Part shown: positions 1 through 60,114 of the stretch, piece by piece | Numbering within the stretch: position 1 is the first letter of the stretch | Layout of the letters: the number at the start of each line of letters is the position of its first letter | Assembly (NCBI GenBank): GCA_045123255.1 | Contig: JBGVIN010000106.1 | Coordinates: forward strand, 1-60,114 | Length of the DNA stretch: 60,114 bases | Source of the DNA: Eubacteriales bacterium | GTDB taxonomy: Bacteria > Bacillota > Clostridia > Oscillospirales > CAG-272 | Direction: 5' to 3' | The notes under the pieces: generated by a model | Databases searched by the model: none | Told to the model about the DNA's origin: nothing | The model's input: only the letters and a program-made list of their open reading frames with translations | Translations under genes and position numbers: made by a program

Positions 1-28
1 CTTGAAAAATTAAGCTAAGCTACAAAGC

Positions 29-77
29 GCCAATCCCTCCGTCAGCAAGCTGACACCTCCCTTTGCACAAAGGAGGC
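29..77. repeat. Twin-hairpin REP-like intergenic element, copy 1
   Basis: gccaatccctcc-gtcagc/aa/gctgac-a-cctccctttg/ca/caaaggagg-c; near-identical copy at 2768-2820. Confidence 0.8.
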
Positions 78-167
78 GGGGAAGTGTGAGTTATCCGACA
101 ATTTCAAGGAACTATTAAAAAGGCTTAAAAATCTATAAAAATCAAATCAAAAAACATTTGCAAACGT

Positions 168-196
168 AAAAAGCGCGACACATTGTCGCGCTTTTT
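168..196. terminator. Bidirectional intrinsic terminator
   Basis: aaaaagcgcgaca-cat-tgtcgcgcttttt perfect stem with A and T tracts. Confidence 0.8.
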
Positions 197-275
197 GTTG
201 TTTATAGGTTATAGGAAGGGGTACTCCATCCCGCTTGTTTAATTCGGTTTTATTCACACAGGGCTTGGCAAATGA

Positions 276-1079
276 TTAAATTTTAGAAAAAAGCTCAAGC
301 CCCGATTTTTTCAAAAACCAAGTGATAAACCGCGGGGCGGCTTTGGGGAAGGTGCGGTAAAGAAAGCTAAGCAGTCTTGCGTCCTTGCCAACGACAATTC
401 TTTTCTTGCGCCTTCTTACACGGTTAACTATTTTGCGCGCCACCTTATCGGCATCCGCGCTAAACGAGCGCACTAAACGCGCTTCCTTGCCCGAAATTTG
501 TTGGTTTTTCATTATGTCGGTTTTCACAAAGCCCGGCAAAACGGACGAAAAGCTAATATCGCTTCTTTCACAGGCAAGTGCGGTTGTGAACGCGTTCAAG
601 GCACTCTTTGTCGAGGTATATGTACTCACGCCGCCAAACGGACAAAGTGCCGAGGCGCTTGACACGTTAACGACTGCTGCCCCATCATCAAGAATAGGCT
701 CGATTGCTTTGTAGGCATACGCACAGGAAAGAAAATTGAGTTTAACAATATTTTCAAGCTCGTCGATTTCGGTTTTATCAAACGACTTAAATTCGGGTAG
801 CGCACCTGCACAGTTGATTAAAGCGGATACCTTAATTCTGTTATTTACAAGATAGGAAAAAAGCTCGCCCCAACCGCTTTGCGAGGTAACGTCCAGGGGA
901 TACGGTATAAAGCTCTCGCCAAGCTCCGCCTTTACTTCCTGCAATCTTTCAAAGCCTCGTGCAAGTCCGACAACACGCGCGCCATATCTATTTATAAGAC
1001 AAGAAGCTATTGCTTTTCCGATCCCGCTTGATGCGCCGCTTATTACCACGGTTTTTTCGCGAAGGTCTAATTTTTTCAT
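276..1079 (-). CDS. Short-chain dehydrogenase/reductase (SDR)
   Basis: N-terminal GASSGIG Rossmann motif, NVSS, catalytic YxxxK (YTSTK); ATGA overlap with the upstream gene. Confidence 0.9.
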   Translation of the reverse strand: MKKLDLREKTVVISGASSGIGKAIASCLINRYGARVVGLARGFERLQEVKAELGESFIPYPLDVTSQSGWGELFSYLVNNRIKVSALINCAGALPEFKSFDKTEIDELENIVKLNFLSCAYAYKAIEPILDDGAAVVNVSSASALCPFGGVSTYTSTKSALNAFTTALACERSDISFSSVLPGFVKTDIMKNQQISGKEARLVRSFSADADKVARKIVNRVRRRKKRIVVGKDARLLSFLYRTFPKAAPRFITWFLKKSGLELFSKI

Positions 1080-1786
1080 TTTGATTTGCTCACTCCTCCG
1101 CTAAGAAATCTTATAGCGCGCTCGGGTGCATCCTTTGCATCGTACCACGGCTCGCTATCGTAGCGATAGTCGAATTTTTTGCAAAACCAACTGACGTCTC
1201 CCACCGTTTTTTCCAAAAACTTGTTTTGGACGTCGCAAATATCCTTGTAGAATTCGTCGTATTTGCGCTTGTCAAGCTCCCTGCCCGCTACGTCCATAAG
1301 AAGCGCGTAATGAGGGAGGCAAAAATATTTTTGTGCACGCAATTTTTCTCTAAATCCGCTCTCCTTATCGTAAAGAAGCACGACGGTTTCTATCATTTTT
1401 TCAAAGTGATTGTCAATTCGCTCGCAAATAAAGCAGCTGTTTACTATCTTATCTGCGTTTTTGTAGCTTTTCTTAGCTTTTCCGCCGAAGATAGCGTCGA
1501 AAAAGCCACCGTTTAATTTTCCCTTCACCTCGGGCAAATGGCTCTCTAAAATAAGTGCCAATGAAAGACGGTTATTTTTTTCAAGCATTTTTGAAAAATG
1601 GTCACGGCAGAAGCCCTTTTCGTTCATCAAAATTCTAACGCTTGGCTCCATCATTGACGAGCCGAGCGACATATCAACCTCTTTTTTCTCGAGAGTATCG
1701 TAAATTTTGCAAAGAGGACAGTCACATCCGCCCCTTTGGCAATTTTCAAACGCTTCATTGACGGGAATTGTGTAAATTTGTTCCAT
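1076..1786 (-). CDS. DUF6062-like Cys-rich protein
   Basis: CPLC, MMEPxxR..GFC..H, CFIC and FCLPH motifs resemble the Clostridial DUF6062 family (recognised from memory). Confidence 0.65.
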   Translation of the reverse strand: MEQIYTIPVNEAFENCQRGGCDCPLCKIYDTLEKKEVDMSLGSSMMEPSVRILMNEKGFCRDHFSKMLEKNNRLSLALILESHLPEVKGKLNGGFFDAIFGGKAKKSYKNADKIVNSCFICERIDNHFEKMIETVVLLYDKESGFREKLRAQKYFCLPHYALLMDVAGRELDKRKYDEFYKDICDVQNKFLEKTVGDVSWFCKKFDYRYDSEPWYDAKDAPERAIRFLSGGVSKSK

Positions 1787-1806
1787 ATTTTTTCACCTCG
1801 TGTGTG

Positions 1807-1835
1807 TTGACTTAATTATATTATAATGGTATAAT
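1807..1835 (+). promoter_or_regulatory. Sigma-A promoter for ogg
   Basis: TTGACT-17 bp-TATAAT with extended TG. Confidence 0.7.
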
Positions 1836-1868
1836 TATAAAAGTTCAAGAGTTTTTTAAGGGGGATTT

Positions 1869-2753
1869 ATGTACACTGTAAAAGAATACTCGCTTCAAAA
1901 CAAAATTCCGTACGTACACGTATCTGATATACCAAGGCTCAATATTTACAAGACGTTTGACTGCGGTCAATGCTTTAGGTTCGACCCTGTGTCGAAATTT
2001 GGACATAAATATGAGTTTGGCGGAGTTGCCTTCGGCAAATACGTTGTCTTTGCACAGGACGTTGACACAGAGCTTTTTGTTTACGGTGCAAGTGCAGAGG
2101 ATTTTTCCTCAATTTGGGCAAGCTTTCTATCTCTTGGCGAGGACTACGACAAGATAGATTCCCATATTATAAAAACCGTAAACGGCGAGCATACGTTGCG
2201 CGCAACTGAATATTCAAGCGGTATCAGAATTCTAAGGCAGGACTCTTGGGAAGCGCTTTGCTCGTTTATCATCTCTCAAAACAATAATATTCCCAGAATA
2301 AAGAAAATTATAGCACAAATGTCGGAAAAGTACGGGGACGTGGTTGAATTTGACGGTCAGTCATACTACACCTTCCCTTCGCCCGAGTCACTTTTTTCGG
2401 CAGGTGAGGCGGAAATTTTCGCACTTAAAACAGGCTTCCGCGCAAAATACATACACGATGCCGCATCTAAGGTTTTTGGCGGCGAAATTTCGCTTGATAA
2501 AATAAACGAATGTTCGTTTGAGGACGCAAGTGCTACGCTTTCAAAAATCAAGGGCGTAGGGCCTAAGGTAGCCTCGTGCGCGCTTCTTTTCGGATTTGGC
2601 AAAACGGAAGCCTTTCCCATCGACGTTTGGATAAAGCGCTCGCTTGACAATCACTTTGGCGGTCAGCTTGATATTGGTGCCCTTGGCAAGGCGGCAGGAA
2701 TTTTCCAGCAGTATTTATTTTATTATGAAAGATATAATCTTAGCGTTAAGTGA
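1869..2753 (+). CDS. ogg: 8-oxoguanine DNA glycosylase/AP lyase (OGG1-like, HhH-GPD)
   Basis: FDCGQCFR N-terminus, SFIISQNNNIPRI, HhH motif IKGVGPKVA, FPIDVW. Confidence 0.88.
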   Translation: MYTVKEYSLQNKIPYVHVSDIPRLNIYKTFDCGQCFRFDPVSKFGHKYEFGGVAFGKYVVFAQDVDTELFVYGASAEDFSSIWASFLSLGEDYDKIDSHIIKTVNGEHTLRATEYSSGIRILRQDSWEALCSFIISQNNNIPRIKKIIAQMSEKYGDVVEFDGQSYYTFPSPESLFSAGEAEIFALKTGFRAKYIHDAASKVFGGEISLDKINECSFEDASATLSKIKGVGPKVASCALLFGFGKTEAFPIDVWIKRSLDNHFGGQLDIGALGKAAGIFQQYLFYYERYNLSVK

Positions 2754-2767
2754 GCTTTATTTCATAA

Positions 2768-2820
2768 GCCAATCCCTCCGTCACGGCAGACCGTGACACC
2801 TCCCTTTGCACAAAGGAGGC
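2768..2820. repeat. Twin-hairpin REP-like intergenic element, copy 2
   Basis: Flanks identical to 29-77; first hairpin replaced by gtcacgg/caga/ccgtgac with pairing retained. Confidence 0.8.
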
Positions 2821-2849
2821 AGATTTTACGAAAGATATAATCAAAACAC

Positions 2850-2878
2850 TTGACTTAACTTATACTTTGATATATAAT
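2850..2878 (+). promoter_or_regulatory. Sigma-A promoter for kdgK
   Basis: TTGACT-17 bp-TATAAT. Confidence 0.65.
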
Positions 2879-2910
2879 TTTATTGAAAATATTTATAAAA
2901 GAGGTACGAT

Positions 2911-3936
2911 ATGAAAACAGTATGCTTTGGCGAAATTATGCTCCGCTTAAATCCGGCGGGATACACAAGATTTATTCAAACAGATACATTTGGCGCAACC
3001 TACGGCGGCGGTGAGGCAAACGTTGCGGTTTCTCTTGCTAACTATGGCATTGACGCATCCTACGTTACAAAGCTTCCAAGCCACGAGATAGGTCAAAGCG
3101 CGGTTAACTCACTCCGCAGATACGGCGTTGACACAAGCGACATCGTAAGAGGTGGCGAGCGCGTTGGTATTTACTACCTTGAAACAGGCGCATCACAACG
3201 TCCTTCAAAGGTTATTTACGACCGTGCATATTCTGCTATCGCTCTTGCAAAGCGTTCCGATTTTGATTGGGAAAAAATCCTTGACGGCGCAAATTGGTTC
3301 CACTTTACAGGAATTACACCGGCACTCGGCGGTGAGCTTCCCGAAATTTGCATGGACGCATTAAAGGTTTGCCGTGAAAAGGGCATCACCACAAGCTGCG
3401 ACCTTAACTACCGTAAAAACCTTTGGTCAACAGAGGAAGCAGGCAAGGTTATGGGCGAGCTTATGAAGCTTGTTGACGTTTGCATTGCAAACGAAGAGGA
3501 CGCTGAAAAGGTATTTGGCATAAAGGCGGAAAACACAGACGTTGATGCAGGCGTTGTTAACCACGAGGGTTACAAGAGCGTTGCTTCACAGCTCTCAAGA
3601 TGTTTTGGCTTCAAGCGCGTTGCTATAACACTTAGAACAAGCATTTCAGCAAATGACAACATCTGGGCAGCTATGCTCTACGATGCAAACGAAAACGAAT
3701 ACTACTTCTCACGCTCATATAACATCCACATCGTTGACCGTGTTGGTGGCGGTGACTCGTTCGGCGGCGGTCTTATCTACGCATCACTTATGAACAAGTC
3801 AAGCCAAGACGTAATAGAATTTGCGGTTGCGGCTTCTTGCCTCAAGCACACAATTATCGGCGACTACAACTTGGTTAGCGTAAAAGAGGTTGAAGGACTT
3901 ATCAAGGGCGGCGGAAGCGGACGCGTTCAAAGATAA
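2911..3936 (+). CDS. kdgK: 2-dehydro-3-deoxygluconokinase (PfkB family)
   Basis: FGEIMLRL, YGGGEANVA, GASQRPSKVIYDRA, DLNYR, VDRVGGGDSF. Confidence 0.9.
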   Translation: MKTVCFGEIMLRLNPAGYTRFIQTDTFGATYGGGEANVAVSLANYGIDASYVTKLPSHEIGQSAVNSLRRYGVDTSDIVRGGERVGIYYLETGASQRPSKVIYDRAYSAIALAKRSDFDWEKILDGANWFHFTGITPALGGELPEICMDALKVCREKGITTSCDLNYRKNLWSTEEAGKVMGELMKLVDVCIANEEDAEKVFGIKAENTDVDAGVVNHEGYKSVASQLSRCFGFKRVAITLRTSISANDNIWAAMLYDANENEYYFSRSYNIHIVDRVGGGDSFGGGLIYASLMNKSSQDVIEFAVAASCLKHTIIGDYNLVSVKEVEGLIKGGGSGRVQR

Positions 3937-3948
3937 TTACATAAATTT

Positions 3949-3978
3949 AAGACACAGGGTGTGCCCTGTGTCTTTTTT
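3949..3978 (+). terminator. Intrinsic terminator of kdgK
   Basis: aagacacaggg-tgtg-ccctgtgtctt followed by a T tract. Confidence 0.85.
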
Positions 3979-3979
3979 C

Positions 3980-4008
3980 TTGACAAAAAATTACTCATTT
4001 GATATAAT
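3980..4008 (+). promoter_or_regulatory. Sigma-A promoter
   Basis: TTGACA-17 bp-TATAAT with extended TG. Confidence 0.75.
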
Positions 4009-4030
4009 AAAATTGAAGGGAGATGATAAA

Positions 4031-4507
4031 ATGAGTGAAAACAAATCCATCAAAATGATAGGTCACAAGCAATTGTTTCTTTTCAGTGTGATTAGCTGCT
4101 CGGTGTTTTGCTTGTTCTTTCTCATTCCTGTTTTCTTATCGGATGCACCAATCTTGTTTTTAATTGTGGGACAGGTATCTACCGTACATTACTTTTTAAT
4201 ATATTTTGCCATTTACCACCGCGCTTTTTTCACTGTTAAAATGGACGAAAGCGGTGTAAGTGTCGGAAAAAGAAAGATAAAATGGGAGGACGTTGAGTTT
4301 GTTAAGCTAAAGGAGGTCTCGATAAGAACGAGGCGAAGCTTGCTTCTTTCCAACAAAAAAATCCTTGACTCATACGTATGTATTTTCGGCAAAAACGGAC
4401 GCGACATTCGCTTTGCCGCAAATGCAAAAAGCTACCACGCGCTAAATACCTTTGCCGTTAAAAAATCTCCTCAAATTAAGGAGCTGCTTGATAAAACCTC
4501 TGTATAA
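4031..4507 (+). CDS. Hypothetical membrane protein (two N-terminal TM helices plus basic soluble domain)
   Basis: Start re-called at ATG 4031 after gggag RBS and promoter; two hydrophobic stretches. Confidence 0.7.
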   Translation: MSENKSIKMIGHKQLFLFSVISCSVFCLFFLIPVFLSDAPILFLIVGQVSTVHYFLIYFAIYHRAFFTVKMDESGVSVGKRKIKWEDVEFVKLKEVSIRTRRSLLLSNKKILDSYVCIFGKNGRDIRFAANAKSYHALNTFAVKKSPQIKELLDKTSV

Positions 4508-4510
4508 AAT

Positions 4511-4535
4511 AAAGCACCGATTTTCGGTGCTTTTT
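4511..4535 (+). terminator. Intrinsic terminator
   Basis: aaagcaccga-tttt-cggtgctttt stem and T tract. Confidence 0.8.
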
Positions 4536-4548
4536 CTGTTGGAATTTA

Positions 4549-4633
4549 GATTATACACACATAGTGTGATGATATACAATGCTTTGCATTGATGAAATGC
4601 ACGCTATGCGTGGTGATATGCAACCTTCGGTTG
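4549..4633. repeat. Mini-hairpin array arm (linker RTGAWATR), 4 hairpins
   Basis: cacac/ata/gtgtg, caatgc/ttt/gcattg, cacgc/tat/gcgtg, caacc/ttc/ggttg joined by ATGATATA, ATGAAATG, GTGATATG. Confidence 0.85.
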
Positions 4634-4700
4634 ATTTTATTGTCTTTCATTAAAAGACAATAAAAAACGCGCCCGCTATTGCAGGCACGCCTTTATCAAA

Positions 4701-4797
4701 TTTTACGATGCGAAGCATCTTTTAACGCGAGTATCGCTCATAGCTTGGCTAAGCCAATCATCACGATGCGAAGCATCTTATAACGGTGCGAAGCACC
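4701..4797. repeat. Mini-hairpin array arm (7-nt linker), 5 hairpins
   Basis: gatgc/gaa/gcatc, gcga/gta/tcgc, ttggc/taa/gccaa, gatgc/gaa/gcatc, ggtgc/gaa/gcacc joined by TTTTAAC, TCATAGC, TCATCAC, TTATAAC. Confidence 0.85.
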
Positions 4798-4799
4798 TC

Positions 4800-6173
4800 T
4801 TATCTTTCGTTCATTGGAACGTAGGTCTTACGCTCGCATACGTTTTCGTAGCCGGGACGAATGATTTTTCCGTTTAATAGAAGCTCCTCGATACGGTGTG
4901 CGCTCCAGCCCGCAATTCTTGCAATTGCAAAGAGCGGTGTATAAAGCTCGATTGGCAAATCAAGCATACTGTAAACGAAGCCGCTATAGAAGTCAACGTT
5001 TGCTGAAACGCCCTTATATATCTTGCGCTCCTTGGCAATAACCTCAGGCGCGAGCTTCTCAATAAGCGCACAAAGCTTGTATTCCTTTTCAAGTCCCTTT
5101 TCCTTGGAAAGCTTTTCAACCCAGCCCTTGAAAACCTTGGCACGTGGGTCGGAAAGTGCGTAAACGGCGTGACCCATACCGTAGATAAGTCCCTTACCGT
5201 CGAACACCTCTTTACGCAAAATCTTAGTGAGGTATTCTCTTATCTCGTCCTCGTTTGTGTAGTCCTTTAAGTTCTTTTTGATATTATCTATCATTTCAAC
5301 AACCTTGATGTTAGCGCCGCCGTGACGTGGGCCCTTCAAGGAGCCGAGCGATGCCGCAATCGAGGAATACGTATCCGTACCCGACGAGGTAACAACGTGC
5401 GTTGTGAAGCTTGAGTTGTTTCCGCCACCGTGCTCTGCGTGTAAAACGAGTGCAAGGTCGAGTATTTTTGCTTCAAGCGGAGTAAACTTTGCATCCTTAC
5501 GAAGCATATAAAGAAGGTTTTCAGCAATGGAGAGTGAGGATTTCGGACGTCTTATGATAAGACTTTTCTTCTTTTCGTTATATTCATAGCTTCTGTATGC
5601 GTAAACTGCAAGAAGCGGAAATTCCGAAATAAGCTGCAAGCATTGACGAAGCACGTTTGGAATTGAGGTATCGTCCGCCTTGTCGTCGTATGCGTAAAGT
5701 GTCAAAACCGAGCGTGCAAGAATATTCATCATATCCTTACCCGTTGCCTTCATTATAGAGTCACGCACAAAGTTTTTCGGAAGTGAACGGTACTTTGTAA
5801 GAAGCGTGATAAACTCGTCAAGCTCCTGTTTTGTGGGAAGCTGACCGAACAAAAGAAGATATATCGTTTCCTCAAAGCCAAAGCGGTCGTCAGCGAGGAA
5901 GCCGTTTACAAGGTCATTAATGTTAACGCCACGGTAGAAAAGCTCGCCGTCCTTTGGAATTCTTGTTCCGTCCTCTAAAACGTCGAATGAGTTAATCTCT
6001 GAAATTGCGGTAAGACCTGCAACAACGCCCTTACCGTTTACGTCACGAAGTCCGCGCTTAACGTCAAATTTAACGTATTGCTCAGGCTCAATGGTTGTAT
6101 TTGAAATGCACATTTCAACGTATGAAATATGCTGCTGTGTAACCTTGGTTAGTTCTTTTTTTGCGGTTGGCAT
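4800..6173 (-). CDS. gltA: Citrate synthase (citrate/2-methylcitrate synthase family)
   Basis: LHAEHGGGNNS, GPRHGGAN, GMGHAVY..DPRA, NVDFYSG; start re-called at MPTAK after agggagg RBS. Confidence 0.9.
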   Translation of the reverse strand: MPTAKKELTKVTQQHISYVEMCISNTTIEPEQYVKFDVKRGLRDVNGKGVVAGLTAISEINSFDVLEDGTRIPKDGELFYRGVNINDLVNGFLADDRFGFEETIYLLLFGQLPTKQELDEFITLLTKYRSLPKNFVRDSIMKATGKDMMNILARSVLTLYAYDDKADDTSIPNVLRQCLQLISEFPLLAVYAYRSYEYNEKKKSLIIRRPKSSLSIAENLLYMLRKDAKFTPLEAKILDLALVLHAEHGGGNNSSFTTHVVTSSGTDTYSSIAASLGSLKGPRHGGANIKVVEMIDNIKKNLKDYTNEDEIREYLTKILRKEVFDGKGLIYGMGHAVYALSDPRAKVFKGWVEKLSKEKGLEKEYKLCALIEKLAPEVIAKERKIYKGVSANVDFYSGFVYSMLDLPIELYTPLFAIARIAGWSAHRIEELLLNGKIIRPGYENVCERKTYVPMNER

Positions 6174-6351
6174 ACCTTGCCCTCCCTTGCTTGGATAAAT
6201 TTGCGCCCTTTTGGCGCTATTCACTTTAGCGCTTTAACGCGTTAAAATAAAATATAGTCTATTCTATCATAGATTTGTGAATAAATTGTGAATTTTCAAA
6301 AATAATTTTATTTTTTTATACTTTTTTATGAAATTACGAAAAAACCCGATA

Positions 6352-7080
6352 TCAAAGGGGCTTTTTGGCAATTTGAGAGTTGTTTCTCGGATACGTATTA
6401 GGTGTATTTTTCACCTTTTTTATTATAATTATAGTTCTGTCAAGAATTTCGCCGCCGTCGGTTAAGGTGTAGTCACTTACTGTATCCACCGCTCCGCCAA
6501 GCTTTTCAATTGCCATACGTGCCTCGCTTAGCTCCTCGGGCGCAGTTTGCGATTTCATTGAAATAAAGACGCCACCGATTTTTAGAAGCGGCAAGCAAAG
6601 CTCGCAAAGCACGTTTAGTCGTGCAACGGCACGTGCCGTCACCACGTCAAAGCTTTCGCGATAGTCCTTATCTCTGCCAAGCTCCTCTGCGCGGCGCGAC
6701 GAAACGGACACGTTGTCAAGCCCCAAAAGCTCCGCTGTGCTTTCCACATACTTAACCTTTTTGGCGACGCTATCAACGCCTAAAACAGACACGTCCCCAC
6801 GCAAAATGGCAATAACGAGCGACGGGAAGCCACCGCCGCAGCCGATGTCGCAAAGCTTTGCGTTTTCCTTGATATAAGGCACACACGCGCTTGAATCGAC
6901 AAGGTGCTTGAGTATAACTCCGTCCTCATCCTTTATTGCCGTCAGGTTAAGATGCTCGTTAACCTCTAACATATGCGAGGAAAGCTTTTCTAAAATTTCA
7001 GCATTTTCCTCATTTATTATTCCCCTTGTTACCTCGTTTTTCTCGGCAACCGAAATTAGCTTATTTGTGAAATTGCTCAT
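6352..7080 (-). CDS. rsmG: 16S rRNA m7G527 methyltransferase RsmG (GidB)
   Basis: NLTAI..HLVDS, DIGCGGGFP, RAEE, ARAVA; start re-called at ATG 7080 overlapping the galK stop. Confidence 0.93.
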   Translation of the reverse strand: MSNFTNKLISVAEKNEVTRGIINEENAEILEKLSSHMLEVNEHLNLTAIKDEDGVILKHLVDSSACVPYIKENAKLCDIGCGGGFPSLVIAILRGDVSVLGVDSVAKKVKYVESTAELLGLDNVSVSSRRAEELGRDKDYRESFDVVTARAVARLNVLCELCLPLLKIGGVFISMKSQTAPEELSEARMAIEKLGGAVDTVSDYTLTDGGEILDRTIIIIKKVKNTPNTYPRNNSQIAKKPL

Positions 7081-8360
7081 TAAAGCACCCTTATAGCTCC
7101 GTCGGGTCTTATGCGTAATACGTGGCACGCACCCTTGCCGAACGCGGAGTCAATCACCTCACGGTACTTTTCAACAAGCTCCGTCTTGACGAATGCTTGA
7201 ATAGTGCCTGCAAAGCCGCCGCCGTGAACGCGGTACGCACATTTTTTGCCCGCAAGCACGGAATCAGTTATTGCAAGAGCCAATGAAAGACCCTGCTCCT
7301 GTACGTTTTTGGTTGTAAATACGTTTTGAAGATACATAAAGCTTGAATTGCCCGACTTAATTACAAATTTAAGGAAGCCGTCAACGTCGCCGCTTTTAAG
7401 TGCGCTTGCCTGCTTTGCAACTCTGTCGTTTTCATTAAAGAAGTGGATTGCACGCAATATAGCACGGTCACCGCATTTTTCTCTTAGCACCTGCACGTTT
7501 TCAAGCACGCTTTCCTTGTCAAGCTGTCTTAAATATTCCTTGCCGAAATATTTTGCCACACTCTTCATTTCATATGGAACAGATGCGTAATCTTCGTTTA
7601 AGTCTGCGTGGTTGCCACCTGTGTTTACAATGCAAAGAGCGTAGCCTGCGCCGCTTAAATCGAATGGGATTTTTTCAATAACAGGGTTTTTCGTATCGTC
7701 AAAATCGATATAAACAAAGCCGCCAACCGCGCACGCCATTTGGTCCATAAGTCCGCAGGGCTTGCCGAAAAATACGTTTTCGGAGTACTGTGCCATCTTG
7801 GCAATTTCTACGTTGTCCACCTTGCCGTCGTTATAGAAATGGTTAAGAATATTACCAACCATAACCTCAAATGCGGCAGATGAGGAAAGACCTGAGCCCT
7901 TGAACACGTTTGAGGTTGTATATGCACAGTAGCCACCTGTTTTTGCACCGTAGTTCTCAAAAGCGCGTGACATACCTGCAATCAAAGCGCCCGACTTAAA
8001 ATAGTCCGTCTCTCTTGGCTCTTTATATTCGTTAATGTTAACTGCGTCCTCGTCAAAGCCTTGGCTCTTGATTCTAATCACGCCGTCGTCGGTTTTTGCG
8101 GCAAATGCGATAATGTCAAGGTCTATTGAGCCTGCCATAACCTTACCGTGGTTGTGGTCTGTATGGTTGCCCGAAAGCTCGCTTCTGCCCGGAACTGAGA
8201 AAATTGAGGCTTCAACGTCGCCGTAATTTGACAAAAATTCCTTTGATGCCTCGGCATATCTTTGCTTTTGTGCCTCCACGTTTTCCTTGCCGTAAATTTT
8301 TGCAAGTGTCTCGTTTAATTCACCGTTTTCTATATACTTAATAAGCTCGTTGGTTTTCAT
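7080..8360 (-). CDS. galK: Galactokinase (GHMP kinase)
   Basis: PGRSELSGNHTDH, GSGLSSSAA, CGLMDQ, RVHGGGFAG. Confidence 0.85.
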   Translation of the reverse strand: MKTNELIKYIENGELNETLAKIYGKENVEAQKQRYAEASKEFLSNYGDVEASIFSVPGRSELSGNHTDHNHGKVMAGSIDLDIIAFAAKTDDGVIRIKSQGFDEDAVNINEYKEPRETDYFKSGALIAGMSRAFENYGAKTGGYCAYTTSNVFKGSGLSSSAAFEVMVGNILNHFYNDGKVDNVEIAKMAQYSENVFFGKPCGLMDQMACAVGGFVYIDFDDTKNPVIEKIPFDLSGAGYALCIVNTGGNHADLNEDYASVPYEMKSVAKYFGKEYLRQLDKESVLENVQVLREKCGDRAILRAIHFFNENDRVAKQASALKSGDVDGFLKFVIKSGNSSFMYLQNVFTTKNVQEQGLSLALAITDSVLAGKKCAYRVHGGGFAGTIQAFVKTELVEKYREVIDSAFGKGACHVLRIRPDGAIRVL

Positions 8361-9157
8361 TACTTAATATCTCCTTTAATTTTTATAATTTCTACGTTAA
8401 GCGGCTTGAAGGTATTCCTGTCAAATTCAAAAACCGCGCCGTTTAATTCTATTTCGCCCTCACTGAAATCAAACTTCGAGAGCATTTTTGTTTTTAGCTT
8501 AAAAATAACCGCTTCCTTTTTAACACCGAGGATGCTATCGCACGCACCGCACATTCCAAGGTCGGTTATATATGCACATTTGCCGTCTAAAATTTGCGCG
8601 TCATTCGTTTGCACGTGAGTATGCGTACCGAATGCACATGCGATTTTATCATCAAAATTGTAAGCAATTGCTTTTTTCTCACCCGTTGCCTCTGCGTGAA
8701 TATCAAGCACGCAAAAATCGTACTCACCGCTATTGCGCTCTAGTGCGCGCTCAACCGCCGAAAACGGGCTTTCGTTTGCATCCATATAGGACTGACCGAG
8801 AACGTTTAATACAAGCACGCGCACTCCGTCAACCTTAATCACAGTATCGCCGTGACCCGGGCATTCCGACGGAAAATTAAGCGGACGCAAAATATATTCC
8901 TCGTCGTCAAGATAGGAAAAAACGCTGCTCTTTCTGAAAACGTGATTTCCTGTTGTTATAACGTCAACGCCGCTATCAAAAATAGCCTTGGCGCTAACCT
9001 TGTCAATTCCGTTTGGCTCTGCTGAGTTTTCTCCGTTTGCAATAACCAAATCCGCACCAACCCTTGAGCGCAAGCGCCAAAGATTTTTGGAAAGATACTC
9101 AACCGCGCGCGGACCGACAATATCACCGATTGCTAAAATTTTAAGTGAATTTTTCAA
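8360..9157 (-). CDS. ymdB: YmdB-family metallophosphoesterase (TIGR00282-like)
   Basis: IGDIVG, ANGEN, TTGNH, DIHAEATGEK, GTHTHVQT, ITDLGMCG; TTG start. Confidence 0.9.
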   Translation of the reverse strand: MKNSLKILAIGDIVGPRAVEYLSKNLWRLRSRVGADLVIANGENSAEPNGIDKVSAKAIFDSGVDVITTGNHVFRKSSVFSYLDDEEYILRPLNFPSECPGHGDTVIKVDGVRVLVLNVLGQSYMDANESPFSAVERALERNSGEYDFCVLDIHAEATGEKKAIAYNFDDKIACAFGTHTHVQTNDAQILDGKCAYITDLGMCGACDSILGVKKEAVIFKLKTKMLSKFDFSEGEIELNGAVFEFDRNTFKPLNVEIIKIKGDIK

Positions 9158-9326
9158 AATAGGTTCTTTCTATGCTTCATTTAGATGCCACCAAGCAATA
9201 TTGAACTTGATTTGAAGCGACAAATAAAGACTTTTTTAAGATTTTTATTGAAATTTTTTTGATATAATTATATAATATAGTAAATATGTAAAAATTGCAA
9301 GTACTTTTGACAAAATAGGAGGAAGT

Positions 9327-11189
9327 ATGAAGGACGGATATATTAAGGTTAAGGCAGCTTCGCCAAAGCTCGCGGTTGGCGACGTGTCCTTTAACAAGGA
9401 AGAAATTGTAAAGGAAATCAAAAAAGCGATTAGCGAGGACGTTAAAATTCTCGTTTTACCCGAGCTTTCCTTGACGGGAAAGAGTGCAGGCGAACAGGCT
9501 TTTAGCGGCGTTATACTAAACGCCTCGGAGAAAGCGCTTGAAAACATCAAATTTGCGACACAGGGTAGCGATATTTTGATTTTTGTGGGCGCTCCGCTTC
9601 AGTACAAGGGCGCAAATTATTCCTGTGCGGTTGCAATAAAATCGGGTGAAATTTTAGGCGTAGTTCCAAAGATGGGAAAAATGCCTTATTTTAAGGATTT
9701 CATAAAAATTGGCAGCGAAAAATACCCATTCGGCACAGATTTACTCTTTAGCTGCAACGAAATGAAGGATTTAACTATCGGAGTTGTTGTTGGAGATGCA
9801 GTTACCAACCCCTCCCCCAAGGGATTTTTCCTTTGTGAAAACGGTGCAACGGTCATAGTCAATCTTTCGGGAAGCTACGAGCTTGTGTCAAGTGAGGAAA
9901 TTCGTCGCGCTTGCTTCGTTTCAAAGAGCTACGCAACGAAGAGCGCATATATTGTTGCTAATCCAAGCGAGGACGAGTCAACGACGTCAAACGTTTATGC
10001 CGCACATAATTTGATAGTGGAAAACGGAGATATTTTGGCAGAATCCAAGCCGTTTGAGAAAAAAACAGGCGACTGTGTGTCTGAAATTGACGTTTCTTAC
10101 CTTCGAAGCAAGCGCAACGCAATCGACACGCGTACAGAAGCAATAACCGATATTTCATTCTCATTCAAGCTCCAAAAAACAGCTTTAACAAGAAAAATTT
10201 CCAAAACGCCTTTTTTTCCTGAAGGCAAGGAAGAACTGAAAAAGCACTGTGAAAAGATCCTCACAATGCAGTCACGCTCCCTTGCCAAAAGGTTGACTGC
10301 ATCATATTCAAAGGGAATGGTGCTTGGCATTTCAGGCGGACTCGACTCCACTCTTGCCTTGCTTGCCTGCGTAAAATGCGCAGACTATCTTGGATGGGAA
10401 AGAGAAAAAATCACCGCTATCACAATGCCTTGCTTCGGCACAACGAAGCGCACCAAATCAAACGCAACTGAGCTTTGCCGCGCACTTGGCGTTACCTTGC
10501 GCGAAATTGATATTTTTGAAGCGACACGCATCCATTTTAGAGATATTGGCCACGACGAAAGCGACCACAGTGTAGTTTATGAAAACGCACAGGCAAGAGA
10601 ACGCACGCAAATTTTAATGGACGTGGCTAACTCCCTTGGCGCACTCGTTATCGGCACGGGAGACCTTTCCGAGGTTGCACTCGGTTGGTCAACGTACAAC
10701 GGCGACCATATATCAATGTATAACGTAAATTCCGCGCTTCCAAAGACCTTAATTCGACACGTGGTCGAGCATTTTGCAAAAAATCACGGTGGAGAGGTAA
10801 AGGAAATTCTCCTTGACATTCTTGATACTCCCGTTTCCCCCGAGCTTCTCCCTGCAAAGGAAAACGGAGAAATTGAGCAAAAGACAGAGGACATTGTCGG
10901 CCCGTACGAGCTGCACGATTTCTTCATTTATAATTTCGTTGGCAAAAAATTTGCTCCGTCAAAGATTTACCGTCTTGCTCTATACGCATTCAACGGAAAA
11001 TATGACGGCGAAGTAATCTATAAATGGCTCACGGTGTTTATAAAAAGATTTTTCACGCAACAATTCAAGCGCTCCTGCTCACCCGACGGCGTGCGTATCG
11101 GCTCGGTTTCACTTTCTAAGAATGACTTTAATATGGTGAGTGATTTCTCTTACAAGACTTTTCTTGAAGAATTAGATGAAAACAAGTAA
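9327..11189 (+). CDS. nadE: Two-domain NAD+ synthetase (glutaminase domain apparently degenerate)
   Basis: C-terminal SGGLDST, ENAQARER, TGDLSE, PVSPEL, FTQQFKRS; N-terminal nitrilase fold with PEL but no CED motif. Confidence 0.9.
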   Translation: MKDGYIKVKAASPKLAVGDVSFNKEEIVKEIKKAISEDVKILVLPELSLTGKSAGEQAFSGVILNASEKALENIKFATQGSDILIFVGAPLQYKGANYSCAVAIKSGEILGVVPKMGKMPYFKDFIKIGSEKYPFGTDLLFSCNEMKDLTIGVVVGDAVTNPSPKGFFLCENGATVIVNLSGSYELVSSEEIRRACFVSKSYATKSAYIVANPSEDESTTSNVYAAHNLIVENGDILAESKPFEKKTGDCVSEIDVSYLRSKRNAIDTRTEAITDISFSFKLQKTALTRKISKTPFFPEGKEELKKHCEKILTMQSRSLAKRLTASYSKGMVLGISGGLDSTLALLACVKCADYLGWEREKITAITMPCFGTTKRTKSNATELCRALGVTLREIDIFEATRIHFRDIGHDESDHSVVYENAQARERTQILMDVANSLGALVIGTGDLSEVALGWSTYNGDHISMYNVNSALPKTLIRHVVEHFAKNHGGEVKEILLDILDTPVSPELLPAKENGEIEQKTEDIVGPYELHDFFIYNFVGKKFAPSKIYRLALYAFNGKYDGEVIYKWLTVFIKRFFTQQFKRSCSPDGVRIGSVSLSKNDFNMVSDFSYKTFLEELDENK

Positions 11190-11203
11190 AAGCGTGGCGG
11201 GTT

Positions 11204-11284
11204 AAATGGCGAAGCCAATTTATGAAGGCAGTGCTTTCAATTCGTGTACGTAGTGCAATTTATGATGCGCAAGCATCAATTTAC
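11204..11284. repeat. Mini-hairpin array arm (linker AATTYRT), 4 hairpins
   Basis: ggc/gaa/gcc, gaaggc/agt/gctttc, gtac/gta/gtgc, gatgc/gcaa/gcatc joined by AATTTAT, AATTCGT, AATTTAT and ending AATTTAC. Confidence 0.82.
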
Positions 11285-11288
11285 TAAA

Positions 11289-11314
11289 AAAGCCGATGAA
11301 AACTCATCGGCTTT
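11289..11314. terminator. Terminator between convergent nadE and oadA
   Basis: aaagccgatga-aaac-tcatcggcttt. Confidence 0.75.
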
Positions 11315-11321
11315 AAATTTT

Positions 11322-12725
11322 TTAGTTGCCAAGGTCCTCAACGAATAATTCTCTTACTGCGTTTGGATCCTCTTTTGGCTTTGGATTGTTTCTTTCTGAA
11401 AGGAACTTAGTTGCAACCTGTGGGAAGAGTGCGTAGGAAAGCACGTCCTCGTCGCATTTTGCAAGGTCCTTTGCTTCCTCTCTGTACTTATCAAGCTCAG
11501 GTGCGATTAAGTCTGCAGGACGGCACTCGATAATTTCGTCATCACCGATTGCCTTCTTTCTAACCTCCTCGTTAACCTCGCCCGGAACACGTCCGTACTC
11601 GCCCTTCAAGAGTCCCTTTGACTCCTTAGTTACCATCTTATAGCGTTCGCCCATAAGAACGTTGAATACAGCCTGTGTACCAACAATTTGGCTTGTAGGA
11701 GTAACAAGCGGTGGGTAACCGAAGTCCTTTCTAACTCTTGGCACCTCTTCAAGAACCTCGTAATACTTATCCTCTGCCTTAGCCTGCTTAAGCTGAGAAA
11801 TGAGGTTTGAAAGCATTCCACCCGGAACCTGATAAAGAAGTGTATTTGGGTCAACGTTTAATACCTTTGGGTCAAGTGAGCCTTGCTCCTTGAGCTTTGC
11901 GGCAACGCCACGGAAGTGCGCGGCAGCCTCTGAAAGAGTGCCAAGGTCAATGCCTGTGTCGTACTCTGTGCCCTTCAAGGTAGCTACCATTGCCTCGGTT
12001 GAAGGCTGTGACGTACCGTTAGCAAGTGGGGAAAGCGCTGTATCGATAATATCAACGCCTGCCTGAATTGCCATAAGGTAGGTCATATCGCCTGTACCTG
12101 TGGTGTTGTGTGTGTGAAGGTGAATCGGAACCTTAATTTCCTTTTTGAGCGCGGAGATAAGCTCATACGCATCGTAAGGAAGCAAGAGGTTTGCCATATC
12201 CTTAACACAGATTGTGTCAGCACCGCGGTTTTCAAGCTCCTTTGCAAGCTTTACAAAATATTCAAGATTGTGAACAGGGCTTTCCGTATAGGAAATAGCC
12301 GCTTCAACGTGTCCGCCGTATTTCTTTGTAGCCTTCATTGCCGCTTCAATGTTTCTTACGTCATTGAGTGCGTCGAAGATACGAACAACGTTGATACCGT
12401 TTTCAATTGACTTCTTTACGAACGCTTCAACAACGTCGTCAGCATAGTGCTTGTAACCGAGAAGGTTTTGTCCGCGAAGAAGCATTTGAAGCCTTGTATT
12501 TGGTAATGCACGGCGAAGAGCGCGAAGTCTTTCCCACGGGTCCTCACCAAGGAATCTCATACAGGAGTCGAAGGTTGCGCCGCCCCAGCACTCGAGTGAC
12601 CAGTAGCCTGCCTCGTCAAGTGCCTTACAAGCGGGAAGCATATCCTCAATTCTCATTCTTGTAGCTGCTTGAGATTGATGTGCATCACGAAGTATAGTAT
12701 CTGTAATTAAAACTTTTTTAGCCAT
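11322..12725 (-). CDS. oadA: Oxaloacetate decarboxylase alpha (carboxyltransferase) subunit, no fused biotinyl domain
   Basis: DTILRDAHQS, ECWGGATFD, CVKDMA, HLHTH, QVPGGMLSNL, LVTPTSQIVG; start re-called at MAKK. Confidence 0.88.
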   Translation of the reverse strand: MAKKVLITDTILRDAHQSQAATRMRIEDMLPACKALDEAGYWSLECWGGATFDSCMRFLGEDPWERLRALRRALPNTRLQMLLRGQNLLGYKHYADDVVEAFVKKSIENGINVVRIFDALNDVRNIEAAMKATKKYGGHVEAAISYTESPVHNLEYFVKLAKELENRGADTICVKDMANLLLPYDAYELISALKKEIKVPIHLHTHNTTGTGDMTYLMAIQAGVDIIDTALSPLANGTSQPSTEAMVATLKGTEYDTGIDLGTLSEAAAHFRGVAAKLKEQGSLDPKVLNVDPNTLLYQVPGGMLSNLISQLKQAKAEDKYYEVLEEVPRVRKDFGYPPLVTPTSQIVGTQAVFNVLMGERYKMVTKESKGLLKGEYGRVPGEVNEEVRKKAIGDDEIIECRPADLIAPELDKYREEAKDLAKCDEDVLSYALFPQVATKFLSERNNPKPKEDPNAVRELFVEDLGN

Positions 12726-12819
12726 TTTAATACCTTTCATCTATCTAAGGGTTGACAGATTAAGAGCAAAAACCGTCGATTTTTAAGCCGAGGTATACCT
12801 TAATATGTCGCCCTTTGTT

Positions 12820-14052
12820 TTAACCTACGAGTGAAATAAGCACGCCAGCCGCTATCGCAGAGCCGATAACGCCCGCAACGTTTGGACCCATCGCGTGCAT
12901 AAGAAGGAAGTTTCCTGGGTCTGCCTCTTGACCAACCTTTTGTGAAACACGCGCCGCCATAGGAACGGCAGAAACACCTGCTGAGCCGATAAGCGGATTG
13001 ATCTTTTTGCCCTTTGGCAAGAAGAGGTTCATAAACTTAGCGATAAGCACGCCACTTGCGGTTGCAACACCGAATGCAACGATACCCATTGCGATAATGA
13101 TAATAGTCTTCCATTTGAGGAACGTTGCAGCGGTTGCAGTTGCACCAACTGAAATTCCAAGGAAAATTGTAACTATGTTCATAAGCTCGTTTTGAACTGT
13201 CTTTGAAAGACGCTCTGTTACGCCGCATTCACGAAGGAGGTTGCCGAGCATAAGTGAGCCGATAAGGGCAACTGCATCGGGAACTAAGAGTGCAACGAAT
13301 ATAATAATTACGATAGGGAATATGATTTTCGCCTTCTTAGAAACAGGACGGAGTGAGTCCATTCTAATTTGGCGTTCCTTCTTCGTTGTAAGAAGCTTCA
13401 TGATAGGTGGTTGAATAACGGGAACGAGCGCCATATATGAGTACGCCGCTACCGCGATAGGACCGAGAAGCTGTGGAGCAAGCTTTGACGTAACGAAAAT
13501 AGCCGTTGGGCCATCCGCACCGCCGATAATACCAATTGACGCCGCTTCCTCCATAATGAACTTAATTGGCTCCCAATCAAGCTTATATCCGAGTGCGCCA
13601 ATACCCATAACGCCTGCAAACGTAGCAAAAATACCAACCTGTGCAGCTGCGCCAAGGAGCAAGCTCTTTGGATTTGCAAGGAGCGGACCGAAGTCTGTCA
13701 TTGCGCCAACGCCGATAAAGATAAGACACGGATAAATACCAAGCTTAACACCGAGATAAAGAATATCGATAAGTCCCGGGGCAAAGCCGTCTGTCATAAA
13801 CATTTCCCAATGGATGTGTCCACCCTCAAAAAGAGCCTCGTGGAACACGCCTGCGCCCGGTAGGTTTGTTAAAAGCATACCTATGGCGATAGGCAAAAGA
13901 AGTAGTGGCTCGAACTTTTTAACAATGGCAAGATAGCAAAGCACACAAGCGATAATAACCATTATTATCCACTTCCAGTTGCCGTCAACTATTGATTGAC
14001 CGACACCTGTGCTTTTTAAGAAGTCGAGACACGCATTAAGTACGTTTCCCAT
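12820..14052 (-). CDS. oadB: Na+-transporting decarboxylase beta subunit
   Basis: [49 protein letters not shown]. Confidence 0.95.
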
Positions 14053-14071
14053 CAGAGTCTATGCCTCCGAA

Positions 14072-14428
14072 TTAGTTAAGAGTGCAAAGAACTGTGCCGC
14101 TTTCAACAGTTTGACCTGCTGAAACGTTAACGGATGCAACTGTGCCGTCACCCGCAGCCAAGATTTCGTTTTCCATCTTCATTGCTTCAAGAATCATGAG
14201 AACGTTGCCCTTCTTAACAGCTTGACCGTTTGAAACGTTAACCTTTAAGATTGTACCTGGCATTGGAGCTGATACAGTTTGTGCGCCTGCTGATGCTGGT
14301 GCTGCAGGTGCTACAGGTGCTGCTGCCGGTGCTGGAGCTGCTGCAGGAGCCTTGATATCTGCCTTGTCGATTACTTCAATTGTAATTTCGTATACGTTTC
14401 CGTTAACATTAACCTTATATGCTTTCAT
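14072..14428 (-). CDS. Biotin carboxyl carrier subunit
   Basis: Ala/Pro linker, APMPG, EAMKM biotinylation motif. Confidence 0.95.
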
Positions 14429-14449
14429 TTTTATTTATTCCTTTCAAAA

Positions 14450-14779
14450 TTAACTAACTTTCTTAAATGAGATAACTCGGATAGCGGAAATGTCCGTACC
14501 CTCTTCTTCAGCGATTGCCGCACATACAGCAGCAACAATCTCGCCACGGTTTTCAACCGCTACAGGTGCTGCCACAGGCGCAGGTGCGCTAACTTGTGCA
14601 TTACCTTGCTCTTTCTTCTTTGCGCCACCGTCAAGCAGCTTGTTGCAAATAAAGGTCATAAGCTCAACAAGACCGATTATGCAAGCAAGACCAACAAAAA
14701 CAACCGCTACACCTATCAAGCATACGATTGCCCAGTGAATTTCGCCCTCTGCCGCAAACATTAACATTGAATTGCCCAT
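14450..14779 (-). CDS. oadG: OadG-family (gamma/delta) membrane subunit
   Basis: Single TM helix, Ala/Pro linker, EIVAAVCAAIA C-terminal motif; first gene of the decarboxylase operon. Confidence 0.8.
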   Translation of the reverse strand: MGNSMLMFAAEGEIHWAIVCLIGVAVVFVGLACIIGLVELMTFICNKLLDGGAKKKEQGNAQVSAPAPVAAPVAVENRGEIVAAVCAAIAEEEGTDISAIRVISFKKVS

Positions 14780-15192
14780 TTTTTCACTCCTTTTTGCTCT
14801 TTTGAGTAAGAATATTTTTGCAAAAAAGCTCCAATCTGCAAATCATTTTTTGCATAATCTTGCGTGTTTTTCACACCGCATTTTGAAAGCTCTTTTCCAA
14901 AAACCCCATTCTAACCCATTTTACACTATTGTATCACACATTTTCCGAAAAGTAAAGACTATTATTATATAATAATGTAAAAAATTTGCAAATATCAAGT
15001 AAATTTGATTTTTTATGTGCGAGTTGATTTTTTCTTTTTTCGGTGTTATAATTTATGTAGGTGATGAAAATGAGCAACAATCTTCCCAAAAGGAAAAATA
15101 ATAGACTTAGCCAATTCCATTATAGTAGCGGCTATTCATATTTTATAACCGTATGCACGAAGGATAGAGCGCGTATATTATCGGAAATAACC

Positions 15193-15219
15193 GTAGGGAC
15201 AGGCGTCCTCGACTGTCCG
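15193..15219 (+). repeat. GTAG-type REP inside the RAYT ORF (left)
   Basis: GTAG-ggacag-gcgtcctcga-ctgtcc-g; encodes VGTGVLDCP. Confidence 0.85.
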
Positions 15220-15359
15220 CTGATAAAATTAACGTATTTTGGAGAAATTGTAGATAAATATATAAATCAATTGAATGATTTTTATAAGCACATCTCGGTT
15301 GACCAATATGTAATAATGCCAAATCATATTCATATGTTAATAACTGTACGTGCCGAAAA

Positions 15360-15386
15360 CGGACAGTCGGGGACGCCTGTCCCTAC
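15360..15386 (-). repeat. GTAG-type REP inside the RAYT ORF (right, inverted)
   Basis: cggacagtcggggacgcctgtccctac is the reverse complement of 15193-15219 at 26/27; encodes GQSGTPVPT. Confidence 0.85.
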
Positions 15387-15584
15387 AAGTAAAAACTCCG
15401 TTGTTTCCTCGTTTGTTTCAACGCTTAAACGGTTTTCCAACAAAGAATGCGGCTTCAACCCTTGGCAACGCTCGTTTTACGACCACGTTATAAGAAATCG
15501 GCAGGACTATGACGAAACAAGAAAATATATTTACGAAAACCCACAAAATTGGGATAAGGACGAGCTTTTTTCAATCGACAACTA

Positions 15585-15613
15585 AAAATGCACGGCGAAA
15601 CGCCGTGCATTTT
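15585..15613. terminator. Bidirectional terminator between RAYT and alaS
   Basis: aaaatgcacggcg-aaa-cgccgtgcatttt. Confidence 0.85.
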
Positions 15614-15630
15614 GTTTTTGTTAAATTCTT

Positions 15631-18249
15631 TTATTTATTTAAGAGTGCTTCAACAAGTGCGAGTGCATCTGAGATTTTGGAAATTTCCTTACCGCCGCTC
15701 ATTGCGCTATCGGGACGTCCGCCGCCCTTGCCGCCTGTCACTGCACTAACCTCACGAAGGATGTTTCCTGCGTGTGCGCCGTTTTTAACTGCGCCCTTAC
15801 CGCAAACCGCGATAAAGTTGAGCTTTTCGCCAGAGTGAAGTGCAAATACTGCAACGGCATTTTCGTCCTTGTCCTTAATTACGTCACCGAGTGAACGAAC
15901 CGCATCAGCACCCATATCACCAAGGTCACAGGTGATAACGCTAAACGAGCCAACTTGCTTTGCGCCTGCGATCAGGTCATTTACACGAGAGGACGCCATT
16001 TTGGAGTTAAGAGAGTCAATCTCGCGCTTGAGAGATTTGATTTCCTCGTTAACCGCGCACGCGCGCTTTGCAATATCGTTTACGTTTTGGCATTTAAGCT
16101 CGCTTGATGCCTTTTCAAGGAGATTTTCCTTGTTTTCAAGGAGTGAAAGCACGCCGTAGCCTGTTGTCGCTTCAATTCTGCGTACGCCTGCCGCAACGCC
16201 AATCTCGGAGATAATCTTAAACATACCTGCCTTAGCGGTATTATCAAGGTGAGTACCGCCGCAAAGCTCAGTTGAATAGTCACCCATTTTAACCATACGT
16301 ACAACCTTGCCGTACTTCTCACCGAAGAGAGCCATCGCGCCGTTTTTACGTGCGGTTTCAATATCTGTTTCAAGCGTTTCAACTACCGTACCCGAAAGGA
16401 TTGCTTCGTTTACAAGTGCTTCAACCGCTTTAATTTCGTCCTTTGTGAGCGCTTGGAAGTGTGTAAAGTCAAATCTGCCGATTTTCTCGTCAACGTATGA
16501 GCCTGCTTGCTCTACGTGAGTACCGAGAACCTTACGAAGTGCTGCTTGGAGAAGGTGAACTGACGAGTGGTTTCTTGCAATTGAAGCGCGTCTGTTTCCG
16601 TCAACCTGACAGTTAAGCGTGTCGCCAACCTTTACCGCGCCGCTTGCAATTTTACACATATGAATATATACGCCGTCTGCTTTTTTGGTATCAACGACGT
16701 CGATTTCAACGCTCTCGTTTGAAAGTGCGCCTGTATCGCCAACCTGACCGCCGCCCTCGCCGTAGAATGAGGTTGCATCAAGAACTATCGAGCATTCACC
16801 CTCGCAAGCTTCCTGTACGCTTTCGCCGTTTTCGTCAATAATTGCGATAACCTTGCCGCTTGCGTTAAGTGTGGTGTAGCCCTCAAATACGGTCTTTGGA
16901 AGCTTCAAGGATTTTTCCTTATCCTGCCAGCCGCTGATGTTTGCACGCGCACTTCTCGCTCTTTGCTTTTGCTCCTGCATAAGCTGAGTGAACTTGTCCA
17001 TATCCGTGTCAAGTCCGTTTTCCTCGGCAATTTCGCGCGTTAAGTCGATTGGGAAGCCGAAGGTATCGTAAAGCTTGAATGCATCTGCGCCGTCAAGTGT
17101 GGTTTTGCCGCTTTCCTTTGCTTCCTTAATAAGATTTTCAAGAATTGAAAGTCCTTGGTCGATGGTTGCGTCAAAGCGCTCCTCCTCGAGTGCAAGTACT
17201 TTTTTAATATAGTCTGCCTTTTCTTCAAGCTCGCGGTAGCCGTCCTTGCTTTCGCCTATTGCAACCTCGCACATTTCAACAAGGAACGGGCGCTCAATGC
17301 CAAGGAGCTTACCGTGGCGGCAAGCGCGACGAATGATACGGCGCAAAACGTATCCGCGACCCTCGTTTGAAGGGATAACGCCGTCGGAAATCATAAACAT
17401 TGCGCTTCTTGTGTGGTCGGTGATAACGCGGATAGAAATATCGTTTGATGCATCCGCACCGTAGGTTTTGCCCGAAATTTCGCACACGGTGTCAAGAATT
17501 TTTCTTACCGAGTCAACCTCGAACATATTGTCAACGTCCTGCATAACGCAAGCAAGACGTTCAAGACCCATACCTGTATCGATATGTTTTTGTGCAAGCT
17601 CGGTATAGTTACCGTTGCCGTCGTTATTGAACTGCGAGAATACGTTGTTCCAAATTTCCATGTATCTGTCACAGTCACATCCCGGCTTACAGTCGTCTGA
17701 GCCGCAGCCGTACTTAATTCCGCGGTCAAAGTAAATTTCGGAGCAAGGGCCGCAAGGACCTGAGCCATGCTCCCAGAAGTTGTCTGCCTTACCAAGACGA
17801 ACAACGTGGGCAGGGTTAACGCCAATCTTGTTTACCCAAATATCGTACGCTTCCTCGTCGTTTTCGTAAATCGACGGCCAAAGAAGCTCACCTGGGATTT
17901 CAAGCGTAACGGTTAAAAACTCCCAAGCAAACTGAATTGCCTCCTCCTTGAAGTAGTCACCGAAGCTGAAGTTACCAAGCATTTCAAAGAAGGTGCCGTG
18001 GCGTGCGGTGTGGCCAACTCTTTCAAGGTCAGGTGTTCTTATACACTTTTGGCAGGTTGTAACTCTCTTTGACGGAGGCACAACCTCACCTGTAAAGAAC
18101 TTTTTCATCGGAGCCATGCCCGAGTTTATAAGAAGAAGGGATTTATCGTTATTCGGCACAAGCGAAAAGCTGCCTAAGCGAAGGTGTCCCTTGCTTTCAA
18201 AATAGGAAAGATATTTTTCTCTTAAATCGTTAAGCGATGTCCATTTCAT
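15631..18249 (-). CDS. alaS: Alanine--tRNA ligase
   Basis: TCQKCIR, HGTFFEMLGNFSFGDYFK, IDTGMGLER, NHSSVHLL, ELCGGTH, GGKGGG; start re-called at MKWTS. Confidence 0.98.
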   Translation of the reverse strand: MKWTSLNDLREKYLSYFESKGHLRLGSFSLVPNNDKSLLLINSGMAPMKKFFTGEVVPPSKRVTTCQKCIRTPDLERVGHTARHGTFFEMLGNFSFGDYFKEEAIQFAWEFLTVTLEIPGELLWPSIYENDEEAYDIWVNKIGVNPAHVVRLGKADNFWEHGSGPCGPCSEIYFDRGIKYGCGSDDCKPGCDCDRYMEIWNNVFSQFNNDGNGNYTELAQKHIDTGMGLERLACVMQDVDNMFEVDSVRKILDTVCEISGKTYGADASNDISIRVITDHTRSAMFMISDGVIPSNEGRGYVLRRIIRRACRHGKLLGIERPFLVEMCEVAIGESKDGYRELEEKADYIKKVLALEEERFDATIDQGLSILENLIKEAKESGKTTLDGADAFKLYDTFGFPIDLTREIAEENGLDTDMDKFTQLMQEQKQRARSARANISGWQDKEKSLKLPKTVFEGYTTLNASGKVIAIIDENGESVQEACEGECSIVLDATSFYGEGGGQVGDTGALSNESVEIDVVDTKKADGVYIHMCKIASGAVKVGDTLNCQVDGNRRASIARNHSSVHLLQAALRKVLGTHVEQAGSYVDEKIGRFDFTHFQALTKDEIKAVEALVNEAILSGTVVETLETDIETARKNGAMALFGEKYGKVVRMVKMGDYSTELCGGTHLDNTAKAGMFKIISEIGVAAGVRRIEATTGYGVLSLLENKENLLEKASSELKCQNVNDIAKRACAVNEEIKSLKREIDSLNSKMASSRVNDLIAGAKQVGSFSVITCDLGDMGADAVRSLGDVIKDKDENAVAVFALHSGEKLNFIAVCGKGAVKNGAHAGNILREVSAVTGGKGGGRPDSAMSGGKEISKISDALALVEALLNK

Positions 18250-18295
18250 ATCAAAAATCCTCACAATTTATAGTTAATATATTAAAAACACATAC

Positions 18296-18367
18296 ATTTT
18301 AGCATTATTATATAATTTTGTCAAGAATTATTTATAACTTGACAAAGATAACACTTACGAGTATAAT
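18296..18367. promoter_or_regulatory. Back-to-back sigma-A promoters for alaS (-) and mnmM (+)
   Basis: Minus strand TTGACA(18324-19)-17-TAAAAT(18301-296); plus strand TTGACA(18339-44)-17-TATAAT(18362-67). Confidence 0.75.
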
Positions 18368-18423
18368 TTTTGTAGGGGATAATCTTCTCCAAAAAACGCG
18401 TGCCGACAAAAAGGAGATAAGAA

Positions 18424-18978
18424 ATGACGGATTTACTCACGCTTCAAAAAAGCTTTATACTTGCACACTTAAAAAGTGGTGACAAATGTGCCGATTTTAC
18501 AATGGGTAACGGACACGACACCGCGTTTTTATCAAAGACCGTGGGTGAAGACGGACACGTTTGGGCTTTTGATATTCAGCCGAGCGCGCTTGAAAGCACA
18601 AAAAAGACACTTGAGGTGGAGGGTTGCCCACAGAACTACACCTTAATTAACGACTCGCACCACAACGCAAAAAATTATATTGATGGAAAAATTAAGGCGG
18701 GTATGTTCAATCTTGGGTATTTACCTGGTAGCGGAAACAAATCGCTCACCACAAAGCGCGAAACGACGTTGCCTGCTGTTCAAGGTGCAATTGAAATGCT
18801 TGACTCTGACGGAATTTTGCTAATCGCCGTTTACCCCGGGCACGAGGAGGGCTACCTTGAGGGACTTATGCTTGAGGAATACTTTAAGACGGTTAGCCGC
18901 TTTGAAATGTCAATATCAAGATTTCAAATTATAAACTCACCAACCTCACCGTATTTCTTTATCGTTGAGAAAAAATAG
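18424..18978 (+). CDS. mnmM: Class I SAM methyltransferase, YtqB/MnmM family
   Basis: DFTMGNGHDT, AFDIQ, DSH, MFNLGYLPG, AVYPGHEEG..E match the YtqB-type family; adjacent to mnmE. Confidence 0.7.
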   Translation: MTDLLTLQKSFILAHLKSGDKCADFTMGNGHDTAFLSKTVGEDGHVWAFDIQPSALESTKKTLEVEGCPQNYTLINDSHHNAKNYIDGKIKAGMFNLGYLPGSGNKSLTTKRETTLPAVQGAIEMLDSDGILLIAVYPGHEEGYLEGLMLEEYFKTVSRFEMSISRFQIINSPTSPYFFIVEKK

Positions 18979-19039
18979 TAAAATTCAGACACTCCTTGGC
19001 ACGTTTTCAGTTTTTTTGCCAAGCTAAAGGGAGAAATTT

Positions 19040-20407
19040 ATGATAAATAAAACAGTTGCCGCAATTTCAACCGCACACGGCAAGGGCGGAGTTGCAATAA
19101 TCAGAATAAGCGGTGATGATGCACTTGAAATTGCCAAAAGAGTAATGAAGCTTCGCACGGAAAAAATAGATGCGCGCAAATCCTATTACGGAGAAATTCT
19201 GCGTGGTGGCGAGGTTATCGACGACGGAATTTTAACCTACTACAAGGCTCCGCATTCCTTCACAGGAGAGGACACCTGCGAAATTTGCTGTCACGGCGGC
19301 ATTTACGTAACGGGTGCGGTGCTTGAAGCGGTGCTTGCAGCAGGCGCACACTTAGCAGGCGCGGGCGAATTTACAAAGCGCGCATACATAAACGGAAAGC
19401 TCACCCTTTCACGCGCAGAGGCAATAGGACAGGTTATCGATGCCAAAACAGATGCACAGCTTCGCCTTTCGTCCTCACAGGCAAGAGGCACGCTTTCACG
19501 AAAGATTGACACAATTCGTGAATCTATCCTAAATTGCATTTCGCACGCATACGCAACCATTGACTACCCCGACGAGGATATAACCGATATAGAAATATCG
19601 GAAATCAATAGCTGTCTTGATACGGTAATTAACGAGCTCGACGCGCTTAAATGCTCGTATCACACAGGACGCGCCGTTTGCGAGGGTATAAAGACCGCGA
19701 TTATAGGAAAGCCAAATGCGGGAAAAAGCTCAGTTTACAATATGCTCCTTGGTGAGGATTTGGCAATAGTCACCGATATAGCAGGCACAACACGCGACGT
19801 TATCGAGCATACCGCAAGCGTTGGCGGCGTTACCCTTTCCTTGGCGGATACCGCAGGCATACGCGAAGCAATTGACACGGTTGAAAAAATAGGAATTGAA
19901 AGGGCGCGCAAAAAAATTGACGGTTCAGAGCTTCTTTTGTGCGTATTTGATTCCTCGGAAAAGGAAACGGACGAGGACAGGCTGATTTTAGAGCTTGCAA
20001 GCGGAAAAACCGCAATTGCCATAATAAACAAAACTGACAAAGGGTGCGCTCTTTCAAGTGAATTTATTAAAAAAATTGACAATGGGTGCCACAAAACCAT
20101 ATATACAAGTGCAAAGGACGGAGTTGGACGAGAGGAGCTTGAAAAGGCGCTTAGCGATATGTACCGTCTTGGCGAAATCAATCTTTCAAGCGATGCGGTT
20201 ATAGCCAACGCAAGACAGTTTGCCGCGACAGAAGCCGCCTACGAAAAATCGCTTGATGCAAAGAACGCACTAAGCTTTGGTGCAACTCCCGACATTATTT
20301 GCTTCTCGCTCGAAAGTGCGCTTAGCGAATTAAATATGATTGACAGGCGCGAGGTTAGCGAGGAGGTCGTTTCCGCGATTTTCTCACGCTTCTGTGTCGG
20401 AAAATAA
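19040..20407 (+). CDS. mnmE: tRNA modification GTPase MnmE (TrmE)
   Basis: TVAAIST, SFTGED..E..CHGG, GKPNAGKSS, IAGTTRD, DTAGIR, C-terminal FSRFCVGK. Confidence 0.97.
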   Translation: MINKTVAAISTAHGKGGVAIIRISGDDALEIAKRVMKLRTEKIDARKSYYGEILRGGEVIDDGILTYYKAPHSFTGEDTCEICCHGGIYVTGAVLEAVLAAGAHLAGAGEFTKRAYINGKLTLSRAEAIGQVIDAKTDAQLRLSSSQARGTLSRKIDTIRESILNCISHAYATIDYPDEDITDIEISEINSCLDTVINELDALKCSYHTGRAVCEGIKTAIIGKPNAGKSSVYNMLLGEDLAIVTDIAGTTRDVIEHTASVGGVTLSLADTAGIREAIDTVEKIGIERARKKIDGSELLLCVFDSSEKETDEDRLILELASGKTAIAIINKTDKGCALSSEFIKKIDNGCHKTIYTSAKDGVGREELEKALSDMYRLGEINLSSDAVIANARQFAATEAAYEKSLDAKNALSFGATPDIICFSLESALSELNMIDRREVSEEVVSAIFSRFCVGK

Positions 20408-20419
20408 TTTATAGACAAA

Positions 20420-20633
20420 ATAAATTGTCGTAAAGCGACATGAATTGATGCAAGCATCATAAATTGTGCCTTTGGCACATAAATTGATTGCTCTGCAATC
20501 ATGAAATATTTATTTAATTCATATCATTAGCCGATTCATGCTTTACAGAAGTAATTCATGACCGCAGGTCAATTCATGCCGAAGGCAATTCATGCAACCC
20601 TGTTGCAATTCATGACGCAAAGCGTCAATTCAC
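20420..20633. repeat. Two-armed inverted mini-hairpin array (linker AATTCAT / ATRAATT), 4+5 hairpins
   Basis: Left: gtcgt/aaa/gcgac, gatgc/aa/gcatc, gtgcc/ttt/ggcac, gattgc/tct/gcaatc with ATGAATT/ATAAATT. Right: gctt/tacag/aagt, gacc/gca/ggtc, gcc/gaa/ggc, gcaac/cct/gttgc, gacgc/aaa/gcgtc with AATTCAT. Confidence 0.9.
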
Positions 20634-20649
20634 TCCCAAAGGATTAATT

Positions 20650-20979
20650 ATGGAAAACAAAAGATTTACAAAAAACGACAACGGCTTTATATGCGAAGCG
20701 TGCGGACACGAGGTTTTGCCACTTGGCTACACCTCGCGCAACCACTGTCCGAAATGTCTTGCCTCAAAGCACGTTGATATAATGCCGGGTGACAGGCAAA
20801 ATCCGTGTGGCGGAGTTATGGACGCCATAAAGGTAGAGCCTGACCCCAAAAAGGGCTACATTATCATCCATAAGTGCCGCAAATGCGGAGAAATCAAGAG
20901 AAACCGCGCGGCGCACGAGGCAAAGGTGCAGCCTGACGATATAAAGAAGCTTATCAAGCTTACCGCAGGCAGGCTTTGA
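20650..20979 (+). CDS. RNHCP domain-containing protein
   Basis: F.CxxCG...RNHCPxCLxSxHVD..PGDR..C...HxCxxCG. Confidence 0.88.
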   Translation: MENKRFTKNDNGFICEACGHEVLPLGYTSRNHCPKCLASKHVDIMPGDRQNPCGGVMDAIKVEPDPKKGYIIIHKCRKCGEIKRNRAAHEAKVQPDDIKKLIKLTAGRL

Positions 20980-20984
20980 TAGAT

Positions 20985-21869
20985 ATGAACGAGCAAAAAA
21001 ACGAAAAAGGATGCACCCTGTGTCCGAGAAAATGCAATATTGACAGAAATTTATTGCGCGGTGTCTGTGGCGCTCCCGACGAAATTGTGGTGTCGAAAAT
21101 TATGCTTCACAAATGGGAAGAGCCGTCAATAAGCGGCACAAACGGAAGCGGAGCTATTTTCTTTTCGGGTTGTCCCTTAAAATGCGTTTACTGTCAAAAC
21201 AAAAAAATCAGTCACAAGTGCCGCGGTAAAAAAATAACGGTTAGCGAGCTTGCAAGCGAAATCTTAAAGCTACAAAAAATGGGCGCACATAACATAAATT
21301 TAGTCACCCCCACGCATTACGCCGACAAAATCATCGAGGCACTTTCCTTAATCAAGGGCGAGCTTAAAATCCCCGTGGTTTATAATACCTCCGGCTACGA
21401 AAGCGAGGAGCAAATTGAAAAAATTGCCGAGTACGTGTCTGTTTTCCTAACTGATATAAAGTATTTTTCACCCGACGCCTCTCTCAAATACTCACGCGCT
21501 AAGGACTACTACGTGGTTGCAAAGAGAGCGTTTGCAAAAATGCTTGAAACAGTCGGTACGCCAAAATATGATGAAAGCGGAATGATGATAAGCGGCGTTA
21601 TACTACGCCATTTAGTCTTGCCCTCTCTGCGCCGTGACTCCATTGCGCTTTTAGAGGATATTGCAAAAAGCTTTGACACCTCTTCCTTCGTTCTTTCCTT
21701 AATGAGCCAGTACACGCCCGAGTTTTGCGACGACGGCTTTCCCGAATTAAAGCGCCGTTTAACCACCTTTGAATATAACAGCGTACTTTCACGCGCAACC
21801 GAGCTTGGCTTCACGGGATATATGCAGGATTTTTCCTCGTCATCAACAAGCTTCACACCCGAATTTTAA
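20985..21869 (+). CDS. Radical SAM protein, PflX-like
   Basis: N-terminal CTLCPRKC, HxWEEP, CxxxCxxC (CPLKCVYCQN), NINLVTPTH, RHLVLP; start could be 20976. Confidence 0.82.
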   Translation: MNEQKNEKGCTLCPRKCNIDRNLLRGVCGAPDEIVVSKIMLHKWEEPSISGTNGSGAIFFSGCPLKCVYCQNKKISHKCRGKKITVSELASEILKLQKMGAHNINLVTPTHYADKIIEALSLIKGELKIPVVYNTSGYESEEQIEKIAEYVSVFLTDIKYFSPDASLKYSRAKDYYVVAKRAFAKMLETVGTPKYDESGMMISGVILRHLVLPSLRRDSIALLEDIAKSFDTSSFVLSLMSQYTPEFCDDGFPELKRRLTTFEYNSVLSRATELGFTGYMQDFSSSSTSFTPEF

Positions 21870-21880
21870 TAAAAAAATTG

Positions 21881-21911
21881 CACATCCGCTTTTCCTTTGC
21901 GGATGTGTTTT
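21881..21911 (+). terminator. Intrinsic terminator
   Basis: cacatccgc stem / gcggatgtg followed by tttt. Confidence 0.7.
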
Positions 21912-22070
21912 GTTATATTTAATAAATTTTATATTATATGTTGACAATTTTTTGTTATTGATGTATAATTAGTGTGTATCTTTGGCTATTTACGCCAAAA
22001 CTGATGCAAAAATGCCAAATCGGCAATTGCATTCGGTCTTTTTCAAGTTTATATTGATGGGAGAAAATTT

Positions 22071-25000
22071 ATGAAAAAGCTTCGTGTAAAAATCCTTATT
22101 TCCGTGGCGGTGCTTGCCTTACTGCTCGTTACGGTATTTTCAATAAATATGTTTGCGGGAGAGGAGCACCTAAGAGTTACTTACGTCCACGGCGGAAAAA
22201 CGTTTAGTGACGTATGCACAGTCGGCGGCTCGGTTACCTTGCCAACGCCCAAATCAAAGCTCGGCGGAGAGGTTTTCGGTTGGTATGACTCAAACGGCAA
22301 CTTCTACGAATGCGGTGAAGAGTTTACCCCTGCCAAAAACACAAAGCTCTATTGTGCGGAGGGTGCGGAAATTTCGCTCAGTGCAAGCTTGCTCCGTGCC
22401 GCGAGCGTAGGTTATTCGTACGTTAAGCTCAACTCAAACGTTACGATAGATGAAACAATCAACCTTAAAAACGGTATGCTTTATATTGACCTAAACGGCA
22501 ACAGCTTCACTCTCAACACTGAAACGGACGGCTTTGTCGGCGAGGACTTCGGTCTTATTCTTGCTAACTCATCAAGCAAGAAAGCTACACTTACTCACAC
22601 AGCAGGCGGCGAGGAGGCATTCTCCCTCAACTCCTTTATTTCAGTTGCACCCAATACAACGGCAAACTACCTTACGTATACGGTTGGTAAAAACGTTGCT
22701 CTTTCGGAAAACATGAACCTTGTTTCCGTTAAAACAAACATTTCAAGCTTCGAGGGTGCTCTTCACGTAAATCTCCTTGGCGAGGTTGAGTGTGGAAAAA
22801 TCATTCGAGGCAACGGCTTAAACAATGCTGTTTTCGAGGTGTTCGACGGTGCTAAATTGACAACCGATTGCGAATATTTCTTCGACGACGTTGGAACTAC
22901 TGCTAAAACCGCGGCAACCCTTCTCGTTCACGGCGGTAAATTCTACTTAAACGGCTCAACGAGCTACGGCAACAACACAAATATTTATAAAGCTCTCGTT
23001 TTCGGCGGAAGCTATTCTGTCAACACAACGTCATTCTTCAAACTCGGAAACTACAAATCAACGTTTAACTCATCAACAAATCTTTACGATTTTACAGAGT
23101 GTGCCCACGAGGGTGCGCTTATCGAGCATTCACCCGACTGTACGTCAAGCGTTGCTCTTGACCATTTCTGCAAATATTGCGAAACCGTTTTCAAAAAGAG
23201 CTACCCCAGCGGTGTCGGTCACTCATATTCACCTAAGCTCACTCAGGAAATTGTAAACACTCCCGAAAAAACAGAGCCTGGCTGCTATACACTCACCTGC
23301 ACAAAGTGCGGACATCAAACAATACAGTACACCTATCCCGACCCTGCAACGGTTTACGTTACCGTTGGATTTATAAATGAGGACGGCGAGGAGGAATACA
23401 AGCGCTTCCCGTCAACCGACCTTTACTCCTTCAACGGCACGAAAATCATTTCATTCTCTGCTGACGCGCTATATTACGAGGTTAAGAGCAATAGCGGCTA
23501 CGTTACAGAAAAGAACATTCCTCAAAAGAACGTTTTCCACGTTGAAATTCCGCTTGGCGCAACAGATATTTACGGTGACTCACGAAACAATACCCCGTCA
23601 GGTGTTTTCCTGCGTAACGACCACTTAAAGAGCGTTTCCTTCCCTGTTTCGCTTAAAAACATCAACAAGTACGCATTTTCTATGATGCCTCAGCTCGAAA
23701 ACCTTATCGGTATCGAAAACGTATACGGCACTATCTCCGAATACGCATTCCAACAGGGTGCAGAGTCCAAGCTCGTTATGGACAATTTGAAAATCAATGC
23801 TAAAACCATTGGCTCACAGGCATTTAGAAACATAAGAATGACAACACTTTCCTTTGGTCCTAACGTTCAATCAATCAGCAGTGGCGCGTTCGGTCTTGAC
23901 GCGGGTGTAATTTCAAATATCAAGGAAATTTTCGTTGACGGTAACGTTCTTGAGGAAAAAACTCTTAACGAAGTATTTTCGGCACTCAGAAAGTCAGCTT
24001 CATCAGGTCATCAATTTGACGGTCTTGCAATAGTATTTACAGGACACAACTATTCAGCGGTATCAATCCCTGCTACCTGCGTTGAATACGGCTACGACCT
24101 TCTCACCTGTGACCGTTGCGGCTTCGAGGATAAGAGCAACTTTACAAGCACGTACGCTCCGCACAAATACAAGCCGTACACAAAGCCTGCAACCTGTCAA
24201 GCATTTGGTTACGAGGGCGAAAAATGTGAGATTTGCGAGCATATCAACGTTATAAACGACCTTTACTACGACTACAATAACCACTCATACACATACAAAG
24301 AGGTTAAAATTCCTTTAATTCCGGGTTCTTCAATTTGTGTTGACTCCTACTACACGCTCGGTCAGTGCATATGCGGTCAAGTTGAGCCTGACACCGACGA
24401 GAACAGAAGCGAGGTAATAAATCCGGACGAAAACGCAAAGCACAACGAAAAGGAAACGGTTATCACCCCAAGCACGTGCGGTACTTACGGTCTTAGCAGA
24501 TTTGATTGCAAGGACTGTAAGCAATCAAGAACAGAGGTAACAAAGCCTGTTGGCGCACACACATGGCAATACTTTATTACAACTCCTGCAACCTGTAAGG
24601 AGGGCTCAAAGGGCTACGCACTTTGTGCTGTTTGTGAGGAGAAAAAGGATACCACCTCCCAAATTCCCGACCCTAACGGACACGTTAAAAAGGACGGCGA
24701 CGAGGGTGAGCTCGTTCAAGAGGCAACAACAATTCACACAGGCTCAAGAAAATATTACTGCGCGCTTTGCGGTTTCGAGTTTTACGAGGAAACACCTGTG
24801 CTTGATTCAAGCGAGGAGCCAAACTTCTTTGAAAGAATCCTTGAAAAGGGATTTGTCGGTATATTGATTCTTGTTGGACTTGCAATTCTTGCTTTAATGG
24901 GCGTGCTCCTTATTGTGGGCGTTGTTATGACGATAGTTCTCACCTTCAAGAAGAAAAAGAACAAGTCAAAGGGCTACAAGTTCAAGTTCAATACACTTAA

Positions 25001-25319
25001 AAACGGCTCAGACACAGGCTCTGGCAAGACAATTCAAGAGGAGCTTGCAGAAATGCACATTCTCAACAATGAGCCTGAGGAAATCATTGATCACTCAGCT
25101 AACTTCTCAGCTTATATGGAAGCAATCAGCCAAGTTAACGATGCAACCGCTGAGCTTCAAGTTACCGAAACGGACAGCTTGACAGATGCTGAAAGAAACG
25201 CTTCGTTGCAAGCATATCTCGACGCACTCAAAACAGACTACACAAACACCTCAAGCGCACCGTCCGATAGCGGTAAATCTCTTGCCGAGATGATGGATGA
25301 ATCCTCACCTAAGTTCTAA
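22071..25319 (+). CDS. Large surface-exposed membrane protein (B-repeat-like domain, BspA-type LRRs, Cys-rich repeats, C-terminal TM)
   Basis: N-terminal signal/anchor; TLPTP..F.GWY repeat-like domain; LxxIxxxAF repeats; PxTC..G...CxxC repeats; long hydrophobic helix followed by KKKKNK; acidic tail. Confidence 0.75.
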   Translation: MKKLRVKILISVAVLALLLVTVFSINMFAGEEHLRVTYVHGGKTFSDVCTVGGSVTLPTPKSKLGGEVFGWYDSNGNFYECGEEFTPAKNTKLYCAEGAEISLSASLLRAASVGYSYVKLNSNVTIDETINLKNGMLYIDLNGNSFTLNTETDGFVGEDFGLILANSSSKKATLTHTAGGEEAFSLNSFISVAPNTTANYLTYTVGKNVALSENMNLVSVKTNISSFEGALHVNLLGEVECGKIIRGNGLNNAVFEVFDGAKLTTDCEYFFDDVGTTAKTAATLLVHGGKFYLNGSTSYGNNTNIYKALVFGGSYSVNTTSFFKLGNYKSTFNSSTNLYDFTECAHEGALIEHSPDCTSSVALDHFCKYCETVFKKSYPSGVGHSYSPKLTQEIVNTPEKTEPGCYTLTCTKCGHQTIQYTYPDPATVYVTVGFINEDGEEEYKRFPSTDLYSFNGTKIISFSADALYYEVKSNSGYVTEKNIPQKNVFHVEIPLGATDIYGDSRNNTPSGVFLRNDHLKSVSFPVSLKNINKYAFSMMPQLENLIGIENVYGTISEYAFQQGAESKLVMDNLKINAKTIGSQAFRNIRMTTLSFGPNVQSISSGAFGLDAGVISNIKEIFVDGNVLEEKTLNEVFSALRKSASSGHQFDGLAIVFTGHNYSAVSIPATCVEYGYDLLTCDRCGFEDKSNFTSTYAPHKYKPYTKPATCQAFGYEGEKCEICEHINVINDLYYDYNNHSYTYKEVKIPLIPGSSICVDSYYTLGQCICGQVEPDTDENRSEVINPDENAKHNEKETVITPSTCGTYGLSRFDCKDCKQSRTEVTKPVGAHTWQYFITTPATCKEGSKGYALCAVCEEKKDTTSQIPDPNGHVKKDGDEGELVQEATTIHTGSRKYYCALCGFEFYEETPVLDSSEEPNFFERILEKGFVGILILVGLAILALMGVLLIVGVVMTIVLTFKKKKNKSKGYKFKFNTLKNGSDTGSGKTIQEELAEMHILNNEPEEIIDHSANFSAYMEAISQVNDATAELQVTETDSLTDAERNASLQAYLDALKTDYTNTSSAPSDSGKSLAEMMDESSPKF

Positions 25320-25330
25320 TATAATATCTA

Positions 25331-25361
25331 AAAAGGATGTCACCGTGGTGGCATCCTTTTT
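25331..25361 (+). terminator. Intrinsic terminator
   Basis: aaaaggatgtcacc-gt-ggtggcatcctttt. Confidence 0.8.
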
Positions 25362-25428
25362 CTTGTTAATGAAGAGAGCGCCCGAAATTCAGACGCTCTC
25401 TTTTTTGAAAATTTTATTTGGAGTTATT

Positions 25429-25656
25429 TTATTCCGCCTCTTTTAGAGGAGAATTTGTCTCTGTTTGAGCTTCGTTTTGTGCATCGGTTGAATTTTGCTT
25501 TGTCTTACCCGAATGACAGGAGTCCTTAAATGCACAGCCTGAGCACCCGCAGGAGCAAGAGGATTTGCCCTTTTTCTTGTTGACTATTAGCGAAGCTATA
25601 AGTCCGATAACTACCGCCGCCACGATAATGAGTGCTATTGCTGTTGGTGGATTCAT
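25429..25656 (-). CDS. FeoB-associated Cys-rich membrane protein
   Basis: TM helix, then KKKGKSSCSCGCSGCAFKDSCH; directly after feoB. Confidence 0.85.
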   Translation of the reverse strand: MNPPTAIALIIVAAVVIGLIASLIVNKKKGKSSCSCGCSGCAFKDSCHSGKTKQNSTDAQNEAQTETNSPLKEAE

Positions 25657-25676
25657 CCCTTCCCCCTCCTTTGTTT

Positions 25677-27974
25677 TTATTTATTTGCTTTTTCTTTTTT
25701 TCTGAAAATGCGCTTACACGTGTCGATAATTGAGAATTTCGCAGGCTTGAAAAGCAGGTATAAGAATACCGCAAGCACTAAGAACGCAACCACCGTCCAG
25801 AAGGAGAACGAGCCCCATCTAAATAGTATTCCGATTTGATATGTAACGAGTGATACTGCATAAGCAAGACCCGTCATATAGCCAAGCGTTGCCCACGTCC
25901 ATTTTCTGTTGTTCATTTCATTTTTGATAGCGCCTATTGCCGCAAAGCAAGGAGCGCAAAGCAGGTTGAATATCATAAACGAAATACCCTTTAAGAAGCT
26001 TCCGTCAAAGAATTCGTCAGCCGCCGTTTCAATTCCGCCATCTGCCATTGTGCCTATCGCGCCAACGACCTCCTCCTTAGCAACCAAGCCAAGGATTGTT
26101 GCAACGCTTGCCTCCCAGCTGTCGCCGAAGCCGAGCGGCTTGAATGCAACTGATATAAGCTCACCGAGAACCTGAAGGATTGACTTTGATTTGCATCCGT
26201 TCTCAATAAAGTGAACTCCGTTATGCTCTGTTATTTCATAGCCTATAACGTTACCGTTTTCATCGTAAATCTCGTGTGCGTGAGCGCCGCCTTGAACATT
26301 GCCCTCGCTATCCGTTACGAACGAGCCGTCCTCGTTTACGGAATATTCCGTTGAGTCGGAGCTTTCAAGAGATACGTTTTGACCTACCCAAATAAGCACG
26401 CTTGCTATAAGGATTACAGTTCCTGCGCGCTTAATAAATCCCCAACCGCGGTCAAAGGTCGATTTGAAAACGTTTTTAGCCGCAGGCACGTGGTATTCGG
26501 GAAGCTCCATAACGAATGGGGACGGATGTCCTGCAAACGCCTTGAATTTTTTAAGAATAATGCCCGAGCAAATAACCGCCGCAATACCGATAAAGTACGC
26601 ACCTGTTGAAACGAGCGCGCCGCGCCAGCCTCCACCGAAAAGGTATCCTGCGATAAAGCCGACTATCGGCATTTTTGCAGAGCAGGGAACGAAGCCTGTT
26701 GTCATAATTGTGATTTTGCGGTCATTTTGCTGCTCTATTGTACGGCTTGCCATAATACCCGGTACACCGCAGCCTGATGCGATTAGCATCGGAATAAAGG
26801 ACTTGCCCGAAAGACCGAAGCGTCTGAACACTCTGTCCATTATAAACGCTATGCGCGACATATATCCGCAGTCCTCAAGGAGTGAAAGAAGCAAGAAAAG
26901 AATGAGCATTTGAGGCACGAAGCCAAGCACCGCACCAACGCCGCCTATCGCTCCGTCGGCAATTAAGCCAACAAGCCAAGGAGCGACCTCCATTTTTTCA
27001 AGGAGTGCGGTCACGCTTGGAATAATCCACTCACCAAAGAGCGTTTCATTCATAAAATCCGTAACGAAGCCGCCAACTGAACCGATGGCAATAAAGTAAA
27101 CCGCAAACATAATAAGCGCAAAGAGCGGTATTGCCAAAAATCTATTAGTTACTATTTTGTCGATTTTGTCCGATACCGACATTTTTTCCTTGCCGGGCTT
27201 CTTTTTATCAACCGTTTTCGTTACGTAATCGTAACGCTCGCTTGTGATAATTTCCTCGCTGTCATCATCGTACAGCTTTTCAACGTCGGAAATGATTTTT
27301 TCAATTTTTTCCTTTTTATCACCGACAAGGTCGAGGTGTGCCACGATTTCCTCGTCGCGCTCAAAAAGCTTAACGCTGAGCCAACGAAGCTCATTTTCCT
27401 CTATGTAGGATGATGAAACGATATTTCCGATTTCACTAAGTGCTTTTTCAACCTCAGATGAGAAAATCTTCTTTTTTTCGTGAGTTTTGGCTGATATTTC
27501 AATTGCATTCTCTGCAACCTCACGAATTCCCTTGCCCTTTAAGGCGGAAATTTCCACAACGGGACAGCCAAGTGATTTTGAAAGCTTATTTAGATCAAGC
27601 TTAACGCCACGCTTGGTTAAGACGTCCATAAAGTTAACGGCTATTACCATTGGAATTCCGAAATCGAAAAGCTGCGTGGTTAAGTAAAGGTTTCTTTCAA
27701 GGTTTGTGCCGTCAACTATATTGATAATAGCGCTTGGATGCTCCTCAACGAGATAGTTTCTCGCTACTATTTCCTCAGGTGTGTACGGAGAAAGAGAATA
27801 AACGCCCGGAAGGTCGGTTAAAATAACCTCCTTGTTCCACTTTATTCTACCCTCTTTTTTCTCAACGGTAACACCTGGCCAGTTTCCAACGTACTGATTT
27901 GAGCCTGTAAGTGCATTAAAAAGCGTTGTTTTTCCCGAGTTGGGGTTTCCGACCAAAGCAATCTTAATCGACAT
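25677..27974 (-). CDS. feoB: Ferrous iron transporter FeoB
   Basis: GNPNSGKTT, NWPGVTVE, DLPG, NFMD, GCGVPG, PCSAK, FVMELPEY, APCFA. Confidence 0.97.
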   Translation of the reverse strand: MSIKIALVGNPNSGKTTLFNALTGSNQYVGNWPGVTVEKKEGRIKWNKEVILTDLPGVYSLSPYTPEEIVARNYLVEEHPSAIINIVDGTNLERNLYLTTQLFDFGIPMVIAVNFMDVLTKRGVKLDLNKLSKSLGCPVVEISALKGKGIREVAENAIEISAKTHEKKKIFSSEVEKALSEIGNIVSSSYIEENELRWLSVKLFERDEEIVAHLDLVGDKKEKIEKIISDVEKLYDDDSEEIITSERYDYVTKTVDKKKPGKEKMSVSDKIDKIVTNRFLAIPLFALIMFAVYFIAIGSVGGFVTDFMNETLFGEWIIPSVTALLEKMEVAPWLVGLIADGAIGGVGAVLGFVPQMLILFLLLSLLEDCGYMSRIAFIMDRVFRRFGLSGKSFIPMLIASGCGVPGIMASRTIEQQNDRKITIMTTGFVPCSAKMPIVGFIAGYLFGGGWRGALVSTGAYFIGIAAVICSGIILKKFKAFAGHPSPFVMELPEYHVPAAKNVFKSTFDRGWGFIKRAGTVILIASVLIWVGQNVSLESSDSTEYSVNEDGSFVTDSEGNVQGGAHAHEIYDENGNVIGYEITEHNGVHFIENGCKSKSILQVLGELISVAFKPLGFGDSWEASVATILGLVAKEEVVGAIGTMADGGIETAADEFFDGSFLKGISFMIFNLLCAPCFAAIGAIKNEMNNRKWTWATLGYMTGLAYAVSLVTYQIGILFRWGSFSFWTVVAFLVLAVFLYLLFKPAKFSIIDTCKRIFRKKEKANK

Positions 27975-28233
27975 TTTTCTTTTCCCCCTTCTCGCTCTCG
28001 CTTGACGTCTTTTCTACAAGCACCATTTTTGCGTCGTCCTTTCGTACGCTAAGCTCATAGCCGCGCACCGTAAGCTCAAACGGGTCACCGAGCGGCGCCA
28101 CCTTTCTTACGTAAATTTCAACGCCCTTGGTAATTCCAAGGTCCATAATGCGGCGTCTGATAGGTCCCTCGCCCTCTATTCTGAGCACCTTGACCGTATC
28201 GCCGACCCTTGCATTTTTTAAGGTCATTTCCAC
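27964..28233 (-). CDS. feoA: FeoA
   Basis: RRIMDLGIT.G..I...APLGDP...VRGYELSVR; start GTG 28233 or ATG 28227. Confidence 0.95.
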   Translation of the reverse strand: MEMTLKNARVGDTVKVLRIEGEGPIRRRIMDLGITKGVEIYVRKVAPLGDPFELTVRGYELSVRKDDAKMVLVEKTSSESEKGEKKNVD

Positions 28234-28254
28234 ACCATTCCTTCCTTTGATGGA

Positions 28255-28308
28255 GTTAGTCTTGACTAACTACGCGGTTAGTTTAGCATAACCAACCCGT
28301 TTTGTCAA
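28255..28308 (-). promoter_or_regulatory. feoAB promoter with tandem 16-bp GTTAG-N6-(C/A)TAAC operator palindromes
   Basis: TTGACA(28308-03)-17-TGcTAAACT(-10 at 28285-80); gttagtcttgactaac 28255-70 and gttagtttagcataac 28277-92. Confidence 0.7.
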
Positions 28309-28407
28309 GTGCTTTTTGGAAATTTTTTCGAATTTTTTTATATGTTAAAAAGTCTTAGTTAGATACATCATATGAGTAGTATATTTATAAATAAGAGGAT
28401 TTTTCAA

Positions 28408-28436
28408 TTGACAAAAAATTTTTTAAGGGTTATAAT
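28408..28436 (+). promoter_or_regulatory. Sigma-A promoter for copA
   Basis: TTGACA-17 bp-TATAAT. Confidence 0.75.
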
Positions 28437-28470
28437 ATCCTTGAAGAAAACGGCGGAAGGGGGAATTAAA

Positions 28471-30948
28471 ATGCAAAAATTTAACGTCACGGGAATGAGC
28501 TGTGCAGCTTGCTCGGCTCGTGTTGAAAAAGCAATTTCATCAGTTTCGGGTGTTACCGACTGCTCAGTAAGCCTTTTAACGGGTGAAGCAACGGCAGATG
28601 GTACGGCATCGAGCGAAAGCATAATAGATGCAGTTAAAAAAGCAGGCTACGGTGCAAGTGTTGCAAGCACCCAAACGCTTGAGGATGCGCTATTTCGCGA
28701 TACTGAAACGCCGAAATTAAGAAAGCGTCTTATCATTTCGTCCTGTCTGCTCCTTGTGCTTATGTACTTTTCTATGGGCAGCCACCTCGGCATTATCCCT
28801 GCGTTTTTGTCGAGGGAGTATTTGGTTTTAGCATTTTTGCAGCTTACACTTTCTCTTTCCATAATTATAATAAATAGGAAGTTTTTCATAAACGGAGCAA
28901 GGGGAGTTATAAAGCGCTCTCCAAATATGGACACGCTTGTTTCTCTTGGCTCAGGCATTTCGTTTATTTACAGCCTCGTTATGCTCGTTTTGATGTGCGT
29001 GCGCCACGGCGATGCGGAATTTTTAGAACAAACGCTTCACAAGGGGCTGTATTTTGAGTCCGCCGCTATGATTTTGGTGCTTATCACTCTTGGAAAAATG
29101 CTTGAATCAATTTCTAAGAAAAAAACGACAAGCGCGCTTAAAAATCTTATCAAAATGAAGCCGAAAACCGCACTTGTTTTAAGAGATGGGAAGGAAACGG
29201 AGGTTTCAGTATCGGAAATAAAAATAGGCGATGAGTTTATTATCAAGGCGGGCGGAATTATACCCGTTGACGGATTTGTTATATCAGGGGAAGCATCAAT
29301 TGACGAGTCTTGCCTGACGGGTGAAAGCATACCCTGTGACAAATCAAACGGAACGAAGATTTACGCCTCAACCGTATGTAAATCAGGATATATCGTTGCG
29401 CGTGCCGAGGAAATCGGCGAAAAAACCGCAATTTCAAAAATAATCAAAACCGTGTCGGACGCGCTCGGCACAAAAGCACCTATTGCCAAAATTGCCGACA
29501 CAGTGTCTGGGTTTTTCGTTCCGGTTGTTATTTTAATAGCGATAATTTCAACCGTAATTTGGCTCTTATGCGGCAGTGAATTTGCATACGCGCTTGAGCG
29601 CGGAATTTCGGTTCTCGTTATCAGCTGTCCGTGTGCCTTAGGCCTTGCAACACCCGTTGCTATAATGGTCGGCGGCGGTATAGGTGCAAAAAAAGGAATT
29701 CTTTTCAAGGATGCAGGCAAGCTTGAGCTTCTCGGCAAATGTGAATGGGTGCTTCTTGATAAAACAGGTACAATTACACAGGGTGTGCCCGAAATTACCG
29801 ATATTATCCCCTTTGGTATAGACGAAAACGAGCTTCTTTCATATGCATACACTCTTGAAAAAATGAGTGAGCATCCGCTTGCAAGGGCGGTTATCGACTA
29901 CGCCGAGGAAAATTCCGTTAAATCCTTTGAAATCAGTAGCTTCAAAACTCTTATGGGAAGTGGCGTTTGCGGTGAAATTGACAAAAATACAGTATTCGGC
30001 GCAAGCTATTCGTACACAATTTCAAAAATCGGCGAAAGCAGAGAGCTAAAAGCGCATTTCGAGCGTCTTTCAAACGAGGGAAAAACACCGTTATTTTTCG
30101 TAAAACGCGACACTCCCCTCGGCATAATTGCCGTGCGCGACAAAATCAAGGACGATAGCAGGAGCGCTATCAGCGCGCTAAAGGAAATGGGACTTACCAC
30201 GTCTATGGTGACGGGCGACAACGAAAAAACCGCGTGTGCAATTGCCAAAAGCGTCGGTATAGATCACGTCATTTCGGAGGTAATGCCAAACGAAAAAGCC
30301 GCCGAGGTTACAAAAGCCAAATCAAACGGCAGGGTTATAATGGTTGGTGACGGAATTAACGACGCGCCAGCTCTTGCAACGGCTGACGTCGGTGTTGCCA
30401 TAGGTGCAGGCACGGACGTTGCAATAGATACCGCTGACGTGGTGCTTGTAAAAAGCTCGCTTTCCGACCTTGTTACCGCTATAAAGCTAAGCCGTGCAAC
30501 GCTAATAAACATTAAGGAAAACCTGTTTTGGGCATTCATTTATAACGTTATCGGCATTCCGCTTGCCGCAGGCGCATTTATTGCCGTATCCGGCGGAAAA
30601 CTCACACTTACCCCGATGCTTGGCGCTCTTTTGATGAGCTTTTCAAGCGTAAGCGTGGTTCTAAACGCATTAAGACTAAACTTATTTAACGAAAAGAAGC
30701 ATTATAAGCGCAGAAAAAAGAATATAAAGAAAAAGGAGAAAAGGGAAATGAACGTAATATTAAAGGTTGAGGGAATGATGTGCCCACACTGTGAGGCGCA
30801 CGTAAAGAAAGCACTTGAAGCCATAGACGGCGTATCCTTGGCAGTGGCAAGCCACACAAAGGGCGAGGTTGAAATAACGCTTTCAAAGGACGTTTCTATT
30901 GACGTTTTGAAAAAGACTGTAACCGAGCAGGGATATACCGTAAAATAA
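28471..30948 (+). CDS. copA: Cu(I)-type P1B ATPase with N- and C-terminal HMA domains
   Basis: GMSCAAC, TGES, CPC, DKTGT, SEHPL, GDGINDAP, YN and MxxSS, C-terminal GMMCPHC; start re-called at MQKF. Confidence 0.93.
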   Translation: MQKFNVTGMSCAACSARVEKAISSVSGVTDCSVSLLTGEATADGTASSESIIDAVKKAGYGASVASTQTLEDALFRDTETPKLRKRLIISSCLLLVLMYFSMGSHLGIIPAFLSREYLVLAFLQLTLSLSIIIINRKFFINGARGVIKRSPNMDTLVSLGSGISFIYSLVMLVLMCVRHGDAEFLEQTLHKGLYFESAAMILVLITLGKMLESISKKKTTSALKNLIKMKPKTALVLRDGKETEVSVSEIKIGDEFIIKAGGIIPVDGFVISGEASIDESCLTGESIPCDKSNGTKIYASTVCKSGYIVARAEEIGEKTAISKIIKTVSDALGTKAPIAKIADTVSGFFVPVVILIAIISTVIWLLCGSEFAYALERGISVLVISCPCALGLATPVAIMVGGGIGAKKGILFKDAGKLELLGKCEWVLLDKTGTITQGVPEITDIIPFGIDENELLSYAYTLEKMSEHPLARAVIDYAEENSVKSFEISSFKTLMGSGVCGEIDKNTVFGASYSYTISKIGESRELKAHFERLSNEGKTPLFFVKRDTPLGIIAVRDKIKDDSRSAISALKEMGLTTSMVTGDNEKTACAIAKSVGIDHVISEVMPNEKAAEVTKAKSNGRVIMVGDGINDAPALATADVGVAIGAGTDVAIDTADVVLVKSSLSDLVTAIKLSRATLINIKENLFWAFIYNVIGIPLAAGAFIAVSGGKLTLTPMLGALLMSFSSVSVVLNALRLNLFNEKKHYKRRKKNIKKKEKREMNVILKVEGMMCPHCEAHVKKALEAIDGVSLAVASHTKGEVEITLSKDVSIDVLKKTVTEQGYTVK

Positions 30949-30954
30949 GAATTT

Positions 30955-30986
30955 AGCTCTCAAGCGTATGGCTTGGGAGCTTTTTT
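30955..30986 (+). terminator. Intrinsic terminator of copA
   Basis: agctctcaagc-gtatg-gcttgggagct plus T tract. Confidence 0.75.
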
Positions 30987-31051
30987 CTGAGAAATCCACC
31001 AAGAGTAGATAAAGCTCAACCACCCATCGTGGGGATATAGACTAATTTTAT

Positions 31052-31080
31052 TTGACAAAGCCGTTTAGGTGTGATATAAT
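31052..31080 (+). promoter_or_regulatory. Sigma-A promoter for the DtxR-family regulator
   Basis: TTGACA-17 bp-TATAAT with extended TG. Confidence 0.75.
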
Positions 31081-31121
31081 GAAATCAAATTAAGATAGCA
31101 TTTACAAGGGAGGGCGCGGAT

Positions 31122-31499
31122 ATGATAATCAAGGAATCGGCAGAAAACTATCTTGAATCTATTTTTATGCTTAAAAATCAACTCGGTCGCGTTCGCTCAA
31201 TCGACATTGCAAACGACCTTTCTGTTTCGAAGCCGAGTGTATCCGTTGCTATGAAAAACTTCCGCGAGGAGGGATATATCACCGTTGATGTTGACGGATA
31301 TATCGACTTGACGGAAAAGGGGCTTGAAATTGCAAATCGCGTTTACGAAAGACACGAGGTTATTGCAAAGGCGCTTGAAGCGCTTGGTGTCAGCCGTCAA
31401 ACAGCACTTGACGATAGCTGTAAAATCGAGCACGTTATAAGTGACGAAAGCTTTTCAAAAATAAAGGATTTTCTCAATTCAAAATCAAATAACAAATAA
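31122..31499 (+). CDS. DtxR/MntR-family metal-dependent repressor (no SH3 domain)
   Basis: ESAENYLE, SKPSVS HTH, LTEKG...YERHE, CKIEH. Confidence 0.92.
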   Translation: MIIKESAENYLESIFMLKNQLGRVRSIDIANDLSVSKPSVSVAMKNFREEGYITVDVDGYIDLTEKGLEIANRVYERHEVIAKALEALGVSRQTALDDSCKIEHVISDESFSKIKDFLNSKSNNK

Positions 31500-31517
31500 T
31501 TAAAAAGGAGTGTTTTT

Positions 31518-32372
31518 ATGGACGAAATCTTAAAAACCGACGCTTGCACACTTGAAAACCCAGAAGCGTGCAACGAAAGCGTCGAGGCATCAGCTGAGCA
31601 AGCCGAAGCTACTGAATACTGTGACTGCTGTGCTCAAAAAGAATCCGTAAGTGAAGACGGCGAGCCGAAGGAAAACGTTGTTTCGGTTAGCAAGCTTTTC
31701 AAGGATTACGGCAAGCTTATGGCATTAAACGGAGTTGATTTGTCACTTACATCAGGAAAAATCGTTGGTCTTCTCGGCCCTAACGGCAGCGGAAAGACAA
31801 CTCTTATTAAAATTCTTGCAGGTCTTTTAACAGCAACACAAGGAGAAGCAAAAATTTGCGGCAAGGAAATCGGCGAGGAAACGAAGGCTATCGTTTCTTA
31901 CCTACCCGAGCGTCCTTATTTCGGCTCTTGGATGAGAGTTGAAGAGTGCCTTGATTTCTTTGGCGACTTTTATAAGGACTTCGACCGCGAGCTTGCAGAA
32001 AAAATGCTAATCGACCTTGAAATTGACAAGACAAAGAAGCTTCGTACGCTTTCAAAGGGTACGCGCGAAAAGGTTCAGCTCATTTTAGTTATGTCAAGAC
32101 GTGCAAAGCTATACTTGCTTGACGAGCCTATTGCCGGCGTTGACCCTGCGGCGCGCGACTATATTCTCGAAACAATTATATCAGCATACAACAGAGAGGC
32201 AACCGTCGTTATCTCAACTCACTTAATTTCCGACATCGAAAACGTGCTTGACGAATATATCTTCATTAAGCACGGAAACATCGTTGAATTTGGAAGCGCA
32301 AAGAATTACGAAGAGAAAAACGGCGAAACGCTCGATATGCATTTCAGGGAGGTGTTCAAGTATGTTCGCTAA
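31518..32372 (+). CDS. ABC transporter ATP-binding protein with acidic Cys-rich N-terminal extension
   Basis: GPNGSGKTT, LSKG, LLDEP, STH; aaggag RBS supports the long start. Confidence 0.92.
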   Translation: MDEILKTDACTLENPEACNESVEASAEQAEATEYCDCCAQKESVSEDGEPKENVVSVSKLFKDYGKLMALNGVDLSLTSGKIVGLLGPNGSGKTTLIKILAGLLTATQGEAKICGKEIGEETKAIVSYLPERPYFGSWMRVEECLDFFGDFYKDFDRELAEKMLIDLEIDKTKKLRTLSKGTREKVQLILVMSRRAKLYLLDEPIAGVDPAARDYILETIISAYNREATVVISTHLISDIENVLDEYIFIKHGNIVEFGSAKNYEEKNGETLDMHFREVFKYVR

Positions 32373-33312
32373 ATTATTTAAGCACGATATGAGAAACACA
32401 ATGCGTATTGGCTTACCGCTTCTTATCGGTGCTATCGCGCTTGTGATTTTTGGAATTTTCAATAATCTTTTTGCCTCATTTACACAGGATTTATCGCTAA
32501 AAATGTTTGAATGGACGGTCGACGGCACAATAGACGAGCGATTAGCTGTTGTGCTTTCCATTTTGATATCACTCACCTCAATGATTTCAACCTTCTTTTC
32601 ATCAATAGGCACAATGGTGCTTTCCGCAACCTATATTGCAATGGTTATTATCAACCTTGTAAACTTCTATAAGAACCTCATCACCGACGAGGGATATCTT
32701 ATGTTTACGTTGCCTGTACGCCCTATTGAAATCCTTTCATCAAAGCTTGTAAACGCGTGCATTTGGAATTTTTCCGCATACGTTATCGTTCTTACCGGCG
32801 CATTGCTCCAAGGCGCGCCAACCTATATCCGTGCAATTGCACTTATGATTGAAACGAACAAGGAGCTTGGCTTAGAGGTTGAAATTTGGCCTGTTATTCA
32901 AGAAACGTTTGGAATTTCAGGAATCAACCCAATGCTTCTTGTCCTTATGCTCGTGCTTGCTATCGCGGTTTCAATTTGCATAGTTATTGCAACACCTGCA
33001 TTTATGTTCTTTACAATTTACCTCGGCGGCGTTGTTGCAAAGAAGCACAAGCTCATTGCAGGCGCAGGATTTACGCTTCTCGGCTACGAAATTTACTCAA
33101 TCCTTGAAACAATTATCGCTTTCTTCAGCATCAGCTGTGCCTTGATTCCTGTTTTCTTTGTAAAAAACGTCACAGGTGCTGAAATACTTAACTACGTATT
33201 TATAATCCTTAGCATAATTCTTTCACTTTCAGTAGTGCTACTCATCGCAGCTATCGTTATCTTCTTCATCCTTACCAAGTGGTTAATGACAAAGAAGCTC
33301 AATTTGCCGTAA
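32362..33312 (+). CDS. ABC-2-type permease
   Basis: MFAKLFKHD start with ggaggt RBS, EGYLMFTLPV..ILSSKL motif, about 6 TM helices. Confidence 0.82.
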   Translation: MFAKLFKHDMRNTMRIGLPLLIGAIALVIFGIFNNLFASFTQDLSLKMFEWTVDGTIDERLAVVLSILISLTSMISTFFSSIGTMVLSATYIAMVIINLVNFYKNLITDEGYLMFTLPVRPIEILSSKLVNACIWNFSAYVIVLTGALLQGAPTYIRAIALMIETNKELGLEVEIWPVIQETFGISGINPMLLVLMLVLAIAVSICIVIATPAFMFFTIYLGGVVAKKHKLIAGAGFTLLGYEIYSILETIIAFFSISCALIPVFFVKNVTGAEILNYVFIILSIILSLSVVLLIAAIVIFFILTKWLMTKKLNLP

Positions 33313-33334
33313 TATAAAACACAAGCAAACGTAA

Positions 33335-33366
33335 AAAAGAGCAGGCATTTTTGTGCTTGCTCTTTT
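33335..33366 (+). terminator. Intrinsic terminator
   Basis: aaaagagca-g-gca...tgc-t-tgctctttt. Confidence 0.6.
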
Positions 33367-33412
33367 ACAATATTTAGTTTTTCAAAAAATTTCAAAAATT
33401 TTTATTTTCCTA

Positions 33413-33441
33413 TTGACAAACCGTTTTTTATATGATACAAT
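33413..33441 (+). promoter_or_regulatory. Sigma-A promoter of the tRNA operon
   Basis: TTGACA-17 bp-TACAAT with extended TG. Confidence 0.8.
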
Positions 33442-33463
33442 AAGGTGCGTTGCAGGACAATAT

Positions 33464-33538
33464 GCTGGTGTGGCTCAATGGCAGAGCAGCTGATTTGTAA
33501 TCAGCAGGTTGATGGTTCGACTCCGTTCACCAGCTCCA
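33464..33538 (+). tRNA. tRNA-Thr(TGT)
   Basis: Acceptor gctggtg/caccagc, anticodon arm gctga-tttgtaa-tcagc, TTCGACT T-loop, encoded CCA. Confidence 0.96.
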
Positions 33539-33556
33539 AGTCCTGCAACTTTATAA

Positions 33557-33641
33557 GGGGGATTTCCCGAGCGGCCAAAGGGGGCAGACTGTAAATCTGT
33601 TGTCGACGACTTCGCTGGTCCGAATCCAGCATCCCCCACCA
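33557..33641 (+). tRNA. tRNA-Tyr(GTA), T-loop variant
   Basis: Acceptor gggggat/atccccc, anticodon arm gcaga-ctgtaaa-tctgt, long variable arm, T-loop reads TCCGAAT, encoded CCA. Confidence 0.93.
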
Positions 33642-33675
33642 AAAAATACCGAGAACTCTGTTCTCGGTATTTTTT
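33642..33675 (+). terminator. Terminator of the tRNA operon
   Basis: aaaaataccgagaac-tct-gttctcggtattttt. Confidence 0.88.
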
Positions 33676-33678
33676 TAT

Positions 33679-33845
33679 CCATTGCGAAAGCAATGGCATA
33701 TCATCACGCTTTTGCGTGTATATCATCGCCGAAGGTGTATATCATCAACCGTAGGTTGCATTCTTTCGCAATGATGATATACAATTTCTGCGAAATTGGT
33801 GATATACAAAACTTTGTTTTGATGATATACACGCCTTACGGCGTG
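33679..33845. repeat. Two-armed inverted mini-hairpin array (linker TATATCAT / RTGATATA), 4+3 hairpins
   Basis: Left: ccattgc/gaaa/gcaatgg, cacgc/tttt/gcgtg, cgcc/gaa/ggtg, caacc/gta/ggttg. Right: caatttc/tgc/gaaattg, caaaac/ttt/gttttg, cacgcc/ttac/ggcgtg. Confidence 0.9.
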
Positions 33846-33921
33846 ATTTGGATGCGAGAAAGCGCAAATCTATTGAATAAACTGCTTAGTTGTGATATAA
33901 TACACTTGATGAGGTGATATT

Positions 33922-34269
33922 ATGTCAAAAAATTATTTACTAATATATTCAGAGCAGTTGGCAACTGATATAGAATTGCTTTGCCAAAACATCAATGCTC
34001 CCTCTAATACTCTTTTTCAGATCCGCAAAAGTTCAAGCAGTGTGTATGCGAATATCCGTGAAGCCAATTACGGACAGAGCAAGGCGGATATGCTTTCAAA
34101 ATTCGAAATCGCGCTCAAGGAATGTAGCGAAACCGAAGGCTGGTTACAGTTGTTACATAATGCAAACGGAATAGATGAAGAAACCTATAAAAATCATCGA
34201 AATCTTTGCGGTCGTATAAGACGAATGTTGATTTCGAGTTGTAAGACTTTGAAGGAGAATATGAAATGA
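33922..34269 (+). CDS. Four-helix-bundle protein (TIGR02436 / 23S_rRNA_IVP-like)
   Basis: QIRKSSSSVYANIREA, SKADMLSKFEIALKECSETEGWL family signature. Confidence 0.88.
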   Translation: MSKNYLLIYSEQLATDIELLCQNINAPSNTLFQIRKSSSSVYANIREANYGQSKADMLSKFEIALKECSETEGWLQLLHNANGIDEETYKNHRNLCGRIRRMLISSCKTLKENMK

Positions 34270-34937
34270 AAATTATCTCTTGGAATTGCAATGGTAAATT
34301 TCGAGAAAAATTTCGAGATATTCTTGAATTGGATGCAGACATATATGTTATTCAAGAATGCGAAAACCCCGCAGAAAGTTCTTGTGTTGAGTATGTGGAT
34401 TTTGCAAAAAATCACCTTTGGATTGGCGAACACAAAAGCAAAGGGTTGGGTGTGTTTGCGAGAGAAGGCGTGAGAATGAGGGAGAACGATTGGAAAAAGT
34501 TTTGTTTGAGAAACTTTTTGTCAGTGAACATTAATAACAGTTTTGACTTAGTTGCAGTTTGGGCTTGTCATCCTTATATCGAGGAATATTATATTTATCA
34601 AAGTATTAATATTGTCAACTATAATGAAAATACCATCATAATTGGTGATTTTAACAGCAATGCAATTTGGGATAAAAAGCACCACTCTCGAACACACAGT
34701 GCTATAGTGCAACAACTTAATGATATTGGAATTAGCTCCGCATATCACTACTCTACTAACGAAGTGCAAGGAAGCGAAACGGCACCTACATTCTATTTAT
34801 ATCGCCATTTTGACAAACCATATCACATAGATCATTGTTTTACGGCGGCAAAAAACATACATAGTTATCATGTCTTGAACAGTTTGCATTGGCTTGAAAA
34901 ATCAGACCATATGCCGATATTGTTAAAAACTAAATGA
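34266..34937 (+). CDS. Endonuclease/exonuclease/phosphatase (EEP) family protein
   Basis: ISWNCNG, IQEC, IGDFN, HIDH, SDHMP; ATGA overlap with the four-helix-bundle gene. Confidence 0.9.
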   Translation: MKIISWNCNGKFREKFRDILELDADIYVIQECENPAESSCVEYVDFAKNHLWIGEHKSKGLGVFAREGVRMRENDWKKFCLRNFLSVNINNSFDLVAVWACHPYIEEYYIYQSINIVNYNENTIIIGDFNSNAIWDKKHHSRTHSAIVQQLNDIGISSAYHYSTNEVQGSETAPTFYLYRHFDKPYHIDHCFTAAKNIHSYHVLNSLHWLEKSDHMPILLKTK

Positions 34938-35065
34938 ATGCGTATTGTTCACGCACCTTTTTTGTGGTTTACGGTTGTGCCTTTAGGTGTCAGCCCCTCC
35001 TCTTGATTTATTATCGTATTTGTGATATAATTGTTTCATAAGCCTAAATAAAGAAAGGAAAGGTT

Positions 35066-36367
35066 ATGAAAAAGCGACTTTCTCCAAAATTTTTATTGGC
35101 GCTCACGCTCTTTAGCCTTATCGGGCAGGTTGCGTGGGTTGTCGAAAATATGTATCTAAACGTCTTTATTTACAATATGTTCTCTGCTGACGCGGGTGCA
35201 ATTTCCTTAATGGTTGGCGCAAGCGCAGTAAGTGCCGCACTCACAACCGTTTTTATCGGCGCACTATCCGACAAGATAGGCAAGCGCAAGGTCTTTATGT
35301 GCGGCGGATATATCCTTTGGGGTGTATCTATTCTTGGCTTTACGCTTCTTAGGGTTGATATTCTCAAAGCTATATTCCCGTTTGCAAGCGCGGCTGTGCT
35401 CGGCGTTGCATTTACAGTTGCCCTTGACGTTATTATGACGTTTTTCGGCTCAAGCGCAAACGACGCCGCGTTTAATGCGTGGCTGACGGACTCAACGAGC
35501 GAATCAAACCGTGGCACAGCAGAGGGAATAAACGCAATGATGCCTCTTGTGGCTATTTTGGCGGTTTTCGGCGGCTTTATGGCGTTTGACCTTACCTTAC
35601 CACGTAGCTGGACAATAATATTCATTATCATCGGTATTGTCGTAATTTTAGTTGGTATTCTTGGATTTTTCATCATCAAGGAGCCGAAATTAGAGCCTGC
35701 CAAGGAAGGCTATTTTAAGACGGTTATTTACGGCTTTTTGCCAAGCACAATTAAAAAAAGCCCAAGCCTGTATCTGTATCTTTGCGGTTTTATCATTTTC
35801 AACATCGCAATTCAAATCTTTATGCCGTACTTAATTATTTACTACGAGCGCTCGCTCGGAATGGAAAATTACGTTTTCATTATGGCGCCCGCAATAATAA
35901 TTGCATCGGTTGCTACGGTGCTTTTCGGCAAGCTTTACGACAAGCGCGGCTTTGTCCTTTCCTCGTCAATTTCGATTGGACTTTTAGCGCTCGGCTTTTT
36001 GACGTTGTTTATTTTCAAGCACACCGTGCCCGTCTTTATCGGCTCACTCCTTATGATGTCGGGTTACCTTGCGGGAATGGCAGTGTTCGGCGCAAAAATC
36101 CGTGATTTAACTCCACTCGGCAAATCGGGAATGCTCCAGGGCGCACGTATTTTCTCGCAGGTTTTAGTCCCCGGCATTGTCGGCCCGTTTATTGGCAAGC
36201 TCGTGCTTTCAAATGCCGAGCAAATAGAAAACAGCGACGGCACTTATTCATTTTTACCGAACGAATATATCTTCCTCGCCGCCCTTGTCACTACTATAAT
36301 CCTTGCTATATACTTAATTATACTTTTCGTTGTAAAAGCGAAGCGTAAAAAAGAACCTCGAAAATGA
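35066..36367 (+). CDS. MFS transporter
   Basis: About 12 TM helices, GALSDKIGKRK motif A, GKLYDKRG repeat. Confidence 0.88.
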   Translation: MKKRLSPKFLLALTLFSLIGQVAWVVENMYLNVFIYNMFSADAGAISLMVGASAVSAALTTVFIGALSDKIGKRKVFMCGGYILWGVSILGFTLLRVDILKAIFPFASAAVLGVAFTVALDVIMTFFGSSANDAAFNAWLTDSTSESNRGTAEGINAMMPLVAILAVFGGFMAFDLTLPRSWTIIFIIIGIVVILVGILGFFIIKEPKLEPAKEGYFKTVIYGFLPSTIKKSPSLYLYLCGFIIFNIAIQIFMPYLIIYYERSLGMENYVFIMAPAIIIASVATVLFGKLYDKRGFVLSSSISIGLLALGFLTLFIFKHTVPVFIGSLLMMSGYLAGMAVFGAKIRDLTPLGKSGMLQGARIFSQVLVPGIVGPFIGKLVLSNAEQIENSDGTYSFLPNEYIFLAALVTTIILAIYLIILFVVKAKRKKEPRK

Positions 36368-36376
36368 GGTTCTTTT
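36349..36376. terminator. Bidirectional terminator between MFS and NERD genes
   Basis: aaaagaacctc-gaaaat-gaggttctttt overlapping the MFS stop. Confidence 0.7.
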
Positions 36377-37267
36377 TTAATATGCGTTTTTTTCCTTGCC
36401 GAATATTATTCTATCAATTCCGCTGAGCGTTAATTCTACCACGCCATCGGTTGTTAACGCCTTGATTTTTTTGTTCTCAAAGGAATAAGCCTTAGTCGTA
36501 CCGTCTTGGTAGTGAAGCACCGCTGTGTCGCTCGTATAATTGTGAATTACATCCATATACCAAGCACCCTGTGTCGCAAAATCGAGTATTGCAACCGCCA
36601 AAAGTTGTTTTCTTGTGCCGAAAATTCCCGAGCCTATAATTCTGTCGGCAGGGCGCAGCTCATTAAAAAATTTCGTTGACGCTTGACTTGTCGGCTTGCT
36701 TTCTCTTTCGATATAGTCAACTAAGTCCTCTATTCTGTCAAAAACAGGGCTACCCTCACTCACCCTTAGTGAATCGTTCTCTTCAATATAAACAACGCCG
36801 TTTATATAGACGTGTCCCGTCATATTCTCTTTAAGAAGCGAAATTGCACGTCTTATCTGTCTTATCGGCGACTTAAAATATTTGGTGTGAATTTCACCCG
36901 TATATGGGTCGCGCTTATGCTTTACAAACCCGTCCTCGGTTTCGTAAACGTCACCCTTCCAGCTCTTTATTTCAATGGCAAAAAGTGAGCCGCGATAAAG
37001 AAGCATACAGTCAATTTCCGCGTTTCCGTTTTCATTTAATATTATTATATTGGTTTTTATTTTCGCCTCAGGCAAAAGTGAAATAATATCATTGACCGCT
37101 TCGCGTTCGCCGAGCGTGCCGTAAATTTGCGCGTCGCTAAGTGGGGAAATATCCACCCTCTCTTTTTTTCGCGCATTATGGATTTTTCTGTCCTTTCTTC
37201 TTACCTCGCGCTTTTGCGAAAGCTCGAAAAAAATCTCCTTTATTTTTGCAAATAGATTTTTCAGCAA
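36377..37267 (-). CDS. NERD (nuclease-related) domain protein
   Basis: GTLGE, EIDCMLL, AIEIKSWKG, SPIRQ: PD-(D/E)xK-like NERD pattern; TTG start. Confidence 0.75.
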   Translation of the reverse strand: MLKNLFAKIKEIFFELSQKREVRRKDRKIHNARKKERVDISPLSDAQIYGTLGEREAVNDIISLLPEAKIKTNIIILNENGNAEIDCMLLYRGSLFAIEIKSWKGDVYETEDGFVKHKRDPYTGEIHTKYFKSPIRQIRRAISLLKENMTGHVYINGVVYIEENDSLRVSEGSPVFDRIEDLVDYIERESKPTSQASTKFFNELRPADRIIGSGIFGTRKQLLAVAILDFATQGAWYMDVIHNYTSDTAVLHYQDGTTKAYSFENKKIKALTTDGVVELTLSGIDRIIFGKEKNAY

Positions 37268-37308
37268 AGAAATCCCCCCCTATATCAGCTCACAATTTTG
37301 TAAAATTT

Positions 37309-37339
37309 AAGCCTCGGAAAGCAGAATCCGAGGCTTTTT
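37309..37339 (-). terminator. Terminator after rny
   Basis: aagcctcgga / tccgaggctt stem. Confidence 0.7.
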
Positions 37340-37368
37340 GTGTAAAAATTTATGTGGGTCTTACCCTA

Positions 37369-38928
37369 TTATTTTGCGTAGTCAACTACGCGGCTCTCAC
37401 GAATGAGGTTAACCTTGATTTGACCAGGGTATTCAAGCTCGCTTTCGATTTTCTTGACGATATCACGGGCAACGAGTGCCATTGTTTCGTCCTTAATCTG
37501 CTCAGGCTTAACCATAATTCTGATTTCTCTGCCCGCTTGAATTGCAAAGGTCTTTTCAACTCCGTTAAAGCTATTGGCGATTTCCTCAAGCTTTTGAAGT
37601 CTTTTTATGTAGTTTTCAAGGTTTTCACGTCTTGCGCCGGGTCTTGCCGCAGAAATTGCATCTGCCGCTTGAACTATTACCGCAATAATTGTTTGTGCCT
37701 CAACGTCGCCGTGGTGCGCCTCAATTGCGTGAATAATTTCCTTTGATTCCTTATACTTCTTAGCAACGTCAACACCAATCTGAACGTGTGAGCCCTCAAT
37801 TTCTGCGGTAAGCGCCTTACCGATATCGTGTAAAAGACCTGCACGCTTAGCAAGGGTAACGTCTGCGCCAAGCTCTGCTGCCATAACACCCGCTAAGGTA
37901 GAAACCTCTATTGAGTGTGTAAGCACGTTTTGACCGTAGCTCGTTCTGTACTTTAAGCGGCCAAGGAGCTTAACAAGCTCGTTGTTAAGACCGTGAACGC
38001 CTGTTTCAAACGTAGCCTTTTCGCCCGCCTGCTTAATTGAAGCCTCAACCTCGCGGCGTGCCTTTTCAACTGTTTCCTCAATTCTTGTCGGATGAATACG
38101 TCCGTCGGAGATGAGCTTTTCAATTGAAAGACGTGCAATCTCGCGTCTAACCGGGTCAAAGCCCGAAATTGTGATAACCTCAGGAGTATCATCAATAATA
38201 AGCTCAACGCCTGTGAGATTTTCAATAGCGCGCACGTTACGTCCCTCGCGTCCGATAATTCTTCCCTTCATTTCGTCGTTAGGAAGTGCAACAACTGAAA
38301 TCGTTGCCTCGGAAACGTGGTCTGCGGCGCATCTTGCAATTGCAAGTGAAATAATGTTCTTTGCCTTTTTGTCTGCCTCGTCCTTAAATTGCTCCTCAAG
38401 CTCGATAAGCTTTTGCGCCTGCTCATGCTTTACCTCGTCCTCAAGCTCCTTAACAAGTGATGCCTTAGCCTCCTCTGCTGAGTAGCCTGAAATCTTTTCA
38501 AGCAATTTAATTTGTGTTTCGTGTGATTGTGCTAATTTTTCTTTAAGCTCGTCTGCTTCCTTAATCTTACCTGCTAAGGTTTCTTCCTTCTTTTCTATGG
38601 CATCAACCTTGCGGTCAAGATGTTCTTCTTTGTTAGCCAAACGAGTTTCCTGTCGGTTTAATTCTGTGCGGCGCTCCTTAACCTCGCTCTCAAGCTCCTT
38701 TCTTGAAGCCATGATTTCCTCTTTAGCCTCAAGCAAGTACTCCTTGCGCTTGGTTTCTGCCGCTTTAATTGCATCCTCAAGAAGCTTCTTTGCCTGTGCT
38801 TCAGCTGAGCCGATCTGCTTTTCGGCTGTTGCTTTTCTGATAATAATGCCGAGAACGACACCTACTACCGCAAAGACAGCTGCACCAATTACGGCTGCTC
38901 CAATGAGAACCCAATGCAACCAATCCAT
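37369..38928 (-). CDS. rny: Ribonuclease Y
   Basis: N-terminal TM, coiled coil, KH ([10 protein letters not shown]), HD (LLHDIGK), RPGARRE. Confidence 0.97.
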
Positions 38929-39160
38929 TTTCTTTTCCTCCTTCTAAGATTTTCCTATGTGAAAGGCGATGGTTAGCCGAAACCAACCAAACCAAATTTC
39001 TACACATTATAATTTTATAATATATGCGTGTCAATGTCAAGAGAAAAAACAAAAATAATTGGCGCGTGCGTGAAATATTTATATTGACACGTGAATAAAT
39101 ATAAATTATAATAATCTTGTGGCGCAATATTTTCCATATTTGCGCCGAAGGGCGGTATTT

Positions 39161-39652
39161 ATGAAGCTACACGATATTAAAAATTTCAATTTCACAAGCG
39201 AAATCGGTAAGGGTGCGCTTTTATCCGTTGTGCGTCCAAGCGGCGAGGTCAACACAATGACCGTTTCGTGGGGTCAGGCAGGAGTTCTTTGGAACAAGGA
39301 CGTTTGCACCGTTTACGTGCGACCCACGCGCTACACATACGGCTTTTGCGAGGAAGCGGAAATATTTACTCTTTCGTTTTTAGACGAGGGCAAAAAGGAC
39401 GTTTTATCCTTCTGTGGCACAAAAAGCGGCAGGGACGTGGACAAATTTGAGGCGTGCGGCTTAAAATACGCAATCAAAAACGGTGCTTGCATTTTAGACG
39501 ATGCAGGGATTACACTCGTATTAAAAAAGCTCTACGCACAAAATATGACGTGTGATTGCTTCACCGACACATCTCCGCTTTCAAATTACAAGGCGGGCGA
39601 TTTTCACAGGATATATACCTGTGAAATTACAGACGTTTTAGAAAAAATTTAA
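39161..39652 (+). CDS. Flavin reductase-like FMN-binding protein
   Basis: NTMTVSWG, VYVRPTRYT, FTLSF, CGTKSGRDVDK, H.IY; start re-called at MKLHD. Confidence 0.85.
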   Translation: MKLHDIKNFNFTSEIGKGALLSVVRPSGEVNTMTVSWGQAGVLWNKDVCTVYVRPTRYTYGFCEEAEIFTLSFLDEGKKDVLSFCGTKSGRDVDKFEACGLKYAIKNGACILDDAGITLVLKKLYAQNMTCDCFTDTSPLSNYKAGDFHRIYTCEITDVLEKI

Positions 39653-39670
39653 CAAAGGCAGGAAACAAAA

Positions 39671-41854
39671 ATGAAGGATGCAAGATGGATAACCCACAAA
39701 AGTGCAGGTGCGAGTGATAACGCGACCTACTATTTTAAGAAAACGTTTACGCTTGATGCTGTTGGCGAGTCGCTTTTTGAGATTAGCGCACAGGCAAGAT
39801 ACAAGCTTTTTATAAACGGTGAGTTCGTTTGCTGCGGTCCTTGCAAGGGCACGCGTGAAAAAACGTATTTTGACGCAGTTGACGTAGCTCAATATTTAAG
39901 AGTTGGCGAAAACGAAATCTTCTGCGAGGTTTTGCAGCTCGTTTCCGACGATATGCAGGGCAAAATGTCCCCAATTGAGGGCGTTTTAAGAGTTGGCGCA
40001 TTGCTCCTTACCTGCGAGCTTAACTGTGGCTCATTCCGTCTCCAAAGTGACGAAAGCTGGCTCACCGCCAAAGCGCCCGTTAAGCACGAGAGCGCAAGGA
40101 GCTGCTACTCCGCCGCAACGCACGAGCTTTACGACTCTACGCTCAATATCGAGTGGGAAAACGCAAAGGTGCAAACAGGCGTTTCAAACGCAGAGGTTGA
40201 CCACTACTGGTGGGGATGCACAAACAAGTGCTTCCTTCACGAGCGTCCTATTCCCATGCTCGACTTTGCCGATAAAACGGATATTGTAAAGTATGACGGT
40301 GATTTTTTTGAGGCAGACTATTTAACCTTCGGCTTCCCAACCTTCAAGGCAAGCGGCAAGGGAAGGGTGCGCCTTTACTACTTTGAATGCTTCACCGAAA
40401 TTCAAGGCAAGACAAACAACGACCGTACCGACCGTTCCCTTGACTTTACAAAGGAAATGTATGACGAAATAACAGTTAACGGAGAGTGCGAATTTACGCC
40501 TTTCTGGTTCAGATGCTTCCGCTTTATTAAGCCTGAAATTACGGGGGACGTGTCCATAAAGCTTGAAAAAATGGTCGAGGTTAACTACCCGATGTTCCCA
40601 CGCACAGACTACGATTTTGGACGCGATGACGACAACAAGCTTTGGGATATAAGCGTGCGCACGCTTCAGCGCTGTACACACGAAACGTATGAGGATTGCC
40701 CGTTCTACGAGCAGCTTCAATACTGTATGGACACCTCGACGCAGATGGTATTTAACTATCAGCTCACCGACGATGACCGCTTGGCAAGAAAGGCGATGGA
40801 CGATTTTGCCGCATCTCAGCTCGCAAACGGACTTATGCCGTCAAGAACTCCAAGTGTAGGCGACCAGCACATTCCAACGTTCCAATTCTACTTTATTTTT
40901 ATGGTTTACGCGCACTATACTCGCTTCGGTGACACGGAGCTTGTAAGAAAGCATCTTCGTGCCATCGACGGCGTTTGCGAGTGGTTTACAAACCATATAA
41001 ACGACGACGGCGTTGTCGGTCAAAGCAAATATTGGAACTTTGTTGACTGGGCAACTCCTTGGGGATACGTTGAAAACGAAAACGACGGCGGCGTGCCTGT
41101 TGGCGTTCACGGTGGCGTTATTGGTCTATACAACCCGATGATGGCGTACTTTTTACAATGTGCCGCTAAATTAAACGCGGTATGTGGCAGATGTGACGTA
41201 GCTGATGAATACCTTGCTACGGCAGAAATGCTAAAGAAAAACACGGTTAAATTCTTCTGGGACAAGGAAAAGGGACTGTTTGCTGACAACATTGACCACA
41301 CAAAATACTCACAGCATATGCAAGCTTGGTGCGTGCTTAGCGGCACAGCAACGGGCAAGCGTGCAAAATTCATAATGAAGAATTCGCTTAACCTTGAAGC
41401 AAAGGCTACATATGCATTTGCATACTTCTACTTCCGCGCACTTGAAATTTGCGGCATGTACGACAAGACCAAGGAAATGATGGACTCATATAGAGGACTG
41501 TTGAAGCTAAATTGCACAACCGTTCCCGAAACGCCGACCTATTCAAGAAGTGACTGCCACGCTTGGGGCGCGCTTGCAATTTACGAGTTTAGCGCAACCG
41601 TGCTTGGCGTTCGCACCTATGACGTAAACGAAAAATCCGTATCGATAAAGCCATATATCAAGGGCAGAAAATACGCCAAGGGTACTGTCAATTCCATAGC
41701 AGGCGAAATCTCCGTTTCTTGGAAAAAGGCGGGGGGAGTGTTTGAAATTACCGTTGAAAGCGAACAGGACAAGGTTAAAAAATACATAACTCTTCCAAAC
41801 GGACAGGAGCTTGTTACAACAAAGAAAAAAGCAACCTACAAATGCAACGTTTAA
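39671..41854 (+). CDS. Alpha-L-rhamnosidase (GH78-like)
   Basis: ISAQARYKLFING..GP, TYEDCPFYEQLQY..D, WNFVDW, SDCHAWG. Confidence 0.8.
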   Translation: MKDARWITHKSAGASDNATYYFKKTFTLDAVGESLFEISAQARYKLFINGEFVCCGPCKGTREKTYFDAVDVAQYLRVGENEIFCEVLQLVSDDMQGKMSPIEGVLRVGALLLTCELNCGSFRLQSDESWLTAKAPVKHESARSCYSAATHELYDSTLNIEWENAKVQTGVSNAEVDHYWWGCTNKCFLHERPIPMLDFADKTDIVKYDGDFFEADYLTFGFPTFKASGKGRVRLYYFECFTEIQGKTNNDRTDRSLDFTKEMYDEITVNGECEFTPFWFRCFRFIKPEITGDVSIKLEKMVEVNYPMFPRTDYDFGRDDDNKLWDISVRTLQRCTHETYEDCPFYEQLQYCMDTSTQMVFNYQLTDDDRLARKAMDDFAASQLANGLMPSRTPSVGDQHIPTFQFYFIFMVYAHYTRFGDTELVRKHLRAIDGVCEWFTNHINDDGVVGQSKYWNFVDWATPWGYVENENDGGVPVGVHGGVIGLYNPMMAYFLQCAAKLNAVCGRCDVADEYLATAEMLKKNTVKFFWDKEKGLFADNIDHTKYSQHMQAWCVLSGTATGKRAKFIMKNSLNLEAKATYAFAYFYFRALEICGMYDKTKEMMDSYRGLLKLNCTTVPETPTYSRSDCHAWGALAIYEFSATVLGVRTYDVNEKSVSIKPYIKGRKYAKGTVNSIAGEISVSWKKAGGVFEITVESEQDKVKKYITLPNGQELVTTKKKATYKCNV

Positions 41855-41885
41855 TATAACAAAGATATAAAATCAAGGAGAAAAA

Positions 41886-42260
41886 ATGAAAATAGCACTT
41901 ATTGCACATGACAAGAAAAAATCAGATATGATTGACCTTGCAATAAAATACAAGGACACACTCGCATTACATACACTCTACGCAACAGGAACAACTGGCA
42001 CACTCGTTATGGGAGAAACAGGTCTTACCATTAACCGTATGAAGAGCGGCCCTCTCGGCGGCGACCAACAAATCGGCTCAATGGTAGCTGAGGGAAAGCT
42101 TGACCTTATCGTTTTCCTTCGCGACCCACTCACATCTCAGCCCCACGAGCCTGACGTAACCGCGCTCCTTCGTCTTTGCGACGTTCAGTCAATTCCGCTT
42201 GCAACGAACGTGAAGAGCGCAGAAATCATGCTTAATGCTCTTTCAAAAAATGAAATTTAA
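41886..42260 (+). CDS. mgsA: Methylglyoxal synthase
   Basis: [41 protein letters not shown]. Confidence 0.97.
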
Positions 42261-42269
42261 ATAGAAATT

Positions 42270-42297
42270 AAGCCCTTGGTTTTTCCGAGGGCTTTTA
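42270..42297 (+). terminator. Terminator of mgsA
   Basis: aagcccttgg-ttttt-ccgagggctt plus T tract. Confidence 0.7.
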
Positions 42298-42318
42298 ATT
42301 TTTGCAGAACGCAATTGA

Positions 42319-42348
42319 AAAAGACACTGACCGCGGTCAGTGTCTTTT
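42319..42348. terminator. Perfect 30-bp palindrome / terminator
   Basis: aaaagacactgaccgcggtcagtgtctttt. Confidence 0.75.
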
Positions 42349-42367
42349 CATTATTATTTATTGTTTA

Positions 42368-42399
42368 TTATTTGTTATTGTTTCTGCGTTTGTTTTCGC
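42368..42399 (-). repeat. Duplicate of the jag 3' end (ENKRRNNNK*)
   Basis: Matches 42511-42548 except for one 6-nt unit deletion and one substitution. Confidence 0.8.
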
Positions 42400-42403
42400 C
42401 CCT

Positions 42404-42479
42404 GCCTCCTTCCCCGAGGGAGGGGGACCGCAACGTACAAGCAATCAACCACGTATTGTTTTGTAAGCGGTGGAAGGAG
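42404..42479. repeat. Degenerate twin-hairpin REP-like element (opposite orientation to 29-77) with expanded loop
   Basis: gcctcctt..gggagg-gg-accgc[35 nt]gcggt-ggaagga parallels the reverse complement of 29-77. Confidence 0.6.
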
Positions 42480-42505
42480 AAAGCCGCCAGAACTTGGCGG
42501 CTTTT
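42480..42505 (-). terminator. Terminator of jag
   Basis: aaagccgcca-gaact-tggcggcttt. Confidence 0.8.
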
Positions 42506-42510
42506 ATCAC

Positions 42511-43464
42511 TTATTTGTTATTGTTATTGTTTCTGCGCTTGTTTTCGCAGGTGATAACAATCTTGCGGTTATCATCATAACCAACAGAGTGAGTTGAAAC
42601 ACCCTCGATTGATTGAACCTCGGAGTGAATAATCATTCTCTCATATGGGTTCATTGGCTCAAGGAGAACGTTTCTTTGATACTTGAGAGCCTTTGCTGCC
42701 ATTCTTCTTGCAAGTGCGCGAAGTGTAGCTTCTCTCTTTTCACGGTAATTTTCAATATCGATAATTACTCTTACGTATTCCTTATGCTCGCCCTCGCTCT
42801 TTCTTGCCAAGCAAAGGTTTGAAAGGTATTGAAGCGCGTCAAGCATTTCGCCTCTATGTCCGATAAGGCTTGGTGCATCCTCGCCCTCAATTGTGATAAG
42901 GCGTGGAACAAAGCCGTTTTCGTTAACTGTCATATCTGCCTTAACCTCACAGTTGAAGCCGATATCACGAATGAAGCCTGTAAGGAAGTTAACCGCAAGC
43001 TCCTTTTCCTTAAGAGTAACGTTGATTTGCTCTTCCTTTTCCTCAATTGTAGGAATTTTATCCTCAGCTTGCTTTGGAGCAGCTTGCTTTTGTACCTTAT
43101 TTTCCACCTTTACCTCAGGCTTGCTTTCAGCCTTTGGTGCTTGTGGCTTTTGGTTGTTTTGCTTTTGCGGTTTGTTTTCAGGCTTGTTCTCTGTCTTTGG
43201 TGCAGGAGCTGCCTTTTGAGCCTGTGGCTTTTGCGGTTGCTTGTTTTCAACCCTTGGCTTTTGCTCCTTTTGAGGCTTGCGCTCAGGCTTACCGTCATCT
43301 ACGATAACCTTGATTTCCGCAGGCACTCTGCCGATACCCAAAAATCCCTTTTTGCCGGGGTTAAGAACCTCGATGGAAATTTCGCCAAGGGATGAGTAGA
43401 TTTCGTTTGCCTTAGCATACGCTTCCTCTACTGTTTTGGCGGTTAGTGTAAATTCACTTTTCAT
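42511..43464 (-). CDS. jag: RNA-binding protein Jag/KhpB/EloR
   Basis: Jag_N (KTVEEA..KKGFLGIG), low-complexity linker, KH (LIGHRGEMLDALQ), R3H (ERMIIH). Confidence 0.95.
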   Translation of the reverse strand: MKSEFTLTAKTVEEAYAKANEIYSSLGEISIEVLNPGKKGFLGIGRVPAEIKVIVDDGKPERKPQKEQKPRVENKQPQKPQAQKAAPAPKTENKPENKPQKQNNQKPQAPKAESKPEVKVENKVQKQAAPKQAEDKIPTIEEKEEQINVTLKEKELAVNFLTGFIRDIGFNCEVKADMTVNENGFVPRLITIEGEDAPSLIGHRGEMLDALQYLSNLCLARKSEGEHKEYVRVIIDIENYREKREATLRALARRMAAKALKYQRNVLLEPMNPYERMIIHSEVQSIEGVSTHSVGYDDNRKIVITCENKRRNNNNNK

Positions 43465-43487
43465 ATTAAATTGTTTCCTTATAGATT

Positions 43488-44585
43488 TTATTCATCGTCG
43501 TCTATATGGTGAAGCGACTTATATGGCTTTGCTTCTCCACTGTTATAAACGATATCGGGACGCTTGCTTTGTCCCTTTTTAGATTCCTTCATTTCCTTTT
43601 CAAGCGCCTTCAATTCCTCTTCTGTGTAGTTTGGGAGCTTGATAGCCTTTGAAAGAATAAATTGCTGAAGCATTGAAAGAAGTGTTCTGAAAATCCAGTA
43701 AACACCGATTGCGGCAGGGAACGTGAACGTAAAGAAGAACGTCATAAGTGGCATTGTCCACATCATAATCTTCATTGAGTTCATAGCACCGCCTGCGGCA
43801 GCGTTTTGCTGTTCCTGACCTTGTGGGTTGAGCTTCTTTGTTAAGAACTGTGAAAGGTACATAAGACCAAGGTTGATAACGGGGATAAGAAGCAAGAACC
43901 AAAGACCCTTGAAATCTCCAAACGCGGAGAATGGCTGCTCGCCAAGGTTTTGTCCGAAGATTGATACGTTTGGAATGTTGTCAAAGCGGCTTGTAAGATA
44001 GTATAACGCCTCACTTGCCTGTTCCTTGGTTACAGACACCTTATCGGTGCTGAACTGTGTAATAACAGCATCGAGAGTTTCGCTATCCATGCCCTTAATG
44101 AGGTTTGAAACGTAAACCTCCTTTGCGGATTTTGGAAGTGAATATACAAGCTCGCCAGCTTCGTTTTTGAAGTTTTCAAAGCAAGCAACGATGTTTGCAC
44201 ATACTGCCTTCGGAATACCGCCTACAAATTGCATAGGTCTTACAACAACCTGGTAAAGTGGGAAAATGATAATGAGCTGCAAAAGCATAGGCAAGCAACC
44301 CTTAAGTGGGGAGTAGCCCTCCTTTTGGTAAAGCTCCATTATCTCATTTTGCATTTTTTGTTGAGTTGCACGGTCAGTTCTGCCCGCGTACTTCTTACGA
44401 ATGATGTACTCCATTGGGCGCATCTTTGCTTGCTTTACCATATTCTTTTGTTGGATGATACCAAATGGGCAAAGCAAAATCTGCATTGCAAGTGAGAATA
44501 TCAAAAGTGCTATAACATAGTTATTTGATATCATATAGCAAAGCTTCAAGACCCAACCGAACGGAATTGCTAATAAATCCATCAT
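43488..44585 (-). CDS. yidC: Membrane protein insertase YidC/Oxa1
   Basis: QNEIMELYQKEGYSPLKGCLPMLLQ, PAAIGVYW; start re-called at MMDLL. Confidence 0.93.
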   Translation of the reverse strand: MMDLLAIPFGWVLKLCYMISNNYVIALLIFSLAMQILLCPFGIIQQKNMVKQAKMRPMEYIIRKKYAGRTDRATQQKMQNEIMELYQKEGYSPLKGCLPMLLQLIIIFPLYQVVVRPMQFVGGIPKAVCANIVACFENFKNEAGELVYSLPKSAKEVYVSNLIKGMDSETLDAVITQFSTDKVSVTKEQASEALYYLTSRFDNIPNVSIFGQNLGEQPFSAFGDFKGLWFLLLIPVINLGLMYLSQFLTKKLNPQGQEQQNAAAGGAMNSMKIMMWTMPLMTFFFTFTFPAAIGVYWIFRTLLSMLQQFILSKAIKLPNYTEEELKALEKEMKESKKGQSKRPDIVYNSGEAKPYKSLHHIDDDE

Positions 44586-44586
44586 A

Positions 44587-44967
44587 TTAGTTGTTTTCTC
44601 CTTTATTTTCCGCTTGCGCGGTACATTCAGCAGCCTCACAAGGAGGTTGACTGTCTGCCTCTGACTCCGTATTTTTGGGGTTTTCATCACAAAAATCGCA
44701 GTCATCCTCTGTCTGCTCGTATGAATTTTCGTAGCGTACACGCTTGAATGTAAATTTTTCAGGCACAGGGTCGTAGCCACCTCGGCAAAACGGATTGCAT
44801 CTGAGCAGCCTGTATGCACTAAGAAGCGTGCCCCTTATCGCACCAAATCTTGTAATAGCCTCCATGGCATATTCCGAGCAGGTCGGAGTAAAGCGGCACG
44901 AGGGCGGCAAGATAGGCGATATTATCTTTTTGTACGCCTTTAGAAAGAATAATAATATCCTCTTCAT
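44587..44967 (-). CDS. yidD: Membrane protein insertion efficiency factor YidD with acidic tail
   Basis: [34 protein letters not shown]. Confidence 0.95.
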
Positions 44968-44971
44968 ACTT

Positions 44972-45346
44972 TTAGGGTATCATATTTAGAGACTTAAACG
45001 CTCTTTCCATATCGAGCGCAACGTCTGTGCTTTTGGCAAATACGCATGAGCCCTTTGCCACGAGGACAATTAAATTGCCCTTTTTGATTTCGAGATTTCT
45101 CTCCGCTTGTCTTAATCCCTCACGCAAAATTCTTTTCACCCTGTTTCGTACGTGAGCCTTACCGATTTTTTTGGAAACCGTAAGTCCCACACGGTTAACG
45201 TATTGCTTGTTTGGGTGTGCAAGCATAAGCTTTTTAGCTTTAAGGTCACGCAAAACGTAAACTATTACGTGCTTGCCAACGAATTTTTGTCCCTTTGCGT
45301 AGGTTTTCGAGTATAAGTGATTTTCTCCGATTGCAATATGCTTCAT
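44972..45346 (-). CDS. rnpA: RNase P protein component
   Basis: [25 protein letters not shown]; start re-called at MKHIA. Confidence 0.95.
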
Positions 45347-45480
45347 AACCGCTTCCTCCGTTTTGTAAACTTTTACATTTACTGCAGGCAAATCCCTGCA
45401 CCTTTTACCATCACGATTACTAAATTTTCGCTGTTTTTATCAGCAAAATAACTTTTGACAATAAATTGTCAAGATATTCA

Positions 45481-45522
45481 AAAAATGAAAAATCGGGACC
45501 GCACAAATAGATGCAGTCCCGA
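45481..45522 (-). terminator. Terminator-like hairpin between rpmH and rnpA
   Basis: tcgggac-c-gca / tgc-a-gtcccga stem followed on the minus strand by a T-rich tract. Confidence 0.55.
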
Positions 45523-45545
45523 ATCTAAAGCATGCGCAATTTGAA

Positions 45546-45680
45546 TTAGTAAGTAAGTCTTGCTCTGCCTTTAGCGCGTCTTCTCTTCAAAACCTTTCTG
45601 CCGTCAGCAGTTTTCATTCTCTTTCTGAAGCCGTGCTCTTTTTTTCTTTGGCGTTTCTTAGGTTGGTAAGTTCTTAACAT
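45546..45680 (-). CDS. rpmH: 50S ribosomal protein L34 (not in the ORF track)
   Basis: Hand translation [44 protein letters not shown]; aggaggt RBS. Confidence 0.97.
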
Positions 45681-45765
45681 ATTAGCACCTCCTTGTTTCA
45701 AATTGGAAGTCGTAATGAATACGCAATCTGAAATTTGTTATCTCGAATCCTTTAAGACAAGTAAT

Positions 45766-45794
45766 ATTATACACACGCACCCCTCATTTGTCAA
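45766..45794 (-). promoter_or_regulatory. Sigma-A promoter of rpmH
   Basis: TTGACA(45794-89)-17-TATAAT(45771-66) with extended TG. Confidence 0.75.
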
Positions 45795-45850
45795 GTGTTT
45801 TTTTCGGCAAATGTAGTTTTTTGTTTTCTTCGTGTGCTTTTTGCAGCTTG

Positions 45851-47929
45851 TCAACGTTTTGTCTTTTTTTCGTTTTTTCGGGGGGAGTGTCTGTTTTTCG
45901 GGGTATTTTTCGCTGGTTTTGCTCCCTTTGTCTGTCCAAAATCTTTTGAAAATTTCTTTGAATTTTTTGTGTTTTTAGGTGTATTTTTTGTGTCGCGGTG
46001 CGAATTTTTTGCATTTTTTGAATTTTTGCTTCCGCCGCCGCTTCCCTTTTTCGCACCTACTTCCTTAGTGTCCTTCTTCGCGTTTTTACCCGTTTGATTT
46101 ATACCAAAACGAGTGTTTTCCGCGCCGATGCGCATATCGGGCTTAACAAGACAGTCACCGCCGAAGCCTATCAAATCCTCGCGTCCTGCCAAGACAAGTG
46201 CTTCTCTTACAAGATTTCTGTTTTCAGGCTTTTTGTACTGTAAAAGCGCCCTTTGCATCAATTTTTCTCGGTAGTCAGTCGGGCAATATACGCTTTTTCC
46301 GTCAAGCGGATTTATTCCCGTATAGTACATAACTGTCGATGCCGTGCCGGGGGTTGGATAGAAATCCTGCACCTGCTCGGGATTTAATCCTATGCTCTTT
46401 AAGTAGAGCGAAAGCTCAACCGCATCAGACGGTGTGCTACCCGGATGCGAGGACATAAGATACGGAACTATATATTGCTCAAGCTTATATTCTCGGCAAA
46501 GCGCAAAATATTTTTCGCGGAATTTATCGTAAACCGCCACGCTCGGCTTACCCATGCATCTGAGCACGTTGTCCGAGCAATGCTCGGGTGCAACCTTTAG
46601 CTGTCCGCTAACGTGGTCGCGCACTAATTTTCTAAAAAACGCATCGCTCTTATCGTAAACCATATAGTCAAAGCGAATACCCGAGCGAATGAATACCTTT
46701 TTTACCTTAGGAAGCGATTCAACCGCCTTCAAAAGGTCTATGTATTCGGAGTGGTCAACCTCCAAATTTGGACACGGGGTCGGGGCTAAGCACTTTCTAG
46801 ACGTACAAACGCCATCCTTTAATTGCTTTTTGCAGGCAGGATAACGGAAGTTTGCCGTTGGACCTCCTATATCGTGAATATAGCCCTTAAAATCACTCAT
46901 TTCGGTGATGATTTTCGCTTCTTCCACAACGCTTTCTATGCTACGCGAGCGTACGCTTCTGCCTTGGTGAAAGGCAAGAGCGCAGAAGTTACAGCCACCG
47001 AAGCATCCGCGGTTATGCGTAATTGAAAATTTAACCTCGCTAATAGCAGGCACTCCACCCTCTTTTTCGTACACAGGGTGGTACGTTCTTACATACGGAA
47101 GACTATAAACCTTGTCAAGCTCTTCTCTTTCAAGCGGATAAGCGGGTGGGTTTTGAACGAGCTTTTTTTGGTCGTAATACTCAACTATCGCCTTTCCGTT
47201 TATTGCATCTTGGTTCTTGTACTGTATGCCAAACGCGCGTGCGTATTCACGCTTGTCCTCTTTTATTTTATTAAAGTCAAATTCTGCCGCTATCGGGAAA
47301 TGCACCTCATCCTCGCGTTTGCAAAGATATACGCATCCGCGCTCGGCACGAATTTTCTTTATCGGTACACCCTTATCAAGCAAGGTGGCAAGCCTTAAAA
47401 TAATCGACTCGCCCATACCGTACGTCAAAATATCGGCACGTGAGTCAACAAGCACGCTCCTTCTGATTTTGTCATCCCAGTAGTCGTAATGTGCAAAGCG
47501 TCTGAGTGACGCTTCAATACCGCCTATAATAATAGGCACATCCCCGTACGCCTCTCTTATTCTGTTACAGTAAACTATTACCGCGCGGTCGGGGCGATTG
47601 CCCATTTTTCCACCCGCGGAATAGTAATCATACGAGCGCCTTTTCTTTGAGGCGGTATAATGTGCCACCATCGAGTCAATATTACCCGCACTAACAAGGA
47701 AGCCGAGTCGCGGTCTTCCAAAGCGCTTAAAATCCTCGCAGCTCTTATAATCGGGCTGAGCAAGGAATGCAACTCTAAAGCCTGCGTTTTCAAGCACTCT
47801 TGTGATAATTGATGCGCCAAAGGACGGATGGTCAACGTACGCATCGCCGTTAACGTACACAAAATCGACCTCGTCCCAGCCACGAGATAGGCATTCATTT
47901 TTCGTTATCGGTAAAAACTGATTTTCCAT
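45851..47929 (-). CDS. YgiQ-family (UPF0313) radical SAM protein
   Basis: GDAYVDHPSFG, DSMVAHY, RGCFGGCNFC, KVAPEH, QDFYPTP; basic low-complexity tail. Confidence 0.92.
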   Translation of the reverse strand: MENQFLPITKNECLSRGWDEVDFVYVNGDAYVDHPSFGASIITRVLENAGFRVAFLAQPDYKSCEDFKRFGRPRLGFLVSAGNIDSMVAHYTASKKRRSYDYYSAGGKMGNRPDRAVIVYCNRIREAYGDVPIIIGGIEASLRRFAHYDYWDDKIRRSVLVDSRADILTYGMGESIILRLATLLDKGVPIKKIRAERGCVYLCKREDEVHFPIAAEFDFNKIKEDKREYARAFGIQYKNQDAINGKAIVEYYDQKKLVQNPPAYPLEREELDKVYSLPYVRTYHPVYEKEGGVPAISEVKFSITHNRGCFGGCNFCALAFHQGRSVRSRSIESVVEEAKIITEMSDFKGYIHDIGGPTANFRYPACKKQLKDGVCTSRKCLAPTPCPNLEVDHSEYIDLLKAVESLPKVKKVFIRSGIRFDYMVYDKSDAFFRKLVRDHVSGQLKVAPEHCSDNVLRCMGKPSVAVYDKFREKYFALCREYKLEQYIVPYLMSSHPGSTPSDAVELSLYLKSIGLNPEQVQDFYPTPGTASTVMYYTGINPLDGKSVYCPTDYREKLMQRALLQYKKPENRNLVREALVLAGREDLIGFGGDCLVKPDMRIGAENTRFGINQTGKNAKKDTKEVGAKKGSGGGSKNSKNAKNSHRDTKNTPKNTKNSKKFSKDFGQTKGAKPAKNTPKNRHSPRKNEKKTKR

Positions 47930-48043
47930 TTTCCATCTCCTTTATAAAGCCCGTTGTCCTTTAGCGTATCGCGTCGCTTTTTTGCACCCTTGGCGTATTT
48001 TTTCAAGCTACAGGCTACGCCATTTAATCTTTAACGCTTGCGT

Positions 48044-48073
48044 AAAAGCCTTCCCGAGGGAAGGCTCTTTTTT
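48044..48073. terminator. Terminator after the DUF1292 gene
   Basis: agccttccc-ga-gggaaggct with flanking A and T tracts. Confidence 0.7.
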
Positions 48074-48124
48074 CTCGTTTTTGTGGGGGAAGTGTCTAAA
48101 TTTGACACATTTCCGCTATTTTTA

Positions 48125-48412
48125 TTATTCATCGTCCTCGTCGAACTCGTCGTCAAGCTCGGCTAAAACCTCGTTAGCAACAAGCTCGTTATCAACGTAC
48201 GTTAAGGAGTCCTGCTCCTCGTCGATAAAGAACACGTATGCCTCGTTTGCATCAAGGCTATCGTCTGCCAAAACCGCGTATGCGCCGTGGTCCGTTTCAA
48301 CAACGGCAATTTGGTTAAGCTTATATGTTTTTCCGTCCTCACCAACAATTTCGATAGGCTCGAAGTTTTCCTCGTCAAAAAGACGGTCAATGTATCTGTC
48401 GTACTTTTTCAT
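48125..48412 (-). CDS. DUF1292-like small acidic protein
   Basis: I.IVGEDG..., YAVL, very acidic, about 95 aa; start re-called at MKKYD. Confidence 0.65.
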   Translation of the reverse strand: MKKYDRYIDRLFDEENFEPIEIVGEDGKTYKLNQIAVVETDHGAYAVLADDSLDANEAYVFFIDEEQDSLTYVDNELVANEVLAELDDEFDEDDE

Positions 48413-48413
48413 A

Positions 48414-49751
48414 TTATTCCTCACTTAAATTTGTTTCCAATGATGAAAATCTCGTATACTGTCCGTACCAAGCCATTTTAACCGTACCAAGACCGCCGTG
48501 ACGGTTCTTTGCCACGATAACGTCAACCTGATTTGCCTTATCGGGGTCCTTTCCGTAGTAGTCACGGGAAAGGAAGATAACCATATCGGCGTCCTGCTCG
48601 ATAGAGCCCGAGTCACGAAGGTCAGAAAGCATTGGTTGTCTTTCCTTTTCCTTTTCAGTTCCACGGGAAAGCTGTGAGCAGGTGATAACAGGCACGTCAA
48701 GCTCCATAGCAAGCTTTTTAAGTCCTCTTGAAATGTCGGCAATTTCGTTTACACGCGAGCCGTCCTTTCTTGACTTCTCACTTTCCATAAGCTGAAGGTA
48801 GTCAATTACAACCAAGCCGAGATTTTTAACACGTCTTAGTTTCGCCTTCATGCCCGTGATTGATACGTCGGTTGTATCATCGATATAAATATTCGTTTCC
48901 GAAAGCTGAGAAACAGCGTTTGCCATGTTGTCCCAGTCACGCGCCTCAAGCTTACCTGTGCGAAGCTTGTGCGATTCAATTGCCGCCTCGGATGAAATAA
49001 TTCTCGAAACGAGCTGCTCGTTTGACATTTCGAGTGAGAAAATACAAACGGCTTTTTTTGATTTTTTTGCAATATTCGTTGCAAGGTTCAAGCAGAATGA
49101 GGTTTTACCTACACCCGGACGTGCGCCAACGATAATTAAGCTACCCTTGCCAAGTCCGACAAGCACGCTGTCAAGGTCGCCAAAGCCTGTTTTAACACCC
49201 GTTGCCTCGTCGCCCTCCGCCTCTTGAAGCTCATTTAGGCGGTTATAGGTTTGGTGAATAACGTCTCTTATATGCACAAAATCTCTTTTTTCGTTCTTTT
49301 GTGCAATCTCAAAAACCCTTTGCTCGGCAAGGTCAACGATGTTTTCTACGTTGTCACCCTCGGAGTATGCATCCTTTTGAATAGCGTCGGACGCCTCGAT
49401 AAGACGTCTTAAAATGCTCTTGTCGTAAACAATCTTTGCGTAATCCTTTGCGTTTGCGCTCGACGGAATAATATCGACAAGAAGCTTGATATAGGAGCGT
49501 GCCGCCGCCTCGTCCTCGTATACACCGTTTGAAACGAGAGCGTTAACGAGAGTTATTACGTCAATGGGCTTCGACTGAAACTTAAAATCATACATTGTGC
49601 CGAAAATCTCTCGGTGGATTTCAAGGTAGAAATCGTCCGCCTTGACAATCTGCGCGATATCGTCAAAGCATTCGGGGTCAATAATAACCGAGCCAAGCAC
49701 GCTTTGCTCCGCATCGAGCGAATACGGCATTTTCTTTTGTAAAATATCCAT
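48414..49751 (-). CDS. dnaB: Replicative DNA helicase
   Basis: PYSLDAEQSVLG, GARPGVGKT, FSLEM, IDYLQL, SQLSR, DLRDSGSIEQDAD, KNRHG. Confidence 0.98.
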   Translation of the reverse strand: MDILQKKMPYSLDAEQSVLGSVIIDPECFDDIAQIVKADDFYLEIHREIFGTMYDFKFQSKPIDVITLVNALVSNGVYEDEAAARSYIKLLVDIIPSSANAKDYAKIVYDKSILRRLIEASDAIQKDAYSEGDNVENIVDLAEQRVFEIAQKNEKRDFVHIRDVIHQTYNRLNELQEAEGDEATGVKTGFGDLDSVLVGLGKGSLIIVGARPGVGKTSFCLNLATNIAKKSKKAVCIFSLEMSNEQLVSRIISSEAAIESHKLRTGKLEARDWDNMANAVSQLSETNIYIDDTTDVSITGMKAKLRRVKNLGLVVIDYLQLMESEKSRKDGSRVNEIADISRGLKKLAMELDVPVITCSQLSRGTEKEKERQPMLSDLRDSGSIEQDADMVIFLSRDYYGKDPDKANQVDVIVAKNRHGGLGTVKMAWYGQYTRFSSLETNLSEE

Positions 49752-50197
49752 TATTTTTCAATTACCATTACGGTAACCTTTCCGGTAATTTCTTGGTAAA
49801 GCTTTGCGTCAATTTTGTAAGTGCCGTATGATTTTATCGGCGCGTCAAGCAAAATTTTTCTCTTATCGATTTCCAAGCCGAATTGGCTCTTTAATGCTTC
49901 GGCAATATCCTTTGCGGTAACCGCGCCGTAAAGACGGCCCTCACTTCCGCCCTCAACCGCGAGCTTTACAATAATGCCCTCAAGCTTTGAGCTAAGCTCC
50001 TTTGCCGCTTCTCTTTCAAGCTCTATTTTATGAGCCTCCGAGCTTTTTTTGTTCTTAATATCATTTATTGCCTTGGCATCGGCAGGGATTGCAAGCTTCT
50101 TTGGGAAAAGAAAGTTTCTTGCATATCCCTCGGAAACCTCAACTATATCGTTTTTCTTGCCTTGTGCCTTAACGTCCTGTAAAAGTACTACCTTCAT
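49751..50197 (-). CDS. rplI: 50S ribosomal protein L9
   Basis: [23 protein letters not shown]. Confidence 0.98.
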
Positions 50198-50199
50198 AA

Positions 50200-52200
50200 T
50201 TAATCCTGTGGATTGATATAACCATCAATCGCTTCCTTTAGCTTAAATAATGTATCTGCAACGCCCGTGCCCTTAACCTGCGCACCTGCTGCGTCGTAAC
50301 GTCCGCCGCCGTTTAGCTTTTCGAGAATGAGCTGAACGTTCACTGTGCCGTTTGAGCGAGCGGAAATGTGAACCACGTTATCAATTTGCACAAGCACGAA
50401 GGATGCTGAAACGTCCTCAAGCCCAAGCAAATTATCTGCGACCTTAGCCGCCATTATTCTATCGGAATTATCCTTGCCGTTTGGATTTAGAGCAATTGCC
50501 ATACAGTTACGGTAAATCTCAATCTTATCGCCGAAGGATGCTTCCTTTCTGTATTCTTGAATGTTTGATTTGAAAAGATCCTGTACGTTTTCGTACGATG
50601 CGCCGTTATCTCTTAAATACATAGCCGCCGCGTGTGTTTTCGTGCCTGCGCCCTTTGTAAAGTGCTTTGTATCAAGCAAAATACCTGCATAAAGCGCGTT
50701 TGCCTCGGCGGAAATCGGCTGTGAAAGGTGAAGCCCCTGCTCCAAAATCTCGGAAACAATCTCGCTGGCACTTGATGCCGAGGTTTCGATATAGGAAATT
50801 ATCGGCTCCTTTTCGTATTCCGCGGTCTTACGGTGGTGGTCAATAATAATCACGTTATCAACCATTCTCGCAATATCCTTGGACTCAAACATATTGATAT
50901 TGTTAACGTCAACGATGATAAGAAGCGTGTCCGCCTTAACGAGGTCCAGACCCTTCGAGGAGTCAACGAATACGTTTTTATATTCCTCAATTCCATCAAA
51001 ATGCTTGAGCATCTTTTTAACGTTAATGTCCTTAAAGTTTGTAACAATGTTTACCTTAGTGCCGCAGAATTTAACCAAGCGTGCCATGCCGACAGATGCA
51101 CCGAGTGCGTCGTAGTCGGGGAATGCGTGCGCCATAATAATAACGTTTGATGACTTGGCAATTCTCATCGCAAGCTCGTTTGCAACGACACGTGCGCGCA
51201 CCTTAGTTCTCTTTTGAACGGCATTCGTTCTGCCGCCGAAGAATAAAACCTCGTCCTCAAGCTTAACAACCGCCTGGTCGCCGCCACGTTGAAGCGCCAT
51301 ATCAAGTGCAATATGTGCAAGCTTTTCCTTTTCCGCAAGGCTTGCCTCAGCCATTTTAGCAACGCCTATCGAAAGCGTTACAGGCACGCTGCCGCTACCC
51401 AAGCGAATATCTCTGACCTTATCAAGAATTGAAAAGTTGTCGCTAATAAACTTGTCAAGGTCCTCCATATTAAAAATGGCAACGTATTTGTCCTTTTCGT
51501 ACTCCTTAATAATGCCGTTTACGGATTCAACAGAGGAGCGCACGATTTTTTCAACCTTAGCCGCGGTCTCGCGGTATTGCTCCTGCTCGAACTGAAAGAG
51601 TGCGTCAAGATTGTCAACAACAATGTATGCAACAATCTTTTCCTTGTCGCGCTGAAGCTTTTCAAGCTCTGCCTGCTTTGTTATATTTGATAAATAAAGA
51701 AGATAGTATTTCTCGCTTGGAGTGTCTATTTTCGTTTCCTCAACCAAATAAGCTTCGCCGTTTAATTCAACGCGGATTTCCTTTTGCTTTTTGCCGCTAT
51801 GCTGTGTAAAATCATACGGAAAAATCGTGTTAATATTTGCACCCAGTGTCTTTTTTGCACCGATTTGGCTTGCGCTAAAGCGGTTAACCCATACGATTTT
51901 GTGATTTTCGTCACAGATAAACGCAGGCTCGTTTGCGTAATTTACCTTATCGTACATTACGTTACCAAGCACAGGACCCTTCTTTGCACCGTCGTGTGTC
52001 CTTTTTTTACCTGTTACCGAGGTGATAACACCAAAAATTATTGCAAACGATACGTAGAGGGAAACGCACGCGGTTATAATAGGAAGCTCGTATCCGCCAA
52101 GCCTTGAAACAAGCACGCCTGCAAGCACGATATCGGCAAGTGCAAGAAGGGGAAGCAGAACAAACATAGCTATTCCTCTAAATACATTTCTTTTTTTCAT
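50200..52200 (-). CDS. gdpP: c-di-AMP phosphodiesterase GdpP/YybT
   Basis: Two N-terminal TM, PAS-like region, degenerate GGDEF (RGGDQA), H..PDYD, IDHH, GGG DHHA1; upstream of rplI. Confidence 0.92.
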
Positions 52201-52370
52201 AAAAATTCCTCCTCAAAAGAGTTTTATGTAAGGAAGCGTGAAAGCGCTCCGTTTTCCGTCAATCATAAACAAATAAAGCACGCGCATATAGGTGTGCGTT
52301 TAGATGTATAGTATATTATAACAGAAATTTCTATTTTTGTAAAGTATTTTATTATAATATTGTTTTTTAC

Positions 52371-52399
52371 TTGCAAGCGCGCGAATTTTGTGATATACT
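52371..52399 (+). promoter_or_regulatory. Sigma-A promoter of pth-mfd
   Basis: TTGCAA-17 bp-TATACT with extended TG. Confidence 0.6.
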
Positions 52400-52413
52400 T
52401 TATAAAAATGCAC

Positions 52414-52660
52414 GAGGCTGTCGCATTAGCGACGCCTCTTTTTAGGGGATAGTGAAATGAGTGCAGAAGGCGTGAACTCGTACACGTCGGCGTACTTAGT
52501 ACGGTAGAGTGCGAGGTCGCGTCTAAAAAACAGACACAAAAATGAAGAGAACTTGCATTTTTTGCAAGTTCTCAACAATATACCGCTTTGAAATCAATAT
52601 ATATTATGGTTTTAGACGAGAATGTGTCTGTTTTTGTTCTGTGCTTATTGCAACAGCCCC
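52414..52660. mobile_element. MITE-like / structured non-coding element
   Basis: Imperfect terminal inverted repeats gaggctgtcgcattagc ... gcttattgcaacagcccc, with nested internal inverted repeats. Confidence 0.5.
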
Positions 52661-52708
52661 TTTTGCGCGTTACAAGCAATTTAGCTATTAAAATTTCAAG
52701 GAGATACT

Positions 52709-53341
52709 ATGGCAAGCATATTTGACCTTTTTAAGAAAATTGAAAAAAGCGAGAGCCAAGCACCGATAACGAAAATTATCGTCGGACTCGGTAATCCCGG
52801 TGAAAAATATACCTATACAAGACATAACGCAGGCTTTTTGGCTATCGACTATATTACTCAAAAATACGGCGTCAAGTGTGACAGAATTAAGTTCAAGTCA
52901 CTTTGCGGCGAGGTAACCATTGGCGGTGTGCGCGCGCTTATTATGAAGCCGCAAACCTTTATGAACCTATCGGGTGATGCTGTGCGTGAGGCATCAGAGT
53001 TTTACAAAATCGCGCCCGAGAACATAATTGTTATCTCGGACGATGCTTCGTTTGACGTTGGCAAGCTCAGAATAAGAAAAAGCGGAAGCGCGGGCGGCCA
53101 CAACGGCTTAAAAAACATTATCGAGCGCTTATCAAGCGATAAGTTTCCAAGAATCAAGCTTGGTGTCGGACAAAAGCCACACCCCGACTACGATATTGCA
53201 GATTGGGTGCTTGCGCGCTTGCCAAAGGAGGAGGAGCCTAAATTTTTCTCGGTGCTTGAGGAAGTGCCAAGCATACTTACGCTCATGCTTAAGGGCGAGA
53301 TAGATAAGGCCATGTGTGATTTTAACGGTATCTCGAAATAA
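52709..53341 (+). CDS. pth: Peptidyl-tRNA hydrolase
   Basis: VGLGNPG, TRHNAGF, KPQTFMNLSG, SAGGHNGLK. Confidence 0.97.
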   Translation: MASIFDLFKKIEKSESQAPITKIIVGLGNPGEKYTYTRHNAGFLAIDYITQKYGVKCDRIKFKSLCGEVTIGGVRALIMKPQTFMNLSGDAVREASEFYKIAPENIIVISDDASFDVGKLRIRKSGSAGGHNGLKNIIERLSSDKFPRIKLGVGQKPHPDYDIADWVLARLPKEEEPKFFSVLEEVPSILTLMLKGEIDKAMCDFNGISK

Positions 53342-53350
53342 GAGGTCTAT

Positions 53351-56300
53351 ATGGAAAACAATATAATTAACGGCGCAATACGGTATAGCTCTCAGTACCA
53401 AAAGCTTATCAAACGCTTTGACGAGCTTTTTGCCAAGGGAGAAAATCTGCCACTGCTTGTTGACGGTGTAAGTGACGGCGCGATATATTCGCTTCTATTC
53501 TCACTTACCGAGGATATTAAGAAAAGGACGAAATCTCCGCTTCTTATTTTAACAGGTGAGGAGCGCCGTGCGAACAAGCTGAACGAATATCTTAAAAAAA
53601 GCGGAATAAAAAGCGAATTTTATCCCGTACGCGATTTTAACTTTTATGATATTACCGCCTCTCACGACGTCGAGCATGAGAGGCTACGCGTGCTTTGCGG
53701 CATAATAACAAACGAAATAGATGCAGTAATTACCACCCCCGACGCGCTCACACAGTACACAGTACCGAAAAGTGTGCTTGAAAGCGAAATATTATCTATA
53801 AAAACTGACACTTCCCTTGACATTTCAGATTTTTGCGCTAAGCTTTTTAATATGGGCTACACAATAACCGACGCGGTGGAGGGCCCTGGTCAATACGCTG
53901 TACGTGGCGGAATAATAGACGTTTTCCCGACCAAGTGTGAGTATTTTGCAGACAAAAAGGCAATAGATGCACAAAAGCCGATAAGAATTGAGCTTTTCGG
54001 TGATGAAATTGACAGAATGGCAACGTTTGATATTGAAACGCAGAGAATGGACGAAAAAATCACCTCGTTCAAAATCACTCCGTCAAGAGAAATTGTTGCA
54101 AACGGTGAGCAGCTCAAAAAAATTGAGAGTGAAATTGAAGCACTTCTCGACCTTGCAACGGGGGAAGAGTCAATTAAACGATTAAACAGTGAGCTTTTAG
54201 CTATAAGACAGGGTGGCTATTCCCATTCCTTCTTTGACAAATATATCTCTTTGATTTATCCGCAAAAAAACTCACTTATTAACTATTTTAGCGACACCTC
54301 CTCGCTCATAATCTGTGACACCAACGGCGTTAAGGCAAAGGCGAAGGACGCACAAGCATATGAAAACGAAATTGTAAAGGGACTGCTTGAAAGCTCACTG
54401 CTCCCCTCAAAATACGCAGATTTTCGCGCCCCTGTGTCAATAATTGACAATTTTTCAAAATCTCATCAAACGATAAATATCGACACTTATATAATGTCGC
54501 GCTTCGATAAGGAGGGTGGGCTGTACCATTTTAACACAAAGGGCACGTCATTTGCAAACCACTCCGTCAGTGTTATACGCGACGACCTTGAATATTTCAC
54601 GAAAAACGGCTATAAAACAATTCTCGTTTGCGGCGGAGAGCAAGAGGCTAAGGGTACGATAAAATCCCTTCTCTCACTTGATATTCCCGCACGTGCATTA
54701 CTAAAAAAGGACAACTCCATAGAAAGCTTACCCGAAGGCGTTGTTTCAGTAATTAGCGACACCTTCCCTGAGGGATTTGAAATTCCCGAGGCTAAGCTAT
54801 CAGTAGTCGTACTTTCATCAAAGCAAACAAAGGAAAAGAAAAAGTCGTTCAAAAACAAGATTTTTGAAAAGAACGCAGGTGAGAAAATCCTCTCCTCCGC
54901 TGACTTGAACGTCGGTGACTACGTTGTTCACGTTAGCTACGGTATCGGTAGATATCTCGGTATACAGAACCTTCTTGTTATGGGTGCATACCGCGACTAT
55001 ATAACAATTCAGTACGCAGGCACGGATAAGCTTTATTTACCCGTTGACCAGCTTGATATGGTTGCAAAATATATCGGTGCCGGCTCGCTCGACGGTGACG
55101 TCAAGCTTTCAAAAATGGGTGGGGCTGAATGGAAAAAATCCACACAGCGTGCAAAATCCTCTGCAAAGGATATGGCAAAGGAGCTAATCGACCTTTACGC
55201 ACGCCGCCAAAGAATAGAGGGACACGCATTTTCGGGCGACTCACTCATTGAGGACGAGTTTGCCGCATCCTTTGAGCATGAGGAAACACAGTCACAAGCA
55301 TTTGCTATAAACGAAATTCTTAACGATATGCAAAAGCCGTACCCTATGGACAGAGTGCTTTGCGGTGACGTTGGCTACGGCAAAACCGAGGTTGCGTTCC
55401 GCGCCGCTATGAAGGCGGTTGCTGACAACAAGCAGGTTGCTATTTTAGTACCAACCACAATCTTGGCAATGCAGCATTACCAAACCGCGGTATCAAGATT
55501 TGCCGGCACGGGTGTCAATATTGGAATGATTTCAAGGTTCAGAACCGCAAAGGAGCAAAGCGCAACGCTCCGCTCACTAAAACGCGGTGACCTTGATATT
55601 ATCATAGGAACACACAAGCTTCTTTCCAAAAGCATTGAGTTTAAGGACCTCGGTCTTTTAATAATCGACGAGGAGCAGCGCTTTGGTGTTGCTCAAAAGG
55701 AAAAAATCAAAAACGCCTGGCCCTGTGTCGACGTTTTGACTCTTTCTGCCACTCCTATTCCGCGTACGCTTAGTATGGCAATGGGCGGAATTCGCGACCT
55801 ATCAATACTTGAGGAAGCGCCCGAGGGCAGAGTTGGCGTTCAATCCTACGTGCTTGAGCATGACGTAAATTTATTAAACGATGCAATAAAGCGAGAGCTT
55901 CACCGTGGGGGACAGGTTTTCTATCTGCAAAACGACACAAGCAAAATTTACCACACCGCAAGCGCACTTCAAGCCGCCTTTCCCGACGCGCGTATAGCCG
56001 TCGGTCACGGTCAAATGGACAGGGAGCAGCTTGAGAAAATTTGGCAAGAGTTGGTGCTTGGCGAGATTGATATTTTAGTCAGCACAACTATTATAGAAAC
56101 GGGAATAGATATTCCCAACGCTAACACCTTGATAATAGAAAACGCAGACAGAATGGGACTTTCTCAGCTTCACCAAATCAGAGGCCGTGTTGGCAGAAGC
56201 CACCGCCGCGCCTATGCGTTTTTCACATACCGTCGCGGTAAGGAAATTTCAGAAATTGCCGCTAAAAGGCTAAACGCAATTCGTGATTTTTGTGAATTTG

Positions 56301-56917
56301 GCGCAGGCTTCAAGATTGCTATGCGCGACCTTGAAATAAGAGGTGCGGGTAATTTACTTGGAAGCGAGCAGCACGGACACCTTGACGCCGTCGGATACGA
56401 TTTATATATTCGTCTGCTTAATGAAGCGGTGCTTGAGGAAAAGGGCATTTACAAGGAAGAAAAATACGAAACTAAGATTACTACGGTTAGCGACGCATTC
56501 ATCCCTCAAAGGTATATTCCGTCAGCTTCACAAAGAGTGGAAATTTACAAAAAAATCGCACATATCGCGACATGCGAGGATAAAGGTGACGTAGAGTGTG
56601 AATTAATTGACCGTTTCGGTAAAATTCCGAACGAAACGAAAACCCTTCTTTCGATAGCTATTATAAAATCATACGCCGCTCGTGCGAGGATGAAAAAGGT
56701 TGAGCATTTAAAGGGTGAAATTCGTTTTTATCCGGAAATCGCACACTTACCCCTTCTTGTTGAAATTTCAAGATATGACCGCGAAAGCGTTTCAGTCTCA
56801 GGTGTAGGTCGCGTGCCTTATATTTCGGTTAAGCTTGCACAAGGCGAGGAAATACACACAAAAGCGATAAAAATGCTCGAATTTTATCTTGATAAATCAA
56901 GCGAGCTAATAAAATAA
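53351..56917 (+). CDS. mfd: Transcription-repair coupling factor
   Basis: RGGIIDVFP, GDYVVH..GIG, GDVGYGKTEV, DEEQRFG, QIRGRVGR, RDLEIRGAGN. Confidence 0.97.
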   Translation: MENNIINGAIRYSSQYQKLIKRFDELFAKGENLPLLVDGVSDGAIYSLLFSLTEDIKKRTKSPLLILTGEERRANKLNEYLKKSGIKSEFYPVRDFNFYDITASHDVEHERLRVLCGIITNEIDAVITTPDALTQYTVPKSVLESEILSIKTDTSLDISDFCAKLFNMGYTITDAVEGPGQYAVRGGIIDVFPTKCEYFADKKAIDAQKPIRIELFGDEIDRMATFDIETQRMDEKITSFKITPSREIVANGEQLKKIESEIEALLDLATGEESIKRLNSELLAIRQGGYSHSFFDKYISLIYPQKNSLINYFSDTSSLIICDTNGVKAKAKDAQAYENEIVKGLLESSLLPSKYADFRAPVSIIDNFSKSHQTINIDTYIMSRFDKEGGLYHFNTKGTSFANHSVSVIRDDLEYFTKNGYKTILVCGGEQEAKGTIKSLLSLDIPARALLKKDNSIESLPEGVVSVISDTFPEGFEIPEAKLSVVVLSSKQTKEKKKSFKNKIFEKNAGEKILSSADLNVGDYVVHVSYGIGRYLGIQNLLVMGAYRDYITIQYAGTDKLYLPVDQLDMVAKYIGAGSLDGDVKLSKMGGAEWKKSTQRAKSSAKDMAKELIDLYARRQRIEGHAFSGDSLIEDEFAASFEHEETQSQAFAINEILNDMQKPYPMDRVLCGDVGYGKTEVAFRAAMKAVADNKQVAILVPTTILAMQHYQTAVSRFAGTGVNIGMISRFRTAKEQSATLRSLKRGDLDIIIGTHKLLSKSIEFKDLGLLIIDEEQRFGVAQKEKIKNAWPCVDVLTLSATPIPRTLSMAMGGIRDLSILEEAPEGRVGVQSYVLEHDVNLLNDAIKRELHRGGQVFYLQNDTSKIYHTASALQAAFPDARIAVGHGQMDREQLEKIWQELVLGEIDILVSTTIIETGIDIPNANTLIIENADRMGLSQLHQIRGRVGRSHRRAYAFFTYRRGKEISEIAAKRLNAIRDFCEFGAGFKIAMRDLEIRGAGNLLGSEQHGHLDAVGYDLYIRLLNEAVLEEKGIYKEEKYETKITTVSDAFIPQRYIPSASQRVEIYKKIAHIATCEDKGDVECELIDRFGKIPNETKTLLSIAIIKSYAARARMKKVEHLKGEIRFYPEIAHLPLLVEISRYDRESVSVSGVGRVPYISVKLAQGEEIHTKAIKMLEFYLDKSSELIK

Positions 56918-57024
56918 GCTACATTTTTGCAAAAAGCTGAAAAACTCACACTTTCCCCGCCATTTTAATAAAAAAACAATACAGTCAATTATTTTTGACG
57001 CAAATAAACAAAAGGAGATTTACT

Positions 57025-58266
57025 TTGAAAAAAACAATTTGCCGCACCCTGTGTCTTTTATTCTTAGTAATTTTGATAATCCCATCTTTAACCGCCTGCA
57101 AAAATAAAAACGTTATGTACGAGCTTGGAGATTATCAAATAACAGAAAAGGAATACAATTATTTAATGGGAATGTTCAAAAAGAAGGTGCTTGTTCAATT
57201 TGACTCTTCCCTCACCGATGATAGCTTGGATTTGGAAATTTCCCCAGGTGTTAAGCTTGGTACGTATCTTGAAGCGAGATACCGCGAGGGCTTTGAGCAA
57301 ACCTTGATTTCTCTTTTATACTCACAGTCCCTGTTTGATGAGCTTGGTCTTTCGCTAACAGACGAGGAAAAGAGCCATATAAACGCCACAGCAACCGCCG
57401 TAGTTGCATATTACGGCAACTATAGCCTGAAGGAGTTCAATAAAATCGCCAAGCAATACGGCTTTGACGACAAGGCAATGCGCTCCGTTTACGAAATGCA
57501 ATATAAGGAAAACAAGCTTCGCGAGCATTTGCTTGGCAAAAACGATTCCAATATTCAGGAAAGCGACAGAGAATCTTATTACAGATACGCATATCTTCGC
57601 TACCAAACCTTGATAGTCAATACACTTTATAAGCTACACACAGATTCAAACGGTGAGGTTAAGTTCCTTTTGCTTGACGAATACGAAAAGGCAGAAAAGG
57701 AGCGTCTTGTATTAGAGCTTCGCGAGCTTCTTGTTAATAAAAATATGGATTTCGACTATATTTTATTAAAGGAAGACAAGAACCTATCCTATATGGAGCT
57801 TTGGGAAAAATATTCAGACGATAAATTTTACCCAAGCGGTCTTTATGAAAGCGCAAACCCCGATGCCGAGCAGCTTAATAACTCCAACGTTCTCTCCGCC
57901 GCTTACCAAAGCAAGCCAGGCGAGGTGAAGGTTGTTACCGCAAAGCGTTATTTCGAGGGGGACTCCTCACTTGAAGGCGAGGACGTGACCATAAAGCCGG
58001 GCGACTATTTTGAATACGGCTCTATTTTCGTACAACGCCTTGAGCTTGATAGCGGCGCGTATGACAGACGCGAAAGCGAAATTTTCTTCGGAGAGTCATT
58101 TGAAGCAGGCGTTGCAAATCACGCGTATTTCAAACATCTTGAAAAGCATCAAAACTCGCTCCCATACGAGGTAATGGTTTCTTCAAGAGTAAACAATTAT
58201 ACCTTTGCATCAGTTAAAGCAAACGAGCTTGACTACTACTATTTTTCAAGCTCTGACGAAAAATAA
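57025..58266 (+). CDS. Putative lipoprotein (possible PrsA/SurA-like foldase)
   Basis: TTG start 7 nt after aaggag, lipobox LTAC; the position after mfd is where PrsA-like genes often sit; no PPIase motif seen. Confidence 0.6.
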   Translation: MKKTICRTLCLLFLVILIIPSLTACKNKNVMYELGDYQITEKEYNYLMGMFKKKVLVQFDSSLTDDSLDLEISPGVKLGTYLEARYREGFEQTLISLLYSQSLFDELGLSLTDEEKSHINATATAVVAYYGNYSLKEFNKIAKQYGFDDKAMRSVYEMQYKENKLREHLLGKNDSNIQESDRESYYRYAYLRYQTLIVNTLYKLHTDSNGEVKFLLLDEYEKAEKERLVLELRELLVNKNMDFDYILLKEDKNLSYMELWEKYSDDKFYPSGLYESANPDAEQLNNSNVLSAAYQSKPGEVKVVTAKRYFEGDSSLEGEDVTIKPGDYFEYGSIFVQRLELDSGAYDRRESEIFFGESFEAGVANHAYFKHLEKHQNSLPYEVMVSSRVNNYTFASVKANELDYYYFSSSDEK

Positions 58267-58277
58267 AAAAATATGAT

Positions 58278-58313
58278 AAAAGAGCGATGGACAAAACCCA
58301 TCGCTCTTTTTTT
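58278..58313. terminator. Bidirectional terminator
   Basis: aaaagagcgatgg / ccatcgctctttt. Confidence 0.85.
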
Positions 58314-58365
58314 ATGAATTAAAAACTCACACCTGTGCGCCTTTTTCGGCACCCTGTGTCGATTA

Positions 58366-59274
58366 TTAATGTTTCCAATCGTAAGGAGTTACCTGATATA
58401 CGTAGTAATTAAGCCAGTTTGAATAAATCAAATTAGCAACGGAATACCAGTTTGGCACAACCTTGGTTTTTTCCTCGTCCTTAAAGTAGTTTTCGGGTGG
58501 GTCGATGTCAAGACCCTTGCCAAGATCGCGGTAATATTCGTTTTTCAAGGTGTCCTTGTCGTACTCCATATGACCCATTAAGAAAATACGTCTGCCATCG
58601 CGTGAGCGGACAACCGATGCACCTATTTTGTCAGAGCCTGCAAGAATGAGAAGGTCGTCAACTGCACGAATCGCTTCAATATCAACGGTTGTGTGACGGG
58701 AGTGTGGCATATAAAACTCTTCGTCGGTTCCCTTCAAAATCGGGTCAAAATTTACAAACTTTTTGTGCTTAAAAACTCCAAAAAGCTTCTTTGGCAAAAT
58801 TTCCTTGTTTAATCCGTAGTAGTAATGAAGTGCCGCCTGCGCGCCCCAGCAAATAAAGATTGTGCTTTGAACGTTTTTGTTTGCAAAATCTAAAATTTCG
58901 GTAAGCTCGTGCCAATACTTAACCTCTTCGAACTCCATCATTTCAACAGGCGCACCCGTAATTATCATTCCGTCAAAGTTTTGATTTTTAACCTCTGAAA
59001 AGGTTTTATAAAATCTTTGAAGGTGACCAAGCGGCGTGTGCGTGCCAACATAGCTCTCCGTGCCGATAAGTGTAACCTTAATTTGTAGCGGTGAATTTGA
59101 AAGAAGTCTAATTAGCTGAGTTTCGGTTTCGATTTTCGTTGGCATAAGATTAAGAATTGCAATTTCAATAGGACGAATGTCCTGTGTCATCGCTCTTTGC
59201 TGTGTCATAACGAAAATATTCTCGCTAAGAAGTGTGTTGTATGCAGGAATGTCCTTTGGAATAATAATGGGCAT
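58366..59274 (-). CDS. metA: Homoserine O-acetyltransferase (MetA/HTS fold)
   Basis: ILNLMP, TGAPVE (Glu at the acyl-specificity position indicates acetyl), ICWGAQA, PHSRH, GHMEY. Confidence 0.93.
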   Translation of the reverse strand: MPIIIPKDIPAYNTLLSENIFVMTQQRAMTQDIRPIEIAILNLMPTKIETETQLIRLLSNSPLQIKVTLIGTESYVGTHTPLGHLQRFYKTFSEVKNQNFDGMIITGAPVEMMEFEEVKYWHELTEILDFANKNVQSTIFICWGAQAALHYYYGLNKEILPKKLFGVFKHKKFVNFDPILKGTDEEFYMPHSRHTTVDIEAIRAVDDLLILAGSDKIGASVVRSRDGRRIFLMGHMEYDKDTLKNEYYRDLGKGLDIDPPENYFKDEEKTKVVPNWYSVANLIYSNWLNYYVYQVTPYDWKH

Positions 59275-59317
59275 TTCTTTCTCCTTTATTTATAAAATTG
59301 CCGACCCTGTGTCTATT

Positions 59318-60114
59318 TTATACTCTATCAAGAGCGTTTTTAAGGTCTGATATTATATCGTCTGCGTTTTCGATACCAACCGAAAGACGAACCAAGTTAT
59401 CCTTAATTCCTATCGCTTCAAGGTCTGTGCTTGAAAGCTGACGGTGTGTGGTTGAAGCAGGGTGAAGAACGCAGCTGCGGCTATCTGCAACGTGAGTTAC
59501 GATAGCTATCATTTCAAGTCCTTCCATAAACTTAGATGCTTTTTCGCATCCGCCCTTAACGCCAAAGCTCATCATACCGCCCTGTCCGTTTGGCATATAT
59601 TTCTTTGCAAGCGCGTTATATTTATTGCTTTCAAGTGATGGATGAAGCACCCAATCAACCTTTGGATGGTTAGCAAGGAACTCTGCAACCTTCTTTGCAT
59701 TTTGGCAATGTCTTTCCATACGAAGTGCCAATGTTTCCATACCTAGGTTTGTAAGGAATGCGTTTTCAGGGCTCATTATTGCACCGAGGTCACGCATCAT
59801 CTGAACTCTGCACTTAACGCCAAACGCAGTTTTACCAAGGCTTGCATATACAAGGCCGTGATAGCTTTCGTCGGGTCTTAAAAATTCCTCATAACGGTTT
59901 GTCGCGGTGAAATCGAAGTTACCACCGTCAATAATGCAGCCACCAAGTGCAACCGCGTGTCCGTCAAGATATTTTGACGATGAATAAATTACAACGTTCG
60001 CGCCAAAATCAAGCGGACGGCAAAGCACAGGAGTAACAAGTGTGTTATCTACCATAAAAAGAACCTTATGGCGCTTTGCAATTCTTGCAATCTTCTCAAA
60101 ATCAAGCACAACTA
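59318..60114 (-). CDS. metY: O-acetylhomoserine sulfhydrylase, 5' end outside the window
   Basis: VDNT, SSSKYLDGH PLP lysine, RDLG..SP.NAF, HPASTTHRQL, LVRLSVGIE. Confidence 0.88.
   Translation of the reverse strand, partial: VVLDFEKIARIAKRHKVLFMVDNTLVTPVLCRPLDFGANVVIYSSSKYLDGHAVALGGCIIDGGNFDFTATNRYEEFLRPDESYHGLVYASLGKTAFGVKCRVQMMRDLGAIMSPENAFLTNLGMETLALRMERHCQNAKKVAEFLANHPKVDWVLHPSLESNKYNALAKKYMPNGQGGMMSFGVKGGCEKASKFMEGLEMIAIVTHVADSRSCVLHPASTTHRQLSSTDLEAIGIKDNLVRLSVGIENADDIISDLKNALDRV

Follow-up and report, generated by a model that had tools for sequence, protein, structure and literature searches.

Sites in the window

The window analysed here is a 60,114-nucleotide stretch of DNA from a Eubacteriales bacterium (GCA_045123255.1, JBGVIN010000106.1), a member of an uncultured MAG lineage of a gut Clostridia genus. 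Copies of a 9-mer, CCCTGTGTC (the word), and of a sister 9-mer, GGGAGTGTC, are found within its genes and in the gaps between them.

1985..1993, + strand: word copy (gaCCCTGTGTC) in an OGG-type 8-oxoguanine glycosylase gene (D-P-V-S); not kept in G014, which has GCCCGTTTC
3951..3972, both strands: inverted pair GACACAGGG-tgtg-CCCTGTGTC, then a T-run, forming a terminator-type hairpin directly 3' of a pfkB-family kinase gene (ends at 3936); both arms retained in G014
9557..9565, − strand: word copy within the 5' portion of the NAD synthase ORF; kept in G014; AACCAACGA in G012, where five of the nine bases differ although the flanks are conserved
21016..21024, + strand: word copy (gcaCCCTGTGTC) between an RNHCP-domain gene (ends at 20979) and a radical-SAM gene; kept in G014, not in G012
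30109..30117, − strand: sister-word copy (GGGAGTGTC) in a P-type heavy-metal ATPase gene; kept in G012
36567..36575, + strand: word copy, antisense in a NERD-domain gene
45883..45891, + strand: sister-word copy (GGGAGTGTC), antisense, at the 3' end of a radical-SAM (Radical_SAM_N/DUF3362) gene; kept in G014 and G012
54430..54438, + strand: word copy in mfd (GCC CCT GTG TC, A-P-V-S)
54375..54495, unstranded: example of the full element, the word with A/T tracts phased about 11 bp apart to about ±55 bp, entirely within mfd
55721..55729, + strand: word copy in mfd (TGG CCC TGT GTC GAC)
57047..57055, + strand: word copy within the opening codons of the gene that follows mfd (…C-R-T-L-C-L…)
58352..58360, + strand: word copy in the gap separating two convergent genes, one for a 423-aa protein and one for homoserine O-succinyltransferase; retained in G014, deleted in G012
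59305..59313, + strand: word copy in the gap that separates the homoserine O-succinyltransferase and Cys/Met PLP-enzyme genes; retained in G014 and G012

The preliminary description had located eleven copies of the 9-mer in the window, nine on the + strand and two on the − strand, and every coordinate is correct. It had also read copies as parts of coding sequences, which holds for those at 1985 and in mfd, for example, but the pair at 3951/3964 belongs to the gap after the kinase gene and the site at 21016 is probably intergenic.

Enrichment, selection and conservation

The enrichment is real. Only 0.14 copies of CCCTGTGTC/GACACAGGG are expected in the window from 100 dinucleotide shuffles, none of which reached 11 copies, and the 8-mer core occurs 14 times against 0.75 expected. 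Three copies of the core that had been counted with the signal (256, 29776 and 47071) are present as 8-mers, but the flank architecture described below is missing from them, and they are probably chance or decayed sites. In the whole 2.0-Mb genome the 9-mer occurs 119 times (61 +, 58 −), against 3.6 copies under an order-2 and 11 under an order-4 Markov model. Its 10-letter form, ACCCTGTGTC, with 96 copies against about 1.0 expected, has the highest over-representation among the genome's 10-mers, and the word also leads the 9- and 10-mers. The word is sharp, one-mismatch variants being scarcely enriched. The flanks of the copies share a common composition and are unrelated in sequence, so the copies are not limited to one repeat family; nor are they confined to the window. 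A further over-represented word, GTGTCTGTTT(T), lies mostly inside a separate repeated element and was rejected as part of the signal; it overlaps the motif solely via the common tail CCCTGTGTC-TG-TTTT.

Coding constraint does not explain the word, as had been argued from its reading frames. A synonymous-codon shuffle that preserved each protein and its codon usage gives 5.3 copies in CDS, where 71 are seen. The sites use rare codons (GGG 4%, CTG 4%, GTC 8%), and their creation can alter amino acids: the site at 55721 in mfd, made only in the G000 and G014 lineage, changes a conserved PDVD to PCVD. At the other mfd site (54430) the same codons carry the exact word in 11 of 30 species and GCA CCT GTG TC in five more, and nine species have a copy at a nearly equal offset after mfd. 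Ten of 11 alignable sites are retained in G014 at about 20% flank divergence, and five of nine in G012 at about 31%.

The idea of a lineage-specific signal at the DNA level is borne out as well. All 24 same-genus species first searched carry the word, in 10–96 copies each, and copy number differs more than 10-fold between species; the word is absent from the 16 other families of the order that were searched. Viral contigs with the inverted pair gave 12 matches, all uninformative: 11 have a GC content of 48–72%, unlike that of this genus, and the remaining one is only 1 kb long, a fragment. No description of the word was found in the literature, where a search for it gave primer sequences only.

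Sister word and flank architecture

Two features extend the preliminary description. The first is the sister word, with the 10-letter form GGGGAGTGTC; its 9-mer, GGGAGTGTC, has 52 copies in the genome, with the same flanks as those of CCCTGTGTC, and the two together make up about 170 sites per 2 Mb. The words share a GTGTC/GACAC part and differ by a 4-base complement, CCCT versus GGGA, and the reverse complements, GACACAGGG for the word and GACACTCCC for its sister, both read GACAC-N-SSS. In one orthologous spacer the two words substitute for each other, one base short, and their ratio depends on the species (6 versus 47 in G019, for example).

The second feature is a series of phased A/T tracts that recur about every 11 bp on both sides, out to about ±55 bp, with either word at the dyad. 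Mean flank profiles were built on 97 isolated sites and, separately, on 57 sites deep in CDS, where the pattern is also found. The A/T peaks lie at −9, −18, −29, −40 and −52 and at +13, +22.5, +33, +45 and +56.5, with a period of about 11–11.5 bp and a centre of symmetry at core position +2, which places the tracts at about ±11, ±20, ±31, ±42 and ±54 bp from the dyad. The spectral power of this A/T periodicity exceeds that of all 500 random controls. Close to the core, both words have the same arrangement: an A-tract at −12..−8, an S-rich block, the word, K-R, and WWTTT at +11..+15. The architecture repeats in an independent 400-kb sample of a distant congener (G022). Some copies look like an A5-stem-loop-stem-T5 structure, but a local hairpin was rejected, as pairing beyond the core is at chance level (−3:+9 pairs in 29 of 119 copies versus about 33 expected).

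Placement and orientation

The sites concentrate just past the ends of genes, above all between convergent genes: there are 0.77 sites per kb in convergent gaps, 0.25 in co-directional gaps, 0.039 in CDS and 0.023 in divergent gaps. They are about two-fold clustered. Clustering near the origin was considered and rejected; dnaA lies on a contig (C23) of low word density, with no visible link to oriC.

The 9:2 strand skew noted earlier is present in the window but is local, the genome being evenly divided and the larger contigs unskewed. In this draft assembly, as assessed by GC skew and gene strand, co-orientation was not found: 52 sites are co-oriented with the sign of the local GC skew and 67 are opposed, and the split against the local gene-strand majority is 64 versus 55. 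In this genome GC skew and gene orientation are strongly correlated with one another (r = 0.83). This lack of a fixed orientation, whether to genes, to GC skew or to the replication strand, is as expected for a site in double-stranded DNA.

A candidate docking site for a DNA-bending or -wrapping protein

We propose, with moderate confidence, that ACCCTGTGTC and GGGGAGTGTC are recognition words in duplex DNA that may serve as a docking site for a DNA-bending or -wrapping protein. Judging from the flanks, each word appears to centre some 110–130 bp of dyad-symmetric, intrinsically bendable DNA. A sequence-specific protein would contact the common GTGTC/GACAC part base by base and would read the adjacent G3/C3 and A/T block by shape; shape readout of this block would explain how CCCT can be replaced by its complement GGGA. 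The same protein, or a partner complex, would then bend or wrap the flanks through their regularly spaced A/T tracts. Placement behind genes and in convergent gaps, and also in genes, suggests that the sites serve chromosome topology or architecture; it gives no indication of promoter control, recombination hotspots, guidance of a translocase or uptake of DNA through a pilus. Against the docking site, the wide variation in copy number between species would be odd for an essential architectural site and fits molecular drive better, and the two-fold clustering without a visible tie to oriC also counts against it.

There are two leads to a candidate reader, WhiA and a gyrase-like wrap. Combining them, one may speculate that chromosomes of this genus hold some 100–200 sequence-addressed DNA-wrapping stations, most of them placed behind genes, in regions where positive supercoils accumulate during transcription. 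A monomeric protein, for which WhiA with its GACAC-reading HTH is one possibility, would bind the word and seat a wrapping machine, possibly gyrase, on flanks whose shape suits it. We regard this specific version as a long shot. If true, it would offer a concrete DNA target and a mechanism for the unexplained, non-regulatory role of WhiA in the nucleoid of Firmicutes.

To our knowledge, it is rare for evolution to write dispersed words into genes in spite of codon and protein preference, and each such word whose role is understood (Chi, KOPS, DUS/USS, parS, Noc and SlmA sites) has revealed core chromosome biology. The present word has a statistical strength like that of DUS, in a Gram-positive gut lineage without an uptake pilus, and lies at the dyad of curved DNA of approximately gyrase-footprint length, a combination that our literature search did not find described. 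The 10-base word with its 110 bp of flanks provides a precise in vitro bait for the reader protein of organisms that have not yet been grown.

Alternative explanations

The alternative that survives best, although we consider it unlikely, is an uptake or kin-recognition signal of the DUS/USS type, in which cells prefer word-bearing DNA and the resulting bias spreads the word through genes and terminators. This likeness had been suggested earlier, and it holds for the distribution: the word is the most over-represented one, sharp and clade-specific, in and between genes, on both strands without bias and in all frames, and it is kept even where this brings in rare codons or changes an amino acid. 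There are seven inverted pairs that form terminator hairpins, many copies keep their place from one species to another, the two words shift in a dialect-like manner, and copy number covers a wide range, in line with a drive. Of 31 genomes, 29 encode ComEC. However, ComEC alone is common in non-transformable Firmicutes, and the genus lacks the pilus or pseudopilus on which almost every known transformation system depends. Among 13 high-quality genomes, 12 have no PF00437 (T2SSE; ComGA/PilB) match above the cut-off and one, G012, has a 28.7-bit partial match, and PF00482 (T2SSF; ComGB/PilC) is absent in 30 of 31 genomes, whereas control genomes, including B. subtilis and L. lactis, score for both. 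Clear matches to the ATPase and platform families come from one contig of one fragmented MAG, with a weaker T2SSE match in G044. The flanks do not fit either, being phased and dyad-symmetric to ±55 bp where USS tracts are one-sided and DUS have none. Finally, the density of about one site per 12–17 kb is well under that of DUS and USS, which is 10–20 times higher. A literature search for uptake sequences in Firmicutes or Clostridia gave nothing relevant.

It is quite improbable that the word marks the regulon of a global transcription factor or a terminator component, as an operator or as part of an RNA hairpin. About 40% of CCCTGTGTC copies are intergenic, against 9.5% of the genome, many of them in or beside a hairpin with a T-run, and WhiA-type proteins are transcription factors in actinomycetes. 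A GC-rich hairpin with a T-run, oriented with the transcript, is found at the seven inverted pairs and at some single intergenic copies, but not at copies in genes. Nevertheless, 60% of CCCTGTGTC and about 87% of GGGAGTGTC copies lie within CDS, evenly distributed along the genes. Among 48 intergenic copies, 22 are in convergent gaps and a single one is in a divergent (promoter-only) gap, and copies face either way relative to the transcript (48 sense, 69 antisense). The flanks lack base-pair covariation beyond the core, and an Rfam search of the window returned two tRNAs only, with no family matching the word.

We give very little credence to a small mobile or REP-like palindromic repeat spread by insertion; it would account for a high-copy, genus-specific word with some palindromic pairs at gene ends, as in REP/BIME, but not for flanks that are alike in composition only, for in-gene copies that arose by in-place substitution with length unchanged, or for the fact that most copies are single and non-palindromic. 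The polar signals put forward in the preliminary description, Chi (AddAB) and KOPS/SRS (FtsK/SpoIIIE), are barely credible and were rejected because an over-represented 8–10-mer whose reverse complement ends in AGGG, for all its skew in the window, is without strand, GC-skew or gene-orientation bias genome-wide, with orientations mixed within single large contigs (9:7 in C104 and 4:3, for example) and with phased duplex flanks that are irrelevant to enzymes scanning one strand or translocating along DNA.

Comparison with known systems

Chi and KOPS, likewise dispersed, over-represented short words, differ from the word in being strand-polar. REP/BIME elements resemble it as dispersed, over-represented short words that also occur at the 3' ends of genes; REPs, however, are extragenic palindromes associated with RAYT transposases (REPIN-RAYT), whereas the copies here are mostly single, in genes and set in unrelated flanks.

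The Neisseriaceae DUS (GCCGTCTGAA dialects, PMC3630211) are likewise sharp, clade-specific and highly over-represented, on both strands and in all frames, with inverted-pair terminators and dialects, and the Pasteurellaceae USS (AAGTGCGGT plus AT tracts) have helically phased AT tracts. Positions partly conserved between species and tolerated codon and amino-acid costs are common to both. In contrast, the present system is found in Gram-positive Clostridia that lack the Com/type IV pilus ATPase and platform, it has two co-existing words a 4-base complement apart, and its tracts are two-sided and dyad-symmetric.

WhiA binds a GACAC core in Streptomyces, as a monomer on asymmetric sites in either orientation (PMC3781837); its site is GACACGCC in M. 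tuberculosis (PMC13473873) and GAYACRCY in Mollicutes (PMC11701221). In B. subtilis, WhiA sites on the chromosome show no correlation with changes in expression, and compaction of the chromosome is altered in cells that lack whiA (PMC10714963). Both of our words start with GACAC on the other strand, an asymmetric core whose match to WhiA sites rests on 5–7 bases, and whiA is present in this genome. On the other hand, WhiA is near-universal in Gram-positives while the word is enriched only in this genus, and phased flanks have not been reported for WhiA sites. A sample of 316 kb from another family of the order (G037) contains no GACAC-based words. A WhiA self-site or rpsJ-promoter site was rejected: there is no word copy on the whiA contig or at the rpsJ promoter, and the single GATACAC-type match in the rpsJ leader is about the chance number.

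The footprint of E. coli gyrase covers 130 bp with periodic arms, and such footprints are commoner downstream of transcription units (PMC6379681). Its sites (the Topo-Seq motif, the Mu SGS and BIME-2 REPs; PMC6379681) differ from ours in that the E. coli centre motif is long and degenerate where ours is an exact asymmetric 9–10-mer, and in that the period here is about 11–11.5 bp. The architecture is similar: a dyad-symmetric element of some 110–130 bp, in which a centre is flanked by two arms whose A/T and G/C content alternates periodically, enriched in intergenic DNA 3' of genes and downstream of transcription units, for which orientation is irrelevant.

Abundance and distribution of the word

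Eleven copies of the 9-mer CCCTGTGTC (reverse complement GACACAGGG) had been placed in the 60-kb window by the preliminary description, and on recount all 11 coordinates are exact; shuffles give an expectation of 0.14. The 8-mer core occurs 14 times in the window, against 0.75 expected. The window corresponds to contig C106 in an assembly of 2.0 Mb (125 contigs, 42.6% GC), and the over-representation holds across the whole genome, in which the 9-mer is found 119 times (61 on the plus and 58 on the minus strand) against Markov expectations of 3.6 (order 2) to 11 (order 4). The 10-mer form ACCCTGTGTC has 96 genome copies where 1.0 is expected; when over-representation is ranked genome-wide at order 2, it comes first among 10-mers, as CCCTGTGTC does among 9-mers. 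Variants with a single mismatch are scarcely enriched, so the word is sharp.

The copies are not confined to the window, nor to this genome. ACCCTGTGTC was present in all 24 same-genus genomes of the first search, with 10–96 copies each (0–4 per strand for a reversed-word control), while in sixteen other families of the order the count is 0–3, in agreement with the earlier proposal of a lineage-specific signal.

Selection at the DNA level

By crude, ORF-based gene calls, which assign 90% of the genome to coding sequence, 71 of the 119 copies lie in CDS and 48 are intergenic. The word is read in every frame and on both strands (DPVS, APVS, PCVD, TLC, DTGS, ATQG and others), and it imposes rare codons: GGG (4% of Gly), CTG (4% of Leu), GTC and GTG (8% and 15% of Val). 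When synonymous codons were shuffled within each gene, preserving proteins and codon usage, 5.3 copies were predicted in CDS against the 71 observed, with maxima over 100 shuffles of 6 in sense and 8 in antisense; protein constraint thus does not explain the word, as had been argued from the reading frames.

The sites also outlast their surroundings. Of the 11 window sites that can be aligned with the congener G014, 10 are unchanged there, within ±30-bp flanks that are ~20% divergent (neutral 9-mer retention ~0.13 per site); relative to the congener G012, 5 of 9 are intact at a flank divergence of ~31% (neutral chance ~0.035). Among Mfd orthologues from 30 species, GCC CCT GTG TC (APVS) occupies one position in 11, and GCA CCT GTG TC in 5 more. 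A second Mfd site, present only in the host genome and G014, turns a conserved PDVD into PCVD through 4–5 base changes, and further lineage-specific sites in this gene likewise come with amino-acid changes. The signal is real, strongly selected, genus-wide and acts at the DNA level.

Flank architecture

With all copies aligned, the consensus runs from an A-tract (-12 to -8) through an S-rich block (-6 to -2) and an A to CCCTGTGTC, followed by K, R and WWTTT (+11 to +15). The 57 copies deep in genes keep this pattern (W in 98% at -9 and 93–95% at +13/+14). At 97 isolated sites, A/T peaks fall at -9, -18, -29, -40 and -52 and at +13, +22.5, +33, +45 and +56.5, with a period of about 11–11.5 bp and a symmetry centre at core position +2; on neither flank did any of 500 controls at random positions attain the spectral power observed. 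Close to the core, the tracts are rich in A upstream and in T downstream, and the flanks are therefore dyad-symmetric about an asymmetric core. The two flanks pair with each other no more often than chance predicts, hence the element is not a general hairpin.

Direct tandem word pairs, 42–76 bp apart and intergenic, occur at C104:2306/2359 (a duplicated 53-bp unit), C9:7314/7376, C111:6442/6484 and C104:17413/17489, and may have arisen by local duplication of the entire element.

A sister word

A survey of GACACNNNN words gave two outliers only: GACACAGGG, enriched 33-fold, and GACACTCCC (GGGAGTGTC on the other strand), enriched 17-fold with 52 copies against 3.1 expected. The flank architecture of this sister word, whose form paired with ACCCTGTGTC is GGGGAGTGTC, matches that of the main word peak for peak, and 45 of its 52 copies lie in CDS. 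Two are in the window:

30109, minus strand: sister-word copy
45883, plus strand: sister-word copy

The spread of GGGAGTGTC parallels that of ACCCTGTGTC (6–55 per genome, mostly 20–55), with a ratio of ACCCTGTGTC to GGGAGTGTC that varies by species, for example 6 versus 47 in G019 and 96 versus 52 in the host genome. In an independent 400-kb sample of G022, a distant congener, both words recur, at 15 and 10 copies where about 1 of each is expected, and with the same phased flanks. The two words have GTGTC in common and differ by a four-base complement, CCCT versus GGGA. In one orthologous spacer, upstream of a gene starting MINKT, G012 carries GACACAGGG, and the host genome and G014 carry GACACTCCT, which falls short of the sister word by one base. 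GTGTC would be contacted base by base, and the G3/C3 and W block may be read by shape, for example via the minor groove.

Placement along the genome

Site density by genomic context
Convergent gaps: 0.77 sites per kb
Co-directional gaps: 0.25 sites per kb
CDS: 0.039 sites per kb
Divergent gaps: 0.023 sites per kb (1 site)

Sites in co-directional gaps lie just behind the upstream gene. Within genes, copies of both words show an even distribution along the gene length (48 sense, 69 antisense). Taken with the gap densities, this indicates a preference for gene ends and an avoidance of regions that hold only promoters. Seven pairs are inverted, in both arm orders, as terminator-type hairpins, the window pair 3951/3964 among them. 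Clustering is about two-fold (25 spacings of 100–2000 bp against 11.8 expected, maximum 22 in 1000 simulations), and the dnaA contig shows no word enrichment.

Five co-oriented window copies (54430, 55721, 57047, 58352 and 59305) run over mfd and the next genes in near-regular steps of 1291, 1326, 1305 and 953 bp. All five are present in G014, where the four within the mfd locus are similarly spaced; the regularity may be chance within the two-fold clustered distribution.

Other repeats and words

Tandem arrays with a ~22-bp period, composed of TGATGATATACA and a variable mini-hairpin, occur on C2 (e.g. 5552-5881), C6, C7, C10, C23, C39 and C47, with about 100 copies of the tag. Another repeated element carries GTGTCTGTTTTTTAGACGCGACC and TTTTAGACGAGAATGTGTCTGTTTTTG, inverted and about 100 bp apart, in at least 27 copies, often at contig breaks; it probably represents the end of an IS or MITE and has TGTGTCTGTTTT in common with some of the word copies. 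Examples lie at:

C23:33904-34040
C14:8835-8970
C81:24846-24980
many contig ends

Other sharply over-represented words in the G022 sample (L062-L081) are AAGGACGGAA (19 against 0.8), TCAAGACCGT and ATCGAGGGCG, along with runs of 8–10 G, and the genus may hold additional word systems. Four IMG/VR viral contigs (L085, L089-L091; 67–72% GC) bear arrays of GACACAGGG/CCCTGTGTC-type boxes, mostly in 27-bp steps (…CCATTCGACACAGGGGAAACCCTGTGTCCATTCGACACAG…), which could be a GACAC-containing operator array of an actinophage-like genome.

Uptake and strand-polarity signals

The genomic signature is strikingly like that of the DUS or USS, the uptake sequences of Neisseriaceae and Pasteurellaceae, and 29 of the 31 genus genomes encode ComEC, but we consider it unlikely that the word is a DNA uptake signal of this type. 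By profiles PF00437 and PF00482, the uptake pilus or pseudopilus machinery is missing from nearly all of the 31 genus genomes; both score in positive controls including B. subtilis and L. lactis. A full-length PF00437 match (ComGA/PilB-type ATPase, 425 bits) came from only one contig of one fragmented MAG, the others being partial (G044) or short and borderline (three, 25–29 bits), and PF00482 (platform protein) had no match in 30 of 31 genomes. The word density, about 1 per 12–17 kb, is far under that of DUS or USS in their hosts. The flank tracts of the USS are one-sided and the DUS has none, whereas those of the word are two-sided and symmetric. The word probably does not serve pilus-dependent uptake.

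Full-length genes for both the type II/IV secretion ATPase and the platform protein occur on a single contig among the 31 genomes, G006:C183 (520-2918), which is either a contaminant of its MAG or an island of sporadic occurrence.

The 9:2 strand skew first reported proved local to the window, the genome standing at 61:58 with larger contigs mixed (C104 9:7, C10 4:3). In this genome GC skew tracks gene orientation (r = 0.83), which allows the leading strand to be inferred. Word orientation bears no relation to the sign of the local GC skew (52 co-oriented, 67 anti) or to gene-strand majority (64 versus 55). Mixed contigs and this lack of relation to GC skew and gene strand rule out Chi and KOPS/SRS.

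Candidate readers and comparison with known systems

The signal is made up of two words that can replace each other, each centred on the dyad of about 110 bp of bend-prone DNA with phased tracts, and lies chiefly behind genes; we found no published description of it. The likeliest reading, to which we give roughly even chances, is that a protein or complex that bends or wraps DNA docks here and has a part in chromosome topology or architecture.

WhiA is one candidate reader, as a lead only. On the complementary strand both words start with GACAC, which is read by monomeric WhiA of Streptomyces (PMC3781837); the M. tuberculosis protein reads GACACGCC (PMC13473873) and that of Mollicutes GAYACRCY (PMC11701221). 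The sites that B. subtilis WhiA binds on the chromosome show no correlation with changes in expression, and chromosome compaction is altered when whiA is lost (PMC10714963). A whiA gene is found in this genome. Against this lead, neither whiA nor the rpsJ promoter has a word copy, WhiA is near-universal whereas the word is genus-specific, and a 316-kb sample of another family held no GACAC-based word.

Gyrase is likewise a candidate, again a lead. In E. coli the gyrase motif covers 130 bp: a centre at -16:+19 is flanked by periodic arms that reach ±63/66, and the motif shows enrichment in BIME-2 repeats as well as downstream of transcription units (PMC6379681). The sharp asymmetric core of the present element does not fit that motif, but its size, symmetry, placement and orientation-independence agree with it.

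Follow-up and report, generated by a model that had tools for sequence, protein, structure and literature searches.

Arrays of tagged DNA mini-hairpins in Clostridia are linked to a gene for an IVP-type four-helix-bundle protein and resemble the Gut-1 RNA motif

REP/BIME elements (REPINs) are dispersed extragenic palindromes that occur clustered or as inverted pairs and are strand-asymmetric; most copies are gene-less, and a few adjoin a small dedicated gene. The REP itself has a conserved palindromic stem with a conserved 5' tetranucleotide of the GTAG/CGTC type (Nunvar 2010; Bertels and Rainey 2011; Ton-Hoang 2012). The tag-and-hairpin arrays described here share this dispersal, clustering or inversion, strand asymmetry and mostly gene-less state, and likewise have a few copies beside a small gene, but their linker is conserved and their stem variable, the reverse of REPs. 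Most arrays also lack the GTAG/CGTC head, and the gene associated with them encodes a non-enzymatic four-helix bundle (IVP) rather than the HUH enzyme that accompanies REPs.

Avd, a nucleic-acid-binding pentameric barrel, shares the four-helix-bundle fold with IVP (TM about 0.75-0.8 for 4dwl and 8ub7) at 14-16% identity. The cassette that carries IVP is nevertheless unlike a diversity-generating retroelement, having no template/variable repeat pair and an EEP nuclease gene downstream, and no match to reverse transcriptase (PF00078) was found anywhere in the genome; a reading as such a retroelement was rejected for want of a reverse transcriptase and of template/variable repeats. Intervening sequences (IVS) of 23S rRNA carry an S23p/IVP ORF, for example in Coxiella burnetii (PMC4990558). 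With these the cassette has in common a PF05635 protein, the format of a small selfish one-ORF unit, inverted-repeat arms and horizontal spread. IVS lie in rRNA, whereas the cassette lies after tRNA terminators or in spacers, has its tag-and-hairpin arms both upstream of the gene, and possesses its own promoter and many gene-less copies. The window cassette was rejected as an rRNA IVS element because it follows tRNA-Tyr, outside rRNA.

Identical in architecture to the arrays of the window, by which we mean the whole stretch of 60,114 nucleotides analysed, is the Gut-1 RNA motif (Rfam RF01706) of uncultured gut bacteria (Weinberg et al. 2010; PMC2864571), whose consensus has four GUGAAAU tags with three short, variable-stem hairpins between them. 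The tags differ, those of the window arms reading YATATCAY, AATTCA and TCATCAC, and Gut-1 was modelled as RNA, on the strand opposite to the one with stable DNA loops. Against the Gut-1 covariance model, a minus-strand match at 20582-20655 in the window reaches 27.9 bits and a plus-strand match at 4567-4645 reaches 24.5 bits, both below the gathering threshold of 50, so the window arms represent sister families rather than members. The threshold is attained by related IVP-linked arms (L083, L240 and L035), and matches above it (60.2, 65 and 52.8 bits) lie directly upstream of IVP genes. No link of Gut-1 to a protein gene is described in the literature searched; in terms of sequence, the published motif is one arm of a unit of the IVP-cassette type.

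The window contains tag-and-hairpin arrays at three loci with five arms. The initial annotation had counted four separate loci; the array positions that it gave are confirmed by the window sequence, and inspection of 25.3-25.7 kb revealed no array there. Locus 1 lies between convergent genes and joins two unlike arms. A family-A arm on the minus strand (4556-4633; tag ATGATATA, reading YATATCAY on the minus strand) has four hairpins (CACAC/CAATGC/CACGC/CAACC) and is separated by a central AT-rich hairpin, ttattgtctttcattaaaagacaataa (4634-4667, read directly from the sequence), from a plus-strand arm of the TCATCAC/TYATAAC type, family D2-like (4707-4798). The latter has five G...C hairpins with loops gaa, gta, taa, gaa and gaa and the tags TTTTAAC/TCATAGC/TCATCAC/TTATAAC, and terminates at the stop of the citrate synthase gene (4800-6224, minus strand). 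Locus 2 consists of two family-B arms between mnmE and the RNHCP gene. The reverse-oriented arm (20426-20501, minus strand; tags TGAAT/TAAAT, four TG...CA hairpins) begins 19 nt beyond the stop codon of mnmE, and the last tag of the tag-sense arm (20543-20633, plus strand; tag AATTCA(T), five hairpins) lies directly against the ribosome-binding site from which the RNHCP gene (ATG at 20650) would be translated. The array is an insertion polymorphism, missing from seven same-genus relatives in which the spacer measures 10-35 nt; judged by this comparison, the arm at 20543-20633 is an insertion.

Locus 3 begins with the tRNA-Tyr terminator hairpin, its T-run and the module's opening TTTAT (33645-33678, plus strand). 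A tag-sense family-A arm follows (33679-33758, plus strand), composed of the head hairpin CCATTGC.gaaa.GCAATGG and then three YATATCAT tags with hairpins (loops tttt, gaa and gta). The centre, cattCTTTCGCAATG (33759-33773, plus strand), is an inverted copy of the 5' half and loop of the head hairpin, with which it covaries between modules, and the reverse family-A arm (33774-33845, minus strand) has three RTGATATA tags and the hairpins CAATTTC, CAAAAC and CACGCC (loops tgc, ttt and ttac). Between array and start codon lies a promoter-like site, TTGAAT-17-TATAAT with a TG extension (33873-33901, plus strand), which recurs at the equivalent position in related modules; in most 7-nt tag families the last tag abuts the -35 box. 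The IVP gene itself (33922-34269, plus strand, clade A) encodes a 115-aa PF05635/TIGR02436 four-helix-bundle protein (68.1 bits, cut-off 33.8, and 77.2 bits, cut-off 24, respectively). Its AF2 model has four helices (pLDDT 94.6) and matches 2rld at TM 0.85 and 38% identity; the pentameric 2rld and 2gsc rank best in the PDB, followed by Avd 4dwl and the DGR ribonucleoprotein 8ub7, and the crystals of 2rld, 2gsc and 4dwl have five chains each. With a pI of 8.4 the protein is no more than mildly basic, and it lacks a catalytic motif.

Across this gut Clostridia genome there are 76 strict arrays, defined as at least three perfect hairpins with mutually similar 4-10-nt linkers, compared to 1 in a first-order Markov copy; the arrays exceed chance and are scattered through the genome. 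Triloops make up 61% of loops, with a C-G closing pair in 181 of 183, and the tag-sense strand has 72 GNA triloops to 3 TNC (binomial p 4e-18), so the loop-strand bias claimed in the initial annotation holds genome-wide. Mini-hairpins of the GCGNAGC and GCGNNAGC types are extraordinarily stable in DNA (PMC13037366, PMC3201870). Published stable DNA mini-loop motifs occur in 129 of 298 hairpins on the tag-sense strand and in 16 of 298 on the opposite strand (49 versus 3 counted per arm, 67 versus 13 over unique hairpins). The tag-sense strand shows no preference for either replication strand (28 versus 35). The 298 hairpins comprise 204 distinct ones, the stems being variable and the linkers alone conserved. 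Arms enlarge through tandem duplication and have no fixed size, with 3 to 11 hairpins in steadily falling numbers; IVP-linked proximal arms have 4-5 tags, and the range of 3-11 hairpins is that of gene-less arms. As the repeat unit varies from 16 to 23 nt, the tags are not helically phased. Compensatory double changes are seen at 11 of 18 stem pairs in 10 orthologous arms. Tags are invariant while stems are fully replaced between genomes with 91% identity in MnmE protein, which argues for selection or templating on the tag. Of 80 family-A array loci in other species, 7 adjoin an IVP-A gene and the remainder are gene-less; gene-less copies account for some 90% of arrays, roughly ten times the gene-bearing ones. 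This bears out a dispersed, oriented, non-autonomous family with C-GNA-G loops on one strand, as first proposed.

Adjacency to IVP is a recurrent feature. Each of the four IVP paralogues in the genome is preceded, within 250 nt, by a mirrored array, with the tags TATATCAT (twice), ATATCAC and TCATAAC (once each), and among 121 distinct IVP genes sampled across the order, 79 (~65%) have at least three tags within 320 nt upstream. These arrays end mostly 30-240 nt, typically 50-90 nt, before the start of the family-model match; few arrays lie downstream. In a sample of 301 genomes of the order, IVP is present in 33 of 35 genomes with family-A arrays compared to 105 of 266 others (OR 25, p 2e-10; CMH p 9e-4 when stratified by family), in 19 of 21 with family-B arrays (OR 12.9, p 1.5e-5), and in 108 of 129 with RF01706 matches compared to 30 of 172 without (OR 24, p 6e-32). 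The IVP-A clade (at least 79% identity) is associated with A arrays at OR 42 (p 2e-9). Tags covary with IVP clades: a sister clade at 60-67% identity has the tags TATGGAAT/TATGTAAT, a clade at about 50% identity has family-B tags, and 14 tag-label changes suffice on the IVP tree, where 11 is the minimum and shuffled labels need 53 on average, with 0 of 200 shuffles reaching so low a count. Further, a unit of ~0.65 kb comprising terminator, two arms, promoter and IVP gene has 87-89% DNA identity between bacterial families, the identity stopping at the tRNA and right after the IVP stop. We conclude from such genome comparisons that array and IVP gene were transferred jointly and horizontally as a 0.65-kb unit.

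The association has exceptions. IVP is absent from 21 of the 129 genomes with Gut-1-like arrays, and none was found even at E<=1 in the ten checked; one of the IVP-less array genomes is 99% complete in 9 contigs. Persistence of arrays where both proposed proteins are lacking had been named as grounds against the original hypothesis, and this is the case for about 14 of the 129 array-bearing genomes, so neither protein is needed for the arrays to persist.

Those proteins, a RAYT and a four-helix-bundle protein, had been put forward as trans factors for the arrays, and both candidates are indeed in the window (15061-15585 and 33922-34269), but they fare differently. On the RAYT side, a Y1 HUH transposase, encoded at 15061-15585 (plus strand) or by a paralogue, would recognize and move the arrays as single-stranded DNA hairpins of a REP-like kind. 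The RAYT-like protein has an HUH-like HIH motif and the conserved Tyr in SFYDH, and scores 24.6 bits with PF01797 (cut-off 23) and 69.4 bits with NF047646 (cut-off 80). The REP-transposase family model has six matches in the genome, close RAYT-like paralogues among them, and this genome, which has the most arrays in the sample, holds three close paralogues of the window gene. Paralogue C9 is flanked by REP1, a classical repeat of the GTAG plus GC-hairpin type that in some family-A arrays is fused to the head through an invariant junction. However, REP1 adjoins only 6 of 46 family-A arms, stems are conserved in REPs and variable in arrays, and flanks of own REPs, distinct from the tag-hairpin arrays, are found only at C9 (REP1) and C2 (REP2). 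Upstream of the window gene there are no palindromic repeats, the terminator hairpin that follows the gene is unique, and no link between this gene and the arrays was found. Nor does RAYT co-occur with A arrays (15 of 35 versus 91 of 266 genomes, p 0.35; CMH p 0.49), B arrays (9 of 21, p 0.48) or Gut-1 matches (50 of 129 versus 56 of 172, p 0.27), the odds ratios of 1.3-1.4 being nonsignificant under all three array definitions in the 301 genomes. No RAYT gene lies within 8 kb of any of 80 array loci, and RAYT-like genes are missing from five array-rich genomes (G249, G206, G283, G275 and G095). The genome studied here does contain a true REP1/RAYT pair of the GTAG type. The window RAYT would belong to a separate, classical REP system; movement of the arrays by RAYT is very improbable and, as a general mechanism, already largely refuted. 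For the four-helix-bundle protein the evidence agrees: its gene lies next to arrays and co-occurs with them, its clades covary with the tags, and gene and array were transferred horizontally together. Comparative genomics supports tying the arrays to the IVP gene and not to RAYT, which offers two orphan features, the IVP protein family and the 'Gut-1 RNA' motif, an explanation in common that can be tested.

We lean modestly toward reading the arrays as elements of a horizontally moving IVP cassette together with its non-autonomous copies. The repeats would be DNA elements, sister families of Gut-1, in which a constant 5-8-nt tag alternates with a short, fast-changing palindrome. A complete cassette would span ~0.65 kb and consist of a rho-independent terminator, two inverted arms, a putative sigma-70-type promoter with its -35 box directly next to the last tag or a short way behind it, and a single gene for a protein of the 23S-rRNA-IVS/S23p/Avd family. 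It probably moves as a unit, often to sites just after tRNA genes, and gene-less arrays such as window loci 1 and 2 would be non-autonomous copies in intergenic or intra-operon spacers. IVP, as a putative Avd-like ring oligomer, may recognize the tag words. These would probably be exposed on the tag-sense strand while the DNA is transiently single-stranded or cruciform, with C-GNA-G mini-hairpins extruded on either side of them. In this way IVP might control its own promoter and mark the dispersed copies. Spreading and stem turnover could proceed via host replication or recombination, proposed because no dedicated enzyme was found to co-occur with the arrays in the genomes compared.

Other explanations deserve consideration. 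Tag-clade covariation and co-occurrence, taken alone, could be explained through linkage and common descent, and the arrays might then be neutral by-products of slippage or recombination at tagged palindromes on which IVP does not act, its cassettes carrying or landing in arrays, for instance if both favor terminator-proximal post-tRNA spacers. The predominance of gene-less arrays, their persistence in IVP-less genomes, their growth by tandem duplication and the lack of a co-occurring enzyme fit this account, as does the presence in the 93%-complete assembly of 18 family-B, 3 family-C and 4 family-E arms with no cognate IVP gene. Nevertheless, we find it unlikely: neutral by-products would not be expected to keep invariant tags while stems turn over, to follow IVP clades or to travel with the gene as one unit, the strict stable-loop strand rule and compensatory stem changes indicate a constrained structure, and an array-free IVP clade has heptamer arms instead.

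An improbable alternative, in our judgment, has IVP as an ordinary transcription factor that reads double-stranded tags and regulates its own promoter and neighboring genes, the palindromes being only spacers and the hairpins never forming. Abutment of the last tag on the -35 box, inverted arms that look like operator dyads and heptamer-armed relatives with no hairpins at all are in keeping with such operators. ViennaRNA with DNA parameters finds no energy difference between the two array strands, so that the single-strand argument draws only on published special-loop stabilities. Yet the tags lack helical phasing, the spacers are always self-complementary, with compensatory changes, and a pure duplex reader would not impose a strand-specific C-GNA-G loop rule. 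We regard as similarly improbable that the arms act as RNA, whether as mRNA stabilizers, terminators or protein sponges, with IVP as RNA-binding partner. Gut-1 is catalogued as a likely non-coding RNA (PMC2864571), the structural relative Avd binds RNA in 8ub7-type complexes, and genes flanking arrays are more often convergent (19) than divergent (9); arrays within operons, such as the family-B array in the probable mnmE-RNHCP operon, must be transcribed, which leaves room for an RNA role. Against this, IVP-linked arrays sit between terminator and IVP promoter, outside any obvious transcript, both arm orientations occur at a single locus, and the C-G-closed GNA triloop is a DNA-specific stability motif, UNCG loops being absent from the tag-sense strand of the genome's array hairpins and Rfam's Gut-1 strand being opposite to the stable-loop strand.

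Returning to the IVP cassette, we suggest only tentatively, and with considerable doubt, that PF05635 proteins and short-word arrays form one widespread class of selfish cassette, in which a ring-shaped IVP oligomer would read the word, Gut-1 would be a DNA cis-element of the cassette, and non-autonomous copies would disperse as in REP/RAYT systems, with a non-enzymatic protein recruiting host replication or recombination. If so, gut and rumen Clostridia would display the word between hyper-stable C-GNA-G DNA mini-hairpins.

The EEP-family nuclease gene downstream of the window IVP gene (34266-34937, plus strand), whose start overlaps the IVP stop (ATGA), is a recurrent, not general, IVP neighbor. 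In the array-free IVP clade, inverted tandem heptamers surround the gene, as in L009 (ATGCAGA x4 / TCTGCAT x4), from which it follows that short repeated words accompany the IVP family generally. Gut-1-type families have a mini-hairpin after each word and both arms before the gene, whereas in the heptamer cassette the arms bracket the gene and are free of hairpins.

Read directly, three noncoding stretches of the window consist of short perfect palindromes strung on near-constant linkers, here called tags. In the first (4556 to 4798), a YATATCAY arm in reverse orientation and a TCATCAC/TYATAAC arm are linked through an AT-rich hairpin; the second (20426 to 20633) lies between mnmE and an RNHCP gene and comprises two mirrored AATTCA arms; and the third (33679 to 33845), which follows a tRNA-Tyr terminator and precedes a small gene, comprises two mirrored YATATCAY arms. 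The initial annotation had counted four such loci, but nothing comparable lies at 25.3 to 25.7 kb, where a fourth was sought, leaving three loci with five arms. The repeat family itself is real. A strict scan of the 2.0-Mb assembly of 125 contigs, requiring at least three perfect hairpins joined by mutually similar 4- to 10-nt linkers, found 76 arrays in the genome versus 1 in a Markov copy. The arrays group into families by tag. In family A, CA...TG stems come after the tag YATATCAY; in B, TG...CA stems come after ATTCA; and in D, G...C stems come after ATATCAC. The tags of families C, D2, and E are TATGGAAT, TCATAAC/TCATCAC, and ATTTCAC/A, respectively. The stems are diverse, with 204 distinct sequences among 298 array hairpins, and 8 of 66 array loci follow a tRNA. 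Arrays are also enlarged by tandem duplication, as at C104:81771-81894 and C81:2523-2700 on other contigs of this genome; one array has five consecutive identical CAACC.ttgc.GGTTG units, and another repeats a three-hairpin superunit three times. Family-A arrays are found chiefly in metagenome-assembled genomes (MAGs) from gut and rumen labeled Acutalibacteraceae, Oscillospiraceae, Eubacteriales, and Christensenellaceae, and are present in Yanshouia hominis.

The arrays are evolutionarily coupled to genes of the 23S rRNA intervening-sequence protein (IVP) family. The gene at 33922 to 34269 encodes a PF05635/TIGR02436 protein with a confidently predicted four-helix-bundle fold, nearest to 2rld, 2gsc, and Avd. 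Each of the four IVP paralogues in the genome is immediately preceded by a mirrored array whose tag varies with the paralogue; that of the paralogue on contig C40 is ATATCAC. In a sample of 121 distinct IVP genes, three or more tags lie within the 320 nt upstream of 79, the array ending mostly 30 to 240 nt, and typically 50 to 90 nt, before the start of the family-model match; arrays downstream of these genes are rare. Co-occurrence was assessed in 301 genomes of the order, mostly MAGs, in which arrays were called with one covariance model and two patterns specific to particular tags. Of 35 genomes with family-A arrays, 33 encode an IVP, versus 105 of the 266 others (odds ratio [OR] 25, p = 2e-10; p = 9e-4 stratified by family). 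An IVP is likewise encoded by 19 of the 21 genomes that have family-B arrays (OR 12.9) and by 108 of 129 with matches to the Gut-1 motif model (Rfam RF01706), versus 30 of the 172 lacking such matches (OR 24, p = 6e-32). These statistics are inflated by co-inheritance yet survive stratification by family. The four-helix-bundle protein proposed as a partner from the window alone is thus borne out as a genomic associate of the arrays.

The coupling extends to the tag. Presence of the clade of the window gene, IVP-A, predicts family-A arrays (OR 42, p = 2e-9), and tag type clusters almost perfectly on the IVP tree, changing 14 times against a minimum of 11 and a shuffled mean of 53. Proteins sharing 79% identity or more with the window IVP accompany YATATCAY arrays, a sister clade at 60 to 67% identity accompanies TATGGAAT/TATGTAAT tags, and a clade at about 50% identity accompanies family-B tags. 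None of the papers that we found connected PF05635 to hairpin arrays. A fixed arm size reflecting a protein pentamer was considered and dropped: arms without a gene have 3 to 11 hairpins, and the 4 to 5 tags of IVP-linked proximal arms are compatible with a pentamer but not diagnostic of one.

The arrays are independent of REP-associated Y1 transposases (RAYTs), the other trans factor that the initial annotation had put forward. The gene at 15061 to 15585 is Y1/HUH-like, and repeats are absent from both of its flanks. Across the 301 genomes, RAYT-like genes were not associated with arrays of family A (15/35 versus 91/266, p = 0.35, or 0.49 when stratified) or family B (9/21, p = 0.48), nor with Gut-1 model matches (50/129 versus 56/172, p = 0.27), and they are missing from several array-rich genomes. 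No RAYT-like gene lies within 8 kb of any of 80 family-A array loci in other species. We rejected this partner on co-occurrence, adjacency, and flank analysis. Classical palindromes do flank two RAYT-like paralogues. One set is the GTAG-type REP1, copies of which are joined to the head end in a few family-A arrays; as only 6 of 46 arms adjoin REP1, we also rejected it as a general driver of family-A expansion. The paralogue at C9:141-677 (minus strand), outside the window, has GTAG-type REPs at its flanks (GTAGGGGCGATTCACGAATCGCCC), and its open reading frame contains two in-frame REP copies, translated GAIHESP and RAIRESP.

Two further enzymes were considered. A diversity-generating retroelement (DGR)-like retro-mechanism was set aside, as the genome has no reverse transcriptase. 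An EEP-family nuclease gene (34266 to 34937) overlaps the IVP stop codon with its start (ATGA) and is found again after IVP genes of four tag families in contigs from metagenomes, three of these families sharing the ATGA overlap; in four loci (L266, L268, L270, and L272), orthologues with 71 to 76% identity directly follow tRNA-array-IVP cassettes of three tag families other than that of the window. A further 119 IVP loci lack the nuclease, as do 80 genomes of the order, including 40 that are array rich; it is therefore a local associate rather than the general enzyme.

Alignment of IVP-A loci revealed one common plan: the 3' end of a tRNA, a long terminator hairpin with a T-run, TTTAT, a head hairpin, three tags with hairpins, a center repeating the 5' half of the head in inverted form, three reverse tags with hairpins, a -35/-10 promoter, and the IVP gene. 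In families with 7-nt tags the reverse arm comes first, and the tag-sense arm runs directly onto a TTGAAA/TTGACT-like -35 box. Complementarity between head and center covaries from module to module. Cassette DNA is 87 to 89% identical between genomes of different families, with identity beginning at the terminator and ending within 0 to 60 nt of the IVP stop, and the branching of the IVP tree disagrees with taxonomy. This bounded identity and discordance indicate that a unit of about 0.65 kb moves horizontally. Carriage by phages or plasmids was not sustained, the search having returned two unverified fecal "Bacteriophage sp." contigs only and no close homologue on a plasmid. Those contigs, from human feces (MT835815.1 and MT835590.1), contain complete tRNA-terminator-array-IVP cassettes, one with a Gut-1 match of 65 bits, and may be bacterial DNA or prophage edges.

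The hairpin loops obey a strand rule. When every arm is turned so that its tag reads ...TCA(Y), the tag-sense strand, triloops are GNA in 72 cases versus TNC in 3 (p = 4e-18), and C-G closes 181 of 183 triloops. The motifs cGNABg, cCNNGg, and gCNNGc were reportedly described by Nakano et al. in 2002 as exceptionally stable DNA mini-loops. The same stability is documented for cGNAg and cGNNAg (PMC13037366, PMC3201870). Stable motifs of these five kinds occur in 129 of 298 hairpins on the tag-sense strand versus 16 on the opposite strand, or 49 versus 3 counted per arm, and the bias suggested by the window thus holds genome-wide. Generic nearest-neighbor DNA parameters give no energy difference between the strands, so that designation of one strand as stable rests on the published special loops; the stable strand shows no replication-strand or GC-skew bias (28 versus 35). 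Of 18 stem pairs compared across ten orthologous arms of IVP-A loci, 11 have changed on both sides with pairing kept. Folded as a single strand with DNA parameters, 33679 to 33850 has a predicted energy of -44.9 kcal/mol, with left tags predicted to pair with right tags between local hairpins, which would produce four-way junctions arranged as a ladder. Several modules have a variant tag, TATCTCAT, that is mirrored by ATGAGATA in the opposite arm.

Most copies are gene-less, as had been anticipated of a dispersed family; an IVP gene is present at only 7 of 80 family-A loci in other species. The family-B array of the mnmE-RNHCP spacer is shared with the closest congener (MnmE 91% identical), with the same tags and entirely different stems, and seven further congeners have a 10- to 35-nt spacer at this site. 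The array is therefore an insertion into a probable operon, and stem turnover must be much faster than point substitution. IVP is missing from 21 of 129 genomes with Gut-1-like arrays (ten of these, near-complete assemblies among them, were rechecked at E <= 1 and again yielded none), the B, C, and E arms of this genome have no cognate IVP gene, and one of two IVP-A copies, at C47:19412-19756 (86% identical to that of the window), has an in-frame TAA at codon 11. Arrays can thus be maintained in the absence of the gene, much as REPs and MITEs are in the absence of theirs. Another pseudogene among array-linked IVP genes, at L272:1435-1804, has an in-frame TAA within its RKSSSS motif. In two congeners, the mnmE-RNHCP spacer is filled by a different small repeat (...GATTTCTCGACAAAGCTCGGAATGAC...), which is also the tail adjoining REP1-array composites on C2, C10, and C55 of this genome.

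The Gut-1 motif can be placed in the same context. Its consensus, four GUGAAAU tags and three variable hairpins, is one ATTTCAC-family arm read opposite to the stable-loop strand, and the model scores above threshold directly upstream of IVP genes. Window arms score 27.9 and 24.5 bits against a gathering score of 50, making them sister families rather than members. Gut-1 was catalogued as RNA in 2010, without an assigned function, and was proposed to be a noncoding RNA from human gut samples only (PMC2864571).

We propose that IVP binds the tag words, probably presented on folded single-stranded or cruciform DNA, that it would act at its own promoter in autoregulation, and that gene-less arrays may be nonautonomous copies, a joint reading to which we give about an even chance. 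The arrays may instead act as RNA, as proposed for Gut-1; the location of IVP-linked arrays between a terminator and a promoter points most simply to a DNA-level role there. Array-IVP association may also be neutral linkage; co-inheritance among sampled genomes leaves room for this, and the correspondence of tag type to IVP clade speaks against it. Finally, IVP may recognize tags in duplex DNA only, a possibility that the strand rule and the compensated stems count against.

To our knowledge, among the thousands of PF05635/TIGR02436 genes annotated "four helix bundle protein," a role is known solely for the DGR protein Avd. If correct, IVP recognition of the tags would give one explanation for this family, the Gut-1 motif, and the tag-plus-hairpin repeats at which many assemblies of gut metagenomes break, and would turn an untestable "some trans factor" into a specific protein-DNA pair. 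As tag families differ in the IVP clade that they accompany, natural specificity controls are available. A REP-like repeat economy is possible without an HUH transposase, and covariation-based discovery of RNA motifs should be used with caution, as it can catch DNA-level hairpin repeats.

Two neighborhoods merit brief description. Directly downstream of mnmE, an overlapping pair of genes (20650 to 21869), encoding an RNHCP-domain protein of 109 aa and a radical-SAM protein of 297 aa, is conserved in the genus. A 24-member IVP clade lacks hairpin arrays, and at the one locus of this clade that was read, L009, inverted tandem heptamers bracket the IVP gene, with four copies of ATGCAGA upstream (1455 to 1485) and four of TCTGCAT type downstream (1843 to 1873), the IVP gene being wedged in after the stop codon of one neighbor and before the ribosome-binding site of the other.

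Follow-up and report, generated by a model that had tools for sequence, protein, structure and literature searches.

Within the 60,114-nt stretch of gut Clostridia DNA analysed here (hereafter the window), an intact RAYT gene carries two inverted GTAG-tagged REP arms inside its own reading frame, one on each side of the HUH motif. With a probability of roughly 0.6, and on comparative sequence data, we read the arms as the REP that is presumably cognate to the enzyme, built into the gene twice as cis-acting DNA sites. RAYTs are textbook domesticated transposases, and to our knowledge the field has yet to settle by what means they recognise and spread REP families and remain matched to them. In-gene REPs have been known since 2018, when Quentin, Siguier, Chandler and Fichant described in-frame REPs inside tnpA-REP genes of subclass 2.4 (BMC Genomics 19:475, PMC6006769), and set against that description the window gene is a variant of them. 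What is new here is the split layout that brackets the HUH motif, together with evidence that speaks against a neutral passenger; the case also stands apart by its Clostridia clade and by quantitative data on covariation, synonymous sites, wobble pairs that are strand-specific, the fit of REP class to the RAYT tree, deletion alleles and orphan doublets. The positions of the relevant features are given in Table 1.

Table 1. Features of the RAYT locus, numbered from the first letter of the window.
Feature	Positions	Strand	Description
Sigma-70-like promoter ahead of RAYT (putative)	15024-15052	+	TTGATT, 17 nt, TATAAT; extended -10 TG
Predicted intact RAYT / TnpA-REP-type Y1 HUH nuclease gene	15070-15585	+	171 aa from ATG at 15070
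REP arm 1	15193-15219	+	GTAGGGACAGGCGTCCTCGACTGTCCG; GTAG-tagged hairpin on the coding strand; V42-P50, VGTGVLDCP
Inter-REP segment	15220-15359	+	Codes for helix alpha1 and the HUH strand (model, ORF translation)
MPNHIH	15316-15333	+	H86 at 15325-15327, H88 at 15331-15333
REP arm 2	15360-15386	-	Reverse complement GTAGGGACAGGCGTCCCCGACTGTCCG; GTAG hairpin on the template strand; G98-T106, GQSGTPVPT
Predicted catalytic Y153 codon, in YIYENP	15526-15528	+	Alignment to E. coli Y115 in YIYINP
Terminator-like hairpin directly after the RAYT stop	15585-15613	+	13-bp stem, then a T-run

Judged by profile, predicted fold and conserved residues, the window ORF is an intact RAYT, because it matches the E. 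coli TnpA-REP structure 4ER8 and conserves the HUH, tyrosine and GTAG-reading residues; the family assignment made in the first-pass annotation is thereby borne out. Pfam Y1_Tnp (PF01797) matches the protein with 25 bits at a cut-off of 23, NCBIfam REP_Tyr_transpos (NF047646) scores it at 69.5 bits, short of the 80-bit cut-off, and a profile of 45 homologues matches E. coli TnpA-REP (PDB 4ER8) with an E-value of 1.8e-10. The AlphaFold2 model of the protein (pLDDT 78.6) has 4er8_A as its best Foldseek match (E 1.5e-7, TM 0.59/0.61) and places the HUH motif, M83-P-N-H86-I-H88, on a strand spanning residues 86-93. Among the 45 homologues (set A1), H86, H88, Y153, N157 and P158 are invariant, the last three aligning with Y115, N119 and P120 of the E. 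coli enzyme, and Y---NP is the signature given for class 2 TnpA-Y1 (Quentin 2018, PMC6006769). W132, Q133 and R142, conserved at >=90% or 100% in A1, are the counterparts of E. coli W94, Q95 and R104, which are described as reading the 5' GTAG (PMC3479197, PMC6006769). A GTG at 15061 provides a second in-frame start option. The promoter-like site is putative, being a consensus match only (10/12 positions), and the terminator-like hairpin is common to RAYT and the convergent alaS gene (15631-18264, minus strand). A single locus, L015, shares the oadB neighbour gene with the window RAYT.

Each 27-nt arm is a hairpin with the GTAG tag, a stem of six base pairs (GGACAG/CTGTCC) and a loop of 10 nt, and 140 nt separate the two arms. 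Folding as single-stranded DNA on the GTAG strand gives -8.7 kcal/mol for arm 1 and -8.4 kcal/mol for arm 2. The first-pass annotation had described such an inverted pair around MPNHIH and had seen no other copy in the flanks or the window; we recover the pair at the same coordinates, in frame and with 26/27 inverted complementarity, and likewise found no further copy of this REP in the window or the RAYT flanks. Chance and assembly artefact were rejected as explanations, since dinucleotide-preserving shuffles gave no match (0/100) and the pair is present in more than 100 independent assemblies.

Analysis of the homologue alignment and of the model regions of low pLDDT also upheld the proposal that the REP-encoded peptides fall in variable surface loops. 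In the model, the arm 1 peptide forms the tip of a beta-hairpin before helix alpha1 (strands 38-42 and 50-54), with a pLDDT of ~65 at the turn, and the arm 2 peptide lies in a disordered loop directly after the HUH strand, where residues 98-108 have pLDDT values below 50. By alignment, arm 2 adds 9 aa that E. coli TnpA-REP does not have, and arm 1 adds 7 aa that are absent from clade B, a cross-phylum relative described below.

The 2.0-Mb host assembly contains ~57 GTAGGG hairpins of ~8 sequence families, most of which sit in mixed intergenic clusters. The window REP has six copies genome-wide, and the four extragenic ones (C2:483, C10:39533, C108:2188, C125:12442) resemble it in the REP alone and not in their surroundings; this count bears out the first-pass annotation in taking the arms for true GTAG REPs, and shows their family to be dispersed in the genome. 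The same genome encodes two RAYT paralogues that are 43-58% identical (C2:9522-10025 and C9:138-674). The C2 paralogue carries GTAGGGGAGGATATTATCCTCCCG (VGEDIILPP / GRMISSPT), with nine genome copies, and the C9 paralogue carries GTAGGGGCGATTCACGAATCGCCCG (VGAIHESP / RAIRESPLQ), with 12 genome copies, and is also flanked on both sides by this REP of its own. All three host RAYTs have a distinct REP family each at the same gene positions, with extragenic copies for each family. In a Gemmiger formicilis isolate, the internal REP of the RAYT has 46 genomic copies. Across 37 genomes of the window genus, the REP family with the 10-nt loop occurs in 16/18 genomes with a RAYT homologue versus 5/19 without one (Fisher p 1.9e-4).

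For comparison across gut Clostridia, we used 120 full-length homologues, some supplied by relatives and the others by 80 loci from Oscillospiraceae, Acutalibacteraceae, Ruminococcaceae and further Clostridia. Of these 120 genes, 105 contain a GTAG inverted pair whose arms occupy the same two codon positions, against 3/120 in a reversed-sequence control. The pair-bearing genes differ down to 36% identity, yet the position, codon phase and +/- orientation of the pair are fixed, and every arm 1 begins in codon phase 0, with GTA GGG read as VG. Since the homologues hold the pair at the same positions, the unit bracketing the HUH motif is not a one-off REPIN insertion. The suggestion in the first-pass annotation that the 194-bp unit is a domesticated or inserted REPIN did not hold: the spacer is conserved core coding sequence, neither the unit nor residues 42-106 have a second copy in the genome, and the arms evolve independently. 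A separate test for peptide pairs compatible with reverse complementarity was positive in 33/150 cluster representatives versus 0 in both controls; as it needs 24 perfect nucleotides and misses arms that differ in their loops, it was left out of the prevalence estimate.

The pairs fall into 38 stem/loop classes with 66 distinct arm sequences. When the two arms of the same gene are compared, the GTAG tag differs at 0/395 positions and the stems differ less than the loops (3.5% versus 8.2%); 30 of the 48 stem differences are compensated inside their own hairpin, and in 15 genes the arms are unlike each other while both still fold. In the nine genes with the REP type of the window, the arms are 96.7% nucleotide-identical versus 63.3% for the rest of the gene, with synonymous respelling of 3.5% in the arms versus 53% elsewhere. 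The arms demonstrably match the dispersed REPs of the host and are kept, at the nucleotide level, as two separate hairpins of the single-stranded DNA type.

These data also bear on a protein-level function, in which the REP-encoded peptides would be functional loops, for instance contacting DNA, with the palindrome as a by-product. Loop 2 is suitably placed for this: the next helix in the protein is aligned with R78 and K82, which contact the hairpin in E. coli TnpA-REP. However, the peptides are wholly unlike between hairpin classes, arm 2 is translated in two frames (PT in 90 genes, PLQ in 14), synonymous positions are conserved, the pLDDT in the loops ranges from below 50 to 65, and modelling by Quentin et al. 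puts the insertion they describe away from the DNA surface (PMC6006769). We thus hold a role of the peptides themselves to be very improbable. The first-pass annotation had named as a refutation of its idea that homologues keep the peptides while losing the palindrome at synonymous sites; the opposite is seen, in that the peptides are lost and the DNA palindrome is kept, synonymous sites included.

An element acting in the mRNA was also considered, in which the arms would pair as a 27-bp stem around the HUH motif, or form local RNA hairpins, and tune translation or stability. REPs are described as stabilising mRNAs and affecting translation (background in PMC6006769), and the 211-nt region folds as RNA with a predicted energy of -78.7 kcal/mol (z -10.4), including the long stem. 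The mRNA fold-back raised in the first-pass annotation is therefore thermodynamically possible in the window, but it is not the constraint that is conserved. The compensated changes in the 15 genes with unlike arms keep each hairpin and break the arm-to-arm identity. G.T stem wobbles on the GTAG strand number 15 in arm 1 and 15 in arm 2, against 1 and 0 for A.C, in cases that stem from only ~4 REP families; those of arm 2 lie on the template and would be A.C in the mRNA, with 15 cases of this kind versus 0 of the opposite. Moreover, GTAG is invariant on opposite strands of the two arms, which fits a strand-specific DNA-binding protein and not a single RNA. An mRNA element accordingly appears improbable. 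As judged from the alignments as a whole, including the arm 2 wobbles that stay on the GTAG strand although it is not the transcribed sequence there, the conserved object is a strand-specific DNA hairpin on the GTAG strand and not a peptide.

A protein search with a consensus-like query, giving matches up to 81% identical, located clade B, whose hosts include Methylococcus, Deltaproteobacteria, Chloroflexi, Chthonomonadales, Acetothermia and Alphaproteobacteria. The window protein aligns with clade B at 29% identity (BLASTP, E 7e-29), its arm 2 peptide being aligned with the clade B hairpin peptide GQPQGVAPT. In clade B, the peptides VGAGPRACP...GQPQGVAPT come after the HUH strand, with variable copy number. 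All seven loci (7/7), from at least five phyla, have one GTAG hairpin in + orientation at nt 265 of the gene and one hairpin in - orientation at nt 297-319, with covarying 8-bp stems. The arms are 89.4% nucleotide-identical versus 67.5% for the rest of the gene, and respelling amounts to 7.3% versus 53%. The three genomes counted (2.5-4.8 Mb) contain 2-8 copies of the hairpin each versus 0 in controls. Clade B enzymes are often found within type I restriction-modification operons.

Clade B fits the published description of TnpA-Y1 subclass 2.4, and motifs together with the clade B alignment suggest that the window clade is related to that subclass. As described by Quentin 2018 (PMC6006769), subclass 2.4, or RAYT group 4, generally has its REP insertions between HuH and Y, in the beta3/alphaC loop, and its motifs are NH[IFV]H, WQ and YIxNNP (their Table 1). 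The window RAYT has in common with it the in-frame GTAG REPs, the variable post-HUH loop, NHIH and WQ. In contrast, the window pair is split, with arm 1 upstream of HUH in another loop, the Y motif YIYENP (clade consensus YIxENP) is one position off, and gut Clostridia, the hosts here, do not appear among the taxa named for subclass 2.4. In the portions of that paper drawn on here, there is no report of covariation, of conservation at synonymous sites, of co-phylogeny or of deletion alleles (PMC6006769).

On a RAYT tree built with the loop columns removed (134 columns, many forks unresolved), REP class undergoes 52 changes, where the minimum possible is 37 and the shuffled mean 84. The 14 pair-less copies on this tree are scattered within pair-bearing clades. 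The tree shows the pair to be ancestral to the sampled clade and co-diversifying with the protein. The pair-less layouts include classical flanking REPs, + upstream and - downstream (L128, L052a), and a hybrid of one flanking and one internal REP (L023, L053, L054); others have degenerate arms. Tandem REP duplications inside the loops occur in L057, L014, P0035, P0092 and L077. The tandem duplications and the variable layouts fit ongoing REP activity at tolerated sites, which weighs against reading the arms as cis-acting sites.

Alleles without the inter-REP segment, which the first-pass annotation had envisaged, do occur in relatives, where at least four independent deletions took out the HUH segment, residues ~45-101. 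They comprise G004:C32 and G004:C38, which share an in-frame junction, together with G016:C29, G004:C3 and G003:C89b; G003:C89a is an additional degenerate copy. The junctions consist variously of a CTGT microhomology, a hybrid GTAG...CTGC hairpin and breakpoints within arm 2. With junctions as varied as these, the deletions look like slippage across the inverted repeat and not like precise enzymatic excision. The inverted pair promotes slippage deletions that destroy the gene, which is a cost; recurring and with no demonstrated benefit, these deletions count against our reading of the arms as cis-acting sites.

The same alleles, lacking residues ~45-101 in G004 (twice), G016 and G003 with another in G004:C3, are what a self-excision switch would leave behind, in which the enzyme cuts both internal REPs and removes the HUH segment as an irreversible shut-off; this corresponds to the self-limitation raised in the first-pass annotation. 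However, the differing junctions fit replication slippage over an inverted repeat and not site-specific cleavage, the two GTAG hairpins are on opposite strands, whereas the left and right ends of IS200/IS605 elements share one, and no inverted or excised form was seen among ~150 copies, so that such a switch seems distinctly improbable. An inversion switch was rejected, with 0 inverted alleles in the ~150 copies and an inversion expected to truncate the protein shortly past arm 1.

The main rival to the cis-site explanation is that the REPs are tolerated passengers without function, which collect in two permissive loops through a cis-acting enzyme and owe their similarity to the genomic family to REP turnover or gene conversion. 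This comes close to the published reading of subclass 2.4, in which the insertions are a peripheral extension, probably of little impact and modelled away from the DNA surface (Quentin et al. 2018, PMC6006769). Consistent with it, both peptides lie in low-confidence loops and come out as insertions when the protein is aligned with E. coli TnpA-REP and clade B, the REP copy number inside the loops varies, flanking-only as well as flanking-plus-internal layouts exist, and the deletions show the pair to be costly. Homogenisation through exchange with extragenic REPs could also mimic selection in clade A. On the other hand, passengers would not be expected to have the same position, codon phase and orientation throughout 105 of the 120 genes, and the scatter of pair-less copies on the tree reflects losses, not gains. 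In clade B, moreover, the hairpins are perfect and covarying, the arms are hardly respelled and there are essentially no extragenic donors; exchange with extragenic REPs cannot explain their maintenance, because the genomes hold only those 2-8 copies. On balance we consider functionless passengers unlikely. The published view of the insertions as harmless is challenged by the nucleotide conservation, the compensatory evolution and the persistence of doublets without extragenic REPs.

Among known systems, the E. coli REPtron (TnpA-REP/RayT/YafM, 4ER8; Messing 2012 PMC3479197, Nunvar 2010 PMC2817692) has the fold in common with the window enzyme (TM 0.6). Both have the HUH motif, the catalytic Tyr, the Asn and the GTAG-contact residues, and both have genome-dispersed 5' GTAG REPs with two inverted copies at or in the gene. 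However, the E. coli REPs/BIME flank the gene and the protein is without both loop insertions, whereas the window gene is without flanking REPs. The window protein, which ends shortly past the Y motif, also has no counterpart of the long C-terminal tail region that is autoinhibitory in the E. coli enzyme. The Pseudomonas REPIN-RAYT system (PMC3116915, PMC5581495) is alike in its two inverted REPs, in the association of one RAYT lineage with each REP family and in that enzyme and repeat family evolve together. The REPIN, a short doublet that is non-coding and repeated, differs from the window unit, which is unrepeated and has a conserved coding spacer. Bertels 2017 (PMC5581495) scored extragenic flanking 16-mers only, and flanking-only surveys of this kind miss internal REPs.

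In-frame palindromes within protein loops are also found among intragenic REPs (Di Nocera 2013, PMC3733652) and Rickettsia palindromic elements. The genes that carry them are unrelated to RAYTs and mostly serve DNA repair and replication, and their sites are not conserved; the intragenic list of Di Nocera 2013 (PMC3733652) has no transposase genes and notes only REP/TIR overlap with gene ends. IS200/IS605 elements (IS608, ISDra2 TnpA) resemble the RAYT in having a Y1 HUH enzyme, imperfect single-stranded DNA hairpins and a 5' guide tetranucleotide. Their hairpins are subterminal, outside tnpA and on the same strand, whereas those of the window are inside the ORF and on opposite strands, and IS200/IS605 elements occur as near-identical copies, whereas the host RAYT paralogues are divergent. 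An IS200/IS605 insertion sequence was rejected on these two grounds, the divergence of the paralogues (43-58%) and the opposite-strand hairpins within the ORF.

If the arms are cis-acting DNA sites, as we favour, the internal hairpins would be bound, and possibly cut, by the nuclease that the gene encodes, while the RAYT gene is single-stranded in replication or transcription. Gene and substrate would then become one inseparable unit, a compact REPtron, in which the internal copies may hold a protected reference for the REP family, provide a site of negative feedback on RAYT expression, or do both. We regard it as possible, though doubtful, that the hairpins are an obligatory cis-element under nucleotide-level selection, with the RAYT acting on its own gene. 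Were this so, they could serve as an autoregulatory roadblock or nick site exposed in the single-stranded gene, or as master copies that seed the genomic REP family and keep it matched to the enzyme; for clade B enzymes, which have the doublet without a REP family, their own gene would be the main DNA target. Hairpins acting as cis-sites would couple a DNA enzyme to its substrate in a compact manner that limits its own expression. The clade also provides a natural catalogue of 38 hairpin classes, each written twice in the gene of its own enzyme, and with 38 enzyme-hairpin pairs the rules of specificity are therefore directly testable.

In assemblies of the relatives, many contigs stop exactly at these REPs. 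An inverted REP pair of this kind breaks assemblies and yields pseudogenes without the HUH motif, and REP clusters give rise to spurious ORFs.

The intragenic REPs of RAYT (REP-associated tyrosine nuclease) genes coincide with the exact ends of many contigs in relatives. Because contigs end at these positions, the genes are systematically fragmented in short-read MAGs, and RAYT genes with intragenic REPs are probably undercounted in such assemblies. The same HUH-less RAYT derivative (...SNITVPTRQN...) is present twice in the related genome G004: in one copy the reading frame stays open as far as the end of the contig, and the second copy contains one stop codon. It appears that this deletion derivative first lost its catalytic segment and was then duplicated or dispersed. 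The post-HUH loop (loop 2) of the homologue L077 (JAFTLK010000086.1) is enlarged by several REP-derived peptides and the simple repeat RTMTMTRTMTRTMTRT, indicating how far this loop can grow.

The window RAYT is flanked by housekeeping genes, with a decarboxylase sodium-pump-type operon on one side and alaS on the other. When window 12820-15585 is compared with L015, a locus in a genome of the same genus (G006:C314), an oadB-like decarboxylase gene (80% identical) is found beside a RAYT there too. The two RAYTs are only 50% identical, and the L015 REP differs in class from that of the window, with a GGGAGG stem and an 8-nt loop. No oadB-like neighbour was found within the flanks of L007 and L008, the closest homologues.

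In clade B, the cross-phylum RAYT-like group with a hairpin doublet just after HUH, three of the seven loci (in Methylococcus, Chthonomonadales, and an Alphaproteobacteria MAG) lie inside type I restriction-modification operons. In each, hsdS (Methylase_S) or a RhuM gene directly precedes the clade-B gene, which has a 4-nt overlap with its neighbour; hsdR is located downstream in two. The Chloroflexi genome G062 contains several copies of the perfect palindrome GTAGGGGCGCACGGCCGTGCGCCCCTAC, in agreement with the double-foot REP type described for TnpA-Y1 subclass 2.4 (Quentin et al. 2018, PMC6006769).

In G000, the genome containing the window, at least five REP families occur without any RAYT gene in the 93% complete assembly, such as GGGGATG (7 copies) and GGGGAGGGG (9 copies). 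BIME-like clusters in this genome combine several REP families and give rise to spurious ORFs of 90-160 aa.

Coordinates of the features discussed
Feature	Location	Strand
Decarboxylase operon (beta subunit, biotin carrier, small subunits)	window 12820-14779	minus
alaS	window 15631-18264	minus
HUH-less derivative L037	G004:C38:24482-24739	
HUH-less derivative L036	G004:C32:48479-48793	minus
Contig end at intragenic REP	G004:C41:2-178	
Contig end at intragenic REP	G004:C10:2-181	
Contig end at intragenic REP	G026:C34 and C18:14-304	
Contig end at intragenic REP	G027:C80:1-222	
Contig end at intragenic REP	G014:C24:6-314	
Double-foot palindrome	G062 C24:4995-5022	
Double-foot palindrome	G062 C78:51735-51762	
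Double-foot palindrome	G062 C99:4997-5024	
Clade-B gene	L136 1501-2064	
Clade-B gene	L139 1501-2079	
Clade-B gene	L142 1501-2124	
BIME-like cluster	G000 C2:5353-5795	
BIME-like cluster	G000 C10:17187-17425	
BIME-like cluster	G000 C108:2188-2305	
BIME-like cluster	G000 C125:12012-12468	
BIME-like cluster	G000 C39:2622-2740

Follow-up and report, generated by a model that had tools for sequence, protein, structure and literature searches.

What kind of element fills an intergenic spacer with tiny hairpins, no two of them alike, and strings them on a 7-nt word that reads in mirror image in the two halves of the spacer? The question is raised by the spacer between mnmE and RNHCP in a contig of an Eubacteriales bacterium, analysed here over a window (the whole stretch of DNA under study) of 60,114 nucleotides. 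An earlier note on this DNA had described 4+5 hairpins, all different, with mirrored linkers and filling the spacer, and a direct reading of the sequence agrees with that description. The identity we favour, and regard as probable, is a gene-less, non-autonomous, two-armed copy, similar in kind to an intervening sequence (IVS) or a REPIN, of a repeat cassette that is linked to the protein family PF05635.

By direct sequence reading, the two-armed array of tiny hairpins on 7-nt linkers extends from 20406 to 20643 and takes up nearly all of the 242-nt spacer. It is non-coding, and there is no ORF at the locus; domain reading identifies its neighbours as mnmE, RNHCP and a radical SAM gene. Its parts are as follows.

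20405-20407, + strand: stop codon TAA of mnmE (sequence reading and mnmE domains), inside the linker-like word AATTTAT (20406-20412), the left insertion junction.
20420-20507, - strand: left arm, four clean units and one degenerate linker; the - strand reads hairpin plus AATTYAT, the linker orientation of the family.
Left-arm linkers: ATAAATT 20420-20426, ATGAATT 20440-20446, ATAAATT 20459-20465, ATAAATT 20479-20485, degenerate ATGAAAT 20501-20507.
Left-arm hairpins: GTCG/CGAC 20427-20439, GATG(C)/(G)CATC 20447-20458, GTGCC/GGCAC 20466-20478, GATTGC/GCAATC 20486-20500.
20508-20552, no strand: centre, an AT-rich junction (atttattt) and two decayed right-arm units, AATTCAT atcattagccg ATTCAT gctttacagaagt.
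20553-20633, + strand: right arm, AATTCAT four times and AATTCAC once, with four hairpins.
Right-arm linkers: AATTCAT at 20553, 20571, 20587 and 20607, AATTCAC at 20627-20633.
Right-arm hairpins: GACC-GCA-GGTC, GCC-GAA-GGC, GCAAC-CCT-GTTGC, GACGC-AAA-GCGTC.
20634-20649, + strand: terminal (ninth) hairpin TCC-CAAA-GGA (20634-20643), then TTAATT; the hairpin holds the RNHCP Shine-Dalgarno (SD) sequence AAAGGA, and the RNHCP ATG is at 20650.

The stems begin with G and end with C, and a C-G pair closes each loop of 3-5 nt. The 214 nt of the array hold 7 of the 15 AATTYATG words in the window. It had been proposed that the arms cannot form one long cruciform. The stems do all differ, but some pairing between the arms is possible: their linkers are complementary, and folding of the whole 245 nt as RNA (-69.9 kcal/mol, z = -5.1) gives partial arm-arm pairing. 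A "ladder" fold, in which linker-linker helices would leave the hairpins protruding, was considered and set aside: the minimum-free-energy structure mixes in arm-arm pairs, and the pure ladder is marginal by nearest-neighbour energies. No convincing promoter or + strand terminator was found within the array, the AT-rich centre included, and the array is therefore probably co-transcribed with mnmE and RNHCP.

The array is one member of a dispersed family, as a genome- and clade-wide search of the kind proposed in the earlier note makes clear. The assembly that holds the window (2.0 Mb in 125 contigs, 42.5% G+C, 93% complete) contains about 22 AATTYAT arrays, all intergenic, and 38 matches to a three-linker AATTYAT pattern. 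Stems of at least 3 bp are present in 71 of the genome's 119 inter-linker spacers, where shuffles or random DNA would give about 3, and 111 of the 119 spacer sequences are distinct. The ends of these stems vary little: the terminal pair is G-C in 69 of the 71 and the loop-closing pair C-G in 61. Linker spacing varies between 16 and 22 bp. Six AATTYAT arrays are two-armed, and every one of them has the ATRAATT arm first and the AATTYAT arm second (<<< >>>); the one-armed arrays occur in either orientation relative to the flanking genes and to transcription. A quantised arm length that would match a pentamer was also considered and dropped, the arms having 4-7 linkers with no sharp mode. Further linker classes are present in the genome, namely TATATCAT (the most abundant), YATATCAC, TCATAAC and ATTTCAM, with the common core WWTCAY. 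The window itself has two more arrays and, next to one of them, a PF05635 gene.

11190-11284, + strand: second AATTYAT array, one-armed, between a stop codon (11187-11189) and an intrinsic terminator common to convergent genes.
33690-33866, no strand: two-armed array of another linker class (TATATCAT / ATGATATA), with tRNA genes immediately upstream and the promoter of the PF05635 gene downstream.
33922-34269, + strand: PF05635 gene (23S_rRNA_IVP, four-helix bundle) of the TATATCAT-linked clade, forming a gene-plus-array module; it is not the cognate of the focal AATTYAT array.

The family is patchy in the genus. Across 31 genus genomes the three-linker pattern is matched 89, 39, 38 (this genome), 11, 11, 6 and 4 times, with at most 2 matches in the rest and none in 19; the same pattern read backwards has no match in any of the 31. 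A scan of one genome per bacterial species gave at least 119 AATTYAT loci, and those listed come nearly all from uncultured gut or rumen Clostridia (Acutalibacteraceae, Oscillospiraceae, Christensenellales, "Eubacteriales"). The focal site is rarely occupied. mnmE lies upstream of RNHCP in 22 of 24 other genus genomes, and 20 of these 22 have no AATTYAT array in the spacer, which measures 1-314 nt (17 of the 20 are 1-98 nt, and the other three hold longer, unrelated fillers of 63, 121 and 314 nt). The two that have one are G014, the closest relative, and G002. In G014 the array is 167 nt long and shares the arm order and the terminal SD unit with the focal array, the remaining hairpins being different; this terminal unit reads AATTCAC tcctgaaagga in the sister species. 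In G002 the array is 181 nt long and has the converse arm order.

Strains of the same species supply both states of the site. With an identical RNHCP protein, four strain loci (L028, L029, L031, L032) carry the 242-nt array and a fifth (L037) part of it, while three (L030, L033, L035) have an 8-nt spacer that reads TAA-GAGGAATT-ATG or TAA-GAGGAACT-ATG. Filled and empty alleles alike have flanks that diverge from the window by 2.3-3.7%, and the divergence among filled alleles is similar. The SD of the terminal unit takes the place of the GAGGA found in empty alleles. Because strains with the identical RNHCP make do with 8 nt, the array is dispensable for its neighbour genes. The earlier note had also suggested looking for target-site duplications, and neither a clean one nor a fixed target was seen at the one focal filled/empty pair: the 8-nt spacer is replaced rather than split, with linker-like AATT(T)AT words at both junctions. 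The junctions in the sister species differ. The short spacers in most species favour insertion, the direction of the change (insertion or precise deletion) being uncertain; given the unit in common with G014, the insertion could also be older and have been lost precisely afterwards.

The arrays themselves turn over in units, and the gain, loss and replacement of units that the strain comparison had been proposed to look for are all seen. The focal array differs between strains at 0.8% of positions (2/242) against about 3.4% in the flanks (2.8-3.7% among the strains compared; binomial p ~0.01), and with fewer changes than its flanks it is not evolving by neutral drift. The changes are in loop bases, with three alleles at one loop position, apart from one unit-level replacement in L029, where the centre has an intact hairpin, gccgaaggc, in place of the atcattagcc of the window. 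At two other loci with a flank divergence of about 1%, strains differ by whole units: one has been duplicated and two deleted, three internal units have been replaced at the C61 locus, and at the C111 locus the centre-proximal units have been replaced and the outer units kept. One allele of the C111 locus (L212-L214) has a centre homologous to the focal one, gattgctNtgcaatc-ATKAAAT-...-atca..agcc, and blocks of several units are repeated across a number of loci in G014 and G022. The recurrence of such blocks and of homologous centres between loci means that blocks are exchanged or copied between arrays.

What ties the arrays to a protein is the company they keep. PF05635 is the ORF family of the intervening sequences in 23S rRNA, which have been described as selfish elements that RNase III excises (PMC4990558); it resembles Avd, a protein of diversity-generating retroelements (DGRs; PMC10053308), and PF05635-type genes have been reported inside cas loci (PMC3936711). 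This genome has four PF05635 genes, each adjoining a two-armed array with its own linker. Genes of the family occur in 26 of the 31 genus genomes, at 1-7 per genome; most adjoin arrays, and at least 12 linker classes are represented. On the maximum-likelihood tree of the genus proteins, linker class requires 14 changes, where the minimum is 12 and shuffled labels need 25.3 on average (no shuffle out of 200 was as low). One clade (99/95) unites the four AATTYAT-linked proteins of the genus (L070, L078, L068, L069), and their genes sit in four contexts (flavoprotein-cmk, dnaN-recF, after an rlmD-like gene, and a fourth). The PF05635 genes of G014 and G046 have the ATRAATT arm on the upstream side and the AATTYAT arm on the downstream side, which is the focal arm order, with the gene in the position that matches the focal centre (20508-20552). 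In G002 the order is reversed around the PF05635 gene and likewise in all five gene-less two-armed arrays, the one between mnmE and RNHCP included. The site of the arm-PF05635-arm cassette of G014 is empty in this genome (C104:27364-27427).

Two further samples were drawn in opposite ways. The first was picked by DNA pattern without regard to protein and comprises the 119 listed loci, 833 kb in all. Sixteen of them have a PF05635 ORF, which in 13 cases lies about 20-150 nt from the array or overlaps it (~0.06 expected). All 13 of these array-proximal ORFs fall in the AATTYAT clade (17 rows, 99/94); the distant ORFs L115 and L186 belong to other clades, and a third distant match, L199, is weak and unplaced on the tree. 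When ORFs within 400 nt of the listed arrays were clustered without bias, PF05635 came first (13 loci) and an RlmD-like methyltransferase second (7 loci), the neighbourhood of the latter probably being an insertion hot spot. The second sample, 78 metagenome loci, was picked by protein similarity only, and AATTYAT chains were found at 12 of 28 members of the clade versus 0 of 50 others (Fisher p = 7e-7). The AATTYAT linker thus pairs exclusively with one PF05635 clade in three independent data sets. Three protein columns (V22, L37 and Y71 in L070 numbering) are class-specific, weakly so, and serve as a lead only. The closest solved structure by sequence to a protein of the clade is PDB 2rld (E = 6e-22), an entry with five chains.

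The cognate gene is missing from the genome at hand. No AATTYAT-clade PF05635 gene was found in this 93% complete assembly (the best tblastn match has 50% identity), none turned up on metagenome contigs of the same species, and among the best 80 metagenome loci none has flanks at least 90% identical to this genome. The focal array may therefore be an orphan here, as no cognate gene has been assembled. G022, which is 97% complete, likewise has 11 pattern matches and no clade gene. Since both genomes have many arrays without it, the gene is not needed for arrays to persist. G013 presents the converse, a clade gene without dispersed arrays. Both kinds of observation, arrays without the cognate gene and the gene without dispersed arrays, speak against a simple model in which the gene would spread the arrays.

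Among catalogued entities, the closest is the Gut-1 motif (RF01706), described by Weinberg et al. 2010 (Genome Biol 11:R31; PMC2864571). Gut-1 also has at least three tandem hairpins, with free or covarying stems and a constant A/U-rich heptamer. Its UUC loops on the annotated strand are GAA on the opposite strand, it is known from gut metagenomes, and arrays of the ATTTCAA class also precede PF05635 genes (L051, L071). It differs in its linker, which is GUGAAAU where the focal array has AUGAAUU/AAUUCAU (2 of 7 positions differ), the focal array is larger and two-armed, and Gut-1 is filed as a stand-alone sRNA whereas the present arrays look, on the evidence, like a DNA-level repeat that has a protein partner. 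Membership was judged by a covariance-model score of at least the gathering score of 50 bits. The focal array reaches 27.9 bits (- strand, 20582-20655), and with a score under that threshold it is a sister class of Gut-1 and not a member by the Rfam criterion. A true match, of 52.3 bits, does exist elsewhere in this genome (C4:22592-22670) and belongs to the GUGAAAU (ATTTCAM) class. None of the other AATTYAT arrays matches the model at E <= 0.01, and other Rfam matches (miRNA, snoRNA) were dismissed as noise. The idea that the array is of no standard annotated type consequently holds for the focal array itself; for the sister class with the GUGAAAU linker it does not. Neither coding constraint nor a described family of known function accounts for the array, and literature searches gave no description of a function for Gut-1 or of cassettes of PF05635 with hairpin arrays.

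The likeness to Gut-1 raises an alternative that we consider unlikely: like Gut-1 in its Rfam entry, the array would be a structured RNA whose hairpins work at the RNA level, whether as a small RNA or in cis, as a leader or 3'-UTR element by which the mnmE-RNHCP transcript is stabilised, processed or regulated. Its architecture is Gut-1-like, if weakly matched, its place within an operon with no internal terminator makes transcription probable, the whole element folds well, the SD lies inside the terminal hairpin, and some of the one-armed arrays have a stop codon on one side and a terminator on the other, in the manner of REP-type mRNA stabilisers. Against this, strains with the identical RNHCP dispense with the array, arrays occur in both orientations relative to transcription, and several of the arrays near a PF05635 gene are located upstream of its promoter.

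The hairpins also argue against it. In 570 hairpins from three data sets, taken from both arms and oriented by the linker, the loops on the AATTYAT strand are G..A (GNA or GNNA) in 281 cases and T..C in 5. This asymmetry tracks the linker and not transcription: the strand that favours G(N)NA flips at the centre and always runs 5' to 3' away from it, so that a single transcript has its G(N)NA loops in one arm only. Many of the tetraloops are GNYA (GTCA, GTTA, GATA) and not GNRA, the kind typical of RNA. The stems are perfect in 552 of 588 foldable units (94%), and the 36 others have one mismatch each, with no bias towards wobble (12 G:T vs 8 A:C; wobble <0.5%), whereas RNA families usually hold many G-U pairs. 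C-GNA-G loops, on the other hand, form especially stable DNA mini-hairpins; the mini-hairpin d(GCGAAGC) was reportedly the subject of work by Hirao and Yoshizawa, and triloop bonuses are said to have been given by SantaLucia and Hicks. With loops that are strand-asymmetric and non-GNRA, stems that are Watson-Crick-perfect and arrays in both orientations, the sequences point to DNA-level palindromes rather than to a classic structured RNA. Such palindromes would be read on a folded single strand or, as we infer, might arise in a templated way, for example through quasipalindrome template switching.

A different DNA-level reading, very unlikely in our judgement, takes the array as a double-stranded operator or iteron array for a dimeric or oligomeric binder, possibly a PF05635 protein, with the palindromes as spacers or secondary sites and a local function such as autoregulation, nucleoid organisation or supercoil buffering. 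Stems that are perfect on both strands would suit it, and at several PF05635 loci the -35 box of the gene's promoter directly follows the last linker or shares bases with it (CATCAT-TTGACA-17-TATAAT, for example). However, with a linker spacing of 16-22 bp the words are not helically phased, a loop asymmetry of 281 to 5 between strands would be meaningless on a plain duplex, and the gene-less copies sit in operons, far from PF05635 promoters.

Very unlikely indeed is a literal REP/BIME (REPIN)-like element that would owe its formation and movement to a RAYT-type transposase of the Y1 HUH class. The layout of tag plus hairpin, the intergenic location, the occurrence in both orientations and the mirror doublets are alike, and the genome does have three RAYT candidates, each about 175 aa long and one located at 15061-15585 of the window, that give weak PF01797 matches with HUH (HIH) and Tyr motifs. 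Yet none of the three is flanked by arrays. In the 833 kb around the 119 listed arrays there are two RAYT-like ORFs, neither in a recurrent cluster within 400 nt, where PF05635 is enriched more than 100-fold. REP stems are, moreover, conserved within a genome, and the stems here vary freely (111 distinct spacers among 119).

The likeness to an inverted CRISPR logic or to a miniature integron attC cassette array, drawn in the earlier note, has next to no chance of being right: constant and variable segments do alternate regularly and units are gained and lost between strains, but a constant part of 7 nt is joined to self-complementary variable parts of 9-15 nt, attC sites are much longer than the units of 16-22 nt, cas genes are absent (mnmE, RNHCP and the radical SAM gene being the neighbours), PF05635 is the only gene enriched beside the arrays, and the variable parts recur between loci and species (GACCGCAGGTC, for example), with no foreign-sequence information. 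CRISPR arrays have repeats of ~23-50 nt, non-palindromic spacers of 26-72 nt and cas genes nearby, and integron attC sites measure ~57-141 nt, with R/L boxes, and come with an intI integrase.

With the gene-less PF05635 cassette copy as the favoured identity, the closest biological analogues are the ORF-bearing IVS elements and the REP/RAYT system. DGRs are related through the protein. Avd acts together with nucleic acid, and for homing a DGR requires a DNA hairpin that has a GNNA-type loop and a stem of free sequence. PF05635 proteins share the fold family of Avd (PMC10053308), but the arrays come with no reverse transcriptase and no pair of template and variable repeats, and no adenine-specific variation was seen in them. 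A search of this genome for a reverse transcriptase (PF00078) gave no match; its PF05635 genes are for that reason not DGR components, and a DGR or retro mechanism was rejected. We know of no binding, cleavage or mobility on record for PF05635 proteins outside DGRs.

An IVS of 23S rRNA with an S23p/PF05635 ORF, such as that of Coxiella burnetii (PMC4990558), is likewise a small selfish insert with mutually complementary ends. It carries or has lost the PF05635 ORF, it is tolerated with the host gene product undisturbed, and its patchy distribution is consistent with horizontal spread. The focal array differs from it in lying between protein-coding genes and not in an rRNA helix, in having arms that are arrays of word plus mini-hairpin instead of a simple long stem, and in being without an ORF. 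Of the features of a PF05635/IVS-type cassette, the focal array has the two opposite-polarity arms of one 7-9-nt word, and the word is specific to a protein clade. An ORF between or beside the arms is absent here and present in relatives, and on this ground we class the focal copy as a gene-less derivative. With REP/BIME (REPIN) elements and RAYTs the arrays share dispersed intergenic palindromic units, a short conserved tag and mirror doublets, and also a single-copy cognate gene that is flanked by matching repeats and far outnumbered by non-autonomous copies. The partner here, unlike the Y1 HUH enzyme, is a four-helix-bundle protein without known catalytic activity, the stems are not conserved, and the units are about 20 nt long and in tandem. 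By analogy, the focal array would stand to the PF05635 cassette as a REPIN stands to its RAYT, or as an ORF-less IVS to an ORF-bearing one.

A working picture of the element can be sketched on this basis. The cassette of these gut and rumen Clostridia is built from a class-specific 7-nt word, here AATTYAT, and a mini-hairpin, the stem sequence being free as long as the base G-C pair, the loop-closing C-G pair and the G(N)NA loop are kept. In its full-length form, as in the relatives, it has two arms of opposite polarity with the PF05635 gene between or beside them. The copy between mnmE and RNHCP would be an insertion-type polymorphism in place of the 8-nt spacer, one that supplies a linker compatible with the stop codon and an SD of its own, and its behaviour is that of selfish or neutral DNA rather than that of a regulator of the locus. 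When the hairpins fold on the strand that runs 5' to 3' away from the centre, probably as single-stranded DNA, the linkers would be brought side by side, and an oligomeric PF05635 protein of the matching clade would read them in single-stranded form. Arrays would change and spread by recombination or template switching between units. That the PF05635 protein of the matching clade reads linkers displayed by folded hairpins is suggested by the pairing of clade and linker, and we put its chances at somewhat under even.

Our broadest proposal is a tentative one, more doubtful than not. Each PF05635 subfamily might be a specific reader of its own 7-8-nt word, shown to it in a nearly contiguous tandem row by C-G(N)NA-G DNA mini-hairpins that fold on one strand of unwound DNA, so that protein and arrays together would make a self-propagating, programmable module, whose gene-less arms, Gut-1 included, colonise spacers and turn over at the centre. 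Were this true, it would explain three orphans together: the Gut-1 motif, an orphan "RNA" motif since 2010; the 23S-IVS proteins outside DGRs, members of a very large family that has no assigned role there; and the hairpin arrays described here. The present locus and its relatives provide a filled/empty pair within a species, versions with and without the gene, and a one-to-one pairing of linker and clade, by which the questions of Gut-1 and of the IVS proteins become a direct binding experiment on defined oligonucleotides. If the pairing does reflect recognition, it would amount to a new compact and apparently re-programmable protein-nucleic-acid system, and to a new kind of bacterial repeat element.

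There is a practical side as well, in that such arrays break metagenome assemblies and can create chimeric joins. Contig L034 is a case in point: it joins the C111 flank to the focal array via a common 21-mer, and is either an ectopic recombinant or an assembly chimera.

Several junctions between arrays and their flanks hint that the array hairpins are templated from the adjacent sequence, since the flanking bases serve there as stem halves. In the L070 cassette, which lies on contig C25 of the closest relative (G014), the first hairpin at the left junction is GTGCCGC-tgaga-GCGGCAC; one half of this stem is the coding sequence of the upstream gene, and the stop codon TAA of that gene is located inside the linker ATAAATT. 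The empty counterpart of this site is present in the window's own genome (C104:27364-27427) and reads GTGCCGCCGAGGCAGAATGA. Flank bases were also found to be drawn into the terminal hairpins at other junctions, where the GGA of the SD pairs with TCC. Within the arrays, the linker and the first stem base together form CATG at every AATTCAT|G junction, for example at window 20556-20559, and this tetranucleotide is missing from the other linker classes.

Certain sites appear to receive insertions over and over. Arrays and PF05635 cassettes belonging to several linker classes repeatedly sit next to the 3' end of an RlmD/RumA-type 23S rRNA methyltransferase gene, and this position looks like an insertion hot spot. 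This gene end lies beside arrays in 7 of 117 loci among the matches listed from the AATTCAT scan (L091-L209), with further cases at the loci L054, L056, L060 and L069 and on C40 of the window's own assembly. The mnmE-RNHCP intergenic site, which houses the focal array, likewise seems to be hit by insertions time and again: its counterparts in other species of the genus are occupied by different, unrelated fillers of 85-314 nt (L003/L005, L004/L006, L007, L021, L027), some of them with long inverted repeats. The following gene at this locus is located downstream of the pair formed by RNHCP and the radical SAM gene.

Window 22071-25319, + strand: BspA-type leucine-rich-repeat (PF13306) protein, 1082 aa

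In one metagenomic contig, L034 (ENA ERZ28633708 scaffold_54105), the gene flanking the C111 array is joined to the focal array and RNHCP. The junction is a 21-nt stretch common to both arrays (ATGAATTGATGCAAGCATCAT), and the contig would be the product either of true ectopic recombination or of chimeric assembly due to the repeats. In the relative G022, an identical three-unit block, GCGATTTATCGC / GACACRCAGTGTC / GCAACGCAGTTGC on AATTCAT, recurs at at least four loci; this 97%-complete genome lacks a PF05635 gene of the AATTYAT clade.

Loci of G022 with the recurring three-unit block
C1:145493
C12:158393
C12:170476
C12:224319

Two further features lie in the window.

Window 33690-34269: tRNA genes, terminator, two-armed TATATCAT/ATGATATA array, promoter (TTGAAT-17-TATAAT) and PF05635 gene, in this order
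Window 15061-15585, + strand: RAYT-like Y1 HUH protein, 174 aa, with motifs HIHMLI ... SFYDHVIRN and a weak PF01797 match (23.4 bits)

The order of the first module is repeated on C47 of the same assembly, where the PF05635 gene carries an in-frame stop, and several relatives have the last linker immediately next to the -35 box of the PF05635 promoter. The RAYT-like gene is flanked by no hairpin arrays. Two paralogues of its protein are encoded elsewhere in the genome, at C9:180-476 and C2:9750-9974; the gene itself is of single-copy style, with a terminator downstream.
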